This document shows positions 1 through 64,000 of a stretch of 64,000 nucleotides of DNA, one piece after another. The stretch's first letter is position 1. Each line of letters begins with the position of its first letter. The position numbers and the translations under genes are program-made. Where the stretch lies: NCBI GenBank assembly GCA_944390735.1, contig CALXRL010000014.1, positions 1,441-65,440 of the forward strand, given 5' to 3'. Below the pieces are notes generated by a model. That model was given only the letters and a program-made list of their open reading frames with translations, ran no database searches and had not been told where the DNA came from. Origin of the DNA: an uncultured Victivallales bacterium (lineage in GTDB: Bacteria; Verrucomicrobiota; Lentisphaeria; Victivallales; UBA1829).

Positions 1-933
1 CCAGATCACCGGGAGCCCGTTCGGTTCGAGATGGACCCTGTCAAAGAGTTCCTGAGCGAGGGAGTCGTCGGGAATTCCGAAGAGGAGGGCGAATCCGAGT
101 CCGCTTCCCTCCTGATAGCAGGCAGCCTCGCCCTTCCGGGGGCCGGTTCCGTGAATGAAATAAGCGGGGATTCCATCGGGGGAGTTCCGGAAGAAACGGG
201 TTCGGATGGTTTCGGCGAGAGAATCGGCTTTTTCCCGGTATTGAGAGGCGAGAGAGGCGTCGCGTCCGAGGGCGTCGAGAATGGAAGCGGCGTCACGATA
301 GGCTTTGACATAAAGGGAGTTGGTGCTGAGGGTCATGATCTGGAGAGCGTCGGGATATTCGGCGACGCATGATTTCCCTTCCGAGATTTCGGCATAGGGA
401 AGGGGGAGGGCGCCGATGCTGTCAAGAAAGAACCCCGGGCCGCGGAAGAGTCCAAATTCCGGGAGGAAGTAGTGATCCTCCTGCCAGGCGAGGGTTTTGA
501 TGGAGACTCCGGCGGCGAGAGAGAGAAATTCCCGGTTCCGTGTAATGAGCCAGTGGTGATAAGCGGCGATGATCCAGAGATGTTTATCCCAGAACTGGAG
601 GTCGTCGAACGAACCGCCGCTGATGCTTCCGTTGACCATGCCGTCTGCGAGGAGGGCGCAGAGGGTGTTTTCCGTGATGTCGGGAGCGAGGAAACTTCCG
701 GCAGCGAAGGAGTTGTATGAACCGTCGCGGGTCCAGACATCGCTGTATTCTCCGCCTGCGACGAAGAGGGCTTTCCCATTTCGCTTCACGCAGTTGATGT
801 TGAACATGACATGAAGAGCTTCCTGGTAGGCGTTTCGGAGGAGGTCTGTGATCTCCCGGTTGCTGCCGTCAAGGGACGGCAGGTGGATTGTCTCCTGTTT
901 CAAATAGAAGGGGCGAAGATGCAAGGTTCTCAT
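1..933 (-). CDS. Six-hairpin (alpha/alpha)6 glycoside hydrolase, GDE_C/GH63/trehalase-like; C-terminus lies outside the window
   Basis: Absent from the ORF track because there is no stop in the window. Manual translation of the minus strand from ATG 933-931 gives an uninterrupted 311 codons to position 1: MRTLHLRPFYLKQETIHLPSLDG...GGEYSDVWTRDGSYNSFAAG...DDLQFWDKHLWIIAAYHHWLITRN...PVIW. The WTRDG-type motif and helical-repeat character fit toroid glycosidases. Confidence 0.7.
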   Translation of the reverse strand, partial: MRTLHLRPFYLKQETIHLPSLDGSNREITDLLRNAYQEALHVMFNINCVKRNGKALFVAGGEYSDVWTRDGSYNSFAAGSFLAPDITENTLCALLADGMVNGSISGGSFDDLQFWDKHLWIIAAYHHWLITRNREFLSLAAGVSIKTLAWQEDHYFLPEFGLFRGPGFFLDSIGALPLPYAEISEGKSCVAEYPDALQIMTLSTNSLYVKAYRDAASILDALGRDASLASQYREKADSLAETIRTRFFRNSPDGIPAYFIHGTGPRKGEAACYQEGSGLGFALLFGIPDDSLAQELFDRVHLEPNGLPVIW

Positions 934-948
934 TTTTCTCTCCATTGA

Positions 949-1557
949 TTACCGGATCTCTTCAATCAGAAGATTCTTCAGGAATATTTTCCCGGTGGCC
1001 TTTCCTTCGATTCCGAGCATCAGAAGATATGCGGCTTTTGCATCGACTGGAACCGCATAAGTGAACGACACCTTTTTCCAGTCGAACGTCCCTTTTCCGA
1101 CAAAAGCGGACGGCCATTGTACCTTCCCGGATTCCAGCGGCTGCATCAAACCGAACTTGATCGGATTGGAAAGAGTTCCGACAACATTCTCCGCTTTGAT
1201 TTCAGCGGAAAAACGGTATGTTTTCCCTCGCTTGAGATCGCGTCGCCAGCTTTTGAAGCATCCGTCTTTCAATTGATCTTTTTTTTCTTTTTCCAGGACC
1301 TTGTCGAAGAAAAGACGGGTAATTGTTTTCGGGGCTGATTTTGTCGGCAGTCCGCTTTTTCGTCCTTCCACACAATCCGCCTTTTCTTGAAGAACTTTGA
1401 CTTTTTCCTCAAGAAGCGTATTTTCTTTTTTCAGCAGAATATTCTTTCTTTCCTGTTCAGCGACCTTTTGTTTCAAGTGTAGATTTTCCTCCAGCACTCC
1501 TGCGGAAGCTGTCAGCATCATCAGAAGAATGGCGGCAAAGAGATGGGGTGTTTTCAT
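949..1557 (-). CDS. Secreted coiled-coil protein with C-terminal beta-sandwich (CBM-like) domain, function unknown
   Basis: Internal start of track ORF 949..1797; ATG at 1557-1555 gives MKTPHLFAAILLMMLTASAG (signal peptide). A heptad-like EENLHLKQKVAEQERKNILLKKENTLLEEKVKVLQEK follows, then a beta-rich C-terminus. The upstream 80 codons overlap the neighbouring gene. Confidence 0.6.
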   Translation of the reverse strand: MKTPHLFAAILLMMLTASAGVLEENLHLKQKVAEQERKNILLKKENTLLEEKVKVLQEKADCVEGRKSGLPTKSAPKTITRLFFDKVLEKEKKDQLKDGCFKSWRRDLKRGKTYRFSAEIKAENVVGTLSNPIKFGLMQPLESGKVQWPSAFVGKGTFDWKKVSFTYAVPVDAKAAYLLMLGIEGKATGKIFLKNLLIEEIR

Positions 1558-1568
1558 AAGAACTCCTT

Positions 1569-2423
1569 TCAATTGAAGTGGTAGTGGGGAATTTCCGCAA
1601 AGCCCGGTTTGAGAGCGAATCCGCGTCTTGAGGGAAGATTGATTACCCTCTTCTTTTCTCCGCAGGAAAATGTATAGCTGCCCGGATACGGCAAATGGAA
1701 CCATGCTTTTCCGTTGGGATCGGCTTTCACAGAATAAGACCGCCCGACCGGGGAATCCGAACGGACAATTGCAAACGGTTCCGTATGGATGATGCACTCG
1801 GCATCGCTTCCGGAACGCAGAGGCAGCTGTTTGCGAAGAAGTTTCCGATAGGTGTCATTTATTTGATTTCGGACATGGCTGGGACGCGATGAATCAAAAT
1901 AATTGATGGAATGCATTCCAAACTGTGTCAGATGCGCGTAATGAGCAATCGGTTTGTACCCTCTGCCGGAAAGAGCAGGCCATGGAATCCGGAGCCAGGG
2001 CCAGTTTCCGAACGGAACCCCGGGAGGAGTCCGGGAGGGATCCTGCCGGGCTTTTTCATTCTGTTCCGCCGTAACACCCCATGGATTTCCCGTTCCGGTG
2101 GAGTCGGTCCGGGTAAAGCCGTCAAGAGAAAGCCCCATGTAAATGACGGCAGGAATCTCCTCCTGTTTGTACAAAGGCAGAATTTCCTCCAGGGTTCTGA
2201 CTCTTTTTGCAATTGCGGAGGGAGTGGGAGCATTGCCTCCATGCCATGCGCAGTAAAGCGTTTCACCGTAAATAACCGGACGATATTCAAACGCGTTCGG
2301 CCAGTTTACCACCCACTGATCCCGGTTGTATTCCGGATAGTGATAATTTGCAACTTGAGGAAGAGGTTTTTCCACATATCGCTGAAAACGATTCCATGAG
2401 GCTCTCGCACCATTCCTTGTCAC
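1569..2423 (-). CDS. Probable C-terminal part of the upstream GH2-like hydrolase (carries the predicted nucleophile region), separated by a 1-nt frame change
   Basis: Track ORF with a GTG start 2 nt after the stop of 2426..4891. It contains RPVIYGETLYCAWHGG. That Glu lies 91 residues after the NE acid/base of the upstream ORF if the frames are joined at the A5 run 2449-2453. No signal peptide or RBS of its own. Confidence 0.6.
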   Translation of the reverse strand: MTRNGARASWNRFQRYVEKPLPQVANYHYPEYNRDQWVVNWPNAFEYRPVIYGETLYCAWHGGNAPTPSAIAKRVRTLEEILPLYKQEEIPAVIYMGLSLDGFTRTDSTGTGNPWGVTAEQNEKARQDPSRTPPGVPFGNWPWLRIPWPALSGRGYKPIAHYAHLTQFGMHSINYFDSSRPSHVRNQINDTYRKLLRKQLPLRSGSDAECIIHTEPFAIVRSDSPVGRSYSVKADPNGKAWFHLPYPGSYTFSCGEKKRVINLPSRRGFALKPGFAEIPHYHFN

Positions 2424-2425
2424 AA

Positions 2426-4891
2426 TCAGATCCGGATCCAGGGAGCGGAAAAATGCTCGTATTTTACTGCAATTCGCTCATTCCGTTCATTGAGGGACGC
2501 CCGTTCGGCGGAGTCGCTCGCCTGCGTCACGATCTCATTGTCGGTGGACCAGATTACGACGGACGGATGGTTGCGGAACAGCCGGAAAAATCGTTTGTAA
2601 TTCTCCAGATTCCAACGATGTTCCTTTGTGGATTCCCATTGCTCCACAGGAGTCCGGTCCTTTTTATCTCCATTTTTGTAGATGCAAGGATACATTTGAA
2701 CATAACTGAGCATTCCTGTCCGGTCATGCTGGATGATCGCATCCTCGCCGCTGTCGCCATCATGCGTTCGAATGATATTGATATTGTCCCGACGGAGAAG
2801 ATCAATTAGAACTTCATTCTTTTTGAGAATTCGGGAACTTGCGCCAACATCCCCCTGAAGGAATATGCGTTTTCCGTTCAGGTAAAAATCGGTTGCCGCA
2901 ATCCAGAATTCACGGAATCCGAATGTCTGAAAATGGCGATCCGTCAATTTCCCGTTGCAATAGATGTCGCTGACAAGTTCATACAGATCCGGATTCCCGT
3001 ATTTTCCACCGATGCCCCACAGTTTCGGGTCCGCCCATTTCGACCGGTTTTGAACCAGTTTCTTTTCTCCGGCTTTCAGGCGGATTTTCCGGACAGGAAG
3101 AGACAGACGGATCCGTCCGTTTTCCACGACATACTGACGAAGTTCAATCTCCCTGTTCATGGAAGAGTTGTTTTCTAGTTCCGTCTCCGTGCTTAATTCC
3201 GCTTTTCTCCAGGATGTTTTTACATAAAGATCGGCCACTCGGACAGGGTTGCTGTATTCCAGATAAAGTCCTCCGGAAATTCCATACGTCGTCCTCGCGG
3301 GGAAATACGGATTCCATTTTAGTTGCAGCGTCAGAATGTTTTTCCCCTTTTTCAGATTTTTCAAGGGAATCTCCACCCAGCCGATGTTCCCGGAGTAAGA
3401 TCCGCACTCTTTTCCATTGCAGAAGACTTTCAGATCGCCGAAAACTTCATCGCAGCGGAAAACAATCCATTCCTCCTGTCCGGATGCGGGGAATTCCGTC
3501 TGATAAGCAACAGCCTCCTCACTCCAGAGGAAATCCGGGAAGGAATCTTTTTCATAGCCGGGATTGACTTTTACAGTTTTGTCCTTTGCAAGATGAAACG
3601 GCCAGTACCAGCGTTTGAAATATGGTGATGGCGAACGAAAAGCCGGAAGAAGATGCAGAACGGATTTCCCGTCTTTTCCCGTCGCAGTCCAGATTCCGTT
3701 CAGACAGAGTGTGGTCCGCTGTGTGACGGTTTTCTCCAATGGAAGATCGGTTGAGGATGGCGCATGTGCCGCGGCAAGATCATGTTCCTCCTGATAACGT
3801 TTTTCCTGCCCGGTGTACGCTTTTTTCAGTCGCTCCCGCACTTTCCGGAGCGAAGAGGAGAGATTTTTACGCATCTGGAGCAGCTTTTCCGGTTCTTCCT
3901 GAAGAATTTGCAGTTTTTTCCCGAGACGGCGGTTTTCTTCCTGAAGTTTTTCTTTTGAATAAACAATCTCCTCCTTTGAAAATTCCGCAACAAGCTGATT
4001 CTTTTTCCTCACCTGAAGCAGAAAGGAACGATTCCCGGCAGTAAGATTGATTGGAACAGAAAATTTTCTCCCGGGGAACGTTTTTCCTTCTACAGAGCAG
4101 GAAAGCTCTGCGGCATCCGGGGCAAAAATTTCACAGTACAGGAGATTGGCTCCATCGAAAAGAGGATATTTTTCAAAAGAGATTTTTGCAGAAATTCCGT
4201 TGTCATAAAGCTCCGCGCCATATTTTCTTGCGGGATTGTCCAGCAGAATTTTCACATTTTTCAATGGCTTGTCCGAAGGATCGCTCAATGCCAGACAAAA
4301 ACCAAAACCACCTGTCCGGTCCACGATTTTGAGAAGCAGGCGGTTCAGACCGCGTTTTAATTCCGCCGGATAGATAAAGTTGTTCGGCACCACGCCCTGT
4401 GAACCGTAATGTCTTGCGATTTCTCTGCCGTTGAGAAAAATTTTATGGTCATCATCGGATCCGGTCCGGATTTTTATTTTCTGACTCGAGGGCGATAGAA
4501 GATAACAAAAGGCATAAACAGCGAAATGGTCATCAATGGGAAGATATTTCCGGTCCAGGGAGATGATGGGCGATGGAAACGTTTCCGCTTTCCATGTCGC
4601 GTCATATTCTGTATTTTTACGGAACCCCCACTCATTGGTCATATCCACCTTTGCCACCAGTTTGGACCAGTCTGCAAGAAAGACGCTTTTCATTTTCAAT
4701 CCGGGGTTCGGCGCGGCTTTGCCTTCTCCCCCGAGAAAATCCGTGTCCAGAGCCTGACCTGAACCGTTTTTCTGATAGCTCGGGTAGGGACCGCTGGTCA
4801 GCCAGTCAAGAATAAATCCGTTCTGATCCAGCTGAGCAGCCGGAGAGAGAATCGCTGTTATCAGGAAAACAAAAAATAAGAGATGACGCAT
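2426..4891 (-). CDS. Secreted glycoside hydrolase family 2-like protein (N-terminal jelly-rolls, internal coiled coil, truncated TIM barrel)
   Basis: 821 aa with signal peptide MRHLLFFVFLITAILSPAAQ. Two xFxNGxxxG sugar-binding-type jelly rolls (KIFLNGREIARHYG, KVFCNGKECGSYSG). TIM-barrel motifs IIRTHDGD and NHPSVVIWSTDNE (GH2 acid/base NE). The ORF stops 35 aa after NE, before any nucleophile. Confidence 0.75.
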   Translation of the reverse strand: MRHLLFFVFLITAILSPAAQLDQNGFILDWLTSGPYPSYQKNGSGQALDTDFLGGEGKAAPNPGLKMKSVFLADWSKLVAKVDMTNEWGFRKNTEYDATWKAETFPSPIISLDRKYLPIDDHFAVYAFCYLLSPSSQKIKIRTGSDDDHKIFLNGREIARHYGSQGVVPNNFIYPAELKRGLNRLLLKIVDRTGGFGFCLALSDPSDKPLKNVKILLDNPARKYGAELYDNGISAKISFEKYPLFDGANLLYCEIFAPDAAELSCSVEGKTFPGRKFSVPINLTAGNRSFLLQVRKKNQLVAEFSKEEIVYSKEKLQEENRRLGKKLQILQEEPEKLLQMRKNLSSSLRKVRERLKKAYTGQEKRYQEEHDLAAAHAPSSTDLPLEKTVTQRTTLCLNGIWTATGKDGKSVLHLLPAFRSPSPYFKRWYWPFHLAKDKTVKVNPGYEKDSFPDFLWSEEAVAYQTEFPASGQEEWIVFRCDEVFGDLKVFCNGKECGSYSGNIGWVEIPLKNLKKGKNILTLQLKWNPYFPARTTYGISGGLYLEYSNPVRVADLYVKTSWRKAELSTETELENNSSMNREIELRQYVVENGRIRLSLPVRKIRLKAGEKKLVQNRSKWADPKLWGIGGKYGNPDLYELVSDIYCNGKLTDRHFQTFGFREFWIAATDFYLNGKRIFLQGDVGASSRILKKNEVLIDLLRRDNINIIRTHDGDSGEDAIIQHDRTGMLSYVQMYPCIYKNGDKKDRTPVEQWESTKEHRWNLENYKRFFRLFRNHPSVVIWSTDNEIVTQASDSAERASLNERNERIAVKYEHFSAPWIRI

Positions 4892-4915
4892 TCGGTTTTC
4901 TTCCTTCTGTTTCTT

Positions 4916-5635
4916 TTAATTTCCATATTTGGGAGCTGCTTTGCTTTTGGGTTCAAACGATCCCGGATCGGAAAAAGAGGTGTCCGGGAGACGAAGAAAT
5001 TTCAGATGGCCGTCCGCAAATGTAACATTCGCATTGAAGGGATTGTGCCGGGCCGCAAATTTTGCGGATGAAGAGGCCGTTTCCGCGGAAGCATCCCATA
5101 AGGTCGGCAGAATCCAGTATCCGAATGCGCAGTCTGCAAACAGAACTTTGCTGGAGGGCGAAAAAATATTCCGGTAGGCGGCCGAACCGAATTTCATTCC
5201 GGAATCACTGGAGGAATCCCCCTGATCCCCTTTGACCAGACCATAGCGGCCGCGATAGCCGTCCGTATACAATTTTCCCGCCGGACAATGAAAAACGCCG
5301 AAGGAGCTCCATCCATTGTCATAGCCTCCGGTCGACGAGTTATATTTGTACTGGACGGGACGTGGAACGTATCTTGTTTCTATCAGCACAATATTCCATC
5401 CTCCATCATTAAAGTTGCCGGTCGCAGTCAGTCGATTGCGGACCATTCCTTGCTGATCGTCCAGATAACTTTGTGCGGCAAATGCGATCTGTTTCAGATT
5501 CCCTCCGCACTTGATCGAGATTGCTTTTTCCCGCGCCGAATTCAACGCGGGAAGGAGGATTCCAGCAAGAATCGCGATGATCGCAATGACAACCAGAAGT
5601 TCTATCATCGAGAAAAACGTCTGTTTACTTTTCAT
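4916..5635 (-). CDS. Prepilin-type N-terminal cleavage/methylation domain protein, DUF1559-like pseudopilin paralog
   Basis: [38 protein letters not shown] (class III signal, invariant Glu+5) and C-terminal ...NVTFADGHLKF (DGH motif). AGAGGA lies 11 nt upstream of the ATG at 5635. The track ORF starts 9 nt earlier. Confidence 0.85.
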   Translation of the reverse strand: MKSKQTFFSMIELLVVIAIIAILAGILLPALNSAREKAISIKCGGNLKQIAFAAQSYLDDQQGMVRNRLTATGNFNDGGWNIVLIETRYVPRPVQYKYNSSTGGYDNGWSSFGVFHCPAGKLYTDGYRGRYGLVKGDQGDSSSDSGMKFGSAAYRNIFSPSSKVLFADCAFGYWILPTLWDASAETASSSAKFAARHNPFNANVTFADGHLKFLRLPDTSFSDPGSFEPKSKAAPKYGN

Positions 5636-6995
5636 AAACCACATCCTCTTTGATTTGTTTTATCACGATGGAACGGCGGAACTCCGGCAGTTCGCACCAG
5701 CCGTCCCGGATGGATCCCGGAATTTTCCGATCCTCCCACGGAAGATAGCAGACACACTTCCCGTTCCCTTCCAGCGGGATTCTCTCTCCCCGAAGAACTT
5801 CCGCAGCATTCCCTTCGACCAGTTCGCTTTTCCAGTCGCTGCGCTTGTCCCGGCACCACATCAGCGTCTGATGTCGTCCCCGGAGCCCCAGGATCCGAAG
5901 GCTGTGCGTCTCCGTATGATACGGAACAAACGCCTCCTCCACGGGATCCACTCCGCTCACCGCTTCGGCAAAACGAGCAAAATGGAACAGAAGATGGTGT
6001 CTCTGAATATAAAGATGATCCCAGTGCCAGGGCTGTCCGCAGCCTGCACTGCCGGCAAAAAACGGAGCAAACAGCATGTCGTGAAGAAGCGTTCCCTCCT
6101 TGTCGAGCGCGTAAAGATCGGAATACCGGGCATGATTGGCTTCCACCGCCCCGCATTCCGCAAGAATGAGCGGACAATGGGCATTGCGGTCGTGAAGCTC
6201 CCGGATCGAATCGGCACAGAGAACATCCATCGCTCCCCGGCAGACATCCAGTTCCGCTCCCGGATCCAGATAGCGGTGCACCTGAAGAAATCCATTCCCG
6301 GAAAGACGAGCCAGAGGATCGTAGCACAGATACGCGGTCGCCCCGGAAAAACTCCCCAGATTCTGCACAATCATCTGATGAGGAAATATTCCGGAGAGTT
6401 TCTCAATCATATACTCACTCCACTGCTCCGTTTCTTTCCCGCCTCCGATGCAGTTGATCTCATTCCATAGCTCCCATGCGATCACCGCCTTCGATTCTCC
6501 GAATCCTGCATCCGCAAGTCGCTGCGCCTTCGCCAGATACAGCCTCCTGCACTCCGCGGAAGCCAGATACTCCCGCATGTTGGAAACCATTCCCTGATAG
6601 AGCGGTTTGTGAAAATCAACCACTCCGGGAAACCCTTCCGGATCATTGCCATCCCCGATGCGACGGAAATGTTCCAGCGTGAATTTGATCCGGATTCCAA
6701 GTTTCTCCGCCAGATCCACGACAAAGCGGATGTGCGACAGATTCTTTTCGCTGAACTCTCCCGCTCGTTCCGGCATGATGTCGAAAAACGGAACTCCCAG
6801 CCAGATCCGGATGAAGTTGCCGCCATTCTTTGCAAATTCCGTCATCCAGGAGCGGTAGATCCCGAGATTCTCCTCTTCCGTTCTGCGCTCGGAATCCCGG
6901 ATAAAACAGAGATTGAGGCCGATCGGCAGATAGGTGGACCCGTCCTCATTCTCAAAATACCGGGGTTCCCGCCGGCTCTGTTGAACAAATTTCAT
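5625..6995 (-). CDS. Glycoside hydrolase, GH5-like (beta/alpha)8 barrel
   Basis: 456 aa with NGGNFIRIWLG and AVIAWELWNEINC (GH5-type NE acid/base strand). First gene after a TTGCTT-17-TATAAT promoter. No obvious signal peptide. Confidence 0.6.
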   Translation of the reverse strand: MKFVQQSRREPRYFENEDGSTYLPIGLNLCFIRDSERRTEEENLGIYRSWMTEFAKNGGNFIRIWLGVPFFDIMPERAGEFSEKNLSHIRFVVDLAEKLGIRIKFTLEHFRRIGDGNDPEGFPGVVDFHKPLYQGMVSNMREYLASAECRRLYLAKAQRLADAGFGESKAVIAWELWNEINCIGGGKETEQWSEYMIEKLSGIFPHQMIVQNLGSFSGATAYLCYDPLARLSGNGFLQVHRYLDPGAELDVCRGAMDVLCADSIRELHDRNAHCPLILAECGAVEANHARYSDLYALDKEGTLLHDMLFAPFFAGSAGCGQPWHWDHLYIQRHHLLFHFARFAEAVSGVDPVEEAFVPYHTETHSLRILGLRGRHQTLMWCRDKRSDWKSELVEGNAAEVLRGERIPLEGNGKCVCYLPWEDRKIPGSIRDGWCELPEFRRSIVIKQIKEDVVYEK

Positions 6996-7045
6996 AGTTC
7001 TTCATTTTCCTTTCTCTTTTGTCTGTTGTTCGGCTTCCTGCTTTC

Positions 7046-7074
7046 ATTATACTCGTTTTTCCCGCGGGAAGCAA
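7046..7074 (-). promoter_or_regulatory. Sigma70-type promoter for the GH5-pseudopilin-GH2 operon
   Basis: Minus strand reads TTGCTT-cccgcgggaaaaacgag(17)-TATAAT, about 50 nt upstream of ATG 6995. Confidence 0.55.
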
Positions 7075-7094
7075 CAGGGGAAAATGGGGTTTCT

Positions 7095-7110
7095 ATGCAA
7101 AATTTTGCAT
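7095..7110. promoter_or_regulatory. Perfect 16-bp palindrome ATGCAAAATTTTGCAT, candidate LacI-family operator
   Basis: Read directly. It sits between the divergent GH5-operon and LacI promoters, and TGCAAAATTTTGCA resembles LacI/GalR-type pseudo-palindromes. Confidence 0.5.
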
Positions 7111-7118
7111 CAAAAAAG

Positions 7119-7147
7119 TTGAAAACCGTGCATTTCCGCTGTATTTT
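7119..7147 (+). promoter_or_regulatory. Candidate sigma70 promoter of the LacI regulator
   Basis: TTGAAA-accgtgcatttccgctg(17)-TATTTT, 22 nt upstream of ATG 7169. Confidence 0.45.
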
Positions 7148-7168
7148 CCCCTCCGACAACAGGAAGGA

Positions 7169-8191
7169 ATGAAAACGATGAAGCGAATCAATGGCCGGGA
7201 TGTTGCTCAAGCAGCATCCTGTTCGCAGGCAACGGTTTCACGGGTCATTCGATCCGATCCGCGCATCAGCCTGGAAACCAGAAAACGGGTGCTGGACGCC
7301 GCCCGCCGGCTCGGATACGACATGCGCAGCGCCTCCGGCTCCTGGGGCGTGGGGGTGATCGTCTGTCTCGATCCGAATGACATCAACGGCTATTACGCCA
7401 AGATCCTCGCTTCGGTCTGCCGGGAGATCTTCCGGCGCGGACTGCATCCCGAACTGATCTGGCAGCAGTCGCTTCAGGAAGGATGCACCCGCTCATTCCG
7501 GGGGATTCTCGACCTCTACCAGACCCCGGACCGCGAGCTGGGGGCTCTGTTTCAGGTTCCCGTGGTGCGAATCAATGGAAAAGCGGATCATCTGAATCAC
7601 ATCTGGTCCGTGAATTCGGACAGTGCGGCCGGAATTGCCGCCGCCGTCCGCCATCTGCTGCGCAACGGTCACCGCGACATCCGCTTTGTCTCGCTGGAAG
7701 GAATCTACAACGAGAAGAACAAGGTCACACGCCGCTGGGAGGGCTTTCTCCGAGCCATGCAGTCCGCCGGCATCCCTGATCCGGAAAAACGGGCCATCTT
7801 TTTTCACAATCAGATGCAGACGGATCAGAAAGAGCTGGAAAGCTCCATCCGCCGCGCCATCCGGGAAGGCTGCACGGCGCTGATCTGCGTCAATTCGGTC
7901 CATACGCTGAAGGTCAACGCCGCGCTGCACTCACTGCATCTGCGGGTGCCGGAGGATCTCTCCCTGATCGACTGGGAATATGACGGTGTCTCCGAATATC
8001 TGGATCCGCCCCGGACCACGGTCATCACGGATTATGCGAAACTCGCGTCCGAAGCCCTGGATCTTCTGACTGAAATCCTTACGGCGGATCATCTTCCTCC
8101 GAACCGGATCGTGCAGGCCAAACTCCTGATCCGCAAAAGCACCGCCCGCCGGACGGCGTCTGATGCGTCCACCTCCCGTACCCCCATGTGA
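7169..8191 (+). CDS. LacI-family transcriptional regulator
   Basis: MKTMKRINGRDVAQAASCSQATVSRVIRSDPRISLETRKRVLDAARRLGY (HTH_LacI) followed by a periplasmic-binding-fold C-terminus. This is an internal ATG of track ORF 7019..8191. Confidence 0.9.
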   Translation: MKTMKRINGRDVAQAASCSQATVSRVIRSDPRISLETRKRVLDAARRLGYDMRSASGSWGVGVIVCLDPNDINGYYAKILASVCREIFRRGLHPELIWQQSLQEGCTRSFRGILDLYQTPDRELGALFQVPVVRINGKADHLNHIWSVNSDSAAGIAAAVRHLLRNGHRDIRFVSLEGIYNEKNKVTRRWEGFLRAMQSAGIPDPEKRAIFFHNQMQTDQKELESSIRRAIREGCTALICVNSVHTLKVNAALHSLHLRVPEDLSLIDWEYDGVSEYLDPPRTTVITDYAKLASEALDLLTEILTADHLPPNRIVQAKLLIRKSTARRTASDASTSRTPM

Positions 8192-8224
8192 AAGGAGCCG
8201 TTCCGCTCCATGTCCGCCCCGGAA

Positions 8225-9532
8225 TCAGGCGGAGACGCCGCCATCCGGACGCAGCCGGATGCGGATGACACAGGGCATGTCGTAGGTCGAGGAGCCGCAG
8301 GGCCGGAAACAGCGGACCGCGCTCACCAGAATCCCGCGTTCCGTTTTCCGCCAGCGGGTGGCGACATCCGCATCCTCCGGCGCATGTTCCAGTATGACTC
8401 CGTTCTGTCCGAGAAGTTCCACGGATTCAATGGGTTCCTCCAGGGGCGCTTTCAGAAGAAACTCTCTGCGCTGACCGCGCAGGTAGGGGCGGGGATCGAG
8501 CAGAAAGGCATAAAGGGTCCGCCCGTCCTTGGCGCGAGTGTACCAGATTTTTTCTCCGTCGTCCGTCGTTTCACAGGGGGTCTTCCAGGGGCGCACTTTG
8601 TAGATGGCGGGACGGTTCCAGAAGAGCCACAATCCCATTTCACGCAGCAGCGATTCCTGTTCCCGCGGGATGGTTCCGTCGGGAGCCGGAGTGACGTTCA
8701 GCAGAAGATTTCCCCCTTTCGCCCGGATCTCGATCAGCAGTTCCAGCAGCTGGCGCGCGGTTTTGTCCGCGAGCATCCGGGGGTGCCAGTTCCACTGGGA
8801 GCCGATGGTGCAGCAGCTTTCCCAGGCCCGGTCGAGAACCGTTTCGGGAACCTCCTGTTCCGGGGTCGGCATCTCGCCGCGCGTGACAAGAATTTCGCGG
8901 TTGAAGCGCCAGACCTCCTGTTTCAATCCGTCGGGAGGACCGTCGAAGAACACCAGATCAATCTTTCCGTAGTTGGCCAGAAGCTCCCGGAGCTGCCGCC
9001 GGTTGTACTCCATCAATCCGGGATTCGTGGCGGGAACGACACTTTCATGAAGAAAACGGATCGGAATGTGATTGTTGTAGAGCCATTCAAAATCCAGCGG
9101 GGAGAAATAGAGGCCTGTCCGCAGTCCGCGCCGTCGGAACGCCTCCACAAACGCCCGGGTCACGTCCCGTCCGTACCGGGAGTTCATGACATTGAAGCGC
9201 GTCGTTTTCGTATCGAACATGCAGAATCCGGAATGATGTTTCGCCGTAAAGCAGAAATAGGTCATGCCGACTGCGTCCGCCAGATCCGCATACTCCTCCG
9301 GATCAAATCGCCGCGGATAAAAATGCGACGGGAAAAACTCGTGATACTGTTTCACAATCCGTTCCGACGCCCCCACCAGCGGATGACTGATTTCCGATCC
9401 CAGAATCGAATCGCAGCTCCAGTGAATGAACATGCCGAATGCCAGATCCCGGAACTCTTCCTCCTGTTCCGGCGAATTGCCGCCGGTGAAGGGAGTCCCG
9501 TGAATGGTCACATCCACTTCGTTCCGGTTCAT
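8225..9532 (-). CDS. Alpha-L-fucosidase (GH29)
   Basis: FGMFIHWSCDS, GMTYFCFTAKHHSGFCMFDTKTT and GLYFSPLDFEW are typical GH29 blocks. ATG 9532 overlaps the stop of the upstream gene (ATGA). Confidence 0.85.
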   Translation of the reverse strand: MNRNEVDVTIHGTPFTGGNSPEQEEEFRDLAFGMFIHWSCDSILGSEISHPLVGASERIVKQYHEFFPSHFYPRRFDPEEYADLADAVGMTYFCFTAKHHSGFCMFDTKTTRFNVMNSRYGRDVTRAFVEAFRRRGLRTGLYFSPLDFEWLYNNHIPIRFLHESVVPATNPGLMEYNRRQLRELLANYGKIDLVFFDGPPDGLKQEVWRFNREILVTRGEMPTPEQEVPETVLDRAWESCCTIGSQWNWHPRMLADKTARQLLELLIEIRAKGGNLLLNVTPAPDGTIPREQESLLREMGLWLFWNRPAIYKVRPWKTPCETTDDGEKIWYTRAKDGRTLYAFLLDPRPYLRGQRREFLLKAPLEEPIESVELLGQNGVILEHAPEDADVATRWRKTERGILVSAVRCFRPCGSSTYDMPCVIRIRLRPDGGVSA

Positions 9533-11298
9533 TGCTGTTCCTCGACTTTCATCCGATAGGGCGGAAGTTGCCGGAGGGTCCGGTCTGTCGGATTGAACTT
9601 CAGAACTTTGAAGGGCTTGCCGTCGCGGAAAATTTCCACCGAGGCGATCCCGTCCGCTTCGTAGACGAGCGGTCCCGCGGAAAGAACGGCTTTCCCCGGA
9701 CGGACCACCGAAACCTGTGCGGAAAAGCTCTCTCCCGCCCGGTATTCCCGTTTTCCCGCTCCGGCAAACGGATAATAGACGAAGCCGCATTTCTCCTCCC
9801 GGAACGGTTCCAGCAGTTGCGCTCCGCTGAAATGCATGGTAAAATCGGCAAATCCGAGTTTGTTTTTTTCCGGTTTGAGATTTTTAGCCATTCCGCTGCT
9901 GACCCAGATCTCGACTCCGGGAAGTTTGGTCTTCTTTTCCATGACCAGGGAAATGACTCCGGCGGCACCGTTTTCATCGGCGTACCAGAGATCGGTCCGG
10001 CGGAACGGGGATTCCGGCGGAATCTGACCGTAAATTCCCCGGCGCGCGTGAAAGGTTCCTCCTCCGGCGATCCAGTTTCTGCCGACAACGCCATCGTGCT
10101 GGCGATATTCATCGGGAGGAATCATGAGATAGGTCATGTGTCCGTTGCGTTTCCCGGGAATCGCAACATAGACCGCATTGAAGCAGGAGGTCCATCCTTT
10201 TTCATTGGAAACGCCCATGCCGAACTGGGAGTCGCCCCACGGACGCGACGGCATTTCCACATCCAGAGCTCCGATTCTCAGCGCGGGTCCGTTCGCGTTC
10301 CGGTCGAACATGCAGCGGTCGCGGGAGACTTTTTTCCCCGGAGCCCTTTTCTTCCACGCATACATGTTTCCGTAGGTCCAGACATAGGGCTGAATGTAGC
10401 TTCTGCGCTGACGCATCAAGTCCAGAGCCAGAGGATTCTCCGTGACGGCGGCAACATGTTCAAATCCTGTATACGGACCGCCGGTCCCCATGAAATGTTT
10501 CCACCACGGAGAGGAGAAGACGGTCAACTGGCCGGAAATGGTTGCCGCATTCGCCCATTCCGCCATTCGCTGAAGCGCCAGTTTCGCGTTTTCATCGCCG
10601 GTCAGCTGATAGTAGCGTCCGAGATGCGCGGCGTCGAAATTGAAATAGATCGGATCCGGTCCCGAATTGTTGATGTAGCTGAATGCTCCTCCGGGAAGCT
10701 GAATCGACAGCGCCTGACGTATATTTTTCCGAGCCTGTGCGCGCCATGCGGGAACATCCTTGTCCTTCGGATCCAGACGTTCATAAATGATCGCTCCGAA
10801 TTCCAGAGCCATTGCGGTTTGAAACAGAGTGTTGGCCGCTTTACTCATCCACTGAGCGGGATCGGAAATTTCACGTAGACTTTTCTGGTAACTTGGACGC
10901 AGACGTTCCTTCCAGACATCCAGCTGTTTTTTGTCCAGTCCCCCGTACAGGCTCCAGAGATTGAACGTCTCCGTATCTTCGAGAATGGTCCAGAATCCGG
11001 AGGGTTTCTTTTCCCGTTCCAGAGTGATCACGTCAAATTTCCGGAACACGGCGTCGCGGATTTCCCGGTTTCCACGGTACGGCCCCCGTTTGTCGAACAC
11101 GGCCCACGAAAGCCAGAGCGTGGAAAAATCCTCCCCCTTCTTCCATTTGTTATAATTGAGTTTGACAATGTTGCGGGCACCGGGAAGATAGGGATTGTCC
11201 TCCGCAAGAGGCGGAGGAACACCGTTTTTCCAGAGGGGCTCCGCAGCGGAGAGCGCCATCGTCCCTGCCATCAGAATCAGACTCATTGTTTTCCTCAT
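9529..11298 (-). CDS. Secreted protein of unknown family (589 aa); possible helical toroid + beta-sandwich polysaccharide lyase/hydrolase
   Basis: Start MRKTMSLILMAGTMALSAAEP (signal peptide) at ATG 11298. I recognise no catalytic motif. It sits between a CE7-like esterase and GH29 in one operon. Confidence 0.6.
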   Translation of the reverse strand: MRKTMSLILMAGTMALSAAEPLWKNGVPPPLAEDNPYLPGARNIVKLNYNKWKKGEDFSTLWLSWAVFDKRGPYRGNREIRDAVFRKFDVITLEREKKPSGFWTILEDTETFNLWSLYGGLDKKQLDVWKERLRPSYQKSLREISDPAQWMSKAANTLFQTAMALEFGAIIYERLDPKDKDVPAWRAQARKNIRQALSIQLPGGAFSYINNSGPDPIYFNFDAAHLGRYYQLTGDENAKLALQRMAEWANAATISGQLTVFSSPWWKHFMGTGGPYTGFEHVAAVTENPLALDLMRQRRSYIQPYVWTYGNMYAWKKRAPGKKVSRDRCMFDRNANGPALRIGALDVEMPSRPWGDSQFGMGVSNEKGWTSCFNAVYVAIPGKRNGHMTYLMIPPDEYRQHDGVVGRNWIAGGGTFHARRGIYGQIPPESPFRRTDLWYADENGAAGVISLVMEKKTKLPGVEIWVSSGMAKNLKPEKNKLGFADFTMHFSGAQLLEPFREEKCGFVYYPFAGAGKREYRAGESFSAQVSVVRPGKAVLSAGPLVYEADGIASVEIFRDGKPFKVLKFNPTDRTLRQLPPYRMKVEEQQ

Positions 11299-11318
11299 AT
11301 GATCAAATCCTTTCCTTC

Positions 11319-12602
11319 TTATTTCGATGGTCCTGTGACATGCTTCCGGACCTCTTTTCGTGCATACTCTTCGGTGTCGCGGATTGCCGGCCAGTGCCCG
11401 GCGTTCGGAAACGGACGCAGTTCCTTCGGCGATGGAATGTTGTTCCACGCGGCATAGACGGAGGAGGGGTTCGTCAGGAAATCGTGCCATGCGGCGGTCA
11501 CGAGAACCGGACAGCGGATGCGGCGTGCGAAGCTGCAGTTGTCGAAATACCCGGCGGTCCGTTTTGTCTTTTCGTTCCACGGGAAATTGCCGGGCCAGCC
11601 GCGCGCCTGCTTTTTCTCCATTCCGCCATGATTGCAGAGACCGGGAACTCCCGCATAACAGAACGTCACCTCCGGTGAAAGTCCCGCAACCGCCAGCGAC
11701 TGGGCGCCTCCCTGACTGGAACCGTAGCAGATCAGATCCCTTCCGTTCCATTCCGGACGGCTTTTCAGATATTCCAATGCGCGGAGGTCCCGAAGAAGCA
11801 TGGCCCGGAAGTAGACCTTTTCCGGACTCTCCCATCCCTGAACCGTGTAATAGCGTTCTTTTTTCAGTTTAGAAAGCAGCTCCTCTTCGGTCGCCTGTTC
11901 GCCGAATCCGATTCCATGCGCGTTGACGCTGAGGGCGAGAAACCCGTCCGCGGCAAAACGGTATTCGGGCGAATGCTTGTAAATGCCTGCGCCATCGAAA
12001 CGGATCACCGCCGGCAGTCTGCCTTTTGCGTTCTTCGGCAGACAGAGATAGCCGAACGCGCGCCGTCCGCCGGGCGCATCCAGCCGGAATTCAAAGCAGT
12101 CCACTTTCCCCTGATATTTCGGATCGGTGACGGGCATTCGTTTCAAGGTGGGATTCATGGGAACGGCGGCAAGCTCTTGTTTCGCCTTCTTCCAGAAGGC
12201 GTCGAAATCGGACGGCTCAGGCATTCCCTGCCGGATCTGCTCCGGATTCACCGCAACGGAATTGATGTTGTAAGGTGTCACAGGACGTTTCTGTCCTTCG
12301 GGAATGTAGGTTGCGGAAAAGTAGACGAATCCGCAGGAGGGGGCGGTGGTTTCCATTGTGATCCGTCCGTTTCCTTTTTTCACAACGACGTCTTTCCCTT
12401 CGACCCTCAGTTCCGAACGGAACGGAAGCACGGCAGGTTTTCCGTCCTTCATCAGTTCCGCCGTGAATACGATTTTCTCTCCCGGTTCGGCGAATCCGTC
12501 CGCGGGAATCCGGGTCGTCCGGAAATGGAATTTCGGGGCGGCGTTTCCGCAGAGCGCTGCGGAAAGGAGCAGGAAACAGACTCCTGTTTTAAAATGGTTC
12601 AT
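11319..12602 (-). CDS. Acetyl xylan esterase / cephalosporin-C deacetylase-like (AXE1/CE7-like) serine esterase, secreted
   Basis: MNHFKTGVCFLLLSAALCGNA signal, FDAFWKKAKQELAAVP, nucleophile elbow GSSQGG, and WHDFLTNP near the C-terminus. Confidence 0.75.
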   Translation of the reverse strand: MNHFKTGVCFLLLSAALCGNAAPKFHFRTTRIPADGFAEPGEKIVFTAELMKDGKPAVLPFRSELRVEGKDVVVKKGNGRITMETTAPSCGFVYFSATYIPEGQKRPVTPYNINSVAVNPEQIRQGMPEPSDFDAFWKKAKQELAAVPMNPTLKRMPVTDPKYQGKVDCFEFRLDAPGGRRAFGYLCLPKNAKGRLPAVIRFDGAGIYKHSPEYRFAADGFLALSVNAHGIGFGEQATEEELLSKLKKERYYTVQGWESPEKVYFRAMLLRDLRALEYLKSRPEWNGRDLICYGSSQGGAQSLAVAGLSPEVTFCYAGVPGLCNHGGMEKKQARGWPGNFPWNEKTKRTAGYFDNCSFARRIRCPVLVTAAWHDFLTNPSSVYAAWNNIPSPKELRPFPNAGHWPAIRDTEEYARKEVRKHVTGPSK

Positions 12603-12624
12603 TTTGAATTCCTTCTCTGATGAA

Positions 12625-13374
12625 TTATTTGATTCCGAGTCCGAACGGGTCGAGCGTCTGACCCTTGTAGCCTTCGGTTGTGCTTTGCCACTGGACATTC
12701 AAGGCGATGCCGTTTTTGACAAGCGTTACATGACCGTCGACATAGGCGAAATTCCCATCCGCTCCGGGACGGGAGTGGCGTCCGATGAAGGCATTGTAGG
12801 TGGGGCGGGTCGGGAAGAAGGGGGTCGGCACGCCATCGGCGCCATCGCTTTCCAGCAGCATGACGGCGGAAGAAGGACGCTTCACTTTCGTATTTCGAAT
12901 CGGCGGATCATTCCAGCCCACGCCGCCGCAGAGACCGCCCGCCTTGTAGGGCATCGCATAGGAGAGCTTGTGTTTCTGAATTTCCCATGCCCCTGTGGTT
13001 GGATTTGTTGCCATATATCCTTTCAAAATGGAAAGATTCTGCGGACAGAACCATGGAGTGCTCCAGACAACCTCCAGATTTTTTTTCATGTTGGGAAGAT
13101 AGCCGCTGACCATCAGGAGCACGGTCCAGGGGCGGGAGTTATTGGCGGACGTCGGTCCGCTTGCTTCCCGGAAAGGGGGAAAATAGCCGTCGGAATCGTT
13201 CTGATAGCTGACCAGGGCAAGGGCAATCTGCTTTTCGTTGCCGGAACAGAATGCGGTATCCGCCTTCGACCGGGCGGAATTCAGCGCGGGAAGAAGAAGT
13301 CCGGCAAGAATTGCAATGATTGCAATCACGACGAGGAGTTCTATCAATGTAAAATCCCGTACCTCATGTTTCAT
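12625..13374 (-). CDS. Prepilin-type N-terminal cleavage/methylation domain protein, DUF1559-like pseudopilin paralog
   Basis: [38 protein letters not shown] and C-terminal [15 protein letters not shown] 13374 overlaps the LacI stop (ATGA). Confidence 0.85.
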
Positions 13375-14402
13375 GGTTTTCTTCCTTTCTTTTTCAGGTT
13401 GGCGACGGAGTCCCGTTCGACCAGGGTTACATTGGAAATCTGTCTGGAAAGCTCCCGGCTGTCCGCATTCAGAAGCCGGAGCATGGCATGGGCCGCAAGA
13501 GAGCCGATCTCGACGCCGTTCTGCCGGATCGTGGTTAATTTCGGGACCAGGGCGGAAGCAAAGTTCAAATCCGCGGTTCCGATCACGCTGAGCTCCTCGG
13601 GAATTCTCACTCCCAGAGAGGCGGCCGCATCGTAGAGAAGGCGTGCATCGTTGTCGTTGTAGCAGTAGCATGCGCAGGGGAGGGGACGGGTCTTCAGCCA
13701 TTGGCACAGCGCATCCATCCTCTTCTCCTCTCCGATCTCCCGGAAGGAGAAGATGGAACTTTCCTCCAGTGCAATCCCCTGTTCCGCCAGCGTGGCGCGG
13801 AAGGAGAGGAACCGGGGGAGAAGTTCGACTGGCCAGGGATTCCCGGAGAGAAAACAGAGATTGCGGTGTCCCCTGGACAGAAGACAGTCCGCGGCAAGTT
13901 TTCCGCAGGCCTCTTCATCGGAACTGATGTTCTCGGAGAAAAAACGCTTTCCGAAGGCGTCAATGGTGACAACCGGAAGATTGAAGCGTTCAATTTCCCT
14001 CAGTTCTGCTTCCGTGAAATTCTCATCGGAAATACAGGCGATGATCCCATCCACGCGGTGATCGACCAGCCGGCGCATGGAGATGAAATCGCCGTTCCCC
14101 CGCAGACTCACCATGATCGGCAGATAATCTTCGGGAAGAAGCACCTCCTGAATGCCCTGGGAAATGTCGGCAAAATACGAGGTGCGCAGGGAACAGAGCA
14201 GAACCCCGATGCTCCGCGTCTTTCCGTTGAACGCGCTCTGCGCCACGGCATTCGGCCGGAAGTCATAGGCCTCCGCCAGCTTCCGGATCCGGTCCGCCGT
14301 GCTCCGCCTCACTTTGGGATCATGCGAAAAGACACGCGACACCGTCGCGGTTGAAAAACCGGAGAGTCGGGCAAATTGTTTGATGTTCATCGTCTTTTCC
14401 AT
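13371..14402 (-). CDS. LacI-family transcriptional regulator, first gene of the operon
   Basis: [51 protein letters not shown]. Alternative starts are 14390 (MNIKQF) and 14429; the latter would overlap the operator-like palindrome. Confidence 0.85.
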
Positions 14403-14430
14403 GGATCGGCCAAATTGCGTTTTCTTCAAA

Positions 14431-14444
14431 ATGTAACTGTTTAC
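14431..14444. promoter_or_regulatory. LacI/CcpA-type operator-like inverted repeat TGTAACTGTTTACA
   Basis: aaTGTAA-CTGT-TTACAtt (7-bp arms with flanks) lies between the TATAAT box and the LacI start. It resembles the TGTAAACGTTTACA consensus. Confidence 0.55.
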
Positions 14445-14450
14445 ATTTTT

Positions 14451-14478
14451 AATTATAACAGAATTTCAAAAAAAAACA
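14451..14478 (-). promoter_or_regulatory. Candidate promoter of the LacI-pseudopilin-esterase-GH29 operon
   Basis: Minus strand reads TTGTTT-16-TATAAT, immediately upstream of the operator-like repeat. Confidence 0.45.
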
Positions 14479-14554
14479 AGAGGGGGAAACGGATTTTTCC
14501 GGAAAAAATCCCGGGGGAGGGAAAAAGAAAGGGGACGGGAGGGAATGGAACGAA

Positions 14555-15496
14555 TCAGTCGGTGTTCTGATTCGGAGAACGGGGAGGAGCGGGGGATTCG
14601 GGATGGGAGGAGGGGGCTGTCCGAAGGGCAAGCGTCTGCTGAAAATGACGGTACGCGGTCGGCGGCTGCCCGACAAGGCGTTTGAATTCCTCGGCGAAAT
14701 AAAACTGGCTGCAGTAGCCCAGGCGGTAGGCGATTTCCTTGACCGTCATTTCCGGCACCTGGAGAAAATAGATTGCCCGTTCCATTTTGCGGGCGATCCG
14801 ATACTGCATCGGCGTCATTCCGGTATGCTTTTTGACCATTCGGATCAGACTCATTTTGCTGATGCCGGTGTATTGTTCCAGATCGGCAATGGTGAGCTTG
14901 CGATCAAAATCCTGTTCCAGATATTCGAGGATCCGGGGAAGAAGCGAATGAAGGGACTGTTTTTCCAGCTTGTCCATGGCGAAGCGGCCCAGAAGCTCGT
15001 AACATTTTCCCATCAGATGGAGAAATTCATTCCGGTCCCCGGTATCGACCCGTTCGCCGACGGCCTTCAGATCCGCCAGAAACGCGGGAAAGTCCCGGAC
15101 TTCATACAGCGCCGTGCGGTTCAGACGCAGCGAGGAAAGAATGGAAGATAGATGACAGCCTTTGATCTCCAGAACGTATTTGTGCTGATAGCCCCAGGAA
15201 CGGAAGAGATACGGCGTGAATTCCGGAACCAGCAGAACCGAACCGGGAACAACCGTATAGGTCTTTCCGCCGATCTCATAGATGCTCTCGCCCGATTCCA
15301 GAGCGATCAGCATCAGAAAACTGACGCCGGGGGAATCAAACCACGCATTGGCCGTATCGCGGATCTGATCCTCGAAGCAGAAGGGATACAGCGGAAGATC
15401 CAGATTGAAATGGAGCGAGAGCATCCGTCTGCGGTGATAGAGACTCTCCGCGTAATTGGAGGAAAGCCGCGCATTGGTTCTTGGTTTTGCTGTCAT
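14555..15496 (-). CDS. AraC/XylS-family transcriptional regulator with Pro-rich C-terminal tail
   Basis: Cupin-like N-terminus (VLLVPEFTPYLFRS), then C-terminal HTH_18: LTIADLEQYTGISKMSLIRMVKKHTGMTPMQYRIARKMERAIYFLQ...VKEIAYRLGYCSQFYFAEEFKRLVGQPPTAY. Start MTAKPRT at 15496. Confidence 0.85.
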   Translation of the reverse strand: MTAKPRTNARLSSNYAESLYHRRRMLSLHFNLDLPLYPFCFEDQIRDTANAWFDSPGVSFLMLIALESGESIYEIGGKTYTVVPGSVLLVPEFTPYLFRSWGYQHKYVLEIKGCHLSSILSSLRLNRTALYEVRDFPAFLADLKAVGERVDTGDRNEFLHLMGKCYELLGRFAMDKLEKQSLHSLLPRILEYLEQDFDRKLTIADLEQYTGISKMSLIRMVKKHTGMTPMQYRIARKMERAIYFLQVPEMTVKEIAYRLGYCSQFYFAEEFKRLVGQPPTAYRHFQQTLALRTAPSSHPESPAPPRSPNQNTD

Positions 15497-15619
15497 GGTC
15501 CGCTCCTTTTGCAATACAGTAGACGGCCGATGCGCAAAATGCAACCCGTTTCTTTACAATTCCTGATTCCTGAACTCAAAAAATCGCTTTTACCAATATA
15601 TTTTGTTATTATTCCATAT

Positions 15620-15637
15620 GCGGAAGAGGGGCGGAAG
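15620..15637 (+). promoter_or_regulatory. Direct repeat GCGGAAG-N4-GCGGAAG abutting the -35 box, candidate activator (AraC) site
   Basis: Two identical heptamers 11 bp apart (one helical turn) end 2 nt before TTGACG. A tandem ATTCCTGATTCCTG lies further upstream. Confidence 0.3.
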
Positions 15638-15639
15638 CA

Positions 15640-15668
15640 TTGACGCTTTCCGCGTTGTATGCTATAAT
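15640..15668 (+). promoter_or_regulatory. Near-consensus sigma70 promoter for the CBM-like/pseudopilin/1318-aa operon
   Basis: TTGACG-ctttccgcgttgtatgc(17)-TATAAT. The predicted leader before ATG 15883 is about 205 nt. Confidence 0.6.
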
Positions 15669-15882
15669 GAAATCCGGAAAAAGAACGATTCCCCGTTCAG
15701 AATCGGACGGATGGTTCGGAACAGAGAGCGCCGCTCCGCTGCTCCGCTGTCTTTCCGATCCGCTCCTCGTCCGGAGGGGAGATCCCTGCGGAAAAAATCA
15801 TTCGACCGTTCTGAAAAAGAGCGGCGCAACGATGGATGGGGAAGAACAGAAAAAAAAGAAAGGTTTTGGAAGATGAAACATG

Positions 15883-16418
15883 GCTGGCTGCTTGTGTTGT
15901 TCTCCGTCTGCGGAATCCTCTCCGCCGGAGAGTTCCGCATGGATCTGATCTCGTTGAAATCCGGCGTGGATCTGGAGATGGGAAAGACCTCCGGGGCATT
16001 TCGAATCATTGATTCCCCCTGGTACGGGGAGAAACGCAAACAGAGCATTGAGATCCGGGGGGAAACCTCCGACCGCTGGCAGGCCTATTCGTTTACGTTT
16101 GTCCCCCGGAAAAGCGGGATCGTGACGCTGCGGATCAGCGCTCCGTACGTCAAAGCGGGTGCGAAACCGAAGGTCTGCGCCTACGACAATATCCGTGCCG
16201 AGGGCGCTGAACTCAAAAACGGCGGTTTTGAAGAGAAGGTCCCCGCCCACGGCTGGATCCCCGGCTGGGGCACGAAGGACGGTCTGATGACCGGTGATGC
16301 CGCCGAAGGAAACTGCTACATGCGCTGCGCCTACCGGAAAGCCGTCGTTCAGAATCTCACCTGCCGGGAAGGGGTCCCCGTGACCATCTCCTTCCAGGCG
16401 AAAAACGCCGTCTGGTGA
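15883..16418 (+). CDS. Small secreted beta-sandwich (CBM-like) protein, unknown function
   Basis: MKHGWLLVLFSVCGILSAGE signal peptide, 178 aa, beta-rich. Internal ATG of track ORF 15603..16418. Confidence 0.6.
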
Positions 16419-16442
16419 GAACGGATGGAAGGAGAAAAACAG

Positions 16443-17255
16443 ATGAGAATGCGCGCCTTTCCTGTGAAAAACTTCACTCTTGTAGAGCTCCTTGTTGTCA
16501 TTTCGGTTATTGCGATTCTGACCTCCCTTCTTCTTCCCGCCCTGAACAGTGCGAGGGAGAAGGCCGCCGCAATCGTCTGTTCCGGCAATTTGAAACAGAC
16601 GGGCGTCGGATTGATGATGTATGCCGGAGACCATGAGGACTATCTGCCCAATCTTCTTCAGGGAGTGGACTGCATGTTCACCGACTCCATCGCCGTTTAT
16701 GTCAACAGTTCCTACGCGGTGAAGACCACATTCACGGGAACGGGCACGTGGGGATATTTCATCAATTATGCGCCTTCGCACTACATTTACACGGCCAAAT
16801 CCGTGTTTGTCTGTCCGACGGCCGCGGGGAATCTGCGGGAGCCCTTCACCGGAGAAGCGGGAACGTTTTTTGTTTCGAACTACTCGGTGACGCGCTGCGA
16901 TAACGTTCCCGGCACGGTCTGCCGTCCCTATGCCTGGTGGCAGTACAGCGGGCAGACCAATGAAAAACCGAATGGAAGACGGATCAACGACATCAAAGGA
17001 CGGGTTCTTGTCGGGGAACAGCGCTATTATCAGGCGGCCAGTTCCATGACGCGCAAGGTCAATGTCACCCGTCTCGGTTCCGTTTACTGCTGGAGCGGCG
17101 CCTATGCGGTCAACAGCGAATGGGCATCCGGCAATGTGCATGGCGGCGGACTCTCCGGAAACTGGCTGTACAGGGATGGTCATGTTTCCAGTCACAAATT
17201 CAATCCGCAGCTCATCCACCGATCCGGAACCTCCGCCTATTTCATGGGATTTTGA
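16443..17255 (+). CDS. Prepilin-type N-terminal cleavage/methylation domain protein, DUF1559-like pseudopilin paralog
   Basis: [41 protein letters not shown] and C-terminal [20 protein letters not shown] lies 9 nt upstream of ATG 16443; the track ORF starts at 16425. Confidence 0.85.
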
Positions 17256-17271
17256 AAGAAAGGATTTTGGA

Positions 17272-20200
17272 ATGAAACGTCAGATAACGGTTCTGTTTTT
17301 TTCCGCTGTTCTTCTGCTCTCCGCCGGACCCACGCAGGAGACAACGGATTTTATTGCGACCATTCAGCTGGGACAGCATCTGCTGGAACGCAAACTCGTC
17401 GCTCCGCATTTTTCGCCGATTCAGCGTCATTTCCCGGATGCGGTGAAGAAAATTTTCGCGATGTCTCCGGAGGCCGCCCGGCGCGAACTGGAGGCGTTCG
17501 AGGATGTGATGCTTCAGCTTTCCGCCCGCTGCACCGGTCAGCCGTATTCCCCGAATGTGGGATGGAATACGAAAAAAAGAGCGGCGGATTATGAAAAGAA
17601 TCTTCAGGAAACCCATGACGACTGGAAATACAACAGTCGGAGTCTTGCCCGGTTCGGATTGAAGGCGGATGCGGAATTCGAATGGAAGCGCCTTCAGGAA
17701 CTCCGCGGGGAAGCGCCCCGTCTGAAGACTCTGCCGGTGGACCCGCGTTTTGACCGCGCGTTCTCATTTTACAAGCAGATCGCGGAGGAACGTTTCCGGC
17801 TCGGCGGTCAGATCATTCTGTTCGAAAATGAACTGGATGCGCTTCTCCGCACGGCGGAATTCCGCCAGTCGCTCGGCGGTGCGGAGAAAAAGCTTTCCGC
17901 TGCCCCGATCCGCGCCCTGCTGAAACAGTGGAGAAGCTTCTACAATCAGAAAAACTATCTGCGCTGCGCCGATCTGGAAGAGAAAACGGCGGAGAAGATC
18001 GCCGAGCTGAAGAAGCTGGTGTTCGCTTCCGATGGAAAGACGCCGGATGTGCGTCCGGGCACCAGTTTTCTGAGCACGGGAATTTTCGGCTTCGGCGGAA
18101 ACTGGCAGGTTCTGCTGAATACCAATGCGCGGTACGGAAGTCTCTATCTTTCCCGCGAAAACGAGTTCCGGATGTATGAGAATTCCAAATTCGACTGGGA
18201 GGTCTCCTTCGATGCGGAAAACGCCACCTGTTCCCGCTATGAACTTGACGGCGGATCGTGGACGTATGCAAAACGCAAGAACATTTACAGAAATTCCGTG
18301 ACCGGAAAAGAGGAGATTATCGACGTCTACTGGAGCGTCCTTGCTCCGGGCGTTCTCTTCGATGCGCACGGGAAAGCCGTTTCCGTCGTGGAAAGTTCGC
18401 TTGGCGTTCCGGTCGCCCCCGATGCGGTCGCGGGCGTCTTCGACGGAAAGGTGCGCCTGATTCCTCAAGGAAATCCCATTCCCTCCAGGCGCATGAGCGA
18501 AGGATGGCTTCTGCTGCTCTGGAACGGGAATCCGGCGCCGAAACTGCCGGTTCTGCTTTTCTTTGAACAGGCGCCCGATCAGCTGGAATGGGGCGGAGGA
18601 GGGTTCCGGATCGCGCGATCTCCGGAAGTCGGAAAATATGCGGCGGCTACACTTTACGGCGCCGTTGCGCAGAAGCCCGATTTCGGAGGAAACTGGAAAA
18701 CTCTTCCCGCGGATGTTCTGAAACAGTGTCGTGCCGTGGCCCGGCATCTGGCATTCTATCCGCTGGATGCGGATGAGTTTTTTGCGTTCGGGAAGAATGG
18801 GTCGGTCCGGATCTGGAACAAGATCCGGAAAGCGGTCCGTCTGGACGGAAACTGGACAGCAAAAGCGCCCGCGTATGTTCCGTTTCCGCCGGCTTACACG
18901 CTGAGTGCGGATGTCCGTCCGGATCAGCCCCTTTCCGAGCCGCTGATGGCCACCCGTTTCGGATTCTACCGGACCGTTCCCGGAGAGGTGATCAGCTATT
19001 CGCTTTCCGCGCCCGATCTTCTGGAGCGTTTTGTCCTCAAACCGGTCTCCGGGGAGGAGCGGTATCTCAAACAGCTCAACGACACGATTCTGGCACACAG
19101 GGGAGGCAATGCGTGGGACAATTTTGTGCGGGATCGTCGTTCCGGTCAGGTTCTGGAACTGGCGGCCGGATTCTGCATGCTCTCCGGGGAGGCTCGGGAT
19201 GTGCTGAATCAGCAGCGACTTCCCGACCAGCTGGAGCTTTCGATCACGGGGGAGATGAGTATCAGCGGAGCTCGGGAACTGGACGGGCGGTCCCGTCTTC
19301 CCGACTATCTGATCGAGCCGAACACCGGGCGTTCCGCCTTTCTCGGCGGCTGGCGCGGACGCAATCAGGGCGGAGCGGGAAGCGGACGCGGCGATATGAC
19401 GCTGTTCAATCAGCAGCCGCTGTTCCATGCCTTCGGACAGGCCGTTCTGTTCGGGCGGTGGGATCTGGTGGAACGCTACTGGACCCGTCTGAAGGATCTG
19501 TACAGCGCGGTCGATTTCAACCAGCCGTGGCAGACTCCCGGGATGAACACGCTGACCAGCGGTCTGATTCTCTACGGCGACATGTATGGCGACGGATTCC
19601 GCTGTTACAATCTCATGTACCGTCTTGCCCGGGGCATGGGCGATGAGGAACTGGCCGCGCGCGCCCGCTATCTCGCCGCAAAACAGACCGCAACCACGAT
19701 CAACTTCCTTTCGCCAAACGTGATTGCGTATAATGCGCATGTCAAGAACATTCCCGCGGCGTCCGCTCCGGATTCCGCCATCGGCCAGCTCGGGATCTCC
19801 CAGTACGGATTCCGCACCGCTCCCTGGAAACCCTACGCGAAAGATGCGTGGAACGCTCCGTTCCAGACCGTCGGATGCACCAACGACTATCCGTTCTACG
19901 GCATTCTGCTGCGCTACTGTTATCCCGATTCGAAACTCTGGCTCGATACCTTTGCAAAGGCGATTCCGGAATGGCACGATCCGGTCTATCTCTACGAACA
20001 GCGCGGCGAACGGGTGAACAACGCGTGGAATTATCTGAAATACATGGCGTGGTCCAGCCGGGACCGTCGCGCGGTCCGGGCCCTCTATGAAACCGCCTTT
20101 CCCGCGGATTATTCCAGAACGAAGCCGCTCTTTTCCTTTCGGGGAAAGATGTGGGAGGCTCTCTACCGACGTCTTCACATGAACGAATGGTTTCAGCGGG

Positions 20201-21228
20201 GCAATGTGCTGCCGCATATCATCGGACAGAACGATCCGGTGTGGATCGGCGATTTCGGACGGGCGCGTCTGGTTTCCGGCGTCTACGACCGGGAAAAACG
20301 GCATGTGCGGATCGAACTGACCTCCTCCCGTCCGGATACGCTGACGGTCGTTTCGATGGTCAAACCGCTCCGCATTCTCCGGAACGGAACGCCGCTTGCA
20401 ATCCGGCGCGGCGACTGGGAGTTCGCCTATGAGATCCCGCTTCCCGAGGGAAACAACGCCGTCGAGCTTTTCCTTCCGGAATTCCGGGTGGAGGAGTATC
20501 CGTTTCCGAAGCGGGGAAAGCCGTCGCCGGTGCAGAATCTGGCAAAGGCGCCAAAGCCGCAGAAACTGCAGCGGTCATCCGCCCTTCCGTCCGAATTCAA
20601 AGTCGGGCCGGTGACGATGCTGGATCTTGCGCCGTTCTGCAACCTGGGATTTTCCGATTCTCCTGAAAACATGGTGCGCAAGGAGTTCTGGAAGTTTCCG
20701 AAGAAGGATGTCATTCGCGGAGTCCCGTTCCGCTTCACGGATCCCGCCGTCAACGGGGGAAAAAGCATGATTGCCCTGCGGGGACGTTACCGGAAGACGC
20801 TTCCTTTGCTCGTCCGCTCCATTCCGGTGAACAAGGTGCCGAAACGGATCTTCTTTCTCCACGGCATGTGTTACAATGCGGACAATGGAAAGGTGGTGAC
20901 CTATCGTCTGAACTTCGCCGACGGACAGACCCGGGAGATCGCGATCTATGCCGGGATCGGAACCGGCGAATGGAAGGTCGCACCCGGAGGAACGCATCTG
21001 ACGGAAGTGCCGTTTGCTCTGACGGGCAAGGTTTATCCTCCCGTCCGGGAAGGACAGTGGGGCGAGGGGGCGGGAGGATATCTCTTCGTCTGGAACAATG
21101 ATGTCCGTTCGCTCGGTGTGACCAATCAGGATGTCGATCAGCGAAGTCCGGCCTGTGTGAAGTCGATTGATCTGATTTCCGCGGACCGTTCGGTTCCGCT
21201 TCTGTTCGCGATCACGGTGGAGGAGTAG
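17272..21228 (+). CDS. Very large secreted protein (1318 aa), no family recognised
   Basis: MKRQITVLFFSAVLLLSAGP signal at ATG 17272. Balanced amino-acid composition throughout, unlike the R/G/P-rich antisense ORF 17764..20304. Last gene of the AraC-divergent operon. Confidence 0.8.
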   Translation: MKRQITVLFFSAVLLLSAGPTQETTDFIATIQLGQHLLERKLVAPHFSPIQRHFPDAVKKIFAMSPEAARRELEAFEDVMLQLSARCTGQPYSPNVGWNTKKRAADYEKNLQETHDDWKYNSRSLARFGLKADAEFEWKRLQELRGEAPRLKTLPVDPRFDRAFSFYKQIAEERFRLGGQIILFENELDALLRTAEFRQSLGGAEKKLSAAPIRALLKQWRSFYNQKNYLRCADLEEKTAEKIAELKKLVFASDGKTPDVRPGTSFLSTGIFGFGGNWQVLLNTNARYGSLYLSRENEFRMYENSKFDWEVSFDAENATCSRYELDGGSWTYAKRKNIYRNSVTGKEEIIDVYWSVLAPGVLFDAHGKAVSVVESSLGVPVAPDAVAGVFDGKVRLIPQGNPIPSRRMSEGWLLLLWNGNPAPKLPVLLFFEQAPDQLEWGGGGFRIARSPEVGKYAAATLYGAVAQKPDFGGNWKTLPADVLKQCRAVARHLAFYPLDADEFFAFGKNGSVRIWNKIRKAVRLDGNWTAKAPAYVPFPPAYTLSADVRPDQPLSEPLMATRFGFYRTVPGEVISYSLSAPDLLERFVLKPVSGEERYLKQLNDTILAHRGGNAWDNFVRDRRSGQVLELAAGFCMLSGEARDVLNQQRLPDQLELSITGEMSISGARELDGRSRLPDYLIEPNTGRSAFLGGWRGRNQGGAGSGRGDMTLFNQQPLFHAFGQAVLFGRWDLVERYWTRLKDLYSAVDFNQPWQTPGMNTLTSGLILYGDMYGDGFRCYNLMYRLARGMGDEELAARARYLAAKQTATTINFLSPNVIAYNAHVKNIPAASAPDSAIGQLGISQYGFRTAPWKPYAKDAWNAPFQTVGCTNDYPFYGILLRYCYPDSKLWLDTFAKAIPEWHDPVYLYEQRGERVNNAWNYLKYMAWSSRDRRAVRALYETAFPADYSRTKPLFSFRGKMWEALYRRLHMNEWFQRGNVLPHIIGQNDPVWIGDFGRARLVSGVYDREKRHVRIELTSSRPDTLTVVSMVKPLRILRNGTPLAIRRGDWEFAYEIPLPEGNNAVELFLPEFRVEEYPFPKRGKPSPVQNLAKAPKPQKLQRSSALPSEFKVGPVTMLDLAPFCNLGFSDSPENMVRKEFWKFPKKDVIRGVPFRFTDPAVNGGKSMIALRGRYRKTLPLLVRSIPVNKVPKRIFFLHGMCYNADNGKVVTYRLNFADGQTREIAIYAGIGTGEWKVAPGGTHLTEVPFALTGKVYPPVREGQWGEGAGGYLFVWNNDVRSLGVTNQDVDQRSPACVKSIDLISADRSVPLLFAITVEE

Positions 21229-21299
21229 GTCCGGTCGGAAGAAAAGAGAAAAAAACGGGATCGTTCCGGCGGCGCCGGATGCCGGGACGGTCGGCTGTC

Positions 21300-21340
21300 G
21301 GAGACGGAAGGGGGGGGAAATCCGTCTCCTCTGTTCTGTC
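21300..21340 (+). terminator. Candidate intrinsic terminator after the 1318-aa gene
   Basis: GGAGACGGA-aggggggggaaa-TCCGTCTCC (9-bp stem) followed by a T-rich tctgttctgtcggatttt. Confidence 0.45.
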
Positions 21341-21371
21341 GGATTTTCCACGGAAAGAAGAGAGGGAGTCA

Positions 21372-21400
21372 TTTGCAAATCCGAGCTTCCGGGGTATATT
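21372..21400 (+). promoter_or_regulatory. Candidate sigma70 promoter about 500 nt upstream of the aquaporin gene
   Basis: TTTGCA-aatccgagcttccgggg(17)-TATATT. The 15-mer TTCCGGGGTATATTG is identical to the promoter at 36379-36393. Confidence 0.5.
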
Positions 21401-21471
21401 GACAGACAGCAGAAAAATCGGCGCACACCGTCCATTTATTCTGTGGCAGAGACGAGTGGGAGAAACGGATC

Positions 21472-21828
21472 TTGAACAGACGGGAAGCCAGGCGGCGCAG
21501 AGATCGGGCAATGCTGACGATTGTCATGGTCCTGCTGCTTCAGATTTTCAATGGTATGGACTGGAACTGCATGTTTGTCTTCCATTCCGGCGCCTGTGAC
21601 GCCAATTGCCGAATGGAACATCGGACGGAAGCAATCTGTCAGACGGATCGAGACGATCTGCTGATGAGTCTGAGTTCATCGGAGCTCCCGTTTGATTCGG
21701 ATTTTGATTTCATCTCTTCGCAATCCGGGAAAAAGATTCTCTCCTTTGATTTTCCCAATGTTCTGTTCCGGCGTTTGGGACAGAATAGCAGACCTCCGCC
21801 GGAAGAGCTGGTTCCGCTGCGTTGCTGA
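21472..21828 (+). CDS. Possible small membrane-anchored Cys-containing protein (118 aa), hypothetical
   Basis: TTG start preceded by GGGAGA 8 nt upstream. N-terminus NRREARRRRDRA is followed by the hydrophobic MLTIVMVLLLQIFNGM (positive-inside signal-anchor pattern), then C-x8-C-x3-C-x9-C. No family recognised; this could instead be a noncoding leader. Confidence 0.35.
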   Translation: MNRREARRRRDRAMLTIVMVLLLQIFNGMDWNCMFVFHSGACDANCRMEHRTEAICQTDRDDLLMSLSSSELPFDSDFDFISSQSGKKILSFDFPNVLFRRLGQNSRPPPEELVPLRC

Positions 21829-21907
21829 GACAGCATTCGGTTTCTCGAATCCTGTTGCAAAACCAACCACGTTTGACACGCAAGCAAAAGAAGGAGATTT
21901 TAGAAAA

Positions 21908-22555
21908 ATGAACGCGTATCGCAAATATCTGGTGGAATTTATTGGAACTTTTTTTCTGATTCTGACGATCGGCTCGACGGGAACCCTGAACGGCTCCGGC
22001 GTGATTCCGCCTCTGGCAATCGGCGGCATTCTGATGGTGATGATCTATGCCGGCGGTCCGATTTCCGGCGGACATTACAATCCTGCGGTGACCCTGGCGG
22101 TTCTGCTGCGCGGCGGCATGCCGAAGCGCGACGCCATTCCGTATATGCTTGCCCAGATTGTCGGGGGAATTGTGGGAGCGCTGGCTGTTCTGGAATTCAA
22201 GCACAATATGGGACCGGTTCCTCCGTTCCAGTTCCGGATTCACGATCTGCTCCTGTCGGAGTTTCTCTTCACATTCGCTCTGGCCTATGTCGTGCTGAAT
22301 GTGGCGACCTGTAAGAAAACGGGCGGAAATTCCTACTTCGGACTTGCCATCGGCGGAACGGTCATGGCGGGTGCATTCGCCGTTGGCGGAACGGTCTGCT
22401 CCGGAGCGTTCAATCCGGCGGTCGAGATCGGACTTGCCTGCATGAAGCTGACTCCGTGGGCCAACAGCTGGATGACCATTCTTGCCAATCTGGCAGGCGG
22501 AGCCGCCGCGGCCGGATGTTTCTATCTGATTCATCCGAAAGAGGATCGGGACTGA
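21908..22555 (+). CDS. MIP-family channel (aquaporin/glycerol facilitator-like)
   Basis: 215 aa with two NPA boxes (SGGHYNPAVT, SGAFNPAVE) and six hydrophobic segments. Confidence 0.9.
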   Translation: MNAYRKYLVEFIGTFFLILTIGSTGTLNGSGVIPPLAIGGILMVMIYAGGPISGGHYNPAVTLAVLLRGGMPKRDAIPYMLAQIVGGIVGALAVLEFKHNMGPVPPFQFRIHDLLLSEFLFTFALAYVVLNVATCKKTGGNSYFGLAIGGTVMAGAFAVGGTVCSGAFNPAVEIGLACMKLTPWANSWMTILANLAGGAAAAGCFYLIHPKEDRD

Positions 22556-22598
22556 TCCATTTTCGGAATCCTTTCGCATCGTTTCCTTCTCGTTACAG

Positions 22599-22626
22599 GT
22601 CCTTCCGCGGTTCTGCGCGGAAGGAC
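22599..22626 (+). terminator. Strong GC hairpin downstream of the aquaporin gene (no U-tract)
   Basis: GTCCTTCCGCG-gttctg-CGCGGAAGGAC, a perfect 11-bp stem. There is no T-run, so terminator function is uncertain. Confidence 0.35.
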
Positions 22627-22760
22627 GCTGAAGCGATCGTGAAGGGAACGGTCCGGGGATTGTTCCCCGAGGGGGGCCGACCCGGAAACAGGGATCATCG
22701 CATCCGGAAAAGTCCGGATGCGGGGATGAAACGATGGAACGCCCCTCTTTGTGAAAAAGT

Positions 22761-22813
22761 CCGGAAAAAGAGAAACCCGGAGGAACGTCGATGGAAAGAC
22801 ATTCCTCCGGGTT
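22761..22813 (-). terminator. Intrinsic terminator of the sulfite/nitrite reductase-like gene
   Basis: Minus strand reads AACCCGGAGGAA-16 nt-TTCCTCCGGGTT followed by TCTCTTTTTCC, 40 nt after stop 22853. Confidence 0.55.
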
Positions 22814-22852
22814 CTATTTTCTCCCGGAATTCATGGTCCGGGAACGGAACGG

Positions 22853-24346
22853 TCAGTTCAGTTTGAGCAGAGAGAAAATTTTTTCGACGGCCTGATCATC
22901 CGGAGTCGGTTCCGCTTCCGGATCGCCGAGGATCTGGTCTTCGCGGGTGCGGAGATAGAACTGCCACATTTTAGCGCCTCCTTTGAGAAGACCGTTCAAG
23001 CCGATATCCGCTGCGGGATGGGCGGTGCAGCAGCTGGGACAGCCGGAGATTTTGATTTTGCCGAGGATGGTATTTGCCTGGAGGAGTTTCTGTTCGGGTT
23101 TTCCCTGGAAATATTCGTCCAGTTTTTTCCCGATCCGCTCTCCGAGTTCCGGGGAGTTCAGAACACCGATTTTGCAGACGGTGCATCCGATGCAGGTTAC
23201 GACCTGTCCGACAAAGGATTTCAGCGTGGTGTCGACTCCCGGCAGGAGGGTCAGCAGATCATCGTAGAGAGCCGGGAGGGCGTCTGTCGGGAAGTCGATG
23301 AAATAGAAGTTCCGGTCCGGGGAGAGACGGAGCTCGGCAAGCGAGTATTTTTCCATGATCCAGGCGATCGCCTCCAGATCCTTCCGTTTCAGATTTCCCC
23401 AGGGAACCCGGACATGAACCAGCGTTTCGCCCTCCTTCAGCGCGGGGAGCGTGTTCAGCTGTTTCCATTCCTCCAGTCCCGGCTGCAGATGGGCGCTGAA
23501 GCTTCTGGGGAGCGTACGTTCCTTCGCGGGAGCCGGGGAAGGGGTGATGGCGGGGGCTTCCGCCTTTTCATAATAGGAGCGGTACAGTCGGACAAATTCC
23601 TCCGCTCCCAGATTTTTAACAATGTAACGAATGCGGGCAAGTGCGCGGTTCTGACGATTTCCGTGATCCGAGAAGAGATCAATCATGGCTTTGGCCGCTC
23701 TGGCGAGATCCTGCGCGGGAATGAAATCGAACAGAAGCACGCCTTCGGCGCTGTTGCGTCCGATTCCGCCGCCGCCCCATACCTTGAACCCTTTTTCGGA
23801 GCCGTTCTTCACGGCGAGGAAGCCGAGATCCTGCACTCTGGCAAAGTGTTCGTCCTGGGGGGCGTCGAAGAGTCCGATCTTGATTTTCCGGGGCAGTTCA
23901 AACGCCTTGTCGACGGTGAAGATATATTTTTTCAGTTCATCGGCATAGGGAATGATGTCGAAAACGGATTCCCTGCGAAGTCCGCTGAGGGTGGAGGTGA
24001 GAATATTGCGGAAGGTGTCTCCGCCGCCGCCTCGGAAGGGGAGTCCCTCTTCTCCGCAGAGATCCATGATCGGGGAGATGCGGGTCGGCTGCACATCATG
24101 AAGCTGAATATCCTGACGGGTGGTCAGATGCAGATAGCCTGCCTCGCTGGCATTGGCAATCCGGATCACTTTGCGCAGCGTTTCCAGCGGGAGTCTTCCG
24201 CCGTTGATGCGGAGACGCATCATGAACAGATCGTTTTTCTGCTGATATATTCCATACGGGGAAAAGAATCCTTTGATTTCCGAAGCCTTTCGGGTTCCGG
24301 CGAGATATTCTGCAAGCGCGTTCTTGGCTTTGGAATAGTCGTACAT
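22853..24346 (-). CDS. Nitrite/sulfite reductase family hemoprotein (siroheme-[4Fe-4S] type)
   Basis: MYDYSKAKNALAEYL..., FMMRLRINGGRLP, LHLTTRQDIQLH, and a C-terminal Cys cluster (VTCIGCTVCKIG...ISGCPSCC). The ATG at 24346 is preferred over the track start 24430. Confidence 0.8.
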   Translation of the reverse strand: MYDYSKAKNALAEYLAGTRKASEIKGFFSPYGIYQQKNDLFMMRLRINGGRLPLETLRKVIRIANASEAGYLHLTTRQDIQLHDVQPTRISPIMDLCGEEGLPFRGGGGDTFRNILTSTLSGLRRESVFDIIPYADELKKYIFTVDKAFELPRKIKIGLFDAPQDEHFARVQDLGFLAVKNGSEKGFKVWGGGGIGRNSAEGVLLFDFIPAQDLARAAKAMIDLFSDHGNRQNRALARIRYIVKNLGAEEFVRLYRSYYEKAEAPAITPSPAPAKERTLPRSFSAHLQPGLEEWKQLNTLPALKEGETLVHVRVPWGNLKRKDLEAIAWIMEKYSLAELRLSPDRNFYFIDFPTDALPALYDDLLTLLPGVDTTLKSFVGQVVTCIGCTVCKIGVLNSPELGERIGKKLDEYFQGKPEQKLLQANTILGKIKISGCPSCCTAHPAADIGLNGLLKGGAKMWQFYLRTREDQILGDPEAEPTPDDQAVEKIFSLLKLN

Positions 24347-24420
24347 ATTCTGATCCTTTCTGTTGAATTTCGGTTGATGGGAAAATATATCAGGAAAAAG
24401 CGTTTTTGCAACATCTTTTT

Positions 24421-24449
24421 TTGAATTCATGCCATTTCCGCACTATATT
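24421..24449 (+). promoter_or_regulatory. Candidate sigma70 promoter for the SixA / Fe-S-domain gene pair
   Basis: TTGAAT-tcatgccatttccgcac(17)-TATATT, 35 nt upstream of ATG 24484. Confidence 0.55.
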
Positions 24450-24483
24450 ACGAGGGAAAAGAGGATTGCAAAAGGGGACAGAA

Positions 24484-24981
24484 ATGGCAAAAAGACTTCA
24501 TATCATCCGGCACGGGAAAGCGGAGCCGTTCGGACTTGTTTCGTCGGATTTTCAGCGAACCCTCGCTCCGCGCGGCGCCGCCGATGCCAAAAAAGCGGGG
24601 ATCGAACTGCGAAAACGGGGAATTTCTCCGGAACTTCTGATTTCCAGTCCCGCGCCTCGGGCTCTCTACACGCTGCGATTGATTGCCGCGGAACTGAAGA
24701 GGGATCCGGACTCCGTTCTGACGGACACTCTTCTTTACGAGGGCGGAATGGAGGCGCTTCTCGGGGTGGTCCGGGCGTTTCCGGATTCGGTGGAGGAGGC
24801 GATGCTCTGCGGACACAATCCCGGAGTTTCGGAGCTTGTGGCCCGCCTCTGTGCCGCGCCCTGTCACGGAATGGGAACCGCTGAGGTCGTCTCGTTGAGT
24901 CTGGAGACGGACACCTGGCGTTCCGCCGGAGCGTGCGACTGCCGCATGATCGGTAGAATCTCTTCGGACCGGCGTGAGTGA
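24484..24981 (+). CDS. SixA-like histidine phosphatase (phosphohistidine phosphatase family)
   Basis: MAKRLHIIRHGKAEP (RHG motif)...MLCGHNPGVSELV (second catalytic His). Confidence 0.8.
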   Translation: MAKRLHIIRHGKAEPFGLVSSDFQRTLAPRGAADAKKAGIELRKRGISPELLISSPAPRALYTLRLIAAELKRDPDSVLTDTLLYEGGMEALLGVVRAFPDSVEEAMLCGHNPGVSELVARLCAAPCHGMGTAEVVSLSLETDTWRSAGACDCRMIGRISSDRRE

Positions 24982-26246
24982 TGAGCGGAAAACTTCATTT
25001 TTACAGGAAGCAGTTTTCCGGCTGCGTTTCATGCGGAAAATGCTGCGACTGCGGCTGGCCGGTTCCGGTGACTTCCGAGGAGGTCAGACGGATCTCCTCG
25101 CTGGATTTTCAGGAGTGGAGCGCTCTTCCCCGATCCTGCTTCAAGCGGACCTTGCGCGGATGGTATCTGCGAAAACAGGCGGATAAGCGCTGCGTTTTTC
25201 TGGATTCGGACGGATTGTGCATCATTCACAAAAAGTTTGGATTTTCCGCCAAGCCGCTGGCCTGTCGACTCTATCCGCTGGACGTATACCGCTGGCGCGA
25301 CGGTTCCATTTCGGCCTCGCTTCGTTACGACTGTCCCGCGGTGACGGGAGCCGGACGCATGGAACCGTTCGGAAAACTGGCCGGGACGATCGAAGCCTTC
25401 GCAGCGGAACTCTTTCGGTATCGGGGAAGAGATGCGGATGCAGCCTATTCGCGCCGGATTCATCCGGATGTGGCGCGTCTCCGCCGGATTGCCGATTCCT
25501 ATCGGAACATTCTGATGTACGAGCACATTGCGCCGGAAATCCGTTTTTCGGCGGCGGTCCGTCTGCTGCTGTTTCATTCCATCCGGAAAAATTCGTCCGA
25601 TATTCTGGAGGCCGAGGAGTTCGAGGCCGATTCCTTCGCCTTTTTCAAACGAAGCATCGAGCATCTGACCGTTCTGGTGGAGGAGGCGGAAAAGATCCGG
25701 CACGATCAGCTGGTCCGCTTCCGTTATCTGATCTGGTGTTTTCTCCGCGATGACAGCCGCGCGACGTGGTCGGCGCATCTTCCGATGGTCTTTGCCGCGC
25801 TGCGCTTTCTGATCGGGAGGGGAACGCTGAAGCCTACGCTTCTGAACCGGGAGGTGAACGCGGAGGCGCTGTTCCATGCCGTCTGGAAATGCCGTCGGAA
25901 GAAAGAGGCGCCGGAGGTGTTTTTCCGATTCCTTCAGGGGCGGCTGGTTTCCATGCACTTCTGCGGATCGCCTGCGCTCGGACTGCCGTTTGAATATGGA
26001 ATGGCCTATCTGCTGATCGCCTGGCCGATCGTGATTTTTCTCGCTTCGGTGCTTGCCGCGGAGCGGAAGGATTTCCTGATCGGACCGGATGATGTCCGAA
26101 ATGCCCTGATTCTTGTGGACCACGGGTTCCTTCGTTCCCGGCTGTTCTGCCGGAGAAGCACAAAAGCGGCGGTCTGGAATCTGATGAAGGGCGAGGATTA
26201 CGCTTTTCTGATGAAGCTCTGTCTTCACCAGAAGGTCGTCTCATGA
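24981..26246 (+). CDS. YkgJ/UPF0153-type CxxCxxCC metal-cluster domain protein with long C-terminal extension and TM segment
   Basis: CVSCGKCCDCGWPV...CVFLDSDGLCIIH...ACRLYP at the N-terminus. The roughly 250-aa C-terminal half has no recognised family and carries the hydrophobic MAYLLIAWPIVIFLASVLAA. The start overlaps the SixA stop (TGATG). Confidence 0.7.
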   Translation: MSGKLHFYRKQFSGCVSCGKCCDCGWPVPVTSEEVRRISSLDFQEWSALPRSCFKRTLRGWYLRKQADKRCVFLDSDGLCIIHKKFGFSAKPLACRLYPLDVYRWRDGSISASLRYDCPAVTGAGRMEPFGKLAGTIEAFAAELFRYRGRDADAAYSRRIHPDVARLRRIADSYRNILMYEHIAPEIRFSAAVRLLLFHSIRKNSSDILEAEEFEADSFAFFKRSIEHLTVLVEEAEKIRHDQLVRFRYLIWCFLRDDSRATWSAHLPMVFAALRFLIGRGTLKPTLLNREVNAEALFHAVWKCRRKKEAPEVFFRFLQGRLVSMHFCGSPALGLPFEYGMAYLLIAWPIVIFLASVLAAERKDFLIGPDDVRNALILVDHGFLRSRLFCRRSTKAAVWNLMKGEDYAFLMKLCLHQKVVS

Positions 26247-26795
26247 ACCGGACCTGGCCGTATCCTTTTCGGGAAGGGGGAAGAGACGGAAGGTCTGCGG
26301 AATTTTTTCGAGCTCTTTAAGCGTTTCCGGTTTTGTCGACTGCGGGCAGATAAACAGGATCGACCAGAGGGTTTCGTCCGAAACCAGCAGATACTGAATC
26401 ATTTTATGACCGGAGGTCCGGTTGTATTCAAAGCGGGCGGCGGGCAGTCCGGCGATTTTCACGTTGGAGTTCCGGATGCCGCCTTTCAGTTTGCTGTCCC
26501 TGGAGAGCGCGTCAAGCGCCGCCTTCCGATTGAAATTGAGATCTTCAAACGTCTTGAAACAGACAATGTTCAGCACCAGCGGCGAGAGAACGGACCCCGT
26601 ATGGAATGCCGTCAGTTTGGCTCCGACATCCTCCCCCTTGTTGACGGCCGCTCCCACCAGTTTTGATACCAGATAACTGGTTTTCCATCCGTCGGGCAGA
26701 TCAATGGTGAATCCTTCCGCTTTTGAACCGAACGTCTCCCCCCGGAGCGTCAGAACGGAAAACAACAGCAGAAGAGCGAGAAATCCCCGTTTCAT
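26241..26795 (-). CDS. Secreted hypothetical protein (184 aa)
   Basis: MKRGFLALLLLFSVLTLRGE signal. The start overlaps the pdxA stop, and the 3' end overlaps the convergent gene by 6 nt. Confidence 0.55.
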   Translation of the reverse strand: MKRGFLALLLLFSVLTLRGETFGSKAEGFTIDLPDGWKTSYLVSKLVGAAVNKGEDVGAKLTAFHTGSVLSPLVLNIVCFKTFEDLNFNRKAALDALSRDSKLKGGIRNSNVKIAGLPAARFEYNRTSGHKMIQYLLVSDETLWSILFICPQSTKPETLKELEKIPQTFRLFPLPEKDTARSGS

Positions 26796-27751
26796 AAAGC
26801 GCTTCTCCGTTTTGCGTTGGCACGTTTGACTGCGGTCATCAGCGCCGCTTTGAGACTGCCGGTATCGGCGGTTCCCCGCCAGGCGATTTCGAAGGCCGTG
26901 CCGTGATCCACGCTTGTGCGGATGATCGGCAGTCCCATGGTGGAGTTGACCCCGCAGTTGAATGCAAGCATTTTGAAGGGAATGTGCCCCTGATCGTGAT
27001 ACATGGCGACAATTCCGTCGAAATTCCTGCGGATGGAGTCAATGAAAAGCGTGTCGGAAGGGTAGGGGCCCGAGACGGCAAGTCCCTCCGCCTGGAGTTC
27101 GGCAACCGCCGGTTTGACGATCGTTTCATCCTCCGTTCCCATGTGGCCGTTTTCTCCTGCGTGCGGATTGAGTCCGGCAACCGCGATTCGAGGCGTTTCC
27201 ACCCCTTCCGCGCGTGCCGCCTCCGCCACCAGATGCGCCACTTCCCGGATTCGTTCCCGCGTGACGTGTCCGGCCACCTCCTTCAGCGCAATATGAGTCG
27301 TGACAAAGATGACGCGAAGCGATCCCGCCGACTGCATCATGGCGAACTGTTTTGTTCCGCAGAGTTCCGCGATCAGTTCCGTGTGTCCGGTAAAGGGAAT
27401 GCCCGCATCGTTGATCGCCGCCTTGTTGACAGGACAGGTGACAATGGCGTCGGCTTTCCCTTCGAGAACATCCCGGGTGGCCCGGATGATCGTTTCATAA
27501 GCCGCTTTTCCCGCAGCCGCGCTGCGTTCGCCCGGGACAAAATCCTCCATGGAAAGCTCTCCCGTGTCGACCAGAACGCAGGAAGTGCCCGGAGCGAATC
27601 TGTGAAGCGCCTCCCGGAGAACCGGAGCCGGACCGTAAAGTCGGATGTCGGCAGACTCCATCACTTCCCGGTCAAGCAGAATACGAGCTGCAAGTTCCGG
27701 ACCGATTCCGGCTGCGTCTCCTGTGGACAGCGCTATAACGGGTTTTTGCAT
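26792..27751 (-). CDS. pdxA: 4-hydroxythreonine-4-phosphate dehydrogenase
   Basis: IALSTGDAAGIGPEL, FTGHTELIAE, GLNPHAGENGHMG, DQGHIPFK and IRTSVDHGTAF are canonical PdxA blocks. Confidence 0.9.
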   Translation of the reverse strand: MQKPVIALSTGDAAGIGPELAARILLDREVMESADIRLYGPAPVLREALHRFAPGTSCVLVDTGELSMEDFVPGERSAAAGKAAYETIIRATRDVLEGKADAIVTCPVNKAAINDAGIPFTGHTELIAELCGTKQFAMMQSAGSLRVIFVTTHIALKEVAGHVTRERIREVAHLVAEAARAEGVETPRIAVAGLNPHAGENGHMGTEDETIVKPAVAELQAEGLAVSGPYPSDTLFIDSIRRNFDGIVAMYHDQGHIPFKMLAFNCGVNSTMGLPIIRTSVDHGTAFEIAWRGTADTGSLKAALMTAVKRANAKRRSAL

Positions 27752-27819
27752 GGCGGTTCGGAAAAACACTTCACCGGCCGGGAAATTCATTCCCCGATAC
27801 GGAGAAGTGCATTGGAATC

Positions 27820-28041
27820 TTATGCGTTTTTGGAGGCGAGATACTGCGCCTTTTTCTCTTCGAGGAGCAGGCCGACGTTGTCCGCGTTGATCGGATCATA
27901 TCCTTTTTCCTTCAGGAAATCGAGAAACCCGAGCCAGTCCTGATGATTCCATGCGCCTTTGTGCCGTTTCACAAAATTCATGGCGATGGGAGAGCGTTTC
28001 AGCTTTTTGAGATTTGCTTCTTCTTTCGAGAGTGCCATCAT
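27820..28041 (-). CDS. Small hypothetical protein (72-73 aa)
   Basis: MMALSKEEANLKKLKRSPIAMNFVKRHKGAWNHQDWLGFLDFLKEKGYDPINADNVGLLLEEKKAQYLASKNA. AAGGAGG lies immediately upstream (3-6 nt from the two ATGs at 28041 and 28038), and it has its own promoter. Confidence 0.6.
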   Translation of the reverse strand: MMALSKEEANLKKLKRSPIAMNFVKRHKGAWNHQDWLGFLDFLKEKGYDPINADNVGLLLEEKKAQYLASKNA

Positions 28042-28094
28042 AAACCTCCTTCGGTTTTGTTTCACGGAACAAGCCATTTTTCCGGCCTGACGGT

Positions 28095-28122
28095 AATATA
28101 CAGCATTTTTCTCCGAATTCAA
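28095..28122 (-). promoter_or_regulatory. Candidate sigma70 promoter of the 73-aa gene
   Basis: Minus strand reads TTGAAT-tcggagaaaaatgctg(16)-TATATT. Confidence 0.5.
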
Positions 28123-28186
28123 GCGGGAAGTCGTGCGTGTCGGAACACGCGGGGGAAAGGCGGCCGCGGCGGAACCGGAGCGGCCG

Positions 28187-29671
28187 TCAGCAAAGTTTGC
28201 GAATGGCTTCCTGAAGCACTTCCCGATCGTCAAAATGGGTGCGGACGCCATGGATCTCCTGATAGGTTTCGTGTCCCTTTCCGGCAATCAGAATCAGATC
28301 GCCCGGTCCGGAGAGACGCACCGCCTCTTCAATGGCGTCTTTCCGGTTGGTGATCTTGAGAACGGATTTCCCGGCGGGGATGCCGGAAGAGGCCTCCCGG
28401 ATGATCGCCTCGGGATCCTCGGTGCGCGGATTGTCGCTGGTCAGAATGGTGAGATCGGCGAGTCTGCCGCAGACCTCCGCCATGCGGGGTCGCTTGGTGC
28501 GGTCGCGATCCCCTCCGCAGCCGAAAAGCGCAATGAGACGGCCCCGGCAGAGCGGACGCAGAGCGCTCAGAACGCGCTCCAGCGCGTCATCCGTATGCGC
28601 GTAATCCACAAATGCGGAACTCCCGTTCGGAAGAGCAAAGGATTCCAGACGGCCCGGCACCGCGATCGGTTCCGAAAGCACCCGTTTCAACTCGTCCGGC
28701 GGCACTCCCCGCGCCAGAACCGCCGCCCCGGCCGAAGCCAGATTGTAGAGATTGTGCAATCCGATCAGATTGGTGCGGATCTCCAGCGCGTCCCCGCCTT
28801 TCCAGAAAAGCTGGAACTCCGAGCCGTCGGAGGTGATGCGGAGCGGACGGATCCGGCAGTCGGCCTCGCTTTGCGCGGAGAGCGTGACCGGCTCCTTTCC
28901 CTCCTTCCGCAGCTCTTCCGACAGGCGCACTCCCCACGGATCATCCAGATTGACAACCGCATGACCGTGTTCCGACAGCTGTTCCGAAAACAGAATCTTT
29001 TTCGCCTGATAGTACGCTTCCATTGTGTGATGGTAATCCAGATGGTCCCCGGTCAGATTGGTGAAAATGGCCGTTTCAAATTGCGCCGTTCCCATCCGCT
29101 TCTGATGAAGTCCGTGGCTGGAGGCTTCCAGAACGACGTCCGAACAGCCGTTTTCCGCCATTTTCGTCATGATGCGCTGAAACGCCATGGCATCCGGTGT
29201 GGTTCTGGCGGATTCCGAAGCCGGAGAGCCTCCGCCGAAATCGTATTCGATGGTGGAGATCAGACCGCAGCGACCCTGTCCGGTTTCCTGAATCAGCCTC
29301 CGAAGAAGAAAGGCCGTGGTGGTTTTCCCGTTGGTCCCCGTGACGGCGTGAAGACGAAGTCCGGCGGCCGGAAATCCGGCAAAGGTCTGACAGAGAATTC
29401 CCCACGCGTGATAGGCGTTCGCACAGACAAGATGCGGAACCGTTTCCGGCAGCGCAAGATTCGGATCGTCGGAAACAACGGCAACGGCGCCGCGCTCCAG
29501 CGCCTGGCCGATAAATTGTCTTCCATCGGCTTTCGCCCCCCGGACCGCGCAGAAAAGAAAATCCTTTCCAACAGTTCTGGAATCGTTGGAAACACCGGCA
29601 ATCGGAAGATTTTTCCAGCTGCGCACCTCTTCCGGATGCAGCGCGGCAAGGTATTCGGCAAGTCTCCGCAT
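28187..29671 (-). CDS. murE: UDP-N-acetylmuramoyl-L-alanyl-D-glutamate--2,6-diaminopimelate ligase
   Basis: DSRTVGKDFLFCAVRGAKADGRQFI, VTGTNGKTTTAFLL, and DNPRTEDP near the C-terminus. Confidence 0.9.
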   Translation of the reverse strand: MRRLAEYLAALHPEEVRSWKNLPIAGVSNDSRTVGKDFLFCAVRGAKADGRQFIGQALERGAVAVVSDDPNLALPETVPHLVCANAYHAWGILCQTFAGFPAAGLRLHAVTGTNGKTTTAFLLRRLIQETGQGRCGLISTIEYDFGGGSPASESARTTPDAMAFQRIMTKMAENGCSDVVLEASSHGLHQKRMGTAQFETAIFTNLTGDHLDYHHTMEAYYQAKKILFSEQLSEHGHAVVNLDDPWGVRLSEELRKEGKEPVTLSAQSEADCRIRPLRITSDGSEFQLFWKGGDALEIRTNLIGLHNLYNLASAGAAVLARGVPPDELKRVLSEPIAVPGRLESFALPNGSSAFVDYAHTDDALERVLSALRPLCRGRLIALFGCGGDRDRTKRPRMAEVCGRLADLTILTSDNPRTEDPEAIIREASSGIPAGKSVLKITNRKDAIEEAVRLSGPGDLILIAGKGHETYQEIHGVRTHFDDREVLQEAIRKLC

Positions 29672-29704
29672 GATCGTCTCCGTTTTGATTTTCCGCTCCG
29701 GAGC

Positions 29705-31087
29705 CTATTCCCGAGCCGGTTCGATCCGTTCCAGACGGGTCCCGCGCGACGCTTTCAGAAACACGATATCTCCGGGTTTTGCCATGCTGCGCACATCCTC
29801 CGCGGCCGCAAGGGAGTCGGGAAAGGAGACGATGGCGGGAGAGGCGATCCGTTGCGCCGCTTCCGACATGGATTCCCCCACCGCCGCAATCCGGGCCCCG
29901 GGAAACAGGGTCAGCGCCAGACGGAGAATCTCCTCGTGCGCCGCTGCGGAAAGTTCCCCCACTTCGCGCATGTCGCCCAGAACCAGCAGCAGTTTGGACG
30001 GATCGGCAAATTCGGCCAGCCAGTTCAGTGTTGCTCTCATGCTGTCCGGATTGGCATTGTATGCGTCGTTGATCCATTGCGCATCCGCGTAAACGGAGCG
30101 TTTCATCCGCATGCCCGGCAGTGTGCAGTTCGCCAGGCCCGCGGCAATCTCTTCAAGCGGGATTCCGAATGCGGAGGCCGCGGCGGCGGCTCCCGCCGCA
30201 TTCGCCGCCTGATGCGCGCCGCAAAGGGACCATTCCACAAGGGCTCTCTTTCCGGTCCGTTTTTCGATCAGTTCAAAGGAACTGCCCCGGATGTTGCCCC
30301 CCAGGTACGCGGCCTCAAAATCGGCACCGGGCCCGAAAAACAGAATGGGATGACCTTCTGCGGCTTGGATCATGCATTCCAGTCCCGCGCTGTGTGCCGG
30401 AATGATTGCAGTTCCCTTCGGCTGAAGATGACGGAACAGCGCGGATTTCTCCCGAGCCACCCCCTCCAGCGATCCAAGAAACTCCAGATGACAGCGGCCG
30501 ATGGATACGATCAGTCCCGCATCCGGTTCCGCCGCCGCCGCAAGCGGTTCGATCTCGCCGGGATGGTTTGTGCCCATTTCCAGAATGCAGAAGCGGTGAC
30601 GGGGCGTCAGACGCAGAAGATTCTGCGGAACCCCGATCTGATTATTGGTATTTCCTTCCGTCGCAAGGACGGCGTCCTTTCCGAACACATGCTCGAAGAT
30701 GGCGCGGAGCATCTCCTTGGTGCTGGTCTTTCCGCTGGATCCGGTCAGCGCGATCGTTTTGACGCCGCAGCGTTTCCGGTGAAAGGCAGCAAGCTGCTGA
30801 TACGCCGTCACGGTGGAATCCACCAGCAGCGCGGGAGCGCCCGGCGGAAGTTTCGCCCGGTTCTTCTTCTCCACACAGAGAAGGGTTGCTCCGTTGGCAA
30901 GCGCATCCGCCAGATAGTCGTGCCCGTCGAAGGTCTCCCCGGGAATGGCAAGAAAAAGGGAATCCGGCGACGGCTTCCGGGAATCGGTTGTGATGCTCCG
31001 GACCCCCTGTCCGGAAAAGGCGTTCACGGGGAGAGCCCCCGTCGCCTTCCGAATCTCCTCATAGGAAAACAGCATGAGAGACCTCAA
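29705..31087 (-). CDS. murF: UDP-N-acetylmuramoyl-tripeptide--D-alanyl-D-alanine ligase
   Basis: TDSRKPSPDSLFLAIPGETFDGHDYL, LTGSSGKTSTKEML, NDAYNANPDSM. Confidence 0.9.
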   Translation of the reverse strand: MRSLMLFSYEEIRKATGALPVNAFSGQGVRSITTDSRKPSPDSLFLAIPGETFDGHDYLADALANGATLLCVEKKNRAKLPPGAPALLVDSTVTAYQQLAAFHRKRCGVKTIALTGSSGKTSTKEMLRAIFEHVFGKDAVLATEGNTNNQIGVPQNLLRLTPRHRFCILEMGTNHPGEIEPLAAAAEPDAGLIVSIGRCHLEFLGSLEGVAREKSALFRHLQPKGTAIIPAHSAGLECMIQAAEGHPILFFGPGADFEAAYLGGNIRGSSFELIEKRTGKRALVEWSLCGAHQAANAAGAAAAASAFGIPLEEIAAGLANCTLPGMRMKRSVYADAQWINDAYNANPDSMRATLNWLAEFADPSKLLLVLGDMREVGELSAAAHEEILRLALTLFPGARIAAVGESMSEAAQRIASPAIVSFPDSLAAAEDVRSMAKPGDIVFLKASRGTRLERIEPARE

Positions 31088-31665
31088 TCCAGAACGATTT
31101 CCGTCAGCACTTTGCCGTTGCGGAAGATCACTCGTTTGCTTTTGACCCGGTCCACCCAGTAGATCCAGGAGTCGCTGAGCTGGTTCGGCGTCCGGATTTT
31201 GCTCGGAGGACCGTAGGTTGTGATGACATTCTGCTTGGTCATGCCTTTTTCAATGATGCCTCTGCGCATCTTTTCGAAGGCGGCGGGCGAGACGCCGCCG
31301 GCCATCTCCACGGCAACCGATGTGGTGAAAAGCTGTTTGGCAAACTCTTCAATCGGCATCATGGTTCTGCCGTCGTCATAGTGCAGAGTGAAGGTCTTTC
31401 CATTTGCCTGAAAGACAATGCTGGAATCGGTCATGGAAAGGATCCGCACCTCGGTCCCGAATGGAATCAGGGTTCCTTTCTGAATGTTGTCCGTGGTCAG
31501 ATTCTCCGGATTCTCATACCAGAGATTGTAGGCCGTGTAAACAGCGGCGTGTGTGGGGAGCTGAAGAACCTCCTCCGGGACGATGGTGCGCGTCTGACAT
31601 CCGGAAAGAAGAAAAACACATGCGGCGGAAAGAATCGGGACCAGTCTGATCAATGTTTTTTTCAT
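31084..31665 (-). CDS. Lipoprotein, unknown function (193 aa)
   Basis: MKKTLIRLVPILSAACVFLLSGCQ (lipobox LSGC). The stop overlaps the murF start (ATGA). Confidence 0.7.
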   Translation of the reverse strand: MKKTLIRLVPILSAACVFLLSGCQTRTIVPEEVLQLPTHAAVYTAYNLWYENPENLTTDNIQKGTLIPFGTEVRILSMTDSSIVFQANGKTFTLHYDDGRTMMPIEEFAKQLFTTSVAVEMAGGVSPAAFEKMRRGIIEKGMTKQNVITTYGPPSKIRTPNQLSDSWIYWVDRVKSKRVIFRNGKVLTEIVLD

Positions 31666-31683
31666 AGAAAACCTCTGAGTTGC

Positions 31684-32214
31684 TTACCATGCTTCCGTTG
31701 TGTACTCCACCGCCAGTCTTGCGGCGTTGTAACAGGCCTGTTTGAGCGCGTTTGCCCGACTGACCGCCGGATCGGCCAGAACCTGATAGCTCGCCGAGCC
31801 CACGACACTGCGGGTGGGAATCAGCGGTTCGCCCCGGCCGGGAATCAGAACGGTGAATTCCAGCGTGACCGAAAGCATGAATTCCGCCGGTCGATAGGTG
31901 ATGTCGTTGTCCATGCTGTCTTCCCGGATCGTCATGTTGGAGACCTTGACGATTTTGCCGTAAAGAACGCAGTCCGACGAGCCGAGATTCTTAAGCGTCA
32001 GTCCTCCGTCGAACTGAATGCGTTCGCAGAGCTGCTGGCGCATCACCGAAGCGGCCAGCATCTCCAGTGTATCGTTTTTCACTTCCGCCACGGCGATGGA
32101 TTTGACATCCGGGTGCATCAGGGAACGGGCGCCGATCCGGTAGCCGCATCCGGTAAAAAGCAGCGACGCGCCCAGCACGGCGCAAAGGGACAGAATCCTC
32201 TTACAACATATCAT
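31684..32214 (-). CDS. LptE-like LPS-assembly lipoprotein
   Basis: Lipobox LFTGCGYRIGARS (compare LptE CGFHLRG), about 175 aa. It overlaps the 3' end of the BamD-like gene by 14 nt. Confidence 0.5.
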   Translation of the reverse strand: MICCKRILSLCAVLGASLLFTGCGYRIGARSLMHPDVKSIAVAEVKNDTLEMLAASVMRQQLCERIQFDGGLTLKNLGSSDCVLYGKIVKVSNMTIREDSMDNDITYRPAEFMLSVTLEFTVLIPGRGEPLIPTRSVVGSASYQVLADPAVSRANALKQACYNAARLAVEYTTEAW

Positions 32215-33280
32215 CGGTTACGACCTCCTGTTTCTTGTCTCTGTCGATGGTGCCGCCCTTGATGTCCCGGATGGGAAGAAGCCAGCGGCTTCCGGGCTCC
32301 GGCATGATGAGAATGGGGGAGTCCTCTCTCGGAAATCCGGATTCCTTGAAAGCGCGGCGTTCCGGCGTCCAGTGGAGTCCCCTGGCTTTGTATTCCTTGT
32401 CGATTTCCGCCATTTTCTCTTCCGCGGCGGAGGCGGGTTTCGTGGTGGAATAGTCCCGGATCACCGTGGCAAAATAGCGCTGGGCGACATCGTATTTCTT
32501 CTCGTTCATATAGAACTTGCCGATGTTGTAGATCCGTTCCGCCATGATGTTGTGAACCTCGTCGCGCGAGCGCTTGATCCACGGCGTCTGCGGATCATCC
32601 GGATGTTTCTCCAGAAAGGTGTCGAAGGCTTCCAGCGCCAGTTTCGCGTTCTGGTTGTCGCCGTCGCCGCGGCGGGATTTGTGCAGAAGGGTGTTGGAAA
32701 GTTCCAACGCGGCGTAGCGGGCCTCTTCCGAATCGGGATGGAGTTTGATGGTGTCCGCGAAGCATGCGATGGCCTTGTCGGGTTTGTCGTTGTCCAGATA
32801 GAGCCGTCCGAGCCGGAGACGCGCCGCCGGCGCGGCGGCGGTGCAGGGGGCGTTTTTCAGCGCCTTTTCATAAATCTCCATCGTGCGGTCGTCCTTGGTG
32901 ATGAAGGGAATCCAGGAGAGAAAACGGTCCCGGTGCCCCGCGAAAAACTTGTCGCCGATCTCGAACTGCCGCTTGACCACCTCGGTGAAATTGATGCGTG
33001 TGACATGTCCTTCCGCCAGTTTCTGAAGACAGTCGAACTCCGCACCGTACTTGCGCGCCTTCCGGTACGCCCGTGCCGCGCAGATGAGGGCGTTGACCTT
33101 CTGAACCGGATCGTCGGCCTGGATCTCCGACTCCAGATAGGCATCCGCGGAGGAGAGATATTTTCCGCGTTTTTCGCGATCCCGTCCGGTGGAATAGGCT
33201 TCCTGGGCGGCTTTTTCGTCGGCAAATGCCGTCAGGAAAAGGAAAGAACTCAGTAAAATCAGAAAAATTTTCAAATACAT
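32201..33280 (-). CDS. BamD/YfiO-like TPR outer-membrane assembly factor
   Basis: MYLKIFLILLSSFLFLTAFA signal, TPR-like repeats, and a BamD-like C-terminal block (EVHNIMAERIYNIGKFYMNEKKYDVAQRYFATVIRDY). Confidence 0.55.
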   Translation of the reverse strand: MYLKIFLILLSSFLFLTAFADEKAAQEAYSTGRDREKRGKYLSSADAYLESEIQADDPVQKVNALICAARAYRKARKYGAEFDCLQKLAEGHVTRINFTEVVKRQFEIGDKFFAGHRDRFLSWIPFITKDDRTMEIYEKALKNAPCTAAAPAARLRLGRLYLDNDKPDKAIACFADTIKLHPDSEEARYAALELSNTLLHKSRRGDGDNQNAKLALEAFDTFLEKHPDDPQTPWIKRSRDEVHNIMAERIYNIGKFYMNEKKYDVAQRYFATVIRDYSTTKPASAAEEKMAEIDKEYKARGLHWTPERRAFKESGFPREDSPILIMPEPGSRWLLPIRDIKGGTIDRDKKQEVVTDDML

Positions 33281-33341
33281 TGGCTGTTTTCGCTTCCCGG
33301 AGTTTGTTTTTCTCTTTCTGACAAGATATCTTTTAAAAAGA

Positions 33342-33355
33342 AACGCCATGGCGTT
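33342..33355. promoter_or_regulatory. Perfect 14-bp palindrome AACGCCATGGCGTT in a divergent intergenic region
   Basis: Read directly. It lies between the BamD-like (minus) and GT4 (plus) genes. Function unknown. Confidence 0.3.
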
Positions 33356-33429
33356 CGTGTCATGCTGAAATTTAGCACTTTATTGGAAAATCGCAAGTGC
33401 CAATCCAAATTAACGGAAATAAAGTTTGA

Positions 33430-34527
33430 ATGAAGGTACTGCAGATACTGACGGAACTGGGACCGGGGGGGGCGGAACGGGTTGTGCTGGATCTTTCCGC
33501 ACAGCTGCTGGAGCGCTCGCACAGCGTGTCGCTGATTTCGCTGAAATCGCCGCCGGAGAACAAATCGCTGGAGGATGCGTTTCTGGCGCTGGGAATTGTG
33601 CCGGGGTTCCTGCATCTGGACGGATTCCGCGATCTCTCCCGGATCTTTCTGCTGCGTCGCCGGATCAGGGCCATTGCTCCGGACATCATTCACACACATC
33701 TGATGCACCCGAATCTTCTGACGCGCATTGCCGCGGCGGGGCTTTCCATACCCCTGCTCAACACCATTCACATCAGCGAGCGGAGAAAGGGAAAAGGACT
33801 CTTCTTCCGGCTCGACAGTCTGACCTTTCCGCTCTGTTCCGCCTGCAATGCGGTCTCCTTTGCCTCTGCACGGTTCCATGAGCAGGCGCTCGGACTTCCC
33901 GCCGGAACGATTCAGGTGATTTACAACGGGGTTGATCCGCTTCCCCGGCCCGCGGATCCGGTGCTCGCCGCCCGGCGCGCGGAATGGGGAATGGAAACGT
34001 GCAGCAGGATCATCGGCGCGGTCGGCAGACTCGACTGGCAGAAGGGATTTGATCTGCTTCTCCGCCTTCTGCCGGAAATTTCAGCGGCGATTCCCCCGTC
34101 GGAACGCTGGGGACTGGTCATTCTGGGGGAGGGGCCGCAGCGCGCGGAACTGGAGAGTCTGGCCGCGGCGGCTCCGGAGAATCTGATTGTCCGTCTTCCG
34201 GGCTTCCGGACGGATGCGCCGCAGATGGCATGGCTCTTCGACGTCTTCGTCATGCCGTCCCGTTACGAGGGGTACGGTCTCTCCCTTGCCGAGGCGATGA
34301 CCACCGGAGTGCCGGTGGTGGTCAATCCCGTGGATTCCCTGCCGGAAATCTGCCGCTTCTACCGCAACGGCATGTTCGCCGACTTCTCTTCGCCCGAAAA
34401 ACGGAAGGAGACCGCGGAACGGATCGTGGAGGCGGCCTTCCGCGAACGAATCGCGCCGCAGGTCATCTCCACCCGGCGGGAGATGGCCAACCGCTACATC
34501 CGGCTCTACGACCATCTCCTCCGCTGA
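33430..34527 (+). CDS. Glycosyltransferase family 4 (GT-B)
   Basis: MKVLQILTELGPGGAERVVLDL and a C-terminal PSRYEGYGLSLAEAMTTGVPVV (EX7E-type). Confidence 0.85.
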   Translation: MKVLQILTELGPGGAERVVLDLSAQLLERSHSVSLISLKSPPENKSLEDAFLALGIVPGFLHLDGFRDLSRIFLLRRRIRAIAPDIIHTHLMHPNLLTRIAAAGLSIPLLNTIHISERRKGKGLFFRLDSLTFPLCSACNAVSFASARFHEQALGLPAGTIQVIYNGVDPLPRPADPVLAARRAEWGMETCSRIIGAVGRLDWQKGFDLLLRLLPEISAAIPPSERWGLVILGEGPQRAELESLAAAAPENLIVRLPGFRTDAPQMAWLFDVFVMPSRYEGYGLSLAEAMTTGVPVVVNPVDSLPEICRFYRNGMFADFSSPEKRKETAERIVEAAFRERIAPQVISTRREMANRYIRLYDHLLR

Positions 34528-34757
34528 CCGCTGGATTTTCCCGTCCTCCGGAAAATGGGGGCCTCTTTCGCCGTTCCGCCGTCCCGGTCTGCCGTTTTTC
34601 CGAAGGGAGGAAACGTCTCTTTTCATGGAATCCGGGAAAAAAAAGCAAAAACAATTTTACTCTTCGGAAAACTGTGCTACATTGATTGCGGAAACAGAAA
34701 ACAGGAAACCATTCAAACCATCATACAGAACCGAAACAGAAGGAAACTCAGGCAAAA

Positions 34758-35777
34758 ATGAAAACCGTGCTTGAAACCATTCGCGAACAGGCAAAGAAAC
34801 TGAACCGGAAGATCTGTCTTACCGAGAGCGACGACATCCGCAATCTCAAAGCGGCGGAAAAACTGGTGCAACTGGGCTATGCGCGCCCGGTGCTGGTCGG
34901 CTGCGAGGAGTCCATCCGGAAACTGGCCGCGGAAAACGGAGTCCGTCTTGACGGAGTGGAGATCGTCGATGTGCTCAAGTCGCCGAATCTCGACCGCTAC
35001 ATTGCCACCGCCGTTGAAATCCGCAAGAACAAGGGGCTGACCCCGGAACAGGCCCGGGAATGGCTCAAGGACACCTGCGTGTTTTCCGCCGTCATGGTCT
35101 GTGCCGGCGACGCCCACGGATACGCCTCCTGCGGCGGCAATCCGAACGGCTATGCCCACAACACCGCGCAGAAGACCAAACCGGCGCTTCAGCTGTTTAA
35201 AACCGCAAAGGGCAACCGGATCGCCTCCAGCTTCTTTGTCATGCAGATGCCCGATCCGAAATGGGGATACAACGGAGTGTTCTTCTACGCCGACTGCGGA
35301 CTGAATATCAATCCGAATTCCGATCAGCTTGCCGAAATCGCGGTCACGACGGCGAAACGGTTTAAAATGTATACCGGAGCCGAGCCGGTGGTCGCTATGA
35401 TCTCCTGCTCGACCAACGGGTCCGCGCATGATCCCATCATTGAAAAGGTCGTGGAGGCGACCGCCAAGGCGAAAGCCCTTGCGCCGGATATGCTCATCGA
35501 CGGTGAAATGCAGTTCGATGCCGCCGTCGTTCCGGAAATCGGCCAGAAGAAGTTCGCCGGATCGAAGGTCGCGGGACACGCCAACGTGCTTGTCTTCCCG
35601 GATCTGAACTGCGGCAACTCCATCTACAAGGCCACGGAGCGTCTGGCGGGAGCCACCGCGATCGGGCCCATCTGCAACGGTCTGCGCAGACCCTTCGTGG
35701 ACGGAAGCCGCGGCTGCTCCATCGACGATATCGTCGACATGGCGGCCGTCTGCGCCGTGACCGAATGGGAAGAGTAA
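34758..35777 (+). CDS. pta: Phosphate acetyltransferase
   Basis: ICLTESDDIRNLKAA...PDLNCGNSIYKATERLAGATAIGPICNGLRRPFVDGSRGCSIDDIV. Confidence 0.85.
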   Translation: MKTVLETIREQAKKLNRKICLTESDDIRNLKAAEKLVQLGYARPVLVGCEESIRKLAAENGVRLDGVEIVDVLKSPNLDRYIATAVEIRKNKGLTPEQAREWLKDTCVFSAVMVCAGDAHGYASCGGNPNGYAHNTAQKTKPALQLFKTAKGNRIASSFFVMQMPDPKWGYNGVFFYADCGLNINPNSDQLAEIAVTTAKRFKMYTGAEPVVAMISCSTNGSAHDPIIEKVVEATAKAKALAPDMLIDGEMQFDAAVVPEIGQKKFAGSKVAGHANVLVFPDLNCGNSIYKATERLAGATAIGPICNGLRRPFVDGSRGCSIDDIVDMAAVCAVTEWEE

Positions 35778-35876
35778 TCCTCTTTCCCTGTCAAAACCGA
35801 ACTTGGTGAAGAACGGAGGACCCCGGAAAGGAATCCGGGGCCCGTTTCAAAAACAAACCATAACCAGGAGAGTGAG

Positions 35877-36323
35877 ATGAAAAAAATCGTTCTGATGCTG
35901 CTTCTCATGTGCAGCGCCGTCTTCGCGTTCGCGGATGGAATCAACTGGCTCGACAACTACGGAAAGGCAAAGGAGGAGTCTCAGAAAACCGGCAAGCCGA
36001 TTCTGATGCTCTTCACCGGATCCGACTGGTGCGGCTACTGCATCAAAATGGAAAAGGATGCGTTTTCAAAACCGCAGTTCCAGAAATTCATTCAGGACAA
36101 CTTCATCATGTTCAAGGCGGATTTCCCGCGCAGACAGAAACTTCAGCCCGGAGTTGTTGCCCAGAACCGGAAACTTCAGTCCGAGTACAAGGTCCGGGGC
36201 TATCCCACGGTCATCATCACCGATGCCAAAGGAAAGCAGCTTGCCCAGACCGGTTTCCTTCGCGGCGATGTGAACACCTACATCAATGCCTATAAACAGA
36301 TTCTCGGAAAAATCAAAAAGTAA
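35877..36323 (+). CDS. Secreted thioredoxin-fold protein (Thioredoxin_7-like)
   Basis: Signal MKKIVLMLLLMCSAVFAFA and LMLFTGSDWCGYCIKM (CxxC). Confidence 0.8.
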   Translation: MKKIVLMLLLMCSAVFAFADGINWLDNYGKAKEESQKTGKPILMLFTGSDWCGYCIKMEKDAFSKPQFQKFIQDNFIMFKADFPRRQKLQPGVVAQNRKLQSEYKVRGYPTVIITDAKGKQLAQTGFLRGDVNTYINAYKQILGKIKK

Positions 36324-36364
36324 CACCGATTTCCGGTTTTCCTGAAAAAATCCCCGGAGCGCGA

Positions 36365-36393
36365 TTGAAATTTCCCGCGTTCCGGGGTATATT
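36365..36393 (+). promoter_or_regulatory. Candidate sigma70 promoter of the DUF21-CBS gene pair
   Basis: TTGAAA-tttcccgcgttccgggg(17)-TATATT. Confidence 0.55.
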
Positions 36394-36455
36394 GTTTTTA
36401 TTCGTTTCCAAAATCTTCAACGAGCCAGGGAGTTTTGCTGAGAAACAGCATTGGT

Positions 36456-37772
36456 ATGGACAGTTATTTCTTAATCGGCCTGGAAATCGTCCTGCTGATT
36501 GTACTGATCTGCGGGTCCGCCTTTTTCTCCAGCTGTGAAATGTCCCTTTTCTCCTTGAGCCGGGCGAAGGTGATCGCCTATAAAAATGATCCGTCTCCGA
36601 CCAAACGGCGCATCTATTTTCTGCTGGACAACTACAACAGAACGCTGGTGTCGATTATTCTGTCGAACATGTTTGTCAACAGCTGCATTTCGATGCTGAA
36701 CGACACGGTAATCAAGGATACGGGATTGTCGGGGGCGGCCGCGACGGCGGCATCCGCCGTCACCGGAATCCTGGTGCTGCTTCTCTTCGGCGAGATCACG
36801 CCGATGACGCTGGCGTATGTCTATTGCGATTCCTGGTCCCGTGTGGTGGCGCTGCCGGTCTGCATGATGCGGAAAATCCTCTTTCCCGTCATTTACGTGG
36901 CGGAGAAGTTCTCGGACAAAGTGCTGGATCTGCTCGGCCGGAGGAACTCGGTGCCTCTGACGCATGAGGAGTACGACTCCTATATCGACACCTGTACGCG
37001 GAACGGCGCGTTCTCGCCCGAGGAAAAGACGCTGCTGAAGGAGGCGCTGGATTTCAGTTCCCGGGAGGTGACGCGGATCATGCAGGCGCGAACCTCCGTC
37101 GGATTTCTGCGGAAGGATGCGCCGGCCGAAAGCGTGGCGGAGGCCATCTACAAGGTCCGGAAAATGTATTTTGTGGTCGGGGAAAAGGATCTTGACGACG
37201 CCGATATGATTCTCTCCGCACGGGAATTCTTCATGCTGTCCCCGCAGCAGCGGGAGCACTGGCTGAATTCGCCCTGCGTCCGCACTGCCATTTACATTCC
37301 GGAGCAGACCTCTGTGGTGCTGGCGCTCCGGACGCTGAAGGCGCACAACGAATTTGCCGCGCTGATCTCCGACGAGTACGGCGGCATTTCCGGACTGATC
37401 TCCCGTTCCGGCATTTACGCCGCGCTGACGGGCAGTTCCATCGGCGGGGAGCGTTTCGCTCCCACGGAACCGCTGCGGCAGGATGCGGACGGAAAACTCT
37501 GGCTCTACGAGGGGTTGACTCCGGTGGAAGCCGTCATAGAGGACACCGGATGGTCGCCCGAGGAGGAGCTCAAATCCTCCACATTGAACGGCGCCTTCTG
37601 CGAACTCTACGGCGCATTGCCGAAAGTGGGGGCGGAGGTGACGGACAGCGGAATCCGGATCCGGGTGCTGGAAATGACCGGCAACCGGGCGTCGAAACTG
37701 GAGGTCACGCTGCTGCAGGATCCGGAACGGAAAACCGGAATGGAGGAGAAGGAGGAGTCGCACTCATGCTGA
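36456..37772 (+). CDS. DUF21 (CNNM) + CBS-pair + CorC_HlyC-type membrane protein (hemolysin/Mg-Co efflux family)
   Basis: N-terminal TM region with FFSSCEMSLFSLSR and LVSIILSNMFVN, followed by a CBS region. Confidence 0.75.
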   Translation: MDSYFLIGLEIVLLIVLICGSAFFSSCEMSLFSLSRAKVIAYKNDPSPTKRRIYFLLDNYNRTLVSIILSNMFVNSCISMLNDTVIKDTGLSGAAATAASAVTGILVLLLFGEITPMTLAYVYCDSWSRVVALPVCMMRKILFPVIYVAEKFSDKVLDLLGRRNSVPLTHEEYDSYIDTCTRNGAFSPEEKTLLKEALDFSSREVTRIMQARTSVGFLRKDAPAESVAEAIYKVRKMYFVVGEKDLDDADMILSAREFFMLSPQQREHWLNSPCVRTAIYIPEQTSVVLALRTLKAHNEFAALISDEYGGISGLISRSGIYAALTGSSIGGERFAPTEPLRQDADGKLWLYEGLTPVEAVIEDTGWSPEEELKSSTLNGAFCELYGALPKVGAEVTDSGIRIRVLEMTGNRASKLEVTLLQDPERKTGMEEKEESHSC

Positions 37773-38740
37773 TCAGTTTGGTTCTGCTGGTGTTTTTCAT
37801 GCTGATGCAGGGAATGTTCGCGGGGATGGAGACGGGGATGATCTCCGTCCGCCGTCCGCGCATTGAGCACGCCCATGAAAACGGAAGCCGCGCCGCCGGA
37901 ATGGTGCTCTTCTTTCTGAACAATCCGGGCGTTATGATTTCGACGACGCTTCTTGGGGTGAACATCAGCGTGGTCTGCGCCTCTCTGGCGGCGAAACAGT
38001 TCGCCGAAAGCGCGGGACTCTCCTCGGCCGGAGCCCTTCTGGCGATGAGCTGTGCGCTGAGCGTCGGCATGCTGATCTGCGAAATCATTCCGAAGAACTG
38101 GTTCCGCCAGGCGCCCTGTCTTCGCTGTTCGAGATTCATCTGGATTCTGTATCTGACCTATTTTGTGCTGTTTGTCCCGGCAAGACTCTTCGACTGGTTC
38201 ACGTCGTTTCTGAGCCGGAAAATTTCACGCGACAAATCCAGCGCCGAAACGAAAAGCGCGGTGATGCGCGAAGATCTCAAACTCTTCCTGATGGAAAGTG
38301 AAAGTTCCGGGGGACTTCCCGCGGAAACCGCTTCGATTCTGGACAACGCCATTGATTTTCACTCCTCCCATGTGGGGGATATCATGCGGAAAAAACAGGA
38401 TGTGATGGAGGTCCGATCCGATCTGAGCGTGCAGGAGGCCATGCGGATTTGCCGCCGGACCTCGATCTCCAAATTTCCGGTGTTCGATCCGGAGAAAAAG
38501 TGCTGGATCGGCATTTTCTCCTCCTACAGCGCGATGTTTTCGCTGCGGGAACGGCAGTGGTCCTCGGTGAAGGTCCGGGACTGCATGCAGAACATGATCT
38601 CCATCGACGAATCCACCCCCGTGGTGAAGGCCCTGAGCCTGACGCGCGGTTCCGACGCGGCCATGTACATCGTGGTGAAGAACGGACGTCAGACCGGAAT
38701 CTTCACCTCCTCCGACATTGCGGGCAAACTTTTCGGATAA
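37766..38740 (+). CDS. Second DUF21 (CNNM) + CBS-pair membrane protein
   Basis: MLISLVLLVFFMLMQGMFAGMETGMISVRR...LLGVNISVV. The start overlaps the upstream stop (ATGCTGA). Confidence 0.75.
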   Translation: MLISLVLLVFFMLMQGMFAGMETGMISVRRPRIEHAHENGSRAAGMVLFFLNNPGVMISTTLLGVNISVVCASLAAKQFAESAGLSSAGALLAMSCALSVGMLICEIIPKNWFRQAPCLRCSRFIWILYLTYFVLFVPARLFDWFTSFLSRKISRDKSSAETKSAVMREDLKLFLMESESSGGLPAETASILDNAIDFHSSHVGDIMRKKQDVMEVRSDLSVQEAMRICRRTSISKFPVFDPEKKCWIGIFSSYSAMFSLRERQWSSVKVRDCMQNMISIDESTPVVKALSLTRGSDAAMYIVVKNGRQTGIFTSSDIAGKLFG

Positions 38741-38860
38741 CCCGTTCCCGTCCGGCGATTTGACGCTTTTTTGCAGAGATCCGGGGTTGAATTTTGCGCG
38801 AAAGTGTTTATTGTATAGGAAATATTCGTCGGAAACGCCTTAAACCTTAGGAGATGGGAT

Positions 38861-39151
38861 ATGTCGATTGAAAGCGCAAGAGCCTTTTGCATGAGAATGA
38901 TGAGTGATGATGAGTTCCGTGATTCCCTCGGAAAAGCGGAGAGCGCGGAAACCATCCGCGATATCATCAAAAAGGATCAATATGATTTCAATAAACACGA
39001 CCTTCTGAAAATCGTCAGCGAACTGACCGGCAAGAAGCTCGAAGCCGAACAGCTGGAGGATATGGTCTGCGGAATCTATGCGGAAGAGGTCGCGGGAAAC
39101 AGCAAAACGGAATCCATTGAAGCGGTCCGCACCTGGTTCAGAAGTCTTTGA
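38861..39151 (+). CDS. Nif11-domain small protein (96 aa)
   Basis: MSIESARAFCMRMMSDDEFRDSLGKAESAETIRDIIKKDQYDFNKHDLLKIV follows the Nif11 N-terminal pattern (MS-x-E-x3-F...D..L...L..A.s.e.i..I....gYdF...DL). Confidence 0.6.
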   Translation: MSIESARAFCMRMMSDDEFRDSLGKAESAETIRDIIKKDQYDFNKHDLLKIVSELTGKKLEAEQLEDMVCGIYAEEVAGNSKTESIEAVRTWFRSL

Positions 39152-39153
39152 TT

Positions 39154-40476
39154 ATGAGGAAAGTTCCGAAAATCGTCTCTCCGGACGAAGCTGTGCAGGC
39201 GGTCAAATCCGGAGACTCCGTCTACCTCAGCGGTTTCGCCAACTCGCCGGAAACGCTGGTCGAGGCGCTTTGCCGCCGCGGCGACCGCGGGGAACTGCAG
39301 GATGTGGAGATCGTTCAGCTGATGACCTTCGGCAAGGCTCCGTATACCGAGGAAAAATATGCCGGAGTCTTCATTCCGAACGCCTTCTTCGCCGGAGCCA
39401 ACAATCGGAAAAGCATCCGCGAGGGGGTCAGCGATTATCTGCCGGTCGGACTGAGCGATACGCAGGCTCTCTACCGCTCCGGAATTTTCCGGTGCGATGT
39501 GGCGATCATCAAAGTCACCAAACCGGATCAGCACGGGTATGTGTCTCTCGGAGTCTCCGTGGATATCACGCTGGCGGCGGTCGAGGTTGCCAAAACCGTG
39601 ATTGCCGTGGTCGACGAGAAAGCACCGCGGACCCTGGGGGATTCCCTCATCCCTTACAGCCGCATTGACTATGCCGTGCTTGACAATCATCCGCTGATGG
39701 AGATCATCAATCCGCCTTCGACGGAACTGGATATCGCCATCGGAAGAAACTGCGCGGCGCTGATCGACAACGGAGCCTGTCTGCAGATGGGCATCGGATC
39801 AATTCCCAATGCGATTCTCTCCGCGCTGAAAGATCACTCCGATCTCGGAATTCATACGGAAATGTTCTCCGACAACGTGATCCCGCTGGTCGATGAGGGC
39901 GTGATCAACGGAGCAAAAAAACAGATCGACCGGGGGAAACTGGTCACCAGCTTCCTGATGGGATCTCAGAAATTTTACGATTTCATTGACAACAATCCTC
40001 TTGTTCTCATGAAGGATATCGGATATACGAACGACCCCTTCATCATTGCCCAGAACGACAATGTGGTGGCCATCAACTCCGCGGTGGAGATTGATCTTAC
40101 CGGACAGGTCTGCGCCGATTCGATCGGCTGTCAGATGTATTCCGGTGTCGGCGGCCAGCTGGACTTTATTTACGGAGCCTCGCGTTCCAAAGGCGGAAAA
40201 GCCATCATAGCAATCGCATCCGAAACCACCCGGGGCGAAAGCAAGATCACTCCCTTCCTGAAACCGGGAGCCGGTGTGGTCACGCCGCGTCATCTCGTGC
40301 ATTATGTGGTGACGGAATATGGAATTGTGGATCTCTATGGAAAAACCCTTCAGGAAAGAGCCGCGCTGCTGATCAGCATTGCGCATCCGAATCATCGGGA
40401 AGCTCTGGAAAGAGCCGCGTTTGAACGGTTCGGCGCAGGGTTCCTCCGTCGACGCGCAAAGCTCTTTCAGCCGTAA
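39154..40476 (+). CDS. Acetyl-CoA hydrolase/transferase family enzyme (4-hydroxybutyrate/butyryl-CoA:acetate CoA-transferase-like)
   Basis: SGDSVYLSGFANSPETLVEAL, LQMGIGSIPNAIL, EMFSD, VAINSAVEIDLTGQV, SGVGGQLDF. ATG lies 2 nt after the Nif11-like stop. Confidence 0.8.
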   Translation: MRKVPKIVSPDEAVQAVKSGDSVYLSGFANSPETLVEALCRRGDRGELQDVEIVQLMTFGKAPYTEEKYAGVFIPNAFFAGANNRKSIREGVSDYLPVGLSDTQALYRSGIFRCDVAIIKVTKPDQHGYVSLGVSVDITLAAVEVAKTVIAVVDEKAPRTLGDSLIPYSRIDYAVLDNHPLMEIINPPSTELDIAIGRNCAALIDNGACLQMGIGSIPNAILSALKDHSDLGIHTEMFSDNVIPLVDEGVINGAKKQIDRGKLVTSFLMGSQKFYDFIDNNPLVLMKDIGYTNDPFIIAQNDNVVAINSAVEIDLTGQVCADSIGCQMYSGVGGQLDFIYGASRSKGGKAIIAIASETTRGESKITPFLKPGAGVVTPRHLVHYVVTEYGIVDLYGKTLQERAALLISIAHPNHREALERAAFERFGAGFLRRRAKLFQP

Positions 40477-40530
40477 CGAAAGGGCGGATCGAGGGGGCGG
40501 ATCAAGGGTCGAGGGAAAAAAGAGAACAAG

Positions 40531-40637
40531 ATTCTCCGACACGCTTCCGCAATCTTTTCTTCTTTGTTTCCGGGCCGGGACTCCCGGACGGAAACGGAAA
40601 AATTTTTTCTGACACGCTTTCGCATTTTTCTCTTTTG
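40531..40637 (+). repeat. Two imperfect direct repeats (core GACACGCTTYCGCAWT + T/C-rich tail), 73-nt period
   Basis: 40538-40553 GACACGCTTCCGCAAT versus 40611-40626 GACACGCTTTCGCATT (14/16 identical), each followed by a CTTTTCT-type tract. They flank a GC hairpin. Confidence 0.5.
40566..40608 (+). terminator. Candidate terminator of the CoA-transferase gene
   Basis: GTTTCCGGGCCGGGACTCCCGGACGGAAAC hairpin, then ggaaaaaTTTTTT. The T-run is 7 nt away from the stem. Confidence 0.4.
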
Positions 40638-40705
40638 CTCTATCTGGAAAGGGACCGTAAACCGTAAACAGAGAGCCGTTTTAAGGTGCGGTTCGGAAAC
40701 AGAAA

Positions 40706-40750
40706 ACGACCGGAGTCGGGATTTCCCCGGAACTCCGGTCGTTTTTTTTT
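40706..40750. terminator. Bidirectional intrinsic terminator between convergent genes
   Basis: gaaaACGACCGGAGT-15 nt-ACTCCGGTCGTTTTTTTTT. The 11-bp stem is flanked by an A-run and a T9-run, 19 nt from the argF stop. Confidence 0.7.
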
Positions 40751-40768
40751 GACTTTGAGGAATGACGG

Positions 40769-41680
40769 TCAGGCCATCAGAAGGGTCATGATCGCTTTCT
40801 GAACGTGAAGACGGTTTTCCGCCTGATCGAAGACGATGGACTGATCGGAATCCATGACATCATCGGTGATCTCCTCTCCGCGATGAGCGGGAAGGCAGTG
40901 CAGGACCTTTGCATCCGGCTTTGCCTTTTTGAGATTTTCCATATTCAGCTGATAGGGGGCGAGGATTTTCATCCGTTCCCCGGCTTCCTTTTCAAAGCCC
41001 ATGCTGACCCAGACGTCGGTATAGATGTAGTCGGCGTTTCGGAGAGCCTCATCGACGCCGGTTGTCCAAGTGGATTTCCCCGGACCGAGATTCCGGTTCA
41101 GGAATTCCGGAGAGGGGGCGAACTCCTTCGGCGCGGCGATGGCAAGATCGACTCCGGCCAACTGCGTGGCGAATATCAGGGAATTGGCCATGTTGCTGGC
41201 TCCGTCGCCGAGATAGGCCATTTTGAGTCCGGCAAGGCGGCCGTTGGAGTGTTCCCACATGGTGAAGATGTCGGTCAGGGCCTGGCAGGGATGAAATTCA
41301 TCGGTCAGGGCGTTGATGACCGGATATTTGGAATAGGCGGCAAGGCCCTCCACATCGCGTTGGGCATAGGTGCGGATGACGATTCCCTGAAGATAACGTT
41401 CCAGAACCCGGGCCGTGTCGGGAATGGTTTCGCCGCGGCCCATCTGGGTGTGCCCCTGATCCAGATAAACGGGATAGCCGCCGAGTTCCTGAATGCCGAC
41501 CTCGAACGAGACTCTGGTCCGGGTCGAGGATTTCGCAAAAATCATGCCGATGCTTTTCCCGGCAAGCGGTTTGATCGCTTCCGGAGTGCCGCGTTCCCGT
41601 TTGAGTTTCGCGGCAAGTTCTATGATTTTGTCAAGATCGGCTTTCGTCAGATCAGCGCATGAAAGCAAGTCTTTTTTCAT
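40769..41680 (-). CDS. argF: Ornithine carbamoyltransferase
   Basis: SSTRTRVSFE, HPCQALTD, DVWVSMG, HCLPAHRGEE. Confidence 0.9.
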   Translation of the reverse strand: MKKDLLSCADLTKADLDKIIELAAKLKRERGTPEAIKPLAGKSIGMIFAKSSTRTRVSFEVGIQELGGYPVYLDQGHTQMGRGETIPDTARVLERYLQGIVIRTYAQRDVEGLAAYSKYPVINALTDEFHPCQALTDIFTMWEHSNGRLAGLKMAYLGDGASNMANSLIFATQLAGVDLAIAAPKEFAPSPEFLNRNLGPGKSTWTTGVDEALRNADYIYTDVWVSMGFEKEAGERMKILAPYQLNMENLKKAKPDAKVLHCLPAHRGEEITDDVMDSDQSIVFDQAENRLHVQKAIMTLLMA

Positions 41681-41710
41681 TTGAAGAGCTCCTGGTTCGA
41701 GTTTTCAGTG

Positions 41711-42913
41711 TTATTTTGCGGCGTCGTGTTCCGTGATGGCCTCGTCAATGAGTTTGACCGCTTTCCTGCAGTCCTCCTCCGTGACGATCAGGGGCGGCAC
41801 AAGGCGCAGGACGGTTTCTCCGGCGGAGAGCGCGATCAGCCCCTTGTTTCTCAGAATGGGCAGCAGCTCGCCGGCGGGATAGTCCAGCACCACTCCAAGC
41901 ATCAGACCTTTTCCGCGGACGGCTTTGATGGAGGCGTGCTTCGGCATCAGCTCCTTCAGAAGACCGGCGAGGAACGCACCCTGTTTTTTGCAGTTGTCCA
42001 GCACGCCGTCGTTGCAGAGGGTGTCGACCACCGCGCATGCCGCCGCCGATGCCAGAGGAGTGCCTCCGAACGTGCTTGCGTGTGTTCCGGGCGTCAGCAC
42101 GTTTTCATGTTTGCGCCTGGCCACCATCGCCGCAATCGGATACCCGTTTCCGAGCGCTTTGGCCAGCGAGAAGGCATCCGGCTCGACTCCGTATCCCTGC
42201 CAGGCGAAGAGCGTTCCGGTCCGGCCCATTCCGCACTGGACTTCATCAAAGAGCAGAAGGATCCCCTTTTCGTCGCAGAGACGACGGACCCCTTCCAGAT
42301 ACTCCTGCGTGGCGGGAAGAATTCCGCCTTCGCCCTGCACCGGTTCGAGAAGGACTGCGGCGGTTTTGGAATCCACCGCTGCGCGGAGCGCTTCCAGATC
42401 ATTGAAGGGCACATGTTTGAATCCCTGGGTATCCGGACCGAATCCCTTGCGGTATTTGCTTCTGCCGGTGGCGGCAAGGGTGGCAAGGGTGCGGCCGTGG
42501 AAGGAGTCGTTCATGGCAATGATCTCATAGCGGCCCTGGGTCGATCCCCATTTTCTGGCGAGCTTGATGAGCGCTTCATTGGCTTCGGCGCCGCTGTTGC
42601 AGAAGAAGCAGACCCCGTCAAAACAGTGGGAGATCAGCTTGCTGGCAAGTTCCGGCTGACGCTCATTCATGAAAAGATTGGAAACGTGAACCAGCTTCTG
42701 CGCCTGCTCCACGATCGCCCGTGTCACCGCCGGATGACAGTGCCCGAGACTGCACACGGCAATGCCCGCGGCAAAATCCAGATATTCGTTTCCGTCGCCG
42801 TCCCAGAGATGGCAGCCGCTGCCCCGTGTGAAGAGAATATCCGCTTTCGGATACGTCTTCATGACATATTTGTCATACAGTTCGATATTTTTCTCGGTCA
42901 GAGCACTGTGCAT
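41711..42913 (-). CDS. argD: Acetylornithine aminotransferase (class III PLP aminotransferase)
   Basis: FCNSGAEANE, FDEVQCGMGRTG, SLAKALGNGYPI, STFGGTPLA. AAGGAG RBS. Adjacent to argF. Confidence 0.8.
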   Translation of the reverse strand: MHSALTEKNIELYDKYVMKTYPKADILFTRGSGCHLWDGDGNEYLDFAAGIAVCSLGHCHPAVTRAIVEQAQKLVHVSNLFMNERQPELASKLISHCFDGVCFFCNSGAEANEALIKLARKWGSTQGRYEIIAMNDSFHGRTLATLAATGRSKYRKGFGPDTQGFKHVPFNDLEALRAAVDSKTAAVLLEPVQGEGGILPATQEYLEGVRRLCDEKGILLLFDEVQCGMGRTGTLFAWQGYGVEPDAFSLAKALGNGYPIAAMVARRKHENVLTPGTHASTFGGTPLASAAACAVVDTLCNDGVLDNCKKQGAFLAGLLKELMPKHASIKAVRGKGLMLGVVLDYPAGELLPILRNKGLIALSAGETVLRLVPPLIVTEEDCRKAVKLIDEAITEHDAAK

Positions 42914-43200
42914 CTTCCCAAAACTCCTTATTTTATTTTTTTGTTTTCCAATTTCAATAGCAAATAACTACATTAGCATGGATTTTTCAAAATACAAGCG
43001 GAATAAAAAAGAAAAAACACCTTTCCCTGATTTTTGCGGTTAATGCGCATTCGGCGCTTGACTTTGCTTGACAAAACGTCTACTTGTAATAAGGTAGTCC
43101 GAACCCAATGACCGGCGCCGCGACGTTGAAATCGTGCGACATCATGAGGAAAAGGCAAGCTGCTCCGGTTTTAATTTTTGAGTATGGAGAACGAAGTGTC

Positions 43201-45789
43201 ATGCCGGATAAACTGGTTATAGTCGAGTCGCCCGCGAAGGCGAAAACAATTGGAAAAATCCTGGGAAAGGATTATATCATCAAGGCTTCCTACGGGCATA
43301 TCCGGGATCTGCCGGAACGCGCGTTCGGCGTCGATATCGAGCACAATTTCGCCCCGCAGTACGAGGAGTCCAAGGCACGGGGGAAAAATCTTTCGGAGCT
43401 GAAAAAGACCGCGAAAACGGTCAAGGAAATCTATCTGGCTCCCGACCCGGACCGCGAAGGGGAGGCCATCGCCTGGCATTTGCACGAGGTGCTGAAAAAT
43501 GTCAATCGCAAAGCCGCGTTCAAACGGGTCGCCTTTCACGAGATCACGCGCTCGGCCATCACGAAGGCGTTTCAGCATCCCGGGGATCTGAATATGAATC
43601 TGGTGGATGCGCAGCAGGCAAGGCGGGTGCTGGACCGGATCGTCGGATATATGATCAGTCCGCTGCTCTGGTCGCGGATTGAGCGCGGGGTCAGCGCGGG
43701 ACGCGTGCAGTCGGTCGCGCTCCGGCTGGTCTGCGAACGGGAGCGCGAGATCCAGGCGTTCGTGCCGAAGGAGTACTGGAACTTCTCCGCCGTCTTCTCG
43801 CAGGAACAGAACAGTTCGTTCACTACAAAACTGGCCAAAATCAACAATGCGAAATTCGAAATCGGCAGCCGGGACGAGGCGGATCGTGTCCTGAACGCGG
43901 TCCGGAACGCTCCCGCATGGAACGTGGCCTCCATCGAGACTCAGCCGCGCAAACGCTATGCGCCGCCGCCGTTCATCACCAGTACGCTTCAGCAGGCGGC
44001 GAGCTCTTCGCTCGGCTTCTCTGCCAATTCGACGATGCGCATCGCGCAGCAGCTCTATGAAGGGGTGGATACCGGCGAGGGGCATCTCGGTCTGATTACC
44101 TACATGAGAACCGACTCTGTGGCAATCGCCGCGGAGGCGCAGAGCGCCTGCCGGGCCTTTATCGGCAGCAGCTACGGGGCGGCGTTCGTACCGGAAAAAC
44201 CCAATTTCTTCAAAACAAAATCCACGGCGCAGGGAGCGCATGAGGCCATCCGGCCGACCGATGTGAATCTGACGCCGGAAAAACTGAAGGATTATCTGGA
44301 GCCGGGACAACTGAAACTCTACCGTCTGATCTGGCGGCGGTTCGTCGCCTGTCAGATGGCGCCCGCGGAACAGCAGCGGACCACCGTCGACGTGGAGGGC
44401 AGGGGAAGCGACGACAAGCTCTACACCTTCCGGGCCTCCGCCACCGTGACCACCTTTCCCGGATTTCTGAAAGCCTACAACATCGAGGAGGAGGGCGCCG
44501 CCGCGTCCGAGGATGACAACGCCCGGGATGCCGAAGCGCTCGCCCGTCTGAAGGAGCACTCCCCCTGCGAGCTGGTGGACACCCTTTCGGAACAGAAATT
44601 CACGGAACCGCCGCCGCGCTTCTCGGAAGCCACTCTCATCAAAGAGCTGGAATCCAACGGAATCGGCCGGCCGTCCACCTATGCCACGATCGTCAACACC
44701 ATTCAGGAACGCGCCTACGTCGTCAAGGAGAAGGGAAAGCTTTCCCCCACGGAACTGGGATTCAAGATCAACGACTATCTGGTGGCGTCGCTTCCGGATC
44801 TGATTCAGGTCGGCTTTACCGCCGACATGGAAAATCAGCTTGACAGCGTGGAAGAGGGACATCTGCTCTGGACCAGCATGCTGAAGAACTTCTACGAAAA
44901 ATTTTCCAAGTGGCTGGCTGAAGCGAAAAACGCGGGCGCTCCCGAAGCGCGGAAGGCAAAAGCCGTGCTGGATCTCCTCTCGTCCGTTCAGACCTGGGAG
45001 GAGCCGGAAAAAGGAGCAAAGCGTGTTTACGACGACAGGAAATTCTACACGTCCGTTCAGAACAAGGCCGAACAGGGAACCGCGATCTCCGCAAAACAGT
45101 GGGAGGCGTTGCTGAATCTGGTGGTCAAGTATGCGTCCCAGCTGAAGAATCTCCGGGAAATCGCCGAGGAGAACGGATTTGAAAAGGAGGTCGAGGCCGC
45201 CAGAGAACGAATGGATGACCGCCGGAAAAAACAGGAGGAGATCCGGCAGCGTCGCGAATCCGCGGCGGACAATGCGCTGCCGCAGGAGTCTCTGGAAACC
45301 GTCTTCCGTGCCATGCAGAACATCCCATGGAACCCGCCGGAAAAACGCGGCGCCAGAGTCTATGACGACAAAAAATTCTTCGAATCCTTGAAAAAACAGA
45401 TGGAATCCGGAAAGTTCCTTTCGGAAAAACAGATCTCCGCTCTCGGGAAAATCGCCGCGCGCTATGCGGGCTCCATTCCGGAGTATGAATCCATTGCCGG
45501 AATTCTGGGGACGGCACCGGCGGAAAAGTCCTCCGTTCCCGGGAGTCCGGACTCGGCCGGAACTTCCGCAGCGCCGGAACAGGCCGCGGGGCAGGCCGAT
45601 GTCGACCGTCTCCTCAAGGCCATGTCGGAGATCACCGACTGGGCGGAACCCGAAAAGAAAGGCCGTCGCGTTTACAACGACAAGGAGTTCTACGAATCCC
45701 TTGCCAAACAGCGTGCATCCGGAAAAGTTCTCTCGTTCAAACAGGCCGCCGCGTTGACGAAACTGGCGGCAAAATACAAGATTTCGTAA
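43201..45789 (+). CDS. topA: DNA topoisomerase I with three C-terminal Toprim_C_rpt-like repeats and no Cys4 zinc ribbons
   Basis: MPDKLVIVESPAKAKTIGKILG...YGHIRDLP (Toprim), DPDREGEAIAWH, and RPSTYA around the active-site Tyr. I see no Cys4 zinc-ribbon pattern after the core. Confidence 0.9.
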   Translation: MPDKLVIVESPAKAKTIGKILGKDYIIKASYGHIRDLPERAFGVDIEHNFAPQYEESKARGKNLSELKKTAKTVKEIYLAPDPDREGEAIAWHLHEVLKNVNRKAAFKRVAFHEITRSAITKAFQHPGDLNMNLVDAQQARRVLDRIVGYMISPLLWSRIERGVSAGRVQSVALRLVCEREREIQAFVPKEYWNFSAVFSQEQNSSFTTKLAKINNAKFEIGSRDEADRVLNAVRNAPAWNVASIETQPRKRYAPPPFITSTLQQAASSSLGFSANSTMRIAQQLYEGVDTGEGHLGLITYMRTDSVAIAAEAQSACRAFIGSSYGAAFVPEKPNFFKTKSTAQGAHEAIRPTDVNLTPEKLKDYLEPGQLKLYRLIWRRFVACQMAPAEQQRTTVDVEGRGSDDKLYTFRASATVTTFPGFLKAYNIEEEGAAASEDDNARDAEALARLKEHSPCELVDTLSEQKFTEPPPRFSEATLIKELESNGIGRPSTYATIVNTIQERAYVVKEKGKLSPTELGFKINDYLVASLPDLIQVGFTADMENQLDSVEEGHLLWTSMLKNFYEKFSKWLAEAKNAGAPEARKAKAVLDLLSSVQTWEEPEKGAKRVYDDRKFYTSVQNKAEQGTAISAKQWEALLNLVVKYASQLKNLREIAEENGFEKEVEAARERMDDRRKKQEEIRQRRESAADNALPQESLETVFRAMQNIPWNPPEKRGARVYDDKKFFESLKKQMESGKFLSEKQISALGKIAARYAGSIPEYESIAGILGTAPAEKSSVPGSPDSAGTSAAPEQAAGQADVDRLLKAMSEITDWAEPEKKGRRVYNDKEFYESLAKQRASGKVLSFKQAAALTKLAAKYKIS
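44995..45786 (+). repeat. Three tandem roughly 50-aa coding repeats (period 312-333 nt) in the topA 3' region
   Basis: WEEPEKGAKRVYDDRKFYTSVQNKAEQGTAISAKQWEALLNLVVKYA / WNPPEKRGARVYDDKKFFESLKKQMESGKFLSEKQISALGKIAARYA / WAEPEKKGRRVYNDKEFYESLAKQRASGKVLSFKQAAALTKLAAKYK. Confidence 0.85.
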
Positions 45790-45896
45790 CGATAGCCGCT
45801 TCCGAACGGAAGAGCGGACGAGTATGAAAATAGGGTACGGGGATTTGTCGTTTCTGTCCGGCGATCCCCTGATGCAAACAGAGATGGGGGTTCCTT

Positions 45897-48050
45897 ATGA
45901 ATGGTCTTGAGCTGCTGCCGCTGGGTCTGCTTGGTTTTCTTCTCTTTTATCTGTTTTTTCCCATTTGGAGCTACGTGCGTTTGAGTCGGATGCTTCAGAA
46001 GGAACGCGAGGAAAACCGCCGGATTCAGACGTCAATTCTGAACTTGCTTCGTTCCCTGCAGACCAAGACGGAACAGAAAATCTCCTCTTCCGAACCGCGG
46101 ACGGATGCGGAGTCGGAAGAGCCGATGACGGCTTCCTCCGAGCTCCTCACGGAGGAGAGGAGAGAAGCGGAGAAACTCCGTTCCTCCGAGCAGGTCGCTT
46201 TCCCGATCTTCCCGGAGGAAGAATCCTGCCGGGCGGAAAAGGTGGAGGCGAGACCGGAAAAACAGTCTGTCGAGAGTTCTGCGGATGGTCCGGGCGGAAC
46301 GGATCTTTCCGCTGGAGAGGAATCTCCGGGAAAGACGGATTTTCCGGAAAGCGGAGCTCCTGCCGAAAAAGAAACGATCGACTCGCGGACGAGCGAAGCG
46401 TGGAACCGGATTGTCGAATGGTTCTGTGTCGGCGAAAACTACCGATATAAAAACATCTCCCGCGAGTATGCGTTTGCCACGACCTGGCTGATCCGGATCG
46501 CCGTGGTGATTCTGATTGCAGGGGTCGTGTTCTTCCTGAAATTCGCGGTTCAGAACAATCTGATTTCGCCGGAACTGCGGATCGGCTGTGCGTTTCTCGC
46601 GGGGTGTGCAATGGCGATCGCGGGAATGTTCGGTGCCAAGCGGAAATATCACATTGCGGCAGTCGGAATCATGGGGGCTGGATTTGTCACGATGTACCTT
46701 TCCGCCCGCGCGGGGTACCTTCTCTATTCGATGACGGATTCTCTGACGGCGTTTCTCCTCATGACGGTCATCACCGTTGCGGCGATGGCTTCGGCGATCC
46801 GGGCGGATCATCCGTTTCCGGCGTTTCTCGGGATCACCGGCGGTTATCTGACTCCGATCATGCTTTCCACGGGAAGCCGGAACTACATCGGTTTTTTCCT
46901 CTATCTGACGATCATCACGTTCGGCTTTCTGATTCTGGCGAATTTCCGGAAATGGAGAGGTGTGAATCTGTTCGGTTTTCTGCTGTTTGCCTTTCTGACG
47001 GTGCTGACGCTTTCCACGGGGATTTCCCGGCATGCGATTACGGAAGAAAACTGTCGGCTCCTGCTTTGGATTCTCGGAGTGAACTATGTCTTTTTTGCGC
47101 TGGTTCCGCTCTGCCGGCCGCGGCGGGAGACGCTGCCGGAAGAGGTGACGGGAATCGAAATCACCGGATTGATCCTGAATCATCTGCTCTTCACGATCAG
47201 CGGAATTGCCGTGTCCGGATCGGTTCTTTCCAAGCCGGAATGTGAAGTTCCGCAAGCGCTCCTTCTGCTGGCTTCCGCGGCATTTCAGGCGGGAGTGATT
47301 CTTTTCTGCCATCTGAGCGATCCGCACCGGAAAAAAGTGATTCCCGCGGCAATGCTGCTGTGCGTCTATTCGATCGGCATGGTGGTGCCGATTCTGCTTT
47401 CCGGGGAATGGATTCCGGCGGCATGGTCGCTTCTGGCAATGATTCTTCTGATGCTCTCCGCGGCGATCCAAAGCGACTTTCTGCGTAAAATTGCCTGTTT
47501 CTGTTTTCTTCTGCTGGCGTGTCTGCGTATTCTCTGCTGGGATGAGACGGCTTTTTCTCCGTCGGCGGAATCGTTCCGGGAGTCGTTTCTGAGCGGCGGA
47601 GTTTTCACTCTGGCGCTGATTGTCTCCTGGATCACGCTTACTTTCCAGGCGAAACGGAGACCGGAGGAGAGGGAAAAACTGCAAGTACAGCAGACGTTGT
47701 TCGGCTTGGCGGGAGGAATCGCCTTTTTCCTTTACACGTCTTTGGAACTCCATAAACTTCTGCGTTTGATTCTGCCGGACTTCACACGAGGCGGGGTTTC
47801 GCTCTGGTGGGGAATTCTCGCGGTCGGATTTCTCTTTGCCGGAATTCTGGGCCGATGGAGAACCAGCCGGATTTTCGGTCTTGTCGTATTCGGACTCTGT
47901 TCGCTGAAGGTGTTCTTCTATGATCTGGCGGAATATCATCTGCTGGCCAAAAGCATCGGGCTTCTTGTGCTGAGCGTGATTATGATTGGCGGAGCTCTTC
48001 TCTACATCCGGTTCCGGGACCGTTTCGACCGGAAGGACGGCGAATCGTGA
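45897..48050 (+). CDS. DUF2339-like polytopic membrane protein (717 aa)
   Basis: One N-terminal TM, a charged/coiled linker, then NRIVEWFCVGENYRYKNISREYAFATTWLIRIAVVIL followed by more than 15 hydrophobic segments. Confidence 0.7.
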   Translation: MNGLELLPLGLLGFLLFYLFFPIWSYVRLSRMLQKEREENRRIQTSILNLLRSLQTKTEQKISSSEPRTDAESEEPMTASSELLTEERREAEKLRSSEQVAFPIFPEEESCRAEKVEARPEKQSVESSADGPGGTDLSAGEESPGKTDFPESGAPAEKETIDSRTSEAWNRIVEWFCVGENYRYKNISREYAFATTWLIRIAVVILIAGVVFFLKFAVQNNLISPELRIGCAFLAGCAMAIAGMFGAKRKYHIAAVGIMGAGFVTMYLSARAGYLLYSMTDSLTAFLLMTVITVAAMASAIRADHPFPAFLGITGGYLTPIMLSTGSRNYIGFFLYLTIITFGFLILANFRKWRGVNLFGFLLFAFLTVLTLSTGISRHAITEENCRLLLWILGVNYVFFALVPLCRPRRETLPEEVTGIEITGLILNHLLFTISGIAVSGSVLSKPECEVPQALLLLASAAFQAGVILFCHLSDPHRKKVIPAAMLLCVYSIGMVVPILLSGEWIPAAWSLLAMILLMLSAAIQSDFLRKIACFCFLLLACLRILCWDETAFSPSAESFRESFLSGGVFTLALIVSWITLTFQAKRRPEEREKLQVQQTLFGLAGGIAFFLYTSLELHKLLRLILPDFTRGGVSLWWGILAVGFLFAGILGRWRTSRIFGLVVFGLCSLKVFFYDLAEYHLLAKSIGLLVLSVIMIGGALLYIRFRDRFDRKDGES

Positions 48051-49021
48051 TGAAACTTCTGGTGTTCTGCTGGTTTCTGCTGGCGGGGGGAGGCGTCATT
48101 GCCGCGGAAACCATCCTGGTGAAGGATGCCTTTCAGGAGAACGTTTCGATTCGGACGAATCCCCGTCGGACGATCATCTGCTACCCCTCTCTGCTGGAGA
48201 TCTGGCTGGACTGCGGCGGGTCGCTGGTCGCGATTCACTCCATGAAAAAAGACGAGGTGGTTCCGGAGGAAGTCAAACATCTTCCGGGAATCGGCGGATA
48301 TTTTCATCCGAATGCGGAGAAGATTCTCCAGCTGAAACCGGATCTGGTGATTCTCAGCGGAATAACCGGTCGAAACCGTCCGCTGGCGAAACTCCTGAGA
48401 AAATCCGGAATCGACGTGCTGCTCCTAAAATACGACAATTACAGGGACTACCGGCAGATCGCGGCTCTTTTCTGTTCCATTTTAGGGAAAAAGGAGCTTC
48501 CGGAATCTCTGCGCCGGGTCGAACGGAAAGTCGAATCGCTGAAACGGAGGATCCGGAGGGCGAATTTGGAAGCGCCGACGTTTCTGTGTCTCTTCTTCAA
48601 CGGATCGGAGTTCCGGGCGGAGACTTCGGAAGCGAATGCCGCCTTTCTTGCGGAGGAGCTCGGAGGGAAAAACATTCTGAACACCGCCGGAGAGAAAATC
48701 GTGGCCCAGCGGGTCAAATTCAGTCTGGAACGGCTGATGCTGGAAGATCCCGATCTTCTCTTCATTGTCCCCGCGACGACCAATCGCAGGGCAATGGAAC
48801 AGGCTTTGCGCATCTTCGAGACCCATCCGGCTCTGCGGAATTTGAAAGCCGTGAAAAACGGCCGCCTGATTCTGCTTCCCCCGGAATATTTCCAATACAA
48901 GGCAAACCGGAAATTCCCGGAGGCATTTCTCCGGATGGCGGAAAACCTTTATCCCTCGCTTTTCCCGGAAGGGGACAAGTCGCCGGAAAAATCTCCGGGG
49001 AAAACGAACCCGGGAATTTGA
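48047..49021 (+). CDS. Periplasmic binding protein, Peripla_BP_2 (BtuF/FhuD-like) fold; no cognate permease/ATPase nearby
   Basis: Signal MMKLLVFCWFLLAGGGVIAA, RTIICYPSLLEIWLDCGG, NAEKILQLKPDLVILSG, DPDLLFIV. The start overlaps the DUF2339 stop (GTGATGA). Confidence 0.7.
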   Translation: MMKLLVFCWFLLAGGGVIAAETILVKDAFQENVSIRTNPRRTIICYPSLLEIWLDCGGSLVAIHSMKKDEVVPEEVKHLPGIGGYFHPNAEKILQLKPDLVILSGITGRNRPLAKLLRKSGIDVLLLKYDNYRDYRQIAALFCSILGKKELPESLRRVERKVESLKRRIRRANLEAPTFLCLFFNGSEFRAETSEANAAFLAEELGGKNILNTAGEKIVAQRVKFSLERLMLEDPDLLFIVPATTNRRAMEQALRIFETHPALRNLKAVKNGRLILLPPEYFQYKANRKFPEAFLRMAENLYPSLFPEGDKSPEKSPGKTNPGI

Positions 49022-49049
49022 AAAAATCTTTCCATCCGGATATATTGCT
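49021..49049 (+). promoter_or_regulatory. Candidate sigma70 promoter of the TIM-barrel isomerase-like gene
   Basis: TTGAAA-aaatctttccatccgga(17)-TATATT. Confidence 0.5.
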
Positions 49050-49098
49050 TCTCCGGATCGCAAACAAGCGGAAGATGTAAAAAAAAAGAGGTGTTTTC

Positions 49099-49953
49099 AT
49101 GAAAATCGGGTTGACAACCTACAGTCTCAGCAGTCTTGTCGCGCAAGGAGTCTTCACGCTGTGCGACATCATCCGATGGGGTGCGGAAAACGGCGCGGAA
49201 CACATTGAAGTGGCTCCGGGAAAAGAGAAACTGGCGGAGAACGAGGCGCTCTGTGCGCAGATCCGCAGAACCGCGGAGGATTGCGGAGTCGATCTTTCCA
49301 GTTATACGATCGGAGCGAACTTCATTCAGCCGGATGAGGCGTCGTTCCGCAAGGAGATCGAGCGGGTGAAACGGGAAGTGGACGTCGCGGTGCGTCTCGG
49401 TGTGACGCGGATGCGGCACGACGCCGGATGGCGTCCTCCCGCCGAGGCCACCTGCCGGAATTTCGACGCGGATCTCCCGAAACTGGCCGAAGCCTGCGCG
49501 GAGATCGCCGATTACGCAAAACCCTTCGGCATTACAACCAGTGTGGAAAATCACGGATTTCATGTGCAGGGCAGCGAACGGGTGCAGCGGCTCATTTACG
49601 CGGTCGGAAGGGAGAATTTCCGGACGACGCTGGATGTCGGCAACTTTCTCTGCGTGGATGAGGATCCCGTTTCCGCCGTGAAGAACAACATCTCTCTTGC
49701 CTCCATGATTCATTTCAAGGATTTCTATGTACGGAAGAATCTGCCGGTCCGGAACGGTTTTTTCGAGACGAAACACGGGAACCTTCTGCGCGGTTCGATC
49801 GTGGGATACGGCGATATCGACATTCCCGCGGTTGCGGAAGTGATTCAGAAATCCGGTTACGACTCCTATGTTTCCGTGGAGTTCGAGGGCATGGAGGAGT
49901 GCCGGGAAGGAACGGCCATCGGAATGCGGATGCTCAAGGAGCTGTTCGCCTGA
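49099..49953 (+). CDS. Sugar phosphate isomerase/epimerase (xylose isomerase-like TIM barrel, AP_endonuc_2 family)
   Basis: MKIGLTTYSL...GAEHIEV...TSVENHGF...VSVEFEG. Confidence 0.7.
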   Translation: MKIGLTTYSLSSLVAQGVFTLCDIIRWGAENGAEHIEVAPGKEKLAENEALCAQIRRTAEDCGVDLSSYTIGANFIQPDEASFRKEIERVKREVDVAVRLGVTRMRHDAGWRPPAEATCRNFDADLPKLAEACAEIADYAKPFGITTSVENHGFHVQGSERVQRLIYAVGRENFRTTLDVGNFLCVDEDPVSAVKNNISLASMIHFKDFYVRKNLPVRNGFFETKHGNLLRGSIVGYGDIDIPAVAEVIQKSGYDSYVSVEFEGMEECREGTAIGMRMLKELFA

Positions 49954-49966
49954 TGAGCCGTTTGAG

Positions 49967-50485
49967 ATGAATCCGGAACTCAAACATTCCTTTCCGCCCA
50001 GCATTTTTCCCGGGGCCGCTGTGCTGATTCTCGGGTCGATGCCCGGGGAGGAGTCGCTTCGGAAACAGGAGTACTATGCGTTCCGTCACAACGTCTTCTG
50101 GCGGATCATGGGGGAGCTGTTCTCCTTTTCGCCGGATCTGCCTTATCCGGAACGACTGGCGGCGCTCGGACGGAACCGGATCGCATTGTGGGACTCCCTT
50201 GCCTCCTGCCGGAGGGTGGGGAGTCTGGATACCAGCATCACGGATCCGGTTCCGAACGATATTGCCGGTCTTCTCCGGGAGCATCCGGGCATTACCCATA
50301 TTTTCTGCAACGGGACGGCGTCCTATCAGTATCTGAAGCGCTACAACGAAGCCGTGTTCCATTCCGGCGCGGAGATTCGGAAACTGCTCTCGACCAGTCC
50401 CGCCGCCGCGCGTTTTCGATACGAGGAAAAGCGGGAGGCCTATTCCGTGATCCGGCGGATCGTTCTTGCATCCGGGAATCTGTAA
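49967..50485 (+). CDS. DNA-deoxyinosine (hypoxanthine) glycosylase, UDG superfamily
   Basis: VLILGSMPGEESLRKQEYYAFRHNVFWRIMGELF and IALWDSLASCRRVGSLD match the HDG family pattern. Confidence 0.75.
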   Translation: MNPELKHSFPPSIFPGAAVLILGSMPGEESLRKQEYYAFRHNVFWRIMGELFSFSPDLPYPERLAALGRNRIALWDSLASCRRVGSLDTSITDPVPNDIAGLLREHPGITHIFCNGTASYQYLKRYNEAVFHSGAEIRKLLSTSPAAARFRYEEKREAYSVIRRIVLASGNL

Positions 50486-50572
50486 AAGACGGCGCGGAAG
50501 CGTCCCTTGTCCCGTGGAAATTACAATTTGGCAATCCGGGGGATTTTTCTCTTTTCCGAGGGGGAGGACGGC

Positions 50573-50601
50573 TTGCTTTTTCCCGTCCGGTATGGTATAT
50601 G
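50573..50601 (+). promoter_or_regulatory. Candidate sigma70 promoter of the Bat-like operon
   Basis: TTGCTT-tttcccgtccggtatgg(17)-TATATG, 27 nt upstream of ATG 50629. GGGAGGA RBS. Confidence 0.5.
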
Positions 50602-50628
50602 TAGCAGGGAAATCCGGGAGGAAGCAAT

Positions 50629-52521
50629 ATGAAATATCTGATCGCGGTTCTGCTGCTGCCGGCGGCATTGAACCTTTTTGCGGCGCGTCTCTTCACCAGG
50701 GAGATTACGATCGGAGGGGAGGGGAAGGAGGAACGGTCCGCCGCATTGACCTTTTTTGTTCCGGATCGCGTTGCCGGATACCGCCTGGTGGATCATGGCG
50801 GATCGGTCCGTCCGATGACGGTCATCGGCAGGGAAGGGGGAAAAATTGATGCGTTTTTCAATGCCCGTCCCGGCGAAAAGCTGATTCTGGAGTATCACGA
50901 TTCGCCCGTGCAGTCGCCTGCGGCGGAACAGAAATCCGGATTGCTGCATCTTTACAAGGAGTTCAAAGGTGAAGCCGTTCATTCCCTGCAACAGTTTCAA
51001 CGGCTCTGGCGCAATTCGCTTCGCATGCGCGCCGGATGGGAGAAGCGCCTTTATCTCGGAGGAAACAAGCTCGGGAACGCCCGGCATTCGCTGAATCTGT
51101 ACCGGGGATTCATCCGAATCAGCCGGCCGGGGCGCTACACCTTTCATACCGCTTCGACCGACGCCTCCTTTCTGCTGATCGACGGTAAGGAGATTGCCCG
51201 CTATCCGGGGAACCACTGGATCGGTCCCGCCCAGACCGGCCGTTTCAAAGGCGAGGTGGAGCTGAGCGCGGGACTTCATCGGATCGAATACTTTCATGCG
51301 AACAATCAGTGGAGTTATTTTGTGATTGCGGCCTGCAGCCGTCTGGGGGATCGGAAGATGACGATTCTCCCGGAGAAGATGTTTCTTCCGCTTCTGCCGG
51401 TGACGCAGGACCGTCTGAAAAACGAGGACGGATCCGACGCCGCCGATCTCTCCTGGAAACGGACCGGCACCATTGATCTCGACGGAAGACAGATGCAGGA
51501 ACTCACGTTTAGCAACGGGGAAATTCTCTACCGTTTTTCTCCGGGGACCTTTCACAAGAACGGCTATACGATCTACCTTGGCTATCACTTTGCCGCTCCG
51601 TTCGTTTCGGAGCAGGAGGGCCGCCGGATGCTTCTGGGCGCCATGAAGCAGGATGAGGTTCAGCCGCTGGACGCCACCGGCTACCGGTTTCTGGCCGACG
51701 CCATTCCGCAATTCAAAATGAAGGAGCTCTCCTCCCGTTTCTACGACCGCATTCTCTATTTCGGCGCCCGGATGCCGAAGGATGCCGTGTTCAAGTTCTA
51801 CCGGACCATGATGATGGATGATGATCTGGCGGCGGAACGCTATGAAAAGATCGAAAAGGATCTGAACCGGATGCTGAATCAGAGTTCGGATCACGCGCGT
51901 CTGGAACTTTCGCGCCTTCTTTTTTACTGCATGGACCGCCGGAAGGAGGCGGAGGTGGAGTTCCGGAAGATCCAACCGGAAAAGCTGACCGCCGATTTCC
52001 GACGCAACTACCGGATTCTGGAAGCCGATATGGCTCTGTTTTTCAAAGGATATGACGCGGCGCTGGAGCTCTACCGGAAGATGGAATCGGTCTCCCGGAA
52101 GATGTCCGAGCGGGAGAAACTGGAGGCGGACGGCAATCTGGTCAGTCTCCGCAACGCTCTCGTCACCCGACGCTACCGCGATGCGACCGATTATCTTGCG
52201 CGTGTGGAAAACGCCCGGCCGGAGATTCGGCTGAATCCCGAGATCATGTGGCTGAAGTCTCAATTTCTGGCGAAGCAGGGACGGGTTCGTCTTGCCGCCT
52301 ACTGGGCAGAGGCCGTGCGGAAGCTTCAGCCCTCCTCCGGAACGGATGCCGCCGCGACGCTTTTCCTGGCGCGCGATCTGCTGCGCAGAGGGAAAACGGA
52401 TCGTGCGCATCCGCTTCTGAAAGAGATTGCCGCGCGCTATCCGAAGTCGATGGAGGCGATCGCTGCCGAAAAACTGCTTTCCGGCCGGACCGTGACACCG
52501 GGAAGAAAAGAAAGGAATTGA
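50629..52521 (+). CDS. Secreted PA14-like + TPR protein, first gene of the Bat-like operon
   Basis: Signal MKYLIAVLLLPAALNLFA. PA14-like RPGRYTFHTASTDASFLLIDGKEIARYPG...VELSAGLHRIEYFH. The C-terminal helical repeats look TPR-like. Confidence 0.7.
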   Translation: MKYLIAVLLLPAALNLFAARLFTREITIGGEGKEERSAALTFFVPDRVAGYRLVDHGGSVRPMTVIGREGGKIDAFFNARPGEKLILEYHDSPVQSPAAEQKSGLLHLYKEFKGEAVHSLQQFQRLWRNSLRMRAGWEKRLYLGGNKLGNARHSLNLYRGFIRISRPGRYTFHTASTDASFLLIDGKEIARYPGNHWIGPAQTGRFKGEVELSAGLHRIEYFHANNQWSYFVIAACSRLGDRKMTILPEKMFLPLLPVTQDRLKNEDGSDAADLSWKRTGTIDLDGRQMQELTFSNGEILYRFSPGTFHKNGYTIYLGYHFAAPFVSEQEGRRMLLGAMKQDEVQPLDATGYRFLADAIPQFKMKELSSRFYDRILYFGARMPKDAVFKFYRTMMMDDDLAAERYEKIEKDLNRMLNQSSDHARLELSRLLFYCMDRRKEAEVEFRKIQPEKLTADFRRNYRILEADMALFFKGYDAALELYRKMESVSRKMSEREKLEADGNLVSLRNALVTRRYRDATDYLARVENARPEIRLNPEIMWLKSQFLAKQGRVRLAAYWAEAVRKLQPSSGTDAAATLFLARDLLRRGKTDRAHPLLKEIAARYPKSMEAIAAEKLLSGRTVTPGRKERN

Positions 52522-54035
52522 TGATGAAAGTGATGTTTCCCTTGTTCTGCATCGGCGTTCTGTGTCTTTCCTCCGTGTTTGCGGATGAGAACGATTATCT
52601 GCGTCCGATCGGCCGTCCCCGGGAGGCGCGTGCGCAGCGCCGTCAGGGAGGAGAGGCGTTTCCGCCGCTGCCGCTGCCGGTGACGCCGCTGCGGAGATCG
52701 GAGAAGAAGCGGCCGCCGTCGCCGTCGGCTCTGATCGGGAAAGTCGTCTGGGGCGGCTACCTGGACTACACCGGAGCCGACGGCATGACGCAGCGCCTTT
52801 TCGACTGGAACATGGTTCCCGCCGACTGCCAGATGCTGCTGCGCCGCGTCAAGGAGACTCTGCGTCTGGAATACAAGACGCAGACAGTCGATCTGGCCAC
52901 CTTCAGCGGGGATCCGTCCGAACTGCCGATTCTCCATTTTTCCGGCGGACGCACCATCCGATTCACCGACGCCGAACGGGTCAAACTGCGGAAATATCTG
53001 CTCGACGGAGGAACGATTCTGTTTGACTCCATTGTCGGTTCCCCCTACTTCTACCGGGGGGCGATGGAGGAGACCAGACGGATTCTGCCCGAGTCGCCCG
53101 TTCGGAGAATCGATCCCGACCATGCGGTGTTCCGGATGGTCCGGAACACCACGTCGGAAAAGATCAACGGCAACCGCACGATTGCCCCCGAACTGGACGG
53201 AGCCTACATCGGTTCGCGTCTTGCGGTGATTCTTTCGCCCTTCGGTCTCGGGTGCGGATGGGACAACATTCAGCCGGATGCGATCCGCAATTCCAGATAC
53301 TATCTGCCCGACAGCGCCCGGGAGCTCGGCGTCAATCTGATCGCCTATGTTATCGGCTGGTATGAAAACGGTCAGGCGTATGCGGCGGGCGAAGCCGTCA
53401 GCGAAGCTCCGGAGGTCCGTTCCGCCGACCGGATCGTGTTTGCCCAGGTGAAAACCAGCGGGCTCTGGAATTCCGATCCGGGCGCGGAAACCCGGTTCAT
53501 GCGCTATCTGGCAAAGAATCTGAATCTGGATGCGGGAAGCAGTCCGGTCTATGTGGATCCGGCGACCGCGGTTCTGGCCGATTATCCGTTTCTGTACCTG
53601 AGCGGCATCGGGAATTTCGATCTTTCCGCCGAAGCCATGGCAAAACTGCGCGGATACCTCAATGGAGGCGGATTCCTTCTGATAAACAACTCTTTGGGAA
53701 TGAATGAGTTTGATGCGGCGGCGCAGAAGTTTGCCTCGACGCTCTGTCCGGAAGCGAAACTGGAGAGGATTCCGGAAAACCATCCGATTTTCACAAAAGG
53801 ACCGTTCCGTTTCACGCGGAACGGGTTTCTGGATGCGGCGGCGCGGAAGTATCCGGCATCGTCGCGGCCCCTGCTGTACGGGGTGCGGGACGGCGACCGC
53901 TACAAGCTGATATACAGTCCGGTGGATCTGGCGGGCGGCTGGATGTCCGTCTCCCGGCCTGGAAGCGTCGGGTATGAGACGGAAACGGCTCTGCGACTCG
54001 GGGCAAACCTTGTCGTTTACTTTACAACCCATTGA
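52521..54035 (+). CDS. Secreted protein with two DUF4159-like domains
   Basis: Signal MMKVMFPLFCIGVLCLSSVFA. Two copies of the pattern: PILHFSGGRTIRFTDAERVKLRKYLLDGGTILFDS and PFLYLSGIGNFDLSAEAMAKLRGYLNGGGFLLINNS. The start overlaps the upstream stop (TGATG). Confidence 0.7.
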   Translation: MMKVMFPLFCIGVLCLSSVFADENDYLRPIGRPREARAQRRQGGEAFPPLPLPVTPLRRSEKKRPPSPSALIGKVVWGGYLDYTGADGMTQRLFDWNMVPADCQMLLRRVKETLRLEYKTQTVDLATFSGDPSELPILHFSGGRTIRFTDAERVKLRKYLLDGGTILFDSIVGSPYFYRGAMEETRRILPESPVRRIDPDHAVFRMVRNTTSEKINGNRTIAPELDGAYIGSRLAVILSPFGLGCGWDNIQPDAIRNSRYYLPDSARELGVNLIAYVIGWYENGQAYAAGEAVSEAPEVRSADRIVFAQVKTSGLWNSDPGAETRFMRYLAKNLNLDAGSSPVYVDPATAVLADYPFLYLSGIGNFDLSAEAMAKLRGYLNGGGFLLINNSLGMNEFDAAAQKFASTLCPEAKLERIPENHPIFTKGPFRFTRNGFLDAAARKYPASSRPLLYGVRDGDRYKLIYSPVDLAGGWMSVSRPGSVGYETETALRLGANLVVYFTTH

Positions 54036-54058
54036 TTTTCAAAAACAAGGACGATTTC

Positions 54059-55066
54059 ATGGAGTACGATGACAGAAATCTGATGAAAGACATTGCCGTT
54101 CTGCGTGACGGCTTTGACTCGGTCCGCCGAGAACTGGCCAGAGTGATTGTCGGTCAGGACCGGGTTGTCGAGAAGGTTCTTTCCGCCATGCTGGCGGGAG
54201 GGCATTGTCTGCTGCTGGGGGTTCCGGGACTGGCGAAGACGCTGCTGGTCTCCACGCTGGGACAGGTGCTTGACCTGGGATTCAAACGCATTCAGTTCAC
54301 TCCCGACCTGATGCCCTCCGACATCACCGGCACCGAGATTCTCGACGAGGCCGCCGCAGGCGTCAAACGGGAACTCCGGTTTGTCAAAGGTCCGGTTTTC
54401 ACCAATCTCCTTCTTGCCGATGAAATCAACCGCACGCCCCCGAAAACGCAGGCGGCCATGCTGGAGGCCATGCAGGAAAAGAGCGTCACAAGCGGAGGGA
54501 AGTGCTATCCGCTTCCGACCCCGTTCTTTGTTCTGGCGACCCAGAATCCGATTGAGCAGGAGGGAACCTATCCGCTGCCGGAAGCCCAGCTCGACCGTTT
54601 TATGTTTCTGGTGAAACTGGACTATCCGGAGCGGGAACAGGAGATTGAAATTCTCTCGAAGACGACCGGGAACCGCACCGTGGTGCCGGAGAAGGTGCTG
54701 AACGGCGATTCGCTGCTGTTCTTTCAGATGGTGGTTCGCGCACTGCCCGTGAGCAGACATGTGATCTCCTATTGTGCGGATCTTGCGCGTCTGTCGCGGC
54801 CGGAGAATCCGGAGTCGCCCGAGTTCATCCGGCAGAATCTTTCCTACGGGGCGGGACCGCGCGCCGGACAGTATCTGATGCTTGCGGCAAAAGCCGCCGC
54901 CGCGCTTGACGGACGCGTGAACGTCTGCTGTGAGGACGTCCGCAGATCGGCGCACGAGGTGCTCCGCCACCGGATGGCGTGCAACTTCCACGCGGCCGGA
55001 GAAAACCTGACCACCGATGCTCTGATCGACATGCTCCTTCAGACGGTCCCGGAGCCGCGGAACTGA
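54059..55066 (+). CDS. MoxR-family AAA+ ATPase
   Basis: VIVGQDRVVEKVLSAMLAGGHCLLLGVPGLAKT (Walker A), LLADEINRTPPKTQAAMLEAMQE (Walker B/sensor), ATQNPIEQEGTYPLPEAQLDRF. An alternative TTG start at 54032 overlaps the upstream stop. Confidence 0.9.
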   Translation: MEYDDRNLMKDIAVLRDGFDSVRRELARVIVGQDRVVEKVLSAMLAGGHCLLLGVPGLAKTLLVSTLGQVLDLGFKRIQFTPDLMPSDITGTEILDEAAAGVKRELRFVKGPVFTNLLLADEINRTPPKTQAAMLEAMQEKSVTSGGKCYPLPTPFFVLATQNPIEQEGTYPLPEAQLDRFMFLVKLDYPEREQEIEILSKTTGNRTVVPEKVLNGDSLLFFQMVVRALPVSRHVISYCADLARLSRPENPESPEFIRQNLSYGAGPRAGQYLMLAAKAAAALDGRVNVCCEDVRRSAHEVLRHRMACNFHAAGENLTTDALIDMLLQTVPEPRN

Positions 55067-55067
55067 G

Positions 55068-55976
55068 ATGTCCGACAGCCGCTTTACCTATCTGCCCGCC
55101 GAAACGCTCGATTCCCTGAAACACATCGAGCTGGTTGCGCGTTCCCTTGTGGAGGGGGGAATGCTGGGTCTGCATCGCTCCCCGTTCCGGGGCTTCTCCT
55201 CGGAGTTCGCCGAATACCGGAAATACTCTCCCGGCGACAGTGTCAAATACATCGACTGGAAAACCTACGCCCGTTCCGACCGCTACTACATCAAATGCTT
55301 TGAAGAGGAGACCAATCTCCGAAGCTATATTCTTCTGGACACCTCCGGTTCCATGGCGATGTCCGCGTCGGACGGTCGGCGGACTCCCTCCAAGTTTCAT
55401 TATGCGTGCTACTTTGCCGCTGCGTTTCTGTATCTGGCTCATCAGCAGCGGGATGCGCAGGCGCTATTCACCTGGAGCGATGTTCCAGGCGAATGTTCCG
55501 CCTGTTCCAATTCGGCGGCGAATCTGGCGGCGAATCTGCGGCGTCTGGAATCGCTGAAACCGGAGGGCGTTTCCCATGCGGCATATTCGCTTTCCCGGAT
55601 CGCGGAGCGGATCCCGCGCCGTTCGCTGGTCGTGGTGTTTTCGGACTTTCTGGAGCGGGATCTCTCGTTTCTGCGTTCGCTCCACCAGCTGACGTTCAAG
55701 CGCTGCGAAGTGATCCTGTTTCAGATCCTGAACGAAGACGAACTGCACTTCCCGTATCGCGGACTCATCCGGTTCCAGGATATGGAGACCGGCGAGTTCA
55801 TGGAACTGGAAGGCGAAGCGTGCCGTTCGAGCTATCTCTCCGCGCTGCACCGTTACAACGCCGCGCTGAAAAACTTCTGCGACCAGTACAAAATCACCAT
55901 GGAGACGCTGACCACCGCCGATCCGTTTGAACGGGCGCTGGCCGCGTACTTCTCCAAACGGGAGGTGCTGTTCTGA
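55068..55976 (+). CDS. DUF58 protein (vWA-like, MoxR partner)
   Basis: GLHRSPFRGFSSEFAEYRKYSPGDSVKYIDWKTYARSDRYYIKCFEEE and ILLDTSGSM. Confidence 0.85.
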   Translation: MSDSRFTYLPAETLDSLKHIELVARSLVEGGMLGLHRSPFRGFSSEFAEYRKYSPGDSVKYIDWKTYARSDRYYIKCFEEETNLRSYILLDTSGSMAMSASDGRRTPSKFHYACYFAAAFLYLAHQQRDAQALFTWSDVPGECSACSNSAANLAANLRRLESLKPEGVSHAAYSLSRIAERIPRRSLVVVFSDFLERDLSFLRSLHQLTFKRCEVILFQILNEDELHFPYRGLIRFQDMETGEFMELEGEACRSSYLSALHRYNAALKNFCDQYKITMETLTTADPFERALAAYFSKREVLF

Positions 55977-58003
55977 TGGAGTTTTCCTCGCCCGCGTTTC
56001 TGTTTGCGCTTCCGCTGGCGCTGGCGCCGCTGATCCTGCATCTGTTCTACCGCAGAAGGCGATCGACGGTGCTGTTTTCCTCGTTGAATTTTTTTCTTCG
56101 GCAGGAGAAATATTTTGCCTATCGCCGCCGTCTGCTGGAGATTTTTCTGATGCTCTGCCGGATTCTGGGGGTGGCGCTGATCGTGCTGGCGCTGGCGGGG
56201 CCGTATTTCAGAAAGATCACGTTTCTCGCGAACGGGGGAACGGAGGCGGTGATCGTGCTTGACGACTCCATGTCGATGCAGCGCACCGTTCCCGGCGGAC
56301 ACACGGCGTTCGAGCTTGCCGTGCGTCAGGCGGAGGGACTGCTCAACGTTCTGAACCGGGAGGATTCCGCCGGTCTGGTGTTCCTTTCCGGACGGCCCGG
56401 AATGGAACTCACGCGGGAAAAGCAGAAGGTGGTTTCCGCGCTTCGCGGGGCGAAGGTGACCGGGAGCGCGGGCAACCTGACATCGGCCGTCCGGCAGGCC
56501 GTCGAACTTCTGAAGGGAACGCAGGGAATCAATCGCGAAATCTATCTGCTGACCGATCTCCAGGAAAGCATGCTGCCGAAACGGAAGATCCGTCTTTCCG
56601 ACTGGAAGAACGGACATCTGTTCGTGATCCCGATTTCGGGATCGAACGCGAATGCGTCGATCTCGGGCGGCCCTCCCGATCCATCGCTGAAAACGCCGGG
56701 TTCGAGTGTTTATCTGCCGTTTACGATCCGCAATTCGAGTCCGCGCAGCCGGACGTTCAAGGCGACGCTGAACATTACGGGAAATCCGGTGCAGTCGAAA
56801 ACCATTTCCGTCAAGGCGGATTCCTCGGTGAACGAGCATTTCATATATGTCCCCGTCCGGCCGGGACGCGTGGTCGGGACGATCACCATTGACGATTCCG
56901 ATATTCCGCTTGACAATACGCTTCCGTTCTCGTTTTCCGTTTCGGATCTGATGAATGTTCTTCTTCTCTCCGGAGGGGAGGGCGTGGATCCCTTCTATTA
57001 TCTTCGTCTGGCGGTGAAACCGACTCCCCGTGCGTACGGGATCAAATTTGATTCCGCTTCGTTCCGGACGACGGGCATCGGCGATTGGAAGCGTTACAGC
57101 CTTATTTTTCTCTCCCCCGGGAGCGCGGTCCATACGGATACCGCCGACCGTCTTCTGGAGTATCTGCGTTCCGGCGGAACCGTTGCCGCACTGCCGGAAA
57201 CGGATGGCTCGACCCGGTTCTATTCCGTTCTTGCGGAGCGTTCCCGCGGTCTGCTGCCCGCGATCTACGGTCCGGTCGGCGAGACAACCGCGACCGGAAT
57301 CCTGTTCGACGGGGCTCTGGCCTCTCTGAACGATCTTCTTCAGCTGAACCTTCTGCGCTGGCGGAAGCTGGCGGGCCTTCAGGTCCGCTCCGCCACGCTT
57401 CTTGCCCGCAGCGGATTCCGTCCCGTGATTTCGGAATATCCGTGCGGTTCCGGGAGGGTCATTGCGCTGGCGTTCGATCTCCGCCGCCGCTTTTCCAACT
57501 GGCCTGAACTGAAATCGTTTCCGGTTGTGATGAACGCGCTGGTCAACTACGCCGCCGGAAGAAAGAACCGGACCATCGCGCTCTCCTGCGGCGGAACGGT
57601 CCGCGTGGAGGAGAAGACGATCACCTACACCGACTCCCGGGGAACGTCCGGACCGATCCCCGACGGGATTTTCCGCGAGACCCTGTTTCCCGGCATTGTG
57701 TTTTTTTCCGGCGGACCTTATGAAGCGGCCGTTCTCACTCCGCCTCCGCGGGAGAGCCTTTTACACGGGGTTCCGCTTGCGGAGATGAAACGCTGCTTTG
57801 ACTCTCCCGTCACACTGCTTTCCCCGGGCGAGGAGCCGGAACTTCAGATCGCGCGTCTGCGCCGGGGAACCGATCTTTCGGGCGCGGCTCTGCTGGCCGC
57901 ACTGATCCTTCTTACGGTGGAATTCCTGCTGGGTTCCGGTCTTTCCGGATTCTTCCGGAAGCAGGAGGGAACGGAGAAGGGAGGGCCGTCTCATGCGATT
58001 TGA
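55976..58003 (+). CDS. BatA_N double-TM + vWA domain membrane protein
   Basis: MEFSSPAFLFALPLALAPLILHLFYRRRR (aerotolerance-regulator N-terminal type), MIDAS VIVLDDSMSM, and a C-terminal TM. The start overlaps the DUF58 stop. Confidence 0.8.
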   Translation: MEFSSPAFLFALPLALAPLILHLFYRRRRSTVLFSSLNFFLRQEKYFAYRRRLLEIFLMLCRILGVALIVLALAGPYFRKITFLANGGTEAVIVLDDSMSMQRTVPGGHTAFELAVRQAEGLLNVLNREDSAGLVFLSGRPGMELTREKQKVVSALRGAKVTGSAGNLTSAVRQAVELLKGTQGINREIYLLTDLQESMLPKRKIRLSDWKNGHLFVIPISGSNANASISGGPPDPSLKTPGSSVYLPFTIRNSSPRSRTFKATLNITGNPVQSKTISVKADSSVNEHFIYVPVRPGRVVGTITIDDSDIPLDNTLPFSFSVSDLMNVLLLSGGEGVDPFYYLRLAVKPTPRAYGIKFDSASFRTTGIGDWKRYSLIFLSPGSAVHTDTADRLLEYLRSGGTVAALPETDGSTRFYSVLAERSRGLLPAIYGPVGETTATGILFDGALASLNDLLQLNLLRWRKLAGLQVRSATLLARSGFRPVISEYPCGSGRVIALAFDLRRRFSNWPELKSFPVVMNALVNYAAGRKNRTIALSCGGTVRVEEKTITYTDSRGTSGPIPDGIFRETLFPGIVFFSGGPYEAAVLTPPPRESLLHGVPLAEMKRCFDSPVTLLSPGEEPELQIARLRRGTDLSGAALLAALILLTVEFLLGSGLSGFFRKQEGTEKGGPSHAI

Positions 58004-60071
58004 TCCGCTGCTGCCCTATCTGCTGATTCTGTCGGCGGGGGTGGTCTGTCTGGGGGCTGTCTGGTGGGCGAACCGGACGTCATGCCGAAAACGGGTGCTG
58101 GGAATTCTGCGTCTCTGTTCGCTTTCGCTTCTGGTGCTGATGCTTCTGTCGCCCGGGGTGCGTCTGCGTCAGACGGATCTGAGTTCCTCCAGTCTGATTT
58201 TTCTTCTTGACGGATCCGCCTCGATGTCCGCCACCGACATGCCCGGCCGCATCAGCCGTTATTCGGCCGCCCGGTCTGCCCTTCAGCGTCTTCTGGACGA
58301 CTCCTTCGACGGCTGCCGGAAGTATGTCTATCTGTTCAACCATCGGACCGTTCCAGCGGACGATCCCGGGCAGACGGAACTGTTCTCCCCCTTCGGCAAC
58401 ACCGATCTGAAACTGGCCGTGGATACGGCGGACCGCGATCTGGGACTCTCCTCCGCCGCGGCTCTGGTGATTTTGACCGATGGTCTGGATCATTCCGATT
58501 TCCGGGGGCTCTCCTCCGGGGTTCCCGTGTTCGCGGTCCGGACCGGGAGCGATCTGGAGCATGTGCCCGATCTGCGCATCGACTCCTTCCGCTCGCCATC
58601 CGCTCTGCGCGCAGGAGAGGAGCTGGAACTGAAGATTCCCGTTTCGCTGCGGGGAGCGGGTGGTGCGGTTCGGGTGCAACTGAATTTCACCGTCGACGGC
58701 AAAGCCTCGGGCGGCGAATCGTTTGACCTCGCCCCCGGTGAGCGCAGGGAGATCCCGTTCCGGACCTCCTTTGCGAAACCCGGACTGCATGAGATCCGTC
58801 TGGAGCTGAACCGCCTTTCGGATGAGGCGTCGTTCCTGAACAATACAAGGGAACTGATGATTGAAGTGCGGGAAGATGATCTCTCTCCGGTTCTCTACTT
58901 TCCGGTTCTGACCAACACCTTTCGTCCGCTCACGCGTCTCTTCCGCCAGACGGGACGGAAATTCACGGCGGTCTACCAGCTTCGCAAAGGCGTGTTTCAG
59001 GTGATCGGAAACTCTCCGGAACGCACCTGCGACAGGGGCATTCCGTCGGATCCCGGAGCCATGAAATCGACCGATCTTCTCTTCCTCGGTTCAGGCTGCG
59101 CCGAAGACTATTCGGATGCGGAGATCCGCTCCATGGAACAGTATGTCTCCAACGGAGGCGTTCTGCTGATTTACGGCGGACCGGGCGCATTCGGAAGCGG
59201 AAAAAACCACCTTTTTTCCGCGATGCTTCCGGTCCGGAGCGCGCAGAGCCGTTTCACGGATGCCGTTTTCCGTCTGAAATCCGCGGAGAATCCGCTTTTC
59301 GGCGATCTGCTGAAGGAACCGCTTTCCATCCGGGGACTGAATCTGGTCGACCACGTCAAATCGGGTGCGGAGATCCTGTTGAACGCGGTCGGTGACAAAA
59401 CCTATCCGCTGGTGGTCTCCATGCCGTACGGACGCGGCAAAGTGATTGCCGTTCTCACCAACAGTCTGCACCGGATCGGTTCGCCGGAGAAGCGGCCCCG
59501 TTATTTCCGCACGTTCTGGGAGAATCTTCTGGTTCATGCGGGGGAGGGGATCGGCGAACGGCTGGAGATCTCCGCGCCGCGCCAGATCCCGGAGGGAGGA
59601 ACGCTGACCGTCACGGCCTCTGCGGACCGGACGCTTTCCGCGGAGGCGTTCCTGCTTCCGGCAAATGCGCCTTCCGACCGGTCCCGACGGCGGAAAGTGA
59701 GTTTTCAGGGCCGTCTCGGAACCGCTGTTTTTTCGGATCTCCCGGCGGGGAAATACATTCTGGAGGTCCGGGCGGAGGATCCGAAATCCGGAGTGCTTCG
59801 GCGCTACCTTCCCGTCTACGTCGGGGAGAGCGCCGCGGAAAACGACGATCTCAAGGTTTCCGACGACCATTTCATGCGATTCACCACTCACGGCCGCGTC
59901 TATCTGCCTGAGGAGACCGATCGTCTGCGTTCCGATCTCCACGCCCTTCTTCGCAGAACCTCCGTCGATCACGAATGGCACCCCGTATTCGACACTCCGT
60001 TCTTTCTGATCGCCCTTTTCCTGCTCCTCATGACCGAATGGTTCCTGAGGCGGAGATACAATCTGTTCTAA
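57993..60071 (+). CDS. Membrane vWA protein with CARDB/Ig-like and GATase1-like regions
   Basis: N-terminal TMs, MIDAS IFLLDGSASMSATD, GGVLLIYGGPGAF, and a C-terminal TM FFLIALFLLLMTEWFLRRRYNLF. 11-nt overlap with the upstream gene. Confidence 0.75.
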   Translation: MRFDPLLPYLLILSAGVVCLGAVWWANRTSCRKRVLGILRLCSLSLLVLMLLSPGVRLRQTDLSSSSLIFLLDGSASMSATDMPGRISRYSAARSALQRLLDDSFDGCRKYVYLFNHRTVPADDPGQTELFSPFGNTDLKLAVDTADRDLGLSSAAALVILTDGLDHSDFRGLSSGVPVFAVRTGSDLEHVPDLRIDSFRSPSALRAGEELELKIPVSLRGAGGAVRVQLNFTVDGKASGGESFDLAPGERREIPFRTSFAKPGLHEIRLELNRLSDEASFLNNTRELMIEVREDDLSPVLYFPVLTNTFRPLTRLFRQTGRKFTAVYQLRKGVFQVIGNSPERTCDRGIPSDPGAMKSTDLLFLGSGCAEDYSDAEIRSMEQYVSNGGVLLIYGGPGAFGSGKNHLFSAMLPVRSAQSRFTDAVFRLKSAENPLFGDLLKEPLSIRGLNLVDHVKSGAEILLNAVGDKTYPLVVSMPYGRGKVIAVLTNSLHRIGSPEKRPRYFRTFWENLLVHAGEGIGERLEISAPRQIPEGGTLTVTASADRTLSAEAFLLPANAPSDRSRRRKVSFQGRLGTAVFSDLPAGKYILEVRAEDPKSGVLRRYLPVYVGESAAENDDLKVSDDHFMRFTTHGRVYLPEETDRLRSDLHALLRRTSVDHEWHPVFDTPFFLIALFLLLMTEWFLRRRYNLF

Positions 60072-60084
60072 AGGAGATGAAATC

Positions 60085-61137
60085 ATGCTGAAACTTCTGT
60101 TTTTTCTTCTGTCCGTTCCGCTGTTTGCCGCGACTTCCGCGGATGCGGTCATCACCTTTTCCGACGGCTCCACGGTATCCGGGCGCCTCTCTCTGATGGG
60201 ATCGCGCCCGATCACCATCCATCTTCAGAAGGACAAACGCGCCAGAGAACGGAAAATCGAACTCTCCGACATCGTTCTTCTGACTCAGAAACTCGAAAAA
60301 GCCACCATGGAGCGCCCCTGGATGTACCGGGAATCCGGCAAAACCGACAAGGTCTATCTCGACGGTTCATATCCGCTTCTTCAGTTTGAAACCGAACTTC
60401 TTCTCATCAGCGGCGAGGTTCTTCGCGGACATCTGATTTCCATTCCGTTCCGCTTCCGGGGCGGCGGACGCTCCAAACTCTTTCTGAATCGTCAGATCAA
60501 AGGGAAAAACGGTCAGAAAATCGAGGATCTCACCTACGTGGTAAAAGTCTCGTTTCCCCGGCATATTCCCCGTTCGGCCGGAACCATTTCCGGGACTCTC
60601 TCCGGATTCGGAGCCCTCCGCGAGGCCGCCGCCGTGGACCGCCTCCGGCATGTGGTTCTGAATGCGGAAATTCAGGGAGACCGCTTCCGCTTTTCCAATC
60701 TGCTCCCCGGAAAATATGATCTTTTCCTCCGCACGGAGAATGCGGTGCTGGCCGGGTTCTCCGGCACCGACCGTTTCCCGGAAGTCCTTGAAAAGAACTT
60801 CCGTCTTGCCGATGACTTCTTTCCTCAGCGTCATCTTCTGCTGCTTGACGGCACCCGCACGCTGGTCTACAAGCGCCGTTCGGATTTTCACGCGGCGGAA
60901 AAACACGTCCGCGGAGGTTTTCTCTGGCATCTGGAGATCTGGAACTGGCATGTCGCGGGCAATGAATGGAAACTGGATTCCCGCGATCTTCCCCTCCGCC
61001 ACATGCAGCAGGGCGGAGAATCCAACTGTTCCCTCTACCGGATCCCTCTTCTGAACGGCGTCTCTTCCGACGCATCCGCCCCTCTCACCATCCGCAAGGA
61101 GACATCCGATCATGAATTTATCCGAATCCTTGACTGA
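60085..61137 (+). CDS. Secreted hypothetical protein (350 aa), possible CarboxypepD_reg-like beta-sandwich
   Basis: AAGGAG RBS, signal MLKLLFFLLSVPLFAATSA, and FRFSNLLPGKYDLFLR. Confidence 0.65.
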   Translation: MLKLLFFLLSVPLFAATSADAVITFSDGSTVSGRLSLMGSRPITIHLQKDKRARERKIELSDIVLLTQKLEKATMERPWMYRESGKTDKVYLDGSYPLLQFETELLLISGEVLRGHLISIPFRFRGGGRSKLFLNRQIKGKNGQKIEDLTYVVKVSFPRHIPRSAGTISGTLSGFGALREAAAVDRLRHVVLNAEIQGDRFRFSNLLPGKYDLFLRTENAVLAGFSGTDRFPEVLEKNFRLADDFFPQRHLLLLDGTRTLVYKRRSDFHAAEKHVRGGFLWHLEIWNWHVAGNEWKLDSRDLPLRHMQQGGESNCSLYRIPLLNGVSSDASAPLTIRKETSDHEFIRILD

Positions 61138-64000
61138 ACTGCGCCGCAGCCGCGGCCGTCGTTTCTGGAGCATCGCCCTGTTTCACCTCTGCTCCGGGGA
61201 TCTCGCCGCGGTGCTGCTGCTGTTTGTGCTGGACAATCTTTCCGGATTTTCGCGGGAGTCCCGAATTCTCCTTCTGACGCTGTTTGCCGCGGGAAATCTG
61301 GTGTTTCTGACCCTTCTGATCCGGAAGGCACTCTCTCTCCGCCGATCCGACCGGGAGGATGCCGTGGAGCTCGAATCGCTCAACGGCATTCGGGACAATG
61401 CGCTGGTCAATGCCGTCTGCTTTCAGAACGATGCAGCTCTTCCCGCGCATCTGTCCGCCTATTTCTCCGAACGAGCCGATGCCTGCTGCGCTTCGATCCG
61501 CATTCCTCGCGCCTCGTCCGATCCGCGTTTCCGGAAATCGCTTCTCGGGTTCGGACTTTTCTGCGCGGTCGCACTTCTGTATCTGATCGCGTTCCGGGCC
61601 TATGCGCTGAACGCCTTTCAGCGGTTTGCAAATCCGGCGTCCGGTACGGCGTCGCTGAACTTCCCTTCGTTTGAGGTCGATCCCGGCAGCTGCCGCGTCC
61701 CGCACGGGGACAGCCTGACCATCCGGGCAAGAGCCTTCTCCAATGGACGGGAACTCTCGGATCTGAAACTTCTCATCGAAAATGGGAATCCTCCCGTGCT
61801 CTATCCGCTGGAAAACGGAGCGTTTCTTCTGAAACAGCTCACAAGAACGCTCACGTACCGGATCCGTTCCGGACGGGATTCCAGTGAACGATTCACCATC
61901 GAAGTCGTGGATCCGCCGCCCGTGCCGGAGTTCCGCATGACCGTCGTTCCGCCCGCCTCCACCGGACTCTCCCGGGAAGAGCTCACTCCGGGACAGCCGT
62001 TCCGTCATTCCGTTCCGGCAGGCAGTCTTGTCACCCTCCGCTGCGGAGGCATCCGGCCGCGTCTTTTCGTCAATGACAGGGAGCAGCCGATGGACACCCC
62101 GTTCCCTGTCCGGCAGACTCTTTCTCTGCGCATCTCCCTCCAGAACGCCGAAGGGCTTCTGTTCCGGAACGCCTGGTCCGGAGAACTCCAGAGCGTTCCG
62201 GATCGTCCTCCGGAGGTGCGTTTCCTCAATGAAAAGACAAATCTGGAAGCCGGATACGGCGAACGCATCCCGATTCGCATCTCCGCTTCGGACGATTACG
62301 GGATCGTCTCCCTCCGCTTGACCGCCGAGGTCGAAGGCCGGACCATCCCTCTCAAAGAATACCGGTATCCTTTCCCCGGAGCCCGTGTGAGAAATGAGAT
62401 CTTCCTTCTGAAAATCTCGCCGAATCTGCTTCCGGAAGGCGGTACAATAGAACTCAAAACGACAGCAGAAGACACAAAACATCAGAAAACGACAACTTCT
62501 TCCACCATTACCATTCACCATCTGGATCTGACTGCGGCGCTGAAGGAGAAACTGGCCTCAGGCGACGCCTCCCGCTGTTACGAGCATCTGTTCACCGCCT
62601 TTCGCGAGCAGACCTCCGTCCGGGACCGGATCTCGCTTCAGCTGAAAAATTTTCCCGCCCGGGAACGCGGACGGCTCTATCAGGACCAGACCCGGATCGA
62701 CAAACACATTCAGAACGCCGAGCGCGAAGGGGAAAAAGCCAACCTTCCCGCCCCCTTCCGGCTTGCGCTGAAACGTCTTTCCTCCGATTCCAATCTTCTT
62801 CTGAACGAGGTCAACGACATGCGGAAAGCTCCTTCCTCCCGGAAAATCAACACCATCGTTCTGAAGCAGACCGCCCTGATTGAAAAACTGCGGAAAATGC
62901 TCGGCGCTCTCGCCCTTCGTCAGCGGAACGAGGAGACCCGAAAGAAAAACGCCCGCGAAAACGACGCGGAAAAAGAGCTCTATGAACAGATGAAAGAGTG
63001 GAAAAAACAGCTTGAACGCTTCCGGACCGAACAGCGCAAAATCAAGTCCGATACCGAAGCCTTCGATCTGAAGAAGACCGATGACTGGAGCGAAGGCGAG
63101 GAAAAACTTCTGGGCGACCTCGCCGCCAGGGAACAGGACTGGGCTCAGTTCTTCAAAGCGGCCTTCTCCGATCTCTCCAAAAAACAGAATCAGGATTTTT
63201 CCAATTCCACCATGGCAGATGAATTCATCGAGCTCTACGAAGAGCTTCAGAAGGCGGGAAATGCTCTGAAATCGAAAAAAATTGAAATCGCAACCGTGGC
63301 GGAGGATACCGCCCTGGTCGGGGCGGAAAACGTGATCGCGAACCTCGAACGCTGGCTCTCCGACAAGCAGGATTACATCAAGTGGATCGCCGAGGAGGAC
63401 GGAAATTCCCAGGATGTCAAGCTCACCGATCTTCCGGCGGAGCTCACCGACATCATCGGCGATCTCATCGAACAGGAGGAGGAACTCTCCGAAGACACCA
63501 GCGACAGCACCAACTCCTTCTCCTATGACAGTGACGACGGACTCGGATGGGGCGTTTCCGACGGCAATATCGACAGCATGCAGGCCAAAGGCATCACCGG
63601 CAATGTCCTTCCCAACAACAACGAGGTCGGCGGCCGTTCCGGCGAGGGCCGTTCCGGACGATCCTCCGGACAGTTCGTGGAAAAGGAAGCCGGCGGAAAA
63701 GGCGGAAGAAAAACACCGACCCGCCTTGTCCAGTCCCCGTTTGAAAAAGGAACCGTCGTCGACAAGTCCAGGGATCCCCAGGGTGGCGCTTCCGGAGGAG
63801 GAAAGCAGTCCGGCGTCGGCGACGAGGGACTCAGCGGCGTCACCCCGGATCAGGACCCCGCAACCGGCGTCCGGCTCGCCGGAAATCAGGCGGAACTCCG
63901 GCAGCGGACCGAAGCCATGCTGAAACGTCTCGATGCCGCCAATCTGCCCGCCGCCGATCTGCGCGACGCTCTCGAAAAAATGCGCGCCCTCGATCGAATC
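61112..64000 (+). CDS. Very large membrane-anchored protein (>963 aa), DUF4175-like; 3' end outside the window
   Basis: Absent from the ORF track (no stop). ATG 61112 gives MNLSESLTELRRSRGRRFWSIALFHLCSGDLAAVLLLFVLDNLSG...LLLTLFAAGNLVFLTLLI (TM hairpin). 963 uninterrupted codons follow, including Ig-like stretches, coiled-coil K/E-rich segments and a G/S/D-rich low-complexity region. 26-nt overlap with the upstream gene. Confidence 0.75.
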   Translation, partial: MNLSESLTELRRSRGRRFWSIALFHLCSGDLAAVLLLFVLDNLSGFSRESRILLLTLFAAGNLVFLTLLIRKALSLRRSDREDAVELESLNGIRDNALVNAVCFQNDAALPAHLSAYFSERADACCASIRIPRASSDPRFRKSLLGFGLFCAVALLYLIAFRAYALNAFQRFANPASGTASLNFPSFEVDPGSCRVPHGDSLTIRARAFSNGRELSDLKLLIENGNPPVLYPLENGAFLLKQLTRTLTYRIRSGRDSSERFTIEVVDPPPVPEFRMTVVPPASTGLSREELTPGQPFRHSVPAGSLVTLRCGGIRPRLFVNDREQPMDTPFPVRQTLSLRISLQNAEGLLFRNAWSGELQSVPDRPPEVRFLNEKTNLEAGYGERIPIRISASDDYGIVSLRLTAEVEGRTIPLKEYRYPFPGARVRNEIFLLKISPNLLPEGGTIELKTTAEDTKHQKTTTSSTITIHHLDLTAALKEKLASGDASRCYEHLFTAFREQTSVRDRISLQLKNFPARERGRLYQDQTRIDKHIQNAEREGEKANLPAPFRLALKRLSSDSNLLLNEVNDMRKAPSSRKINTIVLKQTALIEKLRKMLGALALRQRNEETRKKNARENDAEKELYEQMKEWKKQLERFRTEQRKIKSDTEAFDLKKTDDWSEGEEKLLGDLAAREQDWAQFFKAAFSDLSKKQNQDFSNSTMADEFIELYEELQKAGNALKSKKIEIATVAEDTALVGAENVIANLERWLSDKQDYIKWIAEEDGNSQDVKLTDLPAELTDIIGDLIEQEEELSEDTSDSTNSFSYDSDDGLGWGVSDGNIDSMQAKGITGNVLPNNNEVGGRSGEGRSGRSSGQFVEKEAGGKGGRKTPTRLVQSPFEKGTVVDKSRDPQGGASGGGKQSGVGDEGLSGVTPDQDPATGVRLAGNQAELRQRTEAMLKRLDAANLPAADLRDALEKMRALDRI

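Follow-up and report, generated by a model that had tools for sequence, protein, structure and literature searches.

What does a pilin-like gene do inside a regulated catabolic operon? The question is raised by a 64-kb stretch of DNA from an uncultured gut bacterium of the Victivallales, in the Lentisphaerota (hereafter the window), in which a six-frame motif scan found only three ORFs with a class III signal. These ORFs, named PIL1, PIL2 and PIL3, each lie in a separate cluster that combines a regulator with CAZyme genes, and none occurs in the remaining 43 kb.

Three pilin-like genes in three regulated clusters

The three loci and the positions of their pilin-like genes had been proposed by a sequence-only reading of this DNA and were confirmed by the motif scan and by independent gene calls on near-identical assemblies, which gave an identical map. 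All three genes fall within 16 of the approximately 51 window genes (hypergeometric p = 0.027), and the rest of the window outside the clusters consists of housekeeping genes. As the same reading had stated, no T2SS or type IV pilus machinery gene (secretin, ATPase, platform protein or prepilin peptidase) was found in the 64 kb searched, and no gsp gene lies near a pilin-like gene in the window. Pfam revealed no sugar transporter in the three loci, nor any among the top 25 operon-mate families of relatives, to which these qualitative tallies are restricted. Families of TonB-dependent receptors and SusD-type lipoproteins were likewise absent from the Pfam annotation of the window loci and of annotated relatives.

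Cluster (i) is composed, according to the gene calls, of a gene for a 456-aa protein, PIL1 and a GH2-like gene, with a divergent LacI gene:

1..948, minus strand: partial ORF of 316 aa, running off the window edge
949..1557, minus strand: small ORF (gene finder); CBM_4_9 scores 24 bits, a weak match under the cutoff of 25.9
1569..4891, minus strand: GH2-like exported enzyme (PF00703, PF02836) with a signal peptide
4916..5635, minus strand: PIL1, pilin-like, 239 aa (239/242 aa in the gene call), found by motif scan; N-terminus MKSKQTF ahead of the putative cleavage point, C-terminal H-x10-DGH
5625..6995, minus strand: 456-aa enzyme-like protein without signal peptide, first gene of the cluster
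7095..7110: 16-bp perfect palindrome ATGCAAAATTTTGCAT in the divergent promoter region, a candidate LacI operator
7119-7147: promoter-like site near this palindrome
7178..8191, plus strand: LacI-family regulator 1, 337 aa (PF00356, PF13377), divergent from the cluster

The GH2-like gene is frameshifted in the window near a T5 run (2447-2451), giving ORFs of 821 and 284 aa, and encodes 1107 aa in other assemblies. Two enzyme labels given earlier in this cluster are tentative. The 456-aa protein, earlier called GH5, has no Pfam or NCBIfam match and matches PDB 9gmj, whose name, "DUF5060 domain-containing protein", says nothing about activity (E = 2.5e-33); the partial ORF labelled as a six-hairpin GH also matches nothing in Pfam or NCBIfam.

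Cluster (ii) is arranged as LacI (343 aa), PIL2 (249 aa), AXE1 (427 aa), a 589-aa protein and GH29 (435 aa):

8225..9532, minus strand: GH29 alpha-L-fucosidase, 435 aa (PF01120, E = 4e-60), no signal peptide
9529..11298, minus strand: exported protein of 589 aa with a signal peptide; no Pfam or PDB match
11319..12602, minus strand: AXE1/CE7-like acetyl esterase, 427 aa (PF05448, E = 5e-37), Sec signal peptide
12625..13374, minus strand: PIL2, pilin-like, 249 aa (motif scan and gene call); its first codon and the stop codon of LacI-2 share an ATGA
13371..14402, minus strand: LacI-family regulator 2 (LacI-2), 343 aa, first gene of the operon (PF00356, PF00532, PF13377)
14428..14449: palindrome AAAATGTAA-n4-TTACATTTT, a candidate operator 26-47 nt ahead of the LacI-2 start codon

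The ATGA coupling of LacI-2 and PIL2 noted earlier is a real overlap. An orthologous operon (locus L087) has the same order, LacI-PIL-esterase-589aa-GH29, with a pilin 47% identical to PIL2, a LacI 57% identical to LacI-2 and a 589-aa ortholog 47% identical. The same 4-nt overlap is kept there, so that regulator-pilin translational coupling is present in two genomes. The PIL2-type gene thus stays with its own operon in an ortholog at 47% identity.

Cluster (iii) comprises a divergent AraC gene (313 aa) followed by genes for proteins of 181 aa, 270 aa (PIL3) and 1318 aa:

14555..15496, minus strand: AraC-family regulator, 313 aa (PF12833, PF00165), divergent from the cluster
15640..15668, plus strand: sigma-70-like promoter TTGACG-17-TATAAT with TG, upstream of the cluster; the best match of the region, as a consensus match only
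15873..16418, plus strand: exported protein of 181 aa (gene call) with a signal peptide
16443..17255, plus strand: PIL3, pilin-like, 270 aa (motif scan, gene call and profile matches)
17272..21228, plus strand: exported protein of 1318 aa (gene call) with a signal peptide; no Pfam or PDB match

The 181-aa protein has no Pfam match, and its earlier description as CBM-like is tentative.

Signal, family and fold of the pilin-like proteins

The three proteins are 31-36% identical overall, with near-identical first ~50 residues, an invariant DGH and extremely divergent heads (W+Y+F 13-14%). In all of them a short basic leader (e.g. MKHEVRD) precedes a hydrophobic helix of ~20 residues with F+1 and E+5; these two residues are invariant at a fixed register behind leaders of variable length, and a ~30-residue helix is kept across thousands of paralogs. 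Among the window paralogs, 30-32 of the N-terminal 42 residues are identical at a nucleotide identity of only 65-67%: the N-terminal helix is under purifying selection and the head domain is diverging. Gene conversion as the source of the identical N-termini was rejected because synonymous sites are saturated. The combination of conserved helix and divergent head fits a shared apparatus working with a specific head.

The earlier description of an almost identical class III signal, a C-terminal DGH and divergent heads holds, except that position -1 of the prepilin cleavage site lacks its canonical Gly and is F, D and N in the three window proteins. All three exceed the TIGR02532 cutoff of 16.3 (PIL1 19.8, PIL2 22.4, PIL3 16.6 bits), in alignments that begin at model position 4 and skip the G. 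Only 4 of 81 relatives in one set and 2 of 77 in another have Gly at -1; in loci from Verrucomicrobiota and Planctomycetota this residue is G or A. Characterised prepilin peptidases require this glycine. Because it is absent here, cleavage and filament assembly of the window proteins are putative.

The other two profiles were not passed. PF07596 (DUF1559) scores 22.1, 22.7 and 20.8 bits, below its gathering value of 23.3, and matches only model positions 2-57 of 268. TIGR04294 (H-X9-DG) gives 12.4 bits for PIL2 against a cutoff of 19 and no match for PIL1 and PIL3; in the three window proteins 10, 12 and 11 residues separate H from D, not 9. The earlier label "DUF1559-type" rests on Pfam matches under the threshold; formal membership by the model does not follow, although homology at the level of the family does. 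PIL2 has more than 7700 homologs, and homology to members with PF07596/TIGR04294 domains extends over the full length (E = 1e-17 to 1e-22, coverage 85-96%); two relatives, P0036 (20.2 bits) and P0096 (23.5 bits), pass the TIGR04294 cutoff. The conserved features of the family (N-terminal helix, two Cys and C-terminal H...DGH) are common to the window proteins, which differ in scoring below both curated cutoffs, in their H-to-DG distance of 10-12 and in the missing Gly at -1. On sequence grounds we therefore assign PIL1-3, as divergent members, to the very large PVC DUF1559/H-X9-DG prepilin-like family (62,207 clusters at 50% identity, E <= 1e-30). The Pfam identifier of PF07596 is SBP_bac_10; the window proteins have no SBP-fold Pfam match. 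Some sources label relatives "type II secretion system protein".

T2SS pseudopilins (GspG/GspH) and type IV pilins resemble the window proteins in the basic leader, F+1, E+5 and hydrophobic alpha1-N. A long N-terminal helix with an alpha/beta head is predicted, for PIL2 in an AF2 model (pLDDT 74), and may be a further likeness. However, the window heads are about twice as large, the predicted head has no Foldseek match, and each catabolic operon has a gene of its own, with no grouping in a gsp/pil cluster. TIGR01710 (GspG) scores 24.9-34.9 bits against an equivalog cutoff of 88.85, over the N-terminal 50-70 residues only (134-position model), and PDB sequence matches are to the N-termini of PilA, GspG and geopilin, with a likeness that ends after ~60 residues.

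The function of the DUF1559/H-X9-DG family is unknown in the literature (PMC10632474, PMC4807772). Our search for DUF1559, H-X9-DG and pilins in Victivallis, with riboswitches or with CAZymes found no prior description or function, in line with the earlier remark that this paralog family has no established role.

Operon position across relatives

Across 28 Lentisphaerota loci, a LacI/AraC gene lies directly upstream of 19 of 38 family genes and directly downstream of 1 of 39 (Fisher p = 1e-6); 15 of the 19 upstream regulators are co-directional, and 29 of 40 family genes have a regulator within 3 genes. The corresponding upstream counts are 1/37 in Verrucomicrobiota and 0/12 in Planctomycetota. 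Regulator coupling is therefore specific to Lentisphaerota (Victivallales) among the members sampled, and the family gene is typically the first structural gene behind a LacI/AraC/GntR regulator or a cobalamin riboswitch. Minimal three-gene units also stand among housekeeping genes: one has LacI, PIL and a 1809-aa Laminin_G_3/GH2 protein, another a GntR-type regulator, PIL and a heparinase-like lyase. In 20 sampled loci, the next gene downstream encodes a sulfatase, GH78, GH123, GH16, GH20, DUF4838, a heparinase II/III-like protein or others. About 70-75% of downstream genes encode Sec signal peptides and about a quarter are cytoplasmic (GH78, sulfatase without signal peptide, PGI), with no secreted cargo apparent as judged from the next gene only.

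These loci were selected for containing a family member, which biases background rates, and only 4 of 12 bystander regulators had an adjacent pilin. Since the LacI proteins next to pilins share only 13-24% identity with LacI-2, a scan seeded with LacI-2 would give orthologs of one operon and not an unbiased sample. Head domain and enzyme content show a weak signal of co-evolution (odds ratio 12.5, p = 0.017), in an underpowered comparison where only 17 of 1060 inter-locus pairs have >= 40 bits and BLAST misses divergent DUF4838 pairs. The second-closest PIL2 relative sits in a non-homologous operon.

A well-conserved subset of the family heads BtuFCD-like importer operons right behind cobalamin riboswitches in four loci, including Victivallis vadensis. 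In these operons the family member is followed by Peripla_BP_2-FecCD-ABC_tran-CbiK; they encode their own periplasmic binding protein (Peripla_BP_2) and contain no secreted enzyme. Two riboswitches (L039, 43.8 bits; L053, 37.8 bits) span the full RF01482 model below gathering scores, and Rfam at gathering threshold gave nothing in either locus or in the window. As both were found in E-value mode only, two further riboswitch loci were sought; with 45.7 bits for L091 and 39.3 bits for the Victivallis vadensis locus L090, both exceed the RF01689 gathering score of 36.5. The consensus of this B12-operon subfamily has an H-to-DG spacing of exactly 9. Its members also adjoin hmuSTUV-like clusters, head a CobN/ExbB/DUF2149 cluster (L093) and lie convergent to such a cluster (L092).

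The data support the view that, in Lentisphaerota, the pilin-like gene marks regulated nutrient operons recurrently and at a specific position. The locus-marker role suggested earlier for glycan loci stands as to position, but it is not glycan-specific, the family also heading cobalamin operons. Likewise, one regulator and one pilin per operon describes the three window loci but does not hold in general: some loci have tandem pilins, and control may lie with a GntR-type regulator or a riboswitch.

A proposed role in substrate capture, and its rivals

We propose, tentatively and at somewhat under an even chance, that each paralog is a substrate-specific capture or uptake component of its own operon. 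A single type-IV-filament-like apparatus or membrane-anchoring system, encoded elsewhere and common to all paralogs, would act on the near-invariant N-terminal helix (F+1, E+5), and the divergent, aromatic-rich head would bind the operon's own ligand, either in the periplasm or on the cell surface. In the three window loci this ligand would be a glycan, in the riboswitch operons a corrinoid; once bound, it may be held for the co-expressed enzymes or brought across the outer membrane. Such proteins would fill the slot occupied in Bacteroidota by SusC/D, BtuB/BtuG and HmuY/R. Two mechanisms had been suggested from the sequence, adapting secretion to each enzyme set or binding the substrate; the second is favoured because B12 operons, and those with a cytoplasmic sampled downstream gene, show no secreted cargo.

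That absence of cargo weighs directly on the secretion reading, in which the proteins would be cargo-specific pseudopilins of a shared T2SS, the variant of each operon recruiting or pushing its own enzymes across the outer membrane or tethering them on a surface pseudopilus. Sec signal peptides in ~70-75% of downstream products, minimal units of one pilin and one large exported enzyme, the name "type II secretion system protein" given to relatives by some sources, and GspG as the best NCBIfam match of the N-terminus all speak for it. However, this match reaches 25-35 bits against 88.85 over the first 50-70 residues only, the riboswitch BtuFCD/CbiK operons lack a secreted enzyme, and some pilins precede a cytoplasmic one (GH78, sulfatase without signal peptide, PGI). 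In those T2SSs that have been characterised, a single set of pseudopilins handles every substrate, and cargo-specific pseudopilins would be, to our knowledge, unprecedented; we consider this explanation improbable. It is also unlikely, in our estimate, that the proteins are bitopic inner-membrane proteins outside any filament, with the N-terminus as an uncleaved anchor and a periplasmic head acting in accessory binding, as a chaperone or in delivery for the substrate or enzymes of the operon. Such proteins would agree with the missing Gly at -1 in the window and in most Victivallales relatives, with the lack of filament machinery in the window and with the Pfam identifier SBP_bac_10, but they would not need an invariant F+1/E+5 register or a ~30-residue helix under purifying selection, and a second periplasmic binder would be redundant beside Peripla_BP_2 in B12 operons.

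A family of this size (62,207 clusters, with 68 paralogs in one planctomycete; PMC10632474) might also place members beside CAZyme operons by chance or hitch-hiking, with no functional link, and the window statistic is modest (p = 0.027). This reading is already disfavoured, and we hold it to be very improbable, in view of the upstream/downstream asymmetry (19/38 vs 1/39), the translational coupling of regulator and pilin-like gene seen in two genomes, the synteny kept at 47% identity and the same layout in four riboswitch-headed operons.

The capture reading has parallels in several known systems. Like SusC/SusD, BtuB/BtuG and HmuR/HmuY in Bacteroidota nutrient loci, the pilin-like gene is a strongly diverged, operon-specific paralog marking each regulated glycan locus, and it marks B12 and probably tetrapyrrole loci too (hmu layout from PMC12583661); its position is the one expected of the outer-membrane receptor and surface binding protein. 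This likeness would be positional and functional only, as there is no relation in sequence or fold and no TonB-dependent receptor in the annotated neighbourhoods. The closest mechanistic precedents, by analogy, would be the archaeal bindosome and the proposed "fishing-rod" pili of planctomycetes. The sugar-uptake operons of Sulfolobus encode substrate-specific binding proteins that have class III signal peptides and depend on one common assembly system, Bas (PMC3047682). The archaeal proteins, however, have ABC solute-binding folds and lie beside ABC permeases, whereas the window heads (~200 aa) have no SBP-fold Pfam match and the window loci no ABC transporter; only the B12 operons have a transporter next to the pilin-like gene, and these have their own binding protein. 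In Planctomycetes, dextran binds pili-like fibres of crateriform structures, and the "fishing-rod" proposal has pilin-like proteins pulling polysaccharides into the periplasm (PMC5394234, PMC12078418). No genes are assigned to these fibres, and the sampled Planctomycetota family members lack regulator coupling.

A wider generalisation is possible, if doubtful. In Lentisphaerota, and perhaps in PVC bacteria more widely, the DUF1559/H-X9-DG family may constitute a modular type-IV-filament system of nutrient capture and import that replaces TonB-dependent receptors and surface lipoproteins, each operon supplying a ligand-specific head (glycan, corrinoid, tetrapyrrole) on a shared, possibly retractile filament, with a prepilin peptidase no longer needing Gly at -1. 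The loss of this glycine raises the separate question of prepilin peptidase specificity. With over 60,000 clusters at the 50% identity level, the family ranks among the largest without an assigned function; in a model planctomycete no paralog group is bigger, and two of its members there are essential. In the cultivable Victivallis vadensis, the member under a cobalamin riboswitch heads a BtuFCD-like operon, for which the obvious ligand would be a corrinoid. PVC bacteria are major polysaccharide degraders of gut and ocean that lack SusC/D, and an operon-embedded, substrate-matched pilin-like gene is a concrete candidate for their substrate uptake step. In Lentisphaerota genomes it would also be of practical use for recognising PUL-like loci.

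Gene content of the three clusters

A six-frame motif scan found exactly three ORFs with a class-III-like signal in the 64-kb window, the pilin-like genes PIL1, PIL2 and PIL3, and no further pilin-like gene in the other 43 kb. The gene map was cross-checked against independent gene calls on six near-identical public metagenome or MAG contigs (0.2-0.3% difference, including ENA ERZ16268180 scaffold_255 and NCBI GCA_964328585.1). Scan and gene calls give the same map as had been read from the sequence alone, that is three clusters which each contain a regulator and one pilin-like gene, and the coupling of PIL2 to its regulator is seen as an ATGA in which the stop codon of LacI-2 overlaps the start codon of PIL2.

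Features of the window (PIL1-3 located by the six-frame motif scan)
4916-5635, minus strand: PIL1 (239 aa), cluster (i)
12625-13374, minus strand: PIL2 (249 aa), cluster (ii)
16443-17255, plus strand: PIL3 (270 aa), cluster (iii)
7095-7110: candidate operator, perfect 16-bp palindrome ATGCAAAATTTTGCAT, in the intergenic region of LacI-1 and the divergent 456-aa operon
14428-14449: candidate operator, 9+9 palindrome AAAATGTAA-n4-TTACATTTT, just upstream of LacI-2
15640-15668: candidate promoter, best sigma-70-like match

According to the public gene calls, the minus strand of cluster (i) carries genes for a 456-aa protein, PIL1 and a GH2-like protein, and a LacI gene (337 aa) is divergent from them. 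The closely spaced minus-strand genes of cluster (ii) encode LacI (343 aa), PIL2, an AXE1 esterase (427 aa), a 589-aa protein without assigned family and a GH29 (435 aa), and in cluster (iii) an AraC regulator (313 aa) is divergent from a 181-aa gene, PIL3 and a gene for a 1318-aa protein. The LacI, AraC, GH2, AXE1 and GH29 annotations are supported by Pfam, and the palindromes and promoter match would fit three separately regulated units. Sec signal peptides were found in the GH2-like, AXE1, 589-aa, 181-aa and 1318-aa proteins; none was predicted for the 456-aa protein and GH29, and Pfam gave no transporter gene in any of the three clusters.

The other 43 kb encode housekeeping functions (aquaporin, sulfite/nitrite reductase, GT4, phosphotransacetylase, topoisomerase I, OTCase and a MoxR/BatA/VWA operon). 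This last operon (54032-60071) resembles that of Bacteroides aerotolerance, with a MoxR-type AAA ATPase, DUF58, BatA and VWA followed by large proteins without assigned function. As previously noticed, T2SS and T4P machinery is absent from the 64-kb window (no secretin, ATPase, platform protein or prepilin peptidase).

Some enzyme labels were less secure. The 456-aa protein (5625-6995, first gene of cluster (i)) has as its sole match PDB 9gmj/9gpc, residues 133-560 (E = 2.5e-33), named "DUF5060 domain-containing protein", and gives no match in Pfam or NCBIfam; no confirmation was found for its "GH5" label or for the "six-hairpin GH" label of ORF 1-948. The GH2-like gene, a single 1107-aa gene in other assemblies of the same species, is interrupted here (minus strand): an 821-aa ORF ends at TGA 2426-2428 and a 284-aa ORF (1569-2423) takes up the sequence in a different frame. 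A difference of 1 nt is the likely cause, its probable place being close to the T5/A4 runs (about 2445-2465); either a genuine pseudogene or an error of assembly could account for it. Pfam has no match for four large proteins, of 589 aa (9529-11298), 1318 aa (17272-21228), 1009 aa (28133-31162) and at least 982 aa (61055-64000), and the first two have no sequence match in the PDB.

A syntenic operon in another genome (locus L087) carries a PIL2 ortholog (47% identity) in the order LacI, PIL, esterase, 589 aa, GH29, with the 4-nt overlap kept and identities of 67% for GH29, 57% for LacI and 47% for the 589-aa protein. Because it is kept at this level beside GH29, the 589-aa protein may be an undescribed glycan-active enzyme. 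At the esterase position (window 11319-12602), L087 has a different, longer esterase (2919-4595, 558 aa, 25% identical) with weak AXE1/PhoPQ_related matches, which suggests a modular swap of one enzyme with the pilin, the 589-aa protein and GH29 retained. Co-evolution of head domain and enzyme content gave a weak signal (odds ratio 12.5, p = 0.017), which is barely testable because the head domains are so divergent; the next-closest relative of PIL2 sits in a non-homologous operon.

Family membership and cleavage site

PIL1-3 are 31-36% identical overall, with the first ~50 residues almost identical and an invariant DGH near the C-terminus, as the sequence-only reading had described. All three pass NCBIfam TIGR02532 (prepilin N-terminal domain), whereas neither of the other two models proposed as a check is passed: Pfam DUF1559 (PF07596) matches only their N-terminal part, just under the gathering score, and TIGR04294 (H-X9-DG) gives 12.4 bits for PIL2 and no match for PIL1 and PIL3, while close relatives pass. 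The GspG, ComGC and PilA models match the N-terminal helix only, with scores far under their cutoffs, and PIL1-3 are not members of GspG. A saturated sequence search returned more than 7700 full-length homologs, many annotated as prepilin-type, H-X9-DG or DUF1559, and a profile search returned 62,207 clusters at 50% identity (E <= 1e-30). By this homology, the three proteins can therefore be placed as divergent members of the very large, known and functionally uncharacterised DUF1559/H-X9-DG family, although they fail both of its curated thresholds. It is the largest paralog family of planctomycetes, and that it has no established role agrees with the literature, where its function is given as not known (PMC10632474, PMC4807772). 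The nearest genomes are Victivallales (Lentisphaerota) MAGs, several related loci coming from animal or human gut samples.

Among the window paralogs, 30-32 of 42 N-terminal residues are identical at a nucleotide identity of 65-67%, with synonymous differences in 17-19 of the identical codons. These values rule out recent gene conversion as the cause of the alike N-termini, and the codon comparison points to purifying selection.

In sequence, PIL1-3 show most of the features expected of type IV pilins but lack the canonical Gly at -1, so that the class III signal is not entirely conventional: F+1 is preceded by F, D and N, respectively (FxxxE motif starts 5614, 13353 and 16473). In two sets of relatives Gly occupies this position in 4/81 and 2/77 sequences, and it is likewise missing from most Victivallales relatives; Verrucomicrobiota and Planctomycetota members retain G or A. 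The missing Gly would imply either a prepilin peptidase of relaxed specificity or no cleavage. As F+1 and E+5 stay invariant despite leaders of variable length, we prefer to read these sequences as still cleaved by a relaxed-specificity peptidase.

The predicted PIL2 structure (pLDDT 74) has a 50-residue N-terminal helix and an alpha/beta head, and the high-confidence AF2 model of P0280, a relative encoded in Victivallis vadensis (L090 6001-6819; pLDDT 89.7, pTM 0.84), shows the same layout with a beta-rich head. Foldseek found nothing significant in the PDB outside the helix for either model, and no match under E = 1 for the P0280 head, which may thus represent a pilin head fold without solved relative. 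Aromatic residues (W+Y+F) make up 13-14% of the family head domain.

Operon contexts across lineages

We considered 80 genomic loci, each containing a family member, in which genes were predicted by a small gene finder based on codon usage, validated on the window's public gene calls, and LacI/AraC regulators were detected with iterated HMMs. The proposed co-localisation with regulators and CAZymes holds in Lentisphaerota, where a regulator lies directly upstream of the pilin-like gene in 19/38 cases (15 co-directional, 4 divergent) and directly downstream in 1/39 (Fisher p = 1e-6), and within three genes in 29/40. The coupling to regulators does not extend to the Verrucomicrobiota and Planctomycetota members sampled, with an upstream regulator in 1/37 and 0/12. 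The usual Lentisphaerota order is regulator, pilin (at times a tandem pair) and one or more large genes. Downstream genes were carbohydrate-active in at least 13 of the 20 scanned (sulfatase, GH78, GH123, GH16, GH20, GHL6/10, three DUF4838, two heparinase II/III-like, pectate-lyase-like and Laminin_G_3), and across the Lentisphaerota loci ~70-75% of downstream products are exported, ~25% being cytoplasmic (GH78, a sulfatase, PGI). Two well-annotated cases are three-gene units amid housekeeping genes: LacI, PIL and an 1809-aa Laminin_G_3/GH2 protein, and a GntR-type regulator, PIL and a heparinase-like lyase.

Sugar transporters are absent from the top families among 83 operon mates, in which a FecCD-type ABC importer occurs twice. 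For this reason the two operons concerned (L039 and L053) were examined; they contain pilin(s), Peripla_BP_2, FecCD and ABC_tran, and one adds CbiK and a tetrapyrrole methylase.

Cobalamin riboswitches upstream of pilin genes
L039 9399-9544, directly upstream: AdoCbl, full-length, 43.8 bits (under the gathering score of 50), E = 5e-7, conserved core visible
L053 9800-9935, directly upstream: AdoCbl, full-length, 37.8 bits (under the gathering score of 50), E = 1e-5, conserved core visible
L091 5883-5958: AdoCbl-II, 45.7 bits (above the Rfam gathering score of 36.5)
L090 (V. vadensis) 5843-5923: AdoCbl-II, 39.3 bits (above the Rfam gathering score of 36.5)

The AdoCbl-II elements lie 43-78 nt 5' of the pilin gene, which is followed by an overlapping operon of Radical_SAM, Peripla_BP_2, FecCD, ABC_tran and CbiK. 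Homologs of the riboswitch-associated pilin form a well-conserved subfamily (40-50% identity). A member heads a MotA_ExbB, DUF2149 and CobN-chelatase cluster in L093 (6001-12789), and another (6001-6816) is convergent to such a MotA/ExbB, DUF2149 and CobN-chelatase cluster (6818-12250) in L092, where NikR, ThiGHSF and two additional family members are also found nearby. Both clusters bear a resemblance to the heme-utilisation genes hmuSTUV of Bacteroidota (layout from PMC12583661), but include neither the hemophore HmuY nor HmuR, the TonB-dependent receptor. In L039, a ~80-nt hairpin-forming element, which surfaced as spurious miRNA-family matches, occurs twice, immediately ahead of the true start of each tandem pilin-like gene (9930-10007 and 10853-10930), and the two ORFs have one translated extension in common; the element could serve as an expression platform or belong to a repeat.

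A proposed role in substrate acquisition

In classical riboswitch-controlled B12 operons, the position after the riboswitch is occupied by btuB. By analogy, the pilin-like gene stands where btuB would be, and the riboswitch-headed pilin operons encode no secreted enzyme and have their own periplasmic binding protein. These features favour a role in acquiring the substrate, at the outer membrane or across it, and speak against both a secretion adaptor and a simple binding protein for an ABC transporter. The locus-marker interpretation is thus kept in part, shifted towards acquisition and away from the adaptation of secretion.

Starting from the observed family assignment, operon architecture, lineage specificity, conserved synteny in one case and riboswitch contexts, we tentatively propose, at slightly under an even chance, that each PIL protein is a subunit for the capture or uptake of the substrate of its own operon. 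Through its conserved N-terminal helix it would attach to a type-IV-filament-like system that the paralogs share, and its head, divergent and rich in aromatic residues, would bind the ligand of the operon; filament assembly and outer-membrane crossing would be part of this scheme. It is unlikely that they are instead uncleaved, membrane-anchored periplasmic accessory proteins, a reading that the loss of Gly at -1 supports and the invariant F+1/E+5 register opposes. Cargo-specific T2SS pseudopilins, matched to the enzymes of each operon, appear rather improbable given B12 operons without secreted enzyme, and chance adjacency of pilin-like genes and their neighbours is very hard to credit.

As locus-specific acquisition components, the subunits proposed here would be alike in role to SusC/D, BtuB/BtuG and HmuY/R, to the Sulfolobus bindosome (PMC3047682) and to the planctomycete "fishing-rod" hypothesis (PMC5394234, PMC12078418), with no sequence or fold in common. 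A full-text literature search found no paper that connects CAZyme operons, regulators or riboswitches with the DUF1559/H-X9-DG family: the family and its pilin scaffold are already known, while operon-embedded, substrate-matched use and riboswitch control appear to be undescribed. A long-standing unknown can thereby be put to a direct test, for which a cultivable organism offers an evident starting point.

Follow-up and report, generated by a model that had tools for sequence, protein, structure and literature searches.

The window, a 64,000-nt stretch of DNA from an uncultured gut Victivallales (Lentisphaerota) bacterium, carries all but the 3' end of a plus-strand operon of nine tightly packed genes (g1 to g9). 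Two of the products, a MoxR ATPase and a DUF58 protein, are predicted to be cytoplasmic, and the other seven are membrane or periplasmic proteins. The features within the window are:

50518..50537 (+): 20-mer AAATTACAATTTGGCAATCC in the 143-nt gap 5' of g1, the same in all of the window, L007 and L008, with diverging flanks
50573..50601 (+): promoter-like element TTGCTT-17 nt-TATATG, read from the sequence; a TG lies two bases before its -10 hexamer
50629..52521 (+): g1, predicted secreted, 630 aa, with a signal-like N-terminus, a PA14-like region (~159-226) and C-terminal TPRs (~509-615)
52521..54035 (+): g2, predicted secreted, 504 aa, with a signal-like N-terminus and two DUF4159 domains (PF13709, E 2.2e-62 over two stretches)
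54059..55066 (+): g3, MoxR-type AAA+ ATPase, predicted cytoplasmic (AAA_3, 207.9 bits; AAA_lid_2)
55068..55976 (+): g4, DUF58 (vWA-like) protein, predicted cytoplasmic, MIDAS motif DTSGS (PF01882, 139.3 bits; VWA_2, 29.1 bits)
55976..58003 (+): g5, with a BatA_N double-TM hairpin, a predicted periplasmic VWA domain (DDSMS), a CARDB-like Ig domain, a further periplasmic region and a C-terminal TM segment
57993..60071 (+): g6, with two N-terminal TM helices, VWA (DGSAS), CARDB-like Ig, GATase1-like/ThuA-like and Ig-like domains, and a C-terminal TM segment followed by RRR
60085..61137 (+): g7, predicted secreted, 350 aa, all-beta in its AF2 model, no Pfam or NCBIfam family
61112..64000 (+): the 963 N-terminal residues of g8 (1040 aa in full), by profile comparison a divergent DUF4175/TIGR02302 homolog

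When open reading frames and sequence were re-read, the genes, their order and junctions, the MIDAS motif and the promoter-like element were located as an earlier note on this DNA had described them. That note counted eight genes. However, g8 runs past the end of the window at 64000, and on contig L001, which was used to complete the 3' end (99.8% identical, with 26 mismatches and no indels over 13,916 nt), g8 has 1040 aa, a 212-aa g9 overlaps its stop codon by 4 nt and a convergent gene follows g9. Stop and start codons overlap as TGATG between g1 and g2 (at 52521) and between g4 and g5 (at 55976), the overlaps at g5-g6 and g7-g8 measure 11 nt (57993-58003) and 26 nt (g8 begins at 61112), and the gaps are 23 nt at g2-g3 (with the ATG start of g3 as called on L001), 1 nt at g3-g4 and 13 nt at g6-g7. 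An alternative TTG start of g3 at 54032 would overlap g2. All gene starts are preceded by a Shine-Dalgarno motif of the GGAG/AGGA type at a distance of 5-10 nt. The overlaps, formerly taken to imply stoichiometric co-translation, point to translational coupling, not to stoichiometry.

The promoter-like element has hardly changed in two related species although their flanks have diverged; it is absent from the list of our consensus scanner because the scanner demands T as the sixth base of the -10 hexamer, where this element has G. The invariant 20-mer is a possible regulatory site. Internal promoters or terminators, named earlier as evidence that would speak against a single operon, do not stand out over shuffled sequence (4 promoter-like matches vs 3.3 +/- 2.0 and 22 terminator-like matches vs 17.6 +/- 3.8).

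HMM searches place AAA_3, DUF58, BatA_N and both DUF4159 domains above their cut-offs, as the earlier note had assigned them, whereas PA14 in g1 is sub-threshold and g8 lacks a direct match to DUF4175. The succession of a MoxR ATPase and a DUF58 protein is thereby borne out. Every aligned ortholog of g3 keeps Walker A (GVPGLAKT) and Walker B (LLADEINR), and the MIDAS residues D91, S93 and S95 of g4 are conserved in 28-29 of 29 sequences. Given that neither a signal peptide or TM segment in the sequence of g3 nor a TM segment in that of g4 was found, both proteins are predicted to be cytoplasmic.

HMMs, motifs and orthologs likewise support the reading of g5 as a BatA_N and vWA protein and of g6 as a second vWA protein with a DGSAS motif and a C-terminal anchor. 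g5 exceeds the cut-offs of BatA_N (51.3 bits), TIGR02226 (54.0) and VWA_2 (46.0), and its orthologs match BatA (13/13), VWA_2 (11/13) and CARDB (8/13). The matches of g6 itself to VWA_2, CARDB and GATase1_like are weak; its orthologs match VWA_2 (12/12), GATase1_like (11/12, best 1e-7), DUF4350 (8/12) and CARDB (6/12). Its DGSAS motif occupies residues 73-77, and D73, S75, S77 and D163 are invariant, with T137 nearly so. Hydrophobic segments and charge distribution define the TM segments and an Arg-rich cytoplasmic loop of g5; the charge pattern ahead of its third TM helix is ambiguous.

In both g5 and g6 the VWA domain is predicted to be periplasmic, because it follows a double-TM hairpin that is N-out and has an Arg-rich loop in the cytoplasm, and because the Borrelia homolog BB0173 is an inner-membrane protein whose VWA domain was found experimentally to face the periplasm (PMC5700661). 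Also in keeping with this topology, g2, which belongs to the same fold class as the GATase1-like domain of g6, bears a signal peptide. With MoxR predicted to be cytoplasmic, it should therefore be unable to touch the MIDAS sites of g5 and g6, which contradicts the previous suggestion that the ATPase remodels the assembly through vWA MIDAS contacts; DUF58 is predicted to be its only cytoplasmic vWA/MIDAS partner. g5, g6 and g8 are predicted inner-membrane proteins with very large periplasmic parts. The proposed periplasmic or outer-surface assembly agrees with these large extracytoplasmic proteins in its first version, but an outer-surface location is unlikely because g5 and g6 have an inner-membrane anchor at either end and three N-terminal TM helices fix g8 in the same membrane.

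g8 comprises three TM helices, a conserved ~70-aa cytoplasmic loop, three Ig-like domains, long helices over ~330 aa, a hyper-conserved Gly/Arg-rich segment and helices at the C-terminus, a layout for which the AF2 model covers the protein apart from its most conserved part. Four loop residues (A84, E88, N96, N100) are nearly invariant in a family with a mean identity of 23%; g8 has 15,853 representative relatives. No direct match was found to Pfam DUF4175, even at E<=10, or to NCBIfam TIGR02302; of 40 sampled relatives, 38 likewise do not match the Pfam model and none matches NCBIfam. The earlier DUF4175-like label is nonetheless upheld as remote homology, in that a profile search retrieves PF13779/TIGR02302 proteins at E 2e-18 to 1e-4 and profile-profile comparison (hhalign) gives 98.7% and 99.1% (E 7e-19). 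Similar to RSP_0730 of Rhodobacter and the N-terminal DUF4175 region of Acinetobacter AdvA, g8 runs collinearly from N-terminal TM segments through Ig-like modules (sharing 'PPAYTG' and 'DxPPxV...A.DDYGL') and helices to a Gly/Arg-rich C-terminus (hhalign 99.1%), but is 200 aa longer, and its Gly-rich segment has a near-invariant sequence of its own. DUF4175/TIGR02302 proteins have been tied to envelope and division regulons (PMC9275681, PMC7481262), and in the cell-envelope regulon of Rhodobacter CenR directly targets a TIGR02302 gene as well as a MoxR gene (PMC9275681). Direct adjacency of MoxR and TIGR02302/DUF4175 genes was not seen among the inspected Alphaproteobacteria genes.

Signal-like N-termini predict that g1, g2, g7 and g9 are secreted. 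The tandem-DUF4159 protein g2 is confirmed at 210.6 bits, above the cut-off. For g1, described before as a secreted PA14/TPR protein, the signal-like N-terminus and the TPRs hold (6-7 of 9 family members; weak YbgF-like TPR match, E 2.3e-7), whereas PA14 is supported at family level (6/9 members, best E 3.5e-10) and stays below threshold in the protein itself (18.5 bits, cut-off 24). g7, rightly listed as an unknown secreted protein, matched no family in Pfam or NCBIfam, and its AF2 model (pLDDT 89.2, pTM 0.81) had no Foldseek match in the PDB (best E 0.13), so the model may represent a new beta fold; among its 86 homologs, all those with organism names come from Lentisphaerota or Kiritimatiellia/Verrucomicrobia MAGs. 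g9 (212 aa) is CBM_4_9-like. Both the PA14 and the CBM call are weak in the proteins of the present organism.

Within Lentisphaerota, 16 species-level genomes have the complete set of nine genes in colinear order. In Verrucomicrobiota the same families occur in permuted order, including a compact g8-g1-g7'-FHA-MoxR unit in Verrucomicrobiales L066 and Akkermansiaceae L070, the series g2, g4, g5, g6, a possible g9-like gene, g8, g1, g7' and FHA-MoxR in L071, and DUF4175-TPR protein-1326-aa protein-MoxR-DUF58-BatA in L068. The accessory genes are thus syntenic with MoxR/DUF58 in other genomes, contrary to an outcome that had been named as a refutation, and genetic linkage of the families extends over two PVC phyla. 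Since this gene set recurs in Lentisphaerota and Verrucomicrobiota, it is, on sequence grounds, a real relative of the 'Bat' aerotolerance/envelope operons, and we hold with moderate confidence that the operon is one PVC-type member of the MoxR-DUF58-BatA/VWA envelope systems.

The Bat operon of Bacteroides fragilis (BatI), with homologs in Spirochaetes, Francisella and Riemerella, shares an MRP-type (AAA_3) MoxR, DUF58, two membrane VWA proteins, the first with a BatA_N double-TM hairpin, a TPR protein in the cluster and periplasmic VWA domains (PMC5700661). A plain ortholog, protecting an anaerobe from oxygen or oxidative stress and carrying lineage-specific passengers, would account for the common order MoxR-DUF58-BatA_N/VWA-VWA, for a host of gut anaerobe lineage, for the stress sensitivity of bat and moxR mutants, as in Riemerella batA and moxR mutants under oxidative and heat stress (PMC11834572), and for the oxygen response of Borrelia bat-like genes (PMC5700661). 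We regard this as unlikely. Equating the core with MoxR/DUF58/BatA/BatB holds for an extended MoxR-DUF58-BatA_N/VWA operon, but the NCBIfam BatA model gives g5 just 16 bits against a cut-off of 380, and Pfam and NCBIfam searches of the operon match no BatD, BatC or BatE family, in agreement with the earlier note. BatA and BatB have ~330 aa, whereas g5 and g6 have ~680 aa, about twice that length, with CARDB-like and GATase1-like domains and a C-terminal anchor. Moreover, MoxR is third instead of first, five genes are additional (g1, g2, g7, g8, g9), and in Verrucomicrobiota no genes show a tighter linkage to MoxR than the supposed passengers. For Bat proteins themselves, the abstract of a Leptospira study of Bat deletions states that a specific function had not been demonstrated (PMC3557215).

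Two independent abutting units, a MoxR core (g1-g6) and a g7-g8-g9 periplasmic module of separate function, are less probable still. g7 and g8 are neighbours in 49/51 loci and g9 follows g8 in 28/38; g7 lies away from g6 in 14/42 informative Lentisphaerota/Kiritimatiellia loci, nine of them without any g1-g6 gene in the stretch fetched, and TIGR02302 genes are solitary in Azospirillum (Alphaproteobacteria) and in L067. However, g6 adjoins g7 in the other 28/42, the 13-nt gap in the window is without a terminator, MoxR is found ~6 kb downstream of g9 in L032 and L040, and the verrucomicrobial clusters link g8 and g7' both to g1, from the other unit, and to MoxR. Given that g7-g9 are apart from g1-g6 in a third of the informative loci, the nine products do not necessarily make up a single particle.

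An apparatus for glycan capture or adhesion in a gut bacterium that forages on polysaccharides, with VWA, PA14 and CBM domains as adhesins or substrate binders, is improbable: PA14 and CBM_4_9 are carbohydrate-binding folds, adhesins commonly contain VWA domains, the integrin-binding Borrelia paralog BB0172 is exposed on the surface (PMC5700661) and a GH2 gene lies elsewhere in the window, but inner-membrane anchoring keeps g5, g6 and g8 off the cell surface, the operon also occurs in MAGs named for groundwater, lake, marine and bioreactor sources, and glycoside hydrolase, SusC/D-like and transporter genes are absent in or beside it. A MoxR-vWA conflict system (anti-phage or programmed cell death), as in multicellular bacteria, is barely credible, for although g3 passes the bpMoxR cut-off (36.8 vs 27 bits) and MoxR-vWA ternary conflict systems are known (PMC7159879, PMC8195603), AAA_3 scores far higher (207.9 bits), no beta-propeller or effector domain was found among the operon products, every partner is an envelope protein and the cluster is colinear and apparently vertically conserved across the phylum, unlike a variable island.

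The favoured reading is an envelope system that MoxR and DUF58 would operate. In RavA-ViaA, CbbQ-CbbO, NorQ-NorD and BchI-BchD, an AAA+ hexamer has its target recruited by a vWA/MIDAS partner protein in the cytoplasm, which serves as its adaptor. DUF58 would be this adaptor here; in contrast to those pairs, the presumed targets are membrane proteins with their bulk in the periplasm, and a soluble enzyme or metal-centre client is not evident. The adaptor model has also been stated for MoxR-vWA operons, among which a three-gene MoxR-vWA(DUF58)-YebA-like transglutaminase operon similarly couples the MoxR and vWA pair to a polytopic membrane protein and works near the membrane (Zhang and Aravind 2012, PMC3495828), but no transglutaminase-like peptidase domain was found in the nine products.

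The seven extracytoplasmic proteins may build a periplasmic scaffold that is anchored in the inner membrane. Its parts would be joined through both periplasmic MIDAS sites, through Ig-like and GATase1-like (DUF4159/ThuA-type) modules and through the long coiled coil of g8, and putative glycan-binding modules (PA14, CBM) and TPRs would be directed to the cell wall or outer membrane. A MoxR hexamer with DUF58 as MIDAS adaptor would act on the scaffold's sole cytoplasmic handles, which are the g8 loop (A84, E88, N96, N100) and, in g5, the Arg-rich loop of BatA_N, and would thereby assemble the scaffold or use ATP to switch its conformation across the membrane. Within the verrucomicrobial unit of four genes only g8, apart from MoxR, has cytoplasmic segments, which points to g8 as the transmembrane coupler. 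We consider this explanation as a whole about evenly balanced. The RL3499-RL3502 genes of Rhizobium leguminosarum, described by Vanderlinde et al. in 2011, are reportedly a MoxR-DUF58 operon that is broadly conserved and also encodes large membrane proteins, and mutation of this operon is said to cause envelope and morphology defects; with four genes only, in contrast to nine here, they share these components and predict such a phenotype for the present operon. Its physiological role would then be envelope integrity and homeostasis together with stress tolerance, as suggested by Bat-type and RL3499-type mutants.

From position 50629 to the end of the window, the plus strand carries an unbroken run of ORFs. 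Every gene junction listed in the earlier note was confirmed by direct reading of the sequence. Each start from g1 to g8 has a Shine-Dalgarno-like motif 5-10 nt upstream, and the sole sizeable non-coding gap of the operon is the 143 nt before g1.

Genes of the operon and upstream elements in the window
50518-50537: 20-mer AAATTACAATTTGGCAATCC, located 36 nt 5' of the promoter-like -35 hexamer
50573-50601: promoter-like element TTGCTT-17 nt-TATATG, within the 143-nt gap 5' of g1
50629-52521, plus strand: g1, PA14/TPR protein, first gene of the series
52521-54035, plus strand: g2, protein with two DUF4159 stretches, TGATG overlap with g1
54059-55066, plus strand: g3, MoxR, 23-nt gap after g2
55068-55976, plus strand: g4, DUF58 protein, 1-nt gap after the g3 stop
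55976-58003, plus strand: g5, BatA_N/VWA protein, TGATG overlap with g4
57993-60071, plus strand: g6, VWA protein, 11-nt overlap with g5
60085-61137, plus strand: g7, secreted all-beta protein, 13-nt gap after g6
61112 onward, plus strand: g8, DUF4175-like protein, 26-nt overlap with g7

The g7 protein is present on 13 metagenomic contigs. On L001, a contig nearly identical to the window (26 substitutions over 13,916 nt, zero indels), g8 is complete at 1040 aa and is followed by g9, a 212-aa CBM_4_9-like protein whose gene overlaps the g8 stop by 4 nt; the next gene is convergent. The unit therefore comprises nine genes over ~14.2 kb, rather than the eight counted in the earlier note.

The promoter-like element is nearly invariant in two related species in which the surrounding bases have diverged, and a simple consensus scan misses it because the last -10 position is G. 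The 20-mer, which might serve as a candidate operator site, is identical in three species with only ~75-85% protein identity and diverged flanking bases. A sigma-54 reading of the 20-mer was dropped because no TTGC element lies at the right spacing. Independent expression from internal promoters or terminators had been named as an observation that would speak against a single operon; our consensus scan of the operon revealed no excess of either type of site over shuffled sequence. The window contains no tRNA or Rfam elements, and the genes upstream of the operon are unrelated to it (topoisomerase, DUF2339, periplasmic binding protein, AP-endonuclease-like TIM barrel, and UDG-family protein).

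Elsewhere in the window, four long ORFs are Pfam-negative at E<=1e-4, and given the G+C content, some ORFs of this type may be shadow frames of opposite-strand genes.

Long Pfam-negative ORFs in the window
9529-11835, minus strand: ORF of 767 aa
17062-21228, plus strand: ORF of 1388 aa
28133-31162, plus strand: ORF of 1009 aa
41681-42967, plus strand: ORF of 428 aa

The region 2001-6000 has a G+C content of 0.49, compared with 0.55-0.60 elsewhere, and harbors a GH2-family glycosidase gene (2426-4891, minus strand).

The core of the operon, g3 to g6, belongs with the known MoxR(MRP)-DUF58-BatA_N/VWA kind. The initial assignments of g3 to the MoxR AAA+ ATPases and of g4 to DUF58 both hold well above the gathering scores: g3 matches AAA_3 at 207.9 bits (gathering score 27) and AAA_lid_2 at 54.8 bits, while g4 matches PF01882 at 139.3 bits (gathering score 23.4). 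Walker A (GVPGLAKT) and Walker B (LLADEINR) of MoxR are kept in all aligned orthologs, and, as is typical of MoxR, a DUF58/vWA gene lies immediately downstream, with g4 beginning 1 nt past the g3 stop. The MIDAS-like DxSxS motif of g4 (D91/S93/S95) is conserved in essentially all orthologs, as are the MIDAS motifs of g5 (DxS/TxS) and g6 (DxSxS). The BatA_N plus vWA architecture proposed for g5 is borne out by both the Pfam and NCBIfam libraries (PF07584, 51.3 bits vs 25.9; TIGR02226, 54.0 bits vs 23.05), with VWA_2 also above cut-off in g5 itself, BatA_N in 13/13 orthologs and CARDB in 8/13. The curated BatA model NF047508 (VWA_BatA_Lepto) gives g5 only 16 bits against a cut-off of 380, this model being Leptospira-specific and hence a weak test. 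On its own, g6 scores weakly (VWA_2, 20.6 bits; CARDB, 20.9 bits; GATase1_like, 18.2 bits); across its 12 orthologs, VWA_2 is found in all, GATase1_like in 11 (best 1e-7), DUF4350 in eight, CARDB in six, and ThuA in four.

Among the remaining products, g2 bears the tandem DUF4159 originally ascribed to it, with two stretches matching PF13709 at 210.6 bits (gathering score 25.9). The PA14/TPR description of g1 stands at the level of the family: PA14 (PF07691) reaches 18.5 bits in g1 itself, below the gathering score of 24, but is matched by 6/9 family members (best E 3.5e-10; 24.9 bits in the homolog from the verrucomicrobial locus L064), and 6-7 of the nine match TPR families. Likewise, g9 itself gives only a weak CBM_4_9 match in direct Pfam and NCBIfam scans, and five of ten family members match this domain (best 2.1e-6). 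Direct scans of the same libraries returned zero families for g7, for which AlphaFold predicts three all-beta domains (pLDDT 89.2, pTM 0.81); a Foldseek search of the PDB with this confident model found no counterpart (best E 0.13). A tblastn search of plasmids with g2 recovered only a Corynebacterium DUF4159 gene, and in the literature searched DUF4159 occurs only in the Pfam database paper.

The assignment of g8 as DUF4175-like found no backing in direct scans (no Pfam match even at E<=10 and none in NCBIfam), yet homology emerged from profile methods. PF13779 is matched by just 1/21 and 1/40 g8 relatives in two samples, and TIGR02302 by none of the relatives scanned. A profile of the N-terminal 470 residues, searched against a database of 5.8 billion sequences, retrieved three PF13779 proteins (E 1.9e-18, 4.8e-6, and 1.1e-4), one of which its source labels as a TIGR02302 family protein. 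In hhalign, g8 matches the DUF4175/TIGR02302 Ig-like core at 98.7% (E 2.4e-16), with the motifs PPAYTG and DxPPxV...A.DDYGL in common, and the full-length family at 99.1% (E 7.4e-19) over 604 collinear columns. On this profile evidence, g8 is a DUF4175/TIGR02302 homolog, divergent and overlooked by the curated models. At E<=1e-3 its family counts 15,853 representatives, of which 1,497 remain at E<=1e-30; ~1,200-aa proteins of Akkermansiaceae and Verrucomicrobiales are among its members. A genomic context can be assigned to a very large protein family, of which more than 15,000 representatives are largely missed by Pfam and NCBIfam.

Regions of g8 in the AlphaFold model (overall pLDDT 71, pTM 0.35)
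Residues 1-173: helices, including three TM segments
Residues 186-470: three Ig-like domains
Residues 473-803: long helices
Residues 789-917: stretch with pLDDT ~30
After the 789-917 stretch: C-terminal helices
Residues ~801-912 (window 63512-63847; same region in L001): Gly/Arg-rich segment GLGWGVSDGN...GGRSGEGRSGRSSGQFVEKEA...GGASGGGKQSG

The low-pLDDT stretch is Gly/Arg-rich and at the same time the most conserved part of the family (column agreement 0.68-0.73 vs 0.25-0.45 elsewhere); folding of this segment may require oligomerisation or a partner. Foldseek with the low-pTM model returned generic strings of Ig domains and nothing else, profile searches of PDB sequences with the g8 family had no match below E 0.07, and tblastn against plasmids found nothing. 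The TIGR02302 gene of Azospirillum proved to be a stand-alone gene.

A scan covering one genome per species yielded 56 loci with a g7 relative, on which the genes were mapped by tblastn and with HMMs built from orthologs. Nearly all belong to Lentisphaerota (Victivallales, Lentisphaerales) or to MAGs labelled Kiritimatiellia or Verrucomicrobia. The only label from outside the PVC phyla is that of an uncultured Alistipes sp. bin with a partial g7-like gene (L062, 207-1415), probably a binning error. The nine genes are colinear at 16 loci, at g7 identities as low as 38%; g8 directly follows g7 in 49/51 cases and g9 directly follows g8 in 28/38. One locus from a long-read MAG (L056, CP091727.1, 687-14715) contains the whole operon broken into many short overlapping ORFs, most likely through frameshift errors of the assembly rather than as pseudogenes. 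At 28 of 42 informative loci g6 directly precedes g7; at the other 14, g7-g9 lie apart from g1-g6, sometimes by only a few kilobases (L021, L026, L051, and L053). MoxR is found ~6 kb downstream of g9 at L032 and L040, and the intervening genes of L032 match no Pfam family.

The decisive synteny evidence comes from clusters outside the phylum, in Verrucomicrobiota. L066 (Verrucomicrobiales) and L070 (Akkermansiaceae) share a four-gene order of g8-like, g1-like, a protein of 228-230 aa that corresponds to the last two-thirds of g7 (g7'), and an FHA-MoxR fusion; L064 and L065 begin with the same three genes, followed by a MoxR running off the contig end. A single cluster at L071 unites g2, g4, g5, g6, a small protein whose N-terminal motif resembles that of g9, g8, g1, g7', and FHA-MoxR in permuted order, and L068 reads DUF4175 protein, TPR protein, 1326-aa protein, MoxR, DUF58, and BatA/VWA. 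The fusions (L066, 16432-17778; L070, 16310-17752; L071, 18399-19760) carry an N-terminal, phosphothreonine-binding FHA domain that the window MoxR lacks, which suggests that the verrucomicrobial MoxR is controlled by Ser/Thr phosphorylation. Two further features of these loci are a MazE/PemK toxin-antitoxin pair with a small ORF, inserted between the g8-like and g1-like genes of L071 (14704-15266), and a stretch encoding FtsW, MurG, a class A PBP, and FtsH in L066 (126-6827), ~3 kb upstream of the cluster; the latter proximity may be a coincidence or fit a cell-wall role. The earlier note had held that missing synteny between the accessory genes and MoxR/DUF58 in other genomes would refute a common system. 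Given that these genes are tied to MoxR in several independent arrangements, colinear in Lentisphaerota and permuted in Verrucomicrobiota, this objection falls.

These arrangements bear on two alternative explanations. The locus could be a plain Bat ortholog serving oxygen tolerance, and the MoxR-DUF58-VWA-VWA order of the Bacteroides Bat operon indeed recurs in g3-g4-g5-g6, as initially proposed. Strict Bat membership fails, however, because BatC, BatD, and BatE are absent and the architecture of g5 and g6, which are of double length, differs. In line with the lack of clear equivalents noted at the outset, no product matches the BatD or SH3 (BatC/BatE) families at E<=0.01, and whereas the Bat operon has a TPR partner downstream, the sole TPR protein here is g1, located upstream and fused to PA14. 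As the supposedly extra genes are also the most MoxR-linked ones in Verrucomicrobiota, we consider this explanation unlikely. Alternatively, two independent modules might merely be adjacent, in keeping with the loci at which g7-g9 stand apart; in Verrucomicrobiota, clusters combine genes from both modules with MoxR, which renders mere adjacency rather improbable.

The compartments of the products are predictions from sequence, backed for the BatA type by an experiment on a Borrelia homolog. MoxR and DUF58 have neither a signal peptide nor a TM segment, while the N-termini of g1, g2, g7, and g9 are hydrophobic and signal-like. Both g5 and g6 display two N-terminal TM helices around a Lys/Arg-rich loop and a third at the C-terminal end, after which g6 has a conserved RRR. 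The positive-inside rule predicts that their bodies of ~570 aa, both VWA domains included, are periplasmic. The pattern of g5 fits the BatA_N-type layout of two TM helices, a basic cytoplasmic loop, and a body outside the cytoplasm, and the BatA-type protein BB0173 of Borrelia was shown to reside in the inner membrane, with three TM helices and its VWA domain facing the periplasm (PMC5700661). For g8, the prediction is a basic N-terminus ahead of two TM helices, then ~70 cytoplasmic aa that include the nearly invariant residues A84, E88, N96, and N100, a third TM helix, and ~880 periplasmic residues. DUF58 is thus predicted to carry the only cytoplasmic MIDAS of the system. The earlier note had the ATPase remodel the assembly through vWA MIDAS contacts; for the MIDAS sites of g5 and g6, their predicted periplasmic location contradicts this.

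A glycan-capture or adhesion apparatus could also be envisaged; given that the proteins are anchored in the inner membrane and that the operon is kept in non-gut lineages, we regard this as highly unlikely. A MoxR-vWA conflict system is extremely improbable: the bpMoxR model matches g3 at 36.8 bits, but domain scans detected no beta-propeller or effector partner in any neighbor of the MoxR and vWA genes, and conservation is colinear and vertical-looking across the phylum.

We instead favor an envelope system, in which a periplasmic assembly is worked by MoxR-DUF58 and contributes to envelope homeostasis; we give this overall reading about even credence, and any specific contact within it much less. 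The gene set, its tight coupling, the conserved ATPase and MIDAS motifs, and the linkage across phyla are established by the present data. Beyond these, the seven extracytoplasmic proteins would come together at the periplasmic side of the inner membrane, and MoxR, with DUF58 as MIDAS adaptor, would act on g8 and g5 via their cytoplasmic loops, as assembly control or conformational switching. Adaptor pairing of a MoxR-type ATPase with a vWA protein also occurs in RavA-ViaA, CbbQ-CbbO, and NorQ-NorD. The pairing proposed here accords with the general logic of MoxR/vWA systems as set out in PMC3495828. In the four-gene unit of Verrucomicrobiota, no partner other than g8 has predicted cytoplasmic residues, which would make g8 the natural coupler. 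The PA14, CBM, and TPR modules hint at contacts with glycans of the cell wall or outer membrane. A study of Rhizobium RL3499-RL3502 reportedly describes envelope defects, according to its title. This, the stress phenotypes of bat and moxR mutants (PMC11834572), and the finding that a TIGR02302 gene and a MoxR gene of Rhodobacter are both direct CenR targets (PMC9275681) fit a role in envelope homeostasis.

Going further, the nine proteins could form an ATP-powered machine that spans the envelope of PVC bacteria and has so far gone unrecognised, although as a whole we deem this quite improbable. A cytoplasmic MoxR hexamer would pull on the invariant cytoplasmic loop of g8, whose coiled coil and Gly/Arg-rich segment would pass the work to a periplasmic VWA/Ig/GATase1-like scaffold gripping the cell wall or outer membrane via the PA14, CBM, and TPR modules. 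The logic would resemble that of Tol-Pal and TonB, with an AAA+ ATPase rather than the proton-motive force as the driver.

To our knowledge, MoxR-DUF58-VWA ("Bat"-type) operons are among the most widespread bacterial clusters without a known mechanism, and we know only of stress and envelope phenotypes from work on them since 1999. The novelty lies in the conserved addition of g1, g2, g7, g8, and g9, together with its permuted recurrence in Verrucomicrobiota with an FHA-MoxR fusion. Neither form is described in the literature searched, whose coverage is incomplete, so that a description may exist elsewhere; nor did that literature link MoxR with Verrucomicrobia, Lentisphaerae, or Kiritimatiellae. 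The locus and its relatives provide a larger and sharply defined parts list of nine families co-travelling in two PVC phyla. They also point to a topological constraint overlooked by the usual picture of MoxR remodelling VWA proteins: the ATPase and DUF58 are predicted to sit in the cytoplasm, whereas the periplasm would hold the other two MIDAS domains and almost all the rest of the mass, making the g8 loop and the BatA_N loop the likely points of energy or signal transfer. While not surprising in kind, the extended operon gives a long-standing system of unknown function a concrete and testable topological model.
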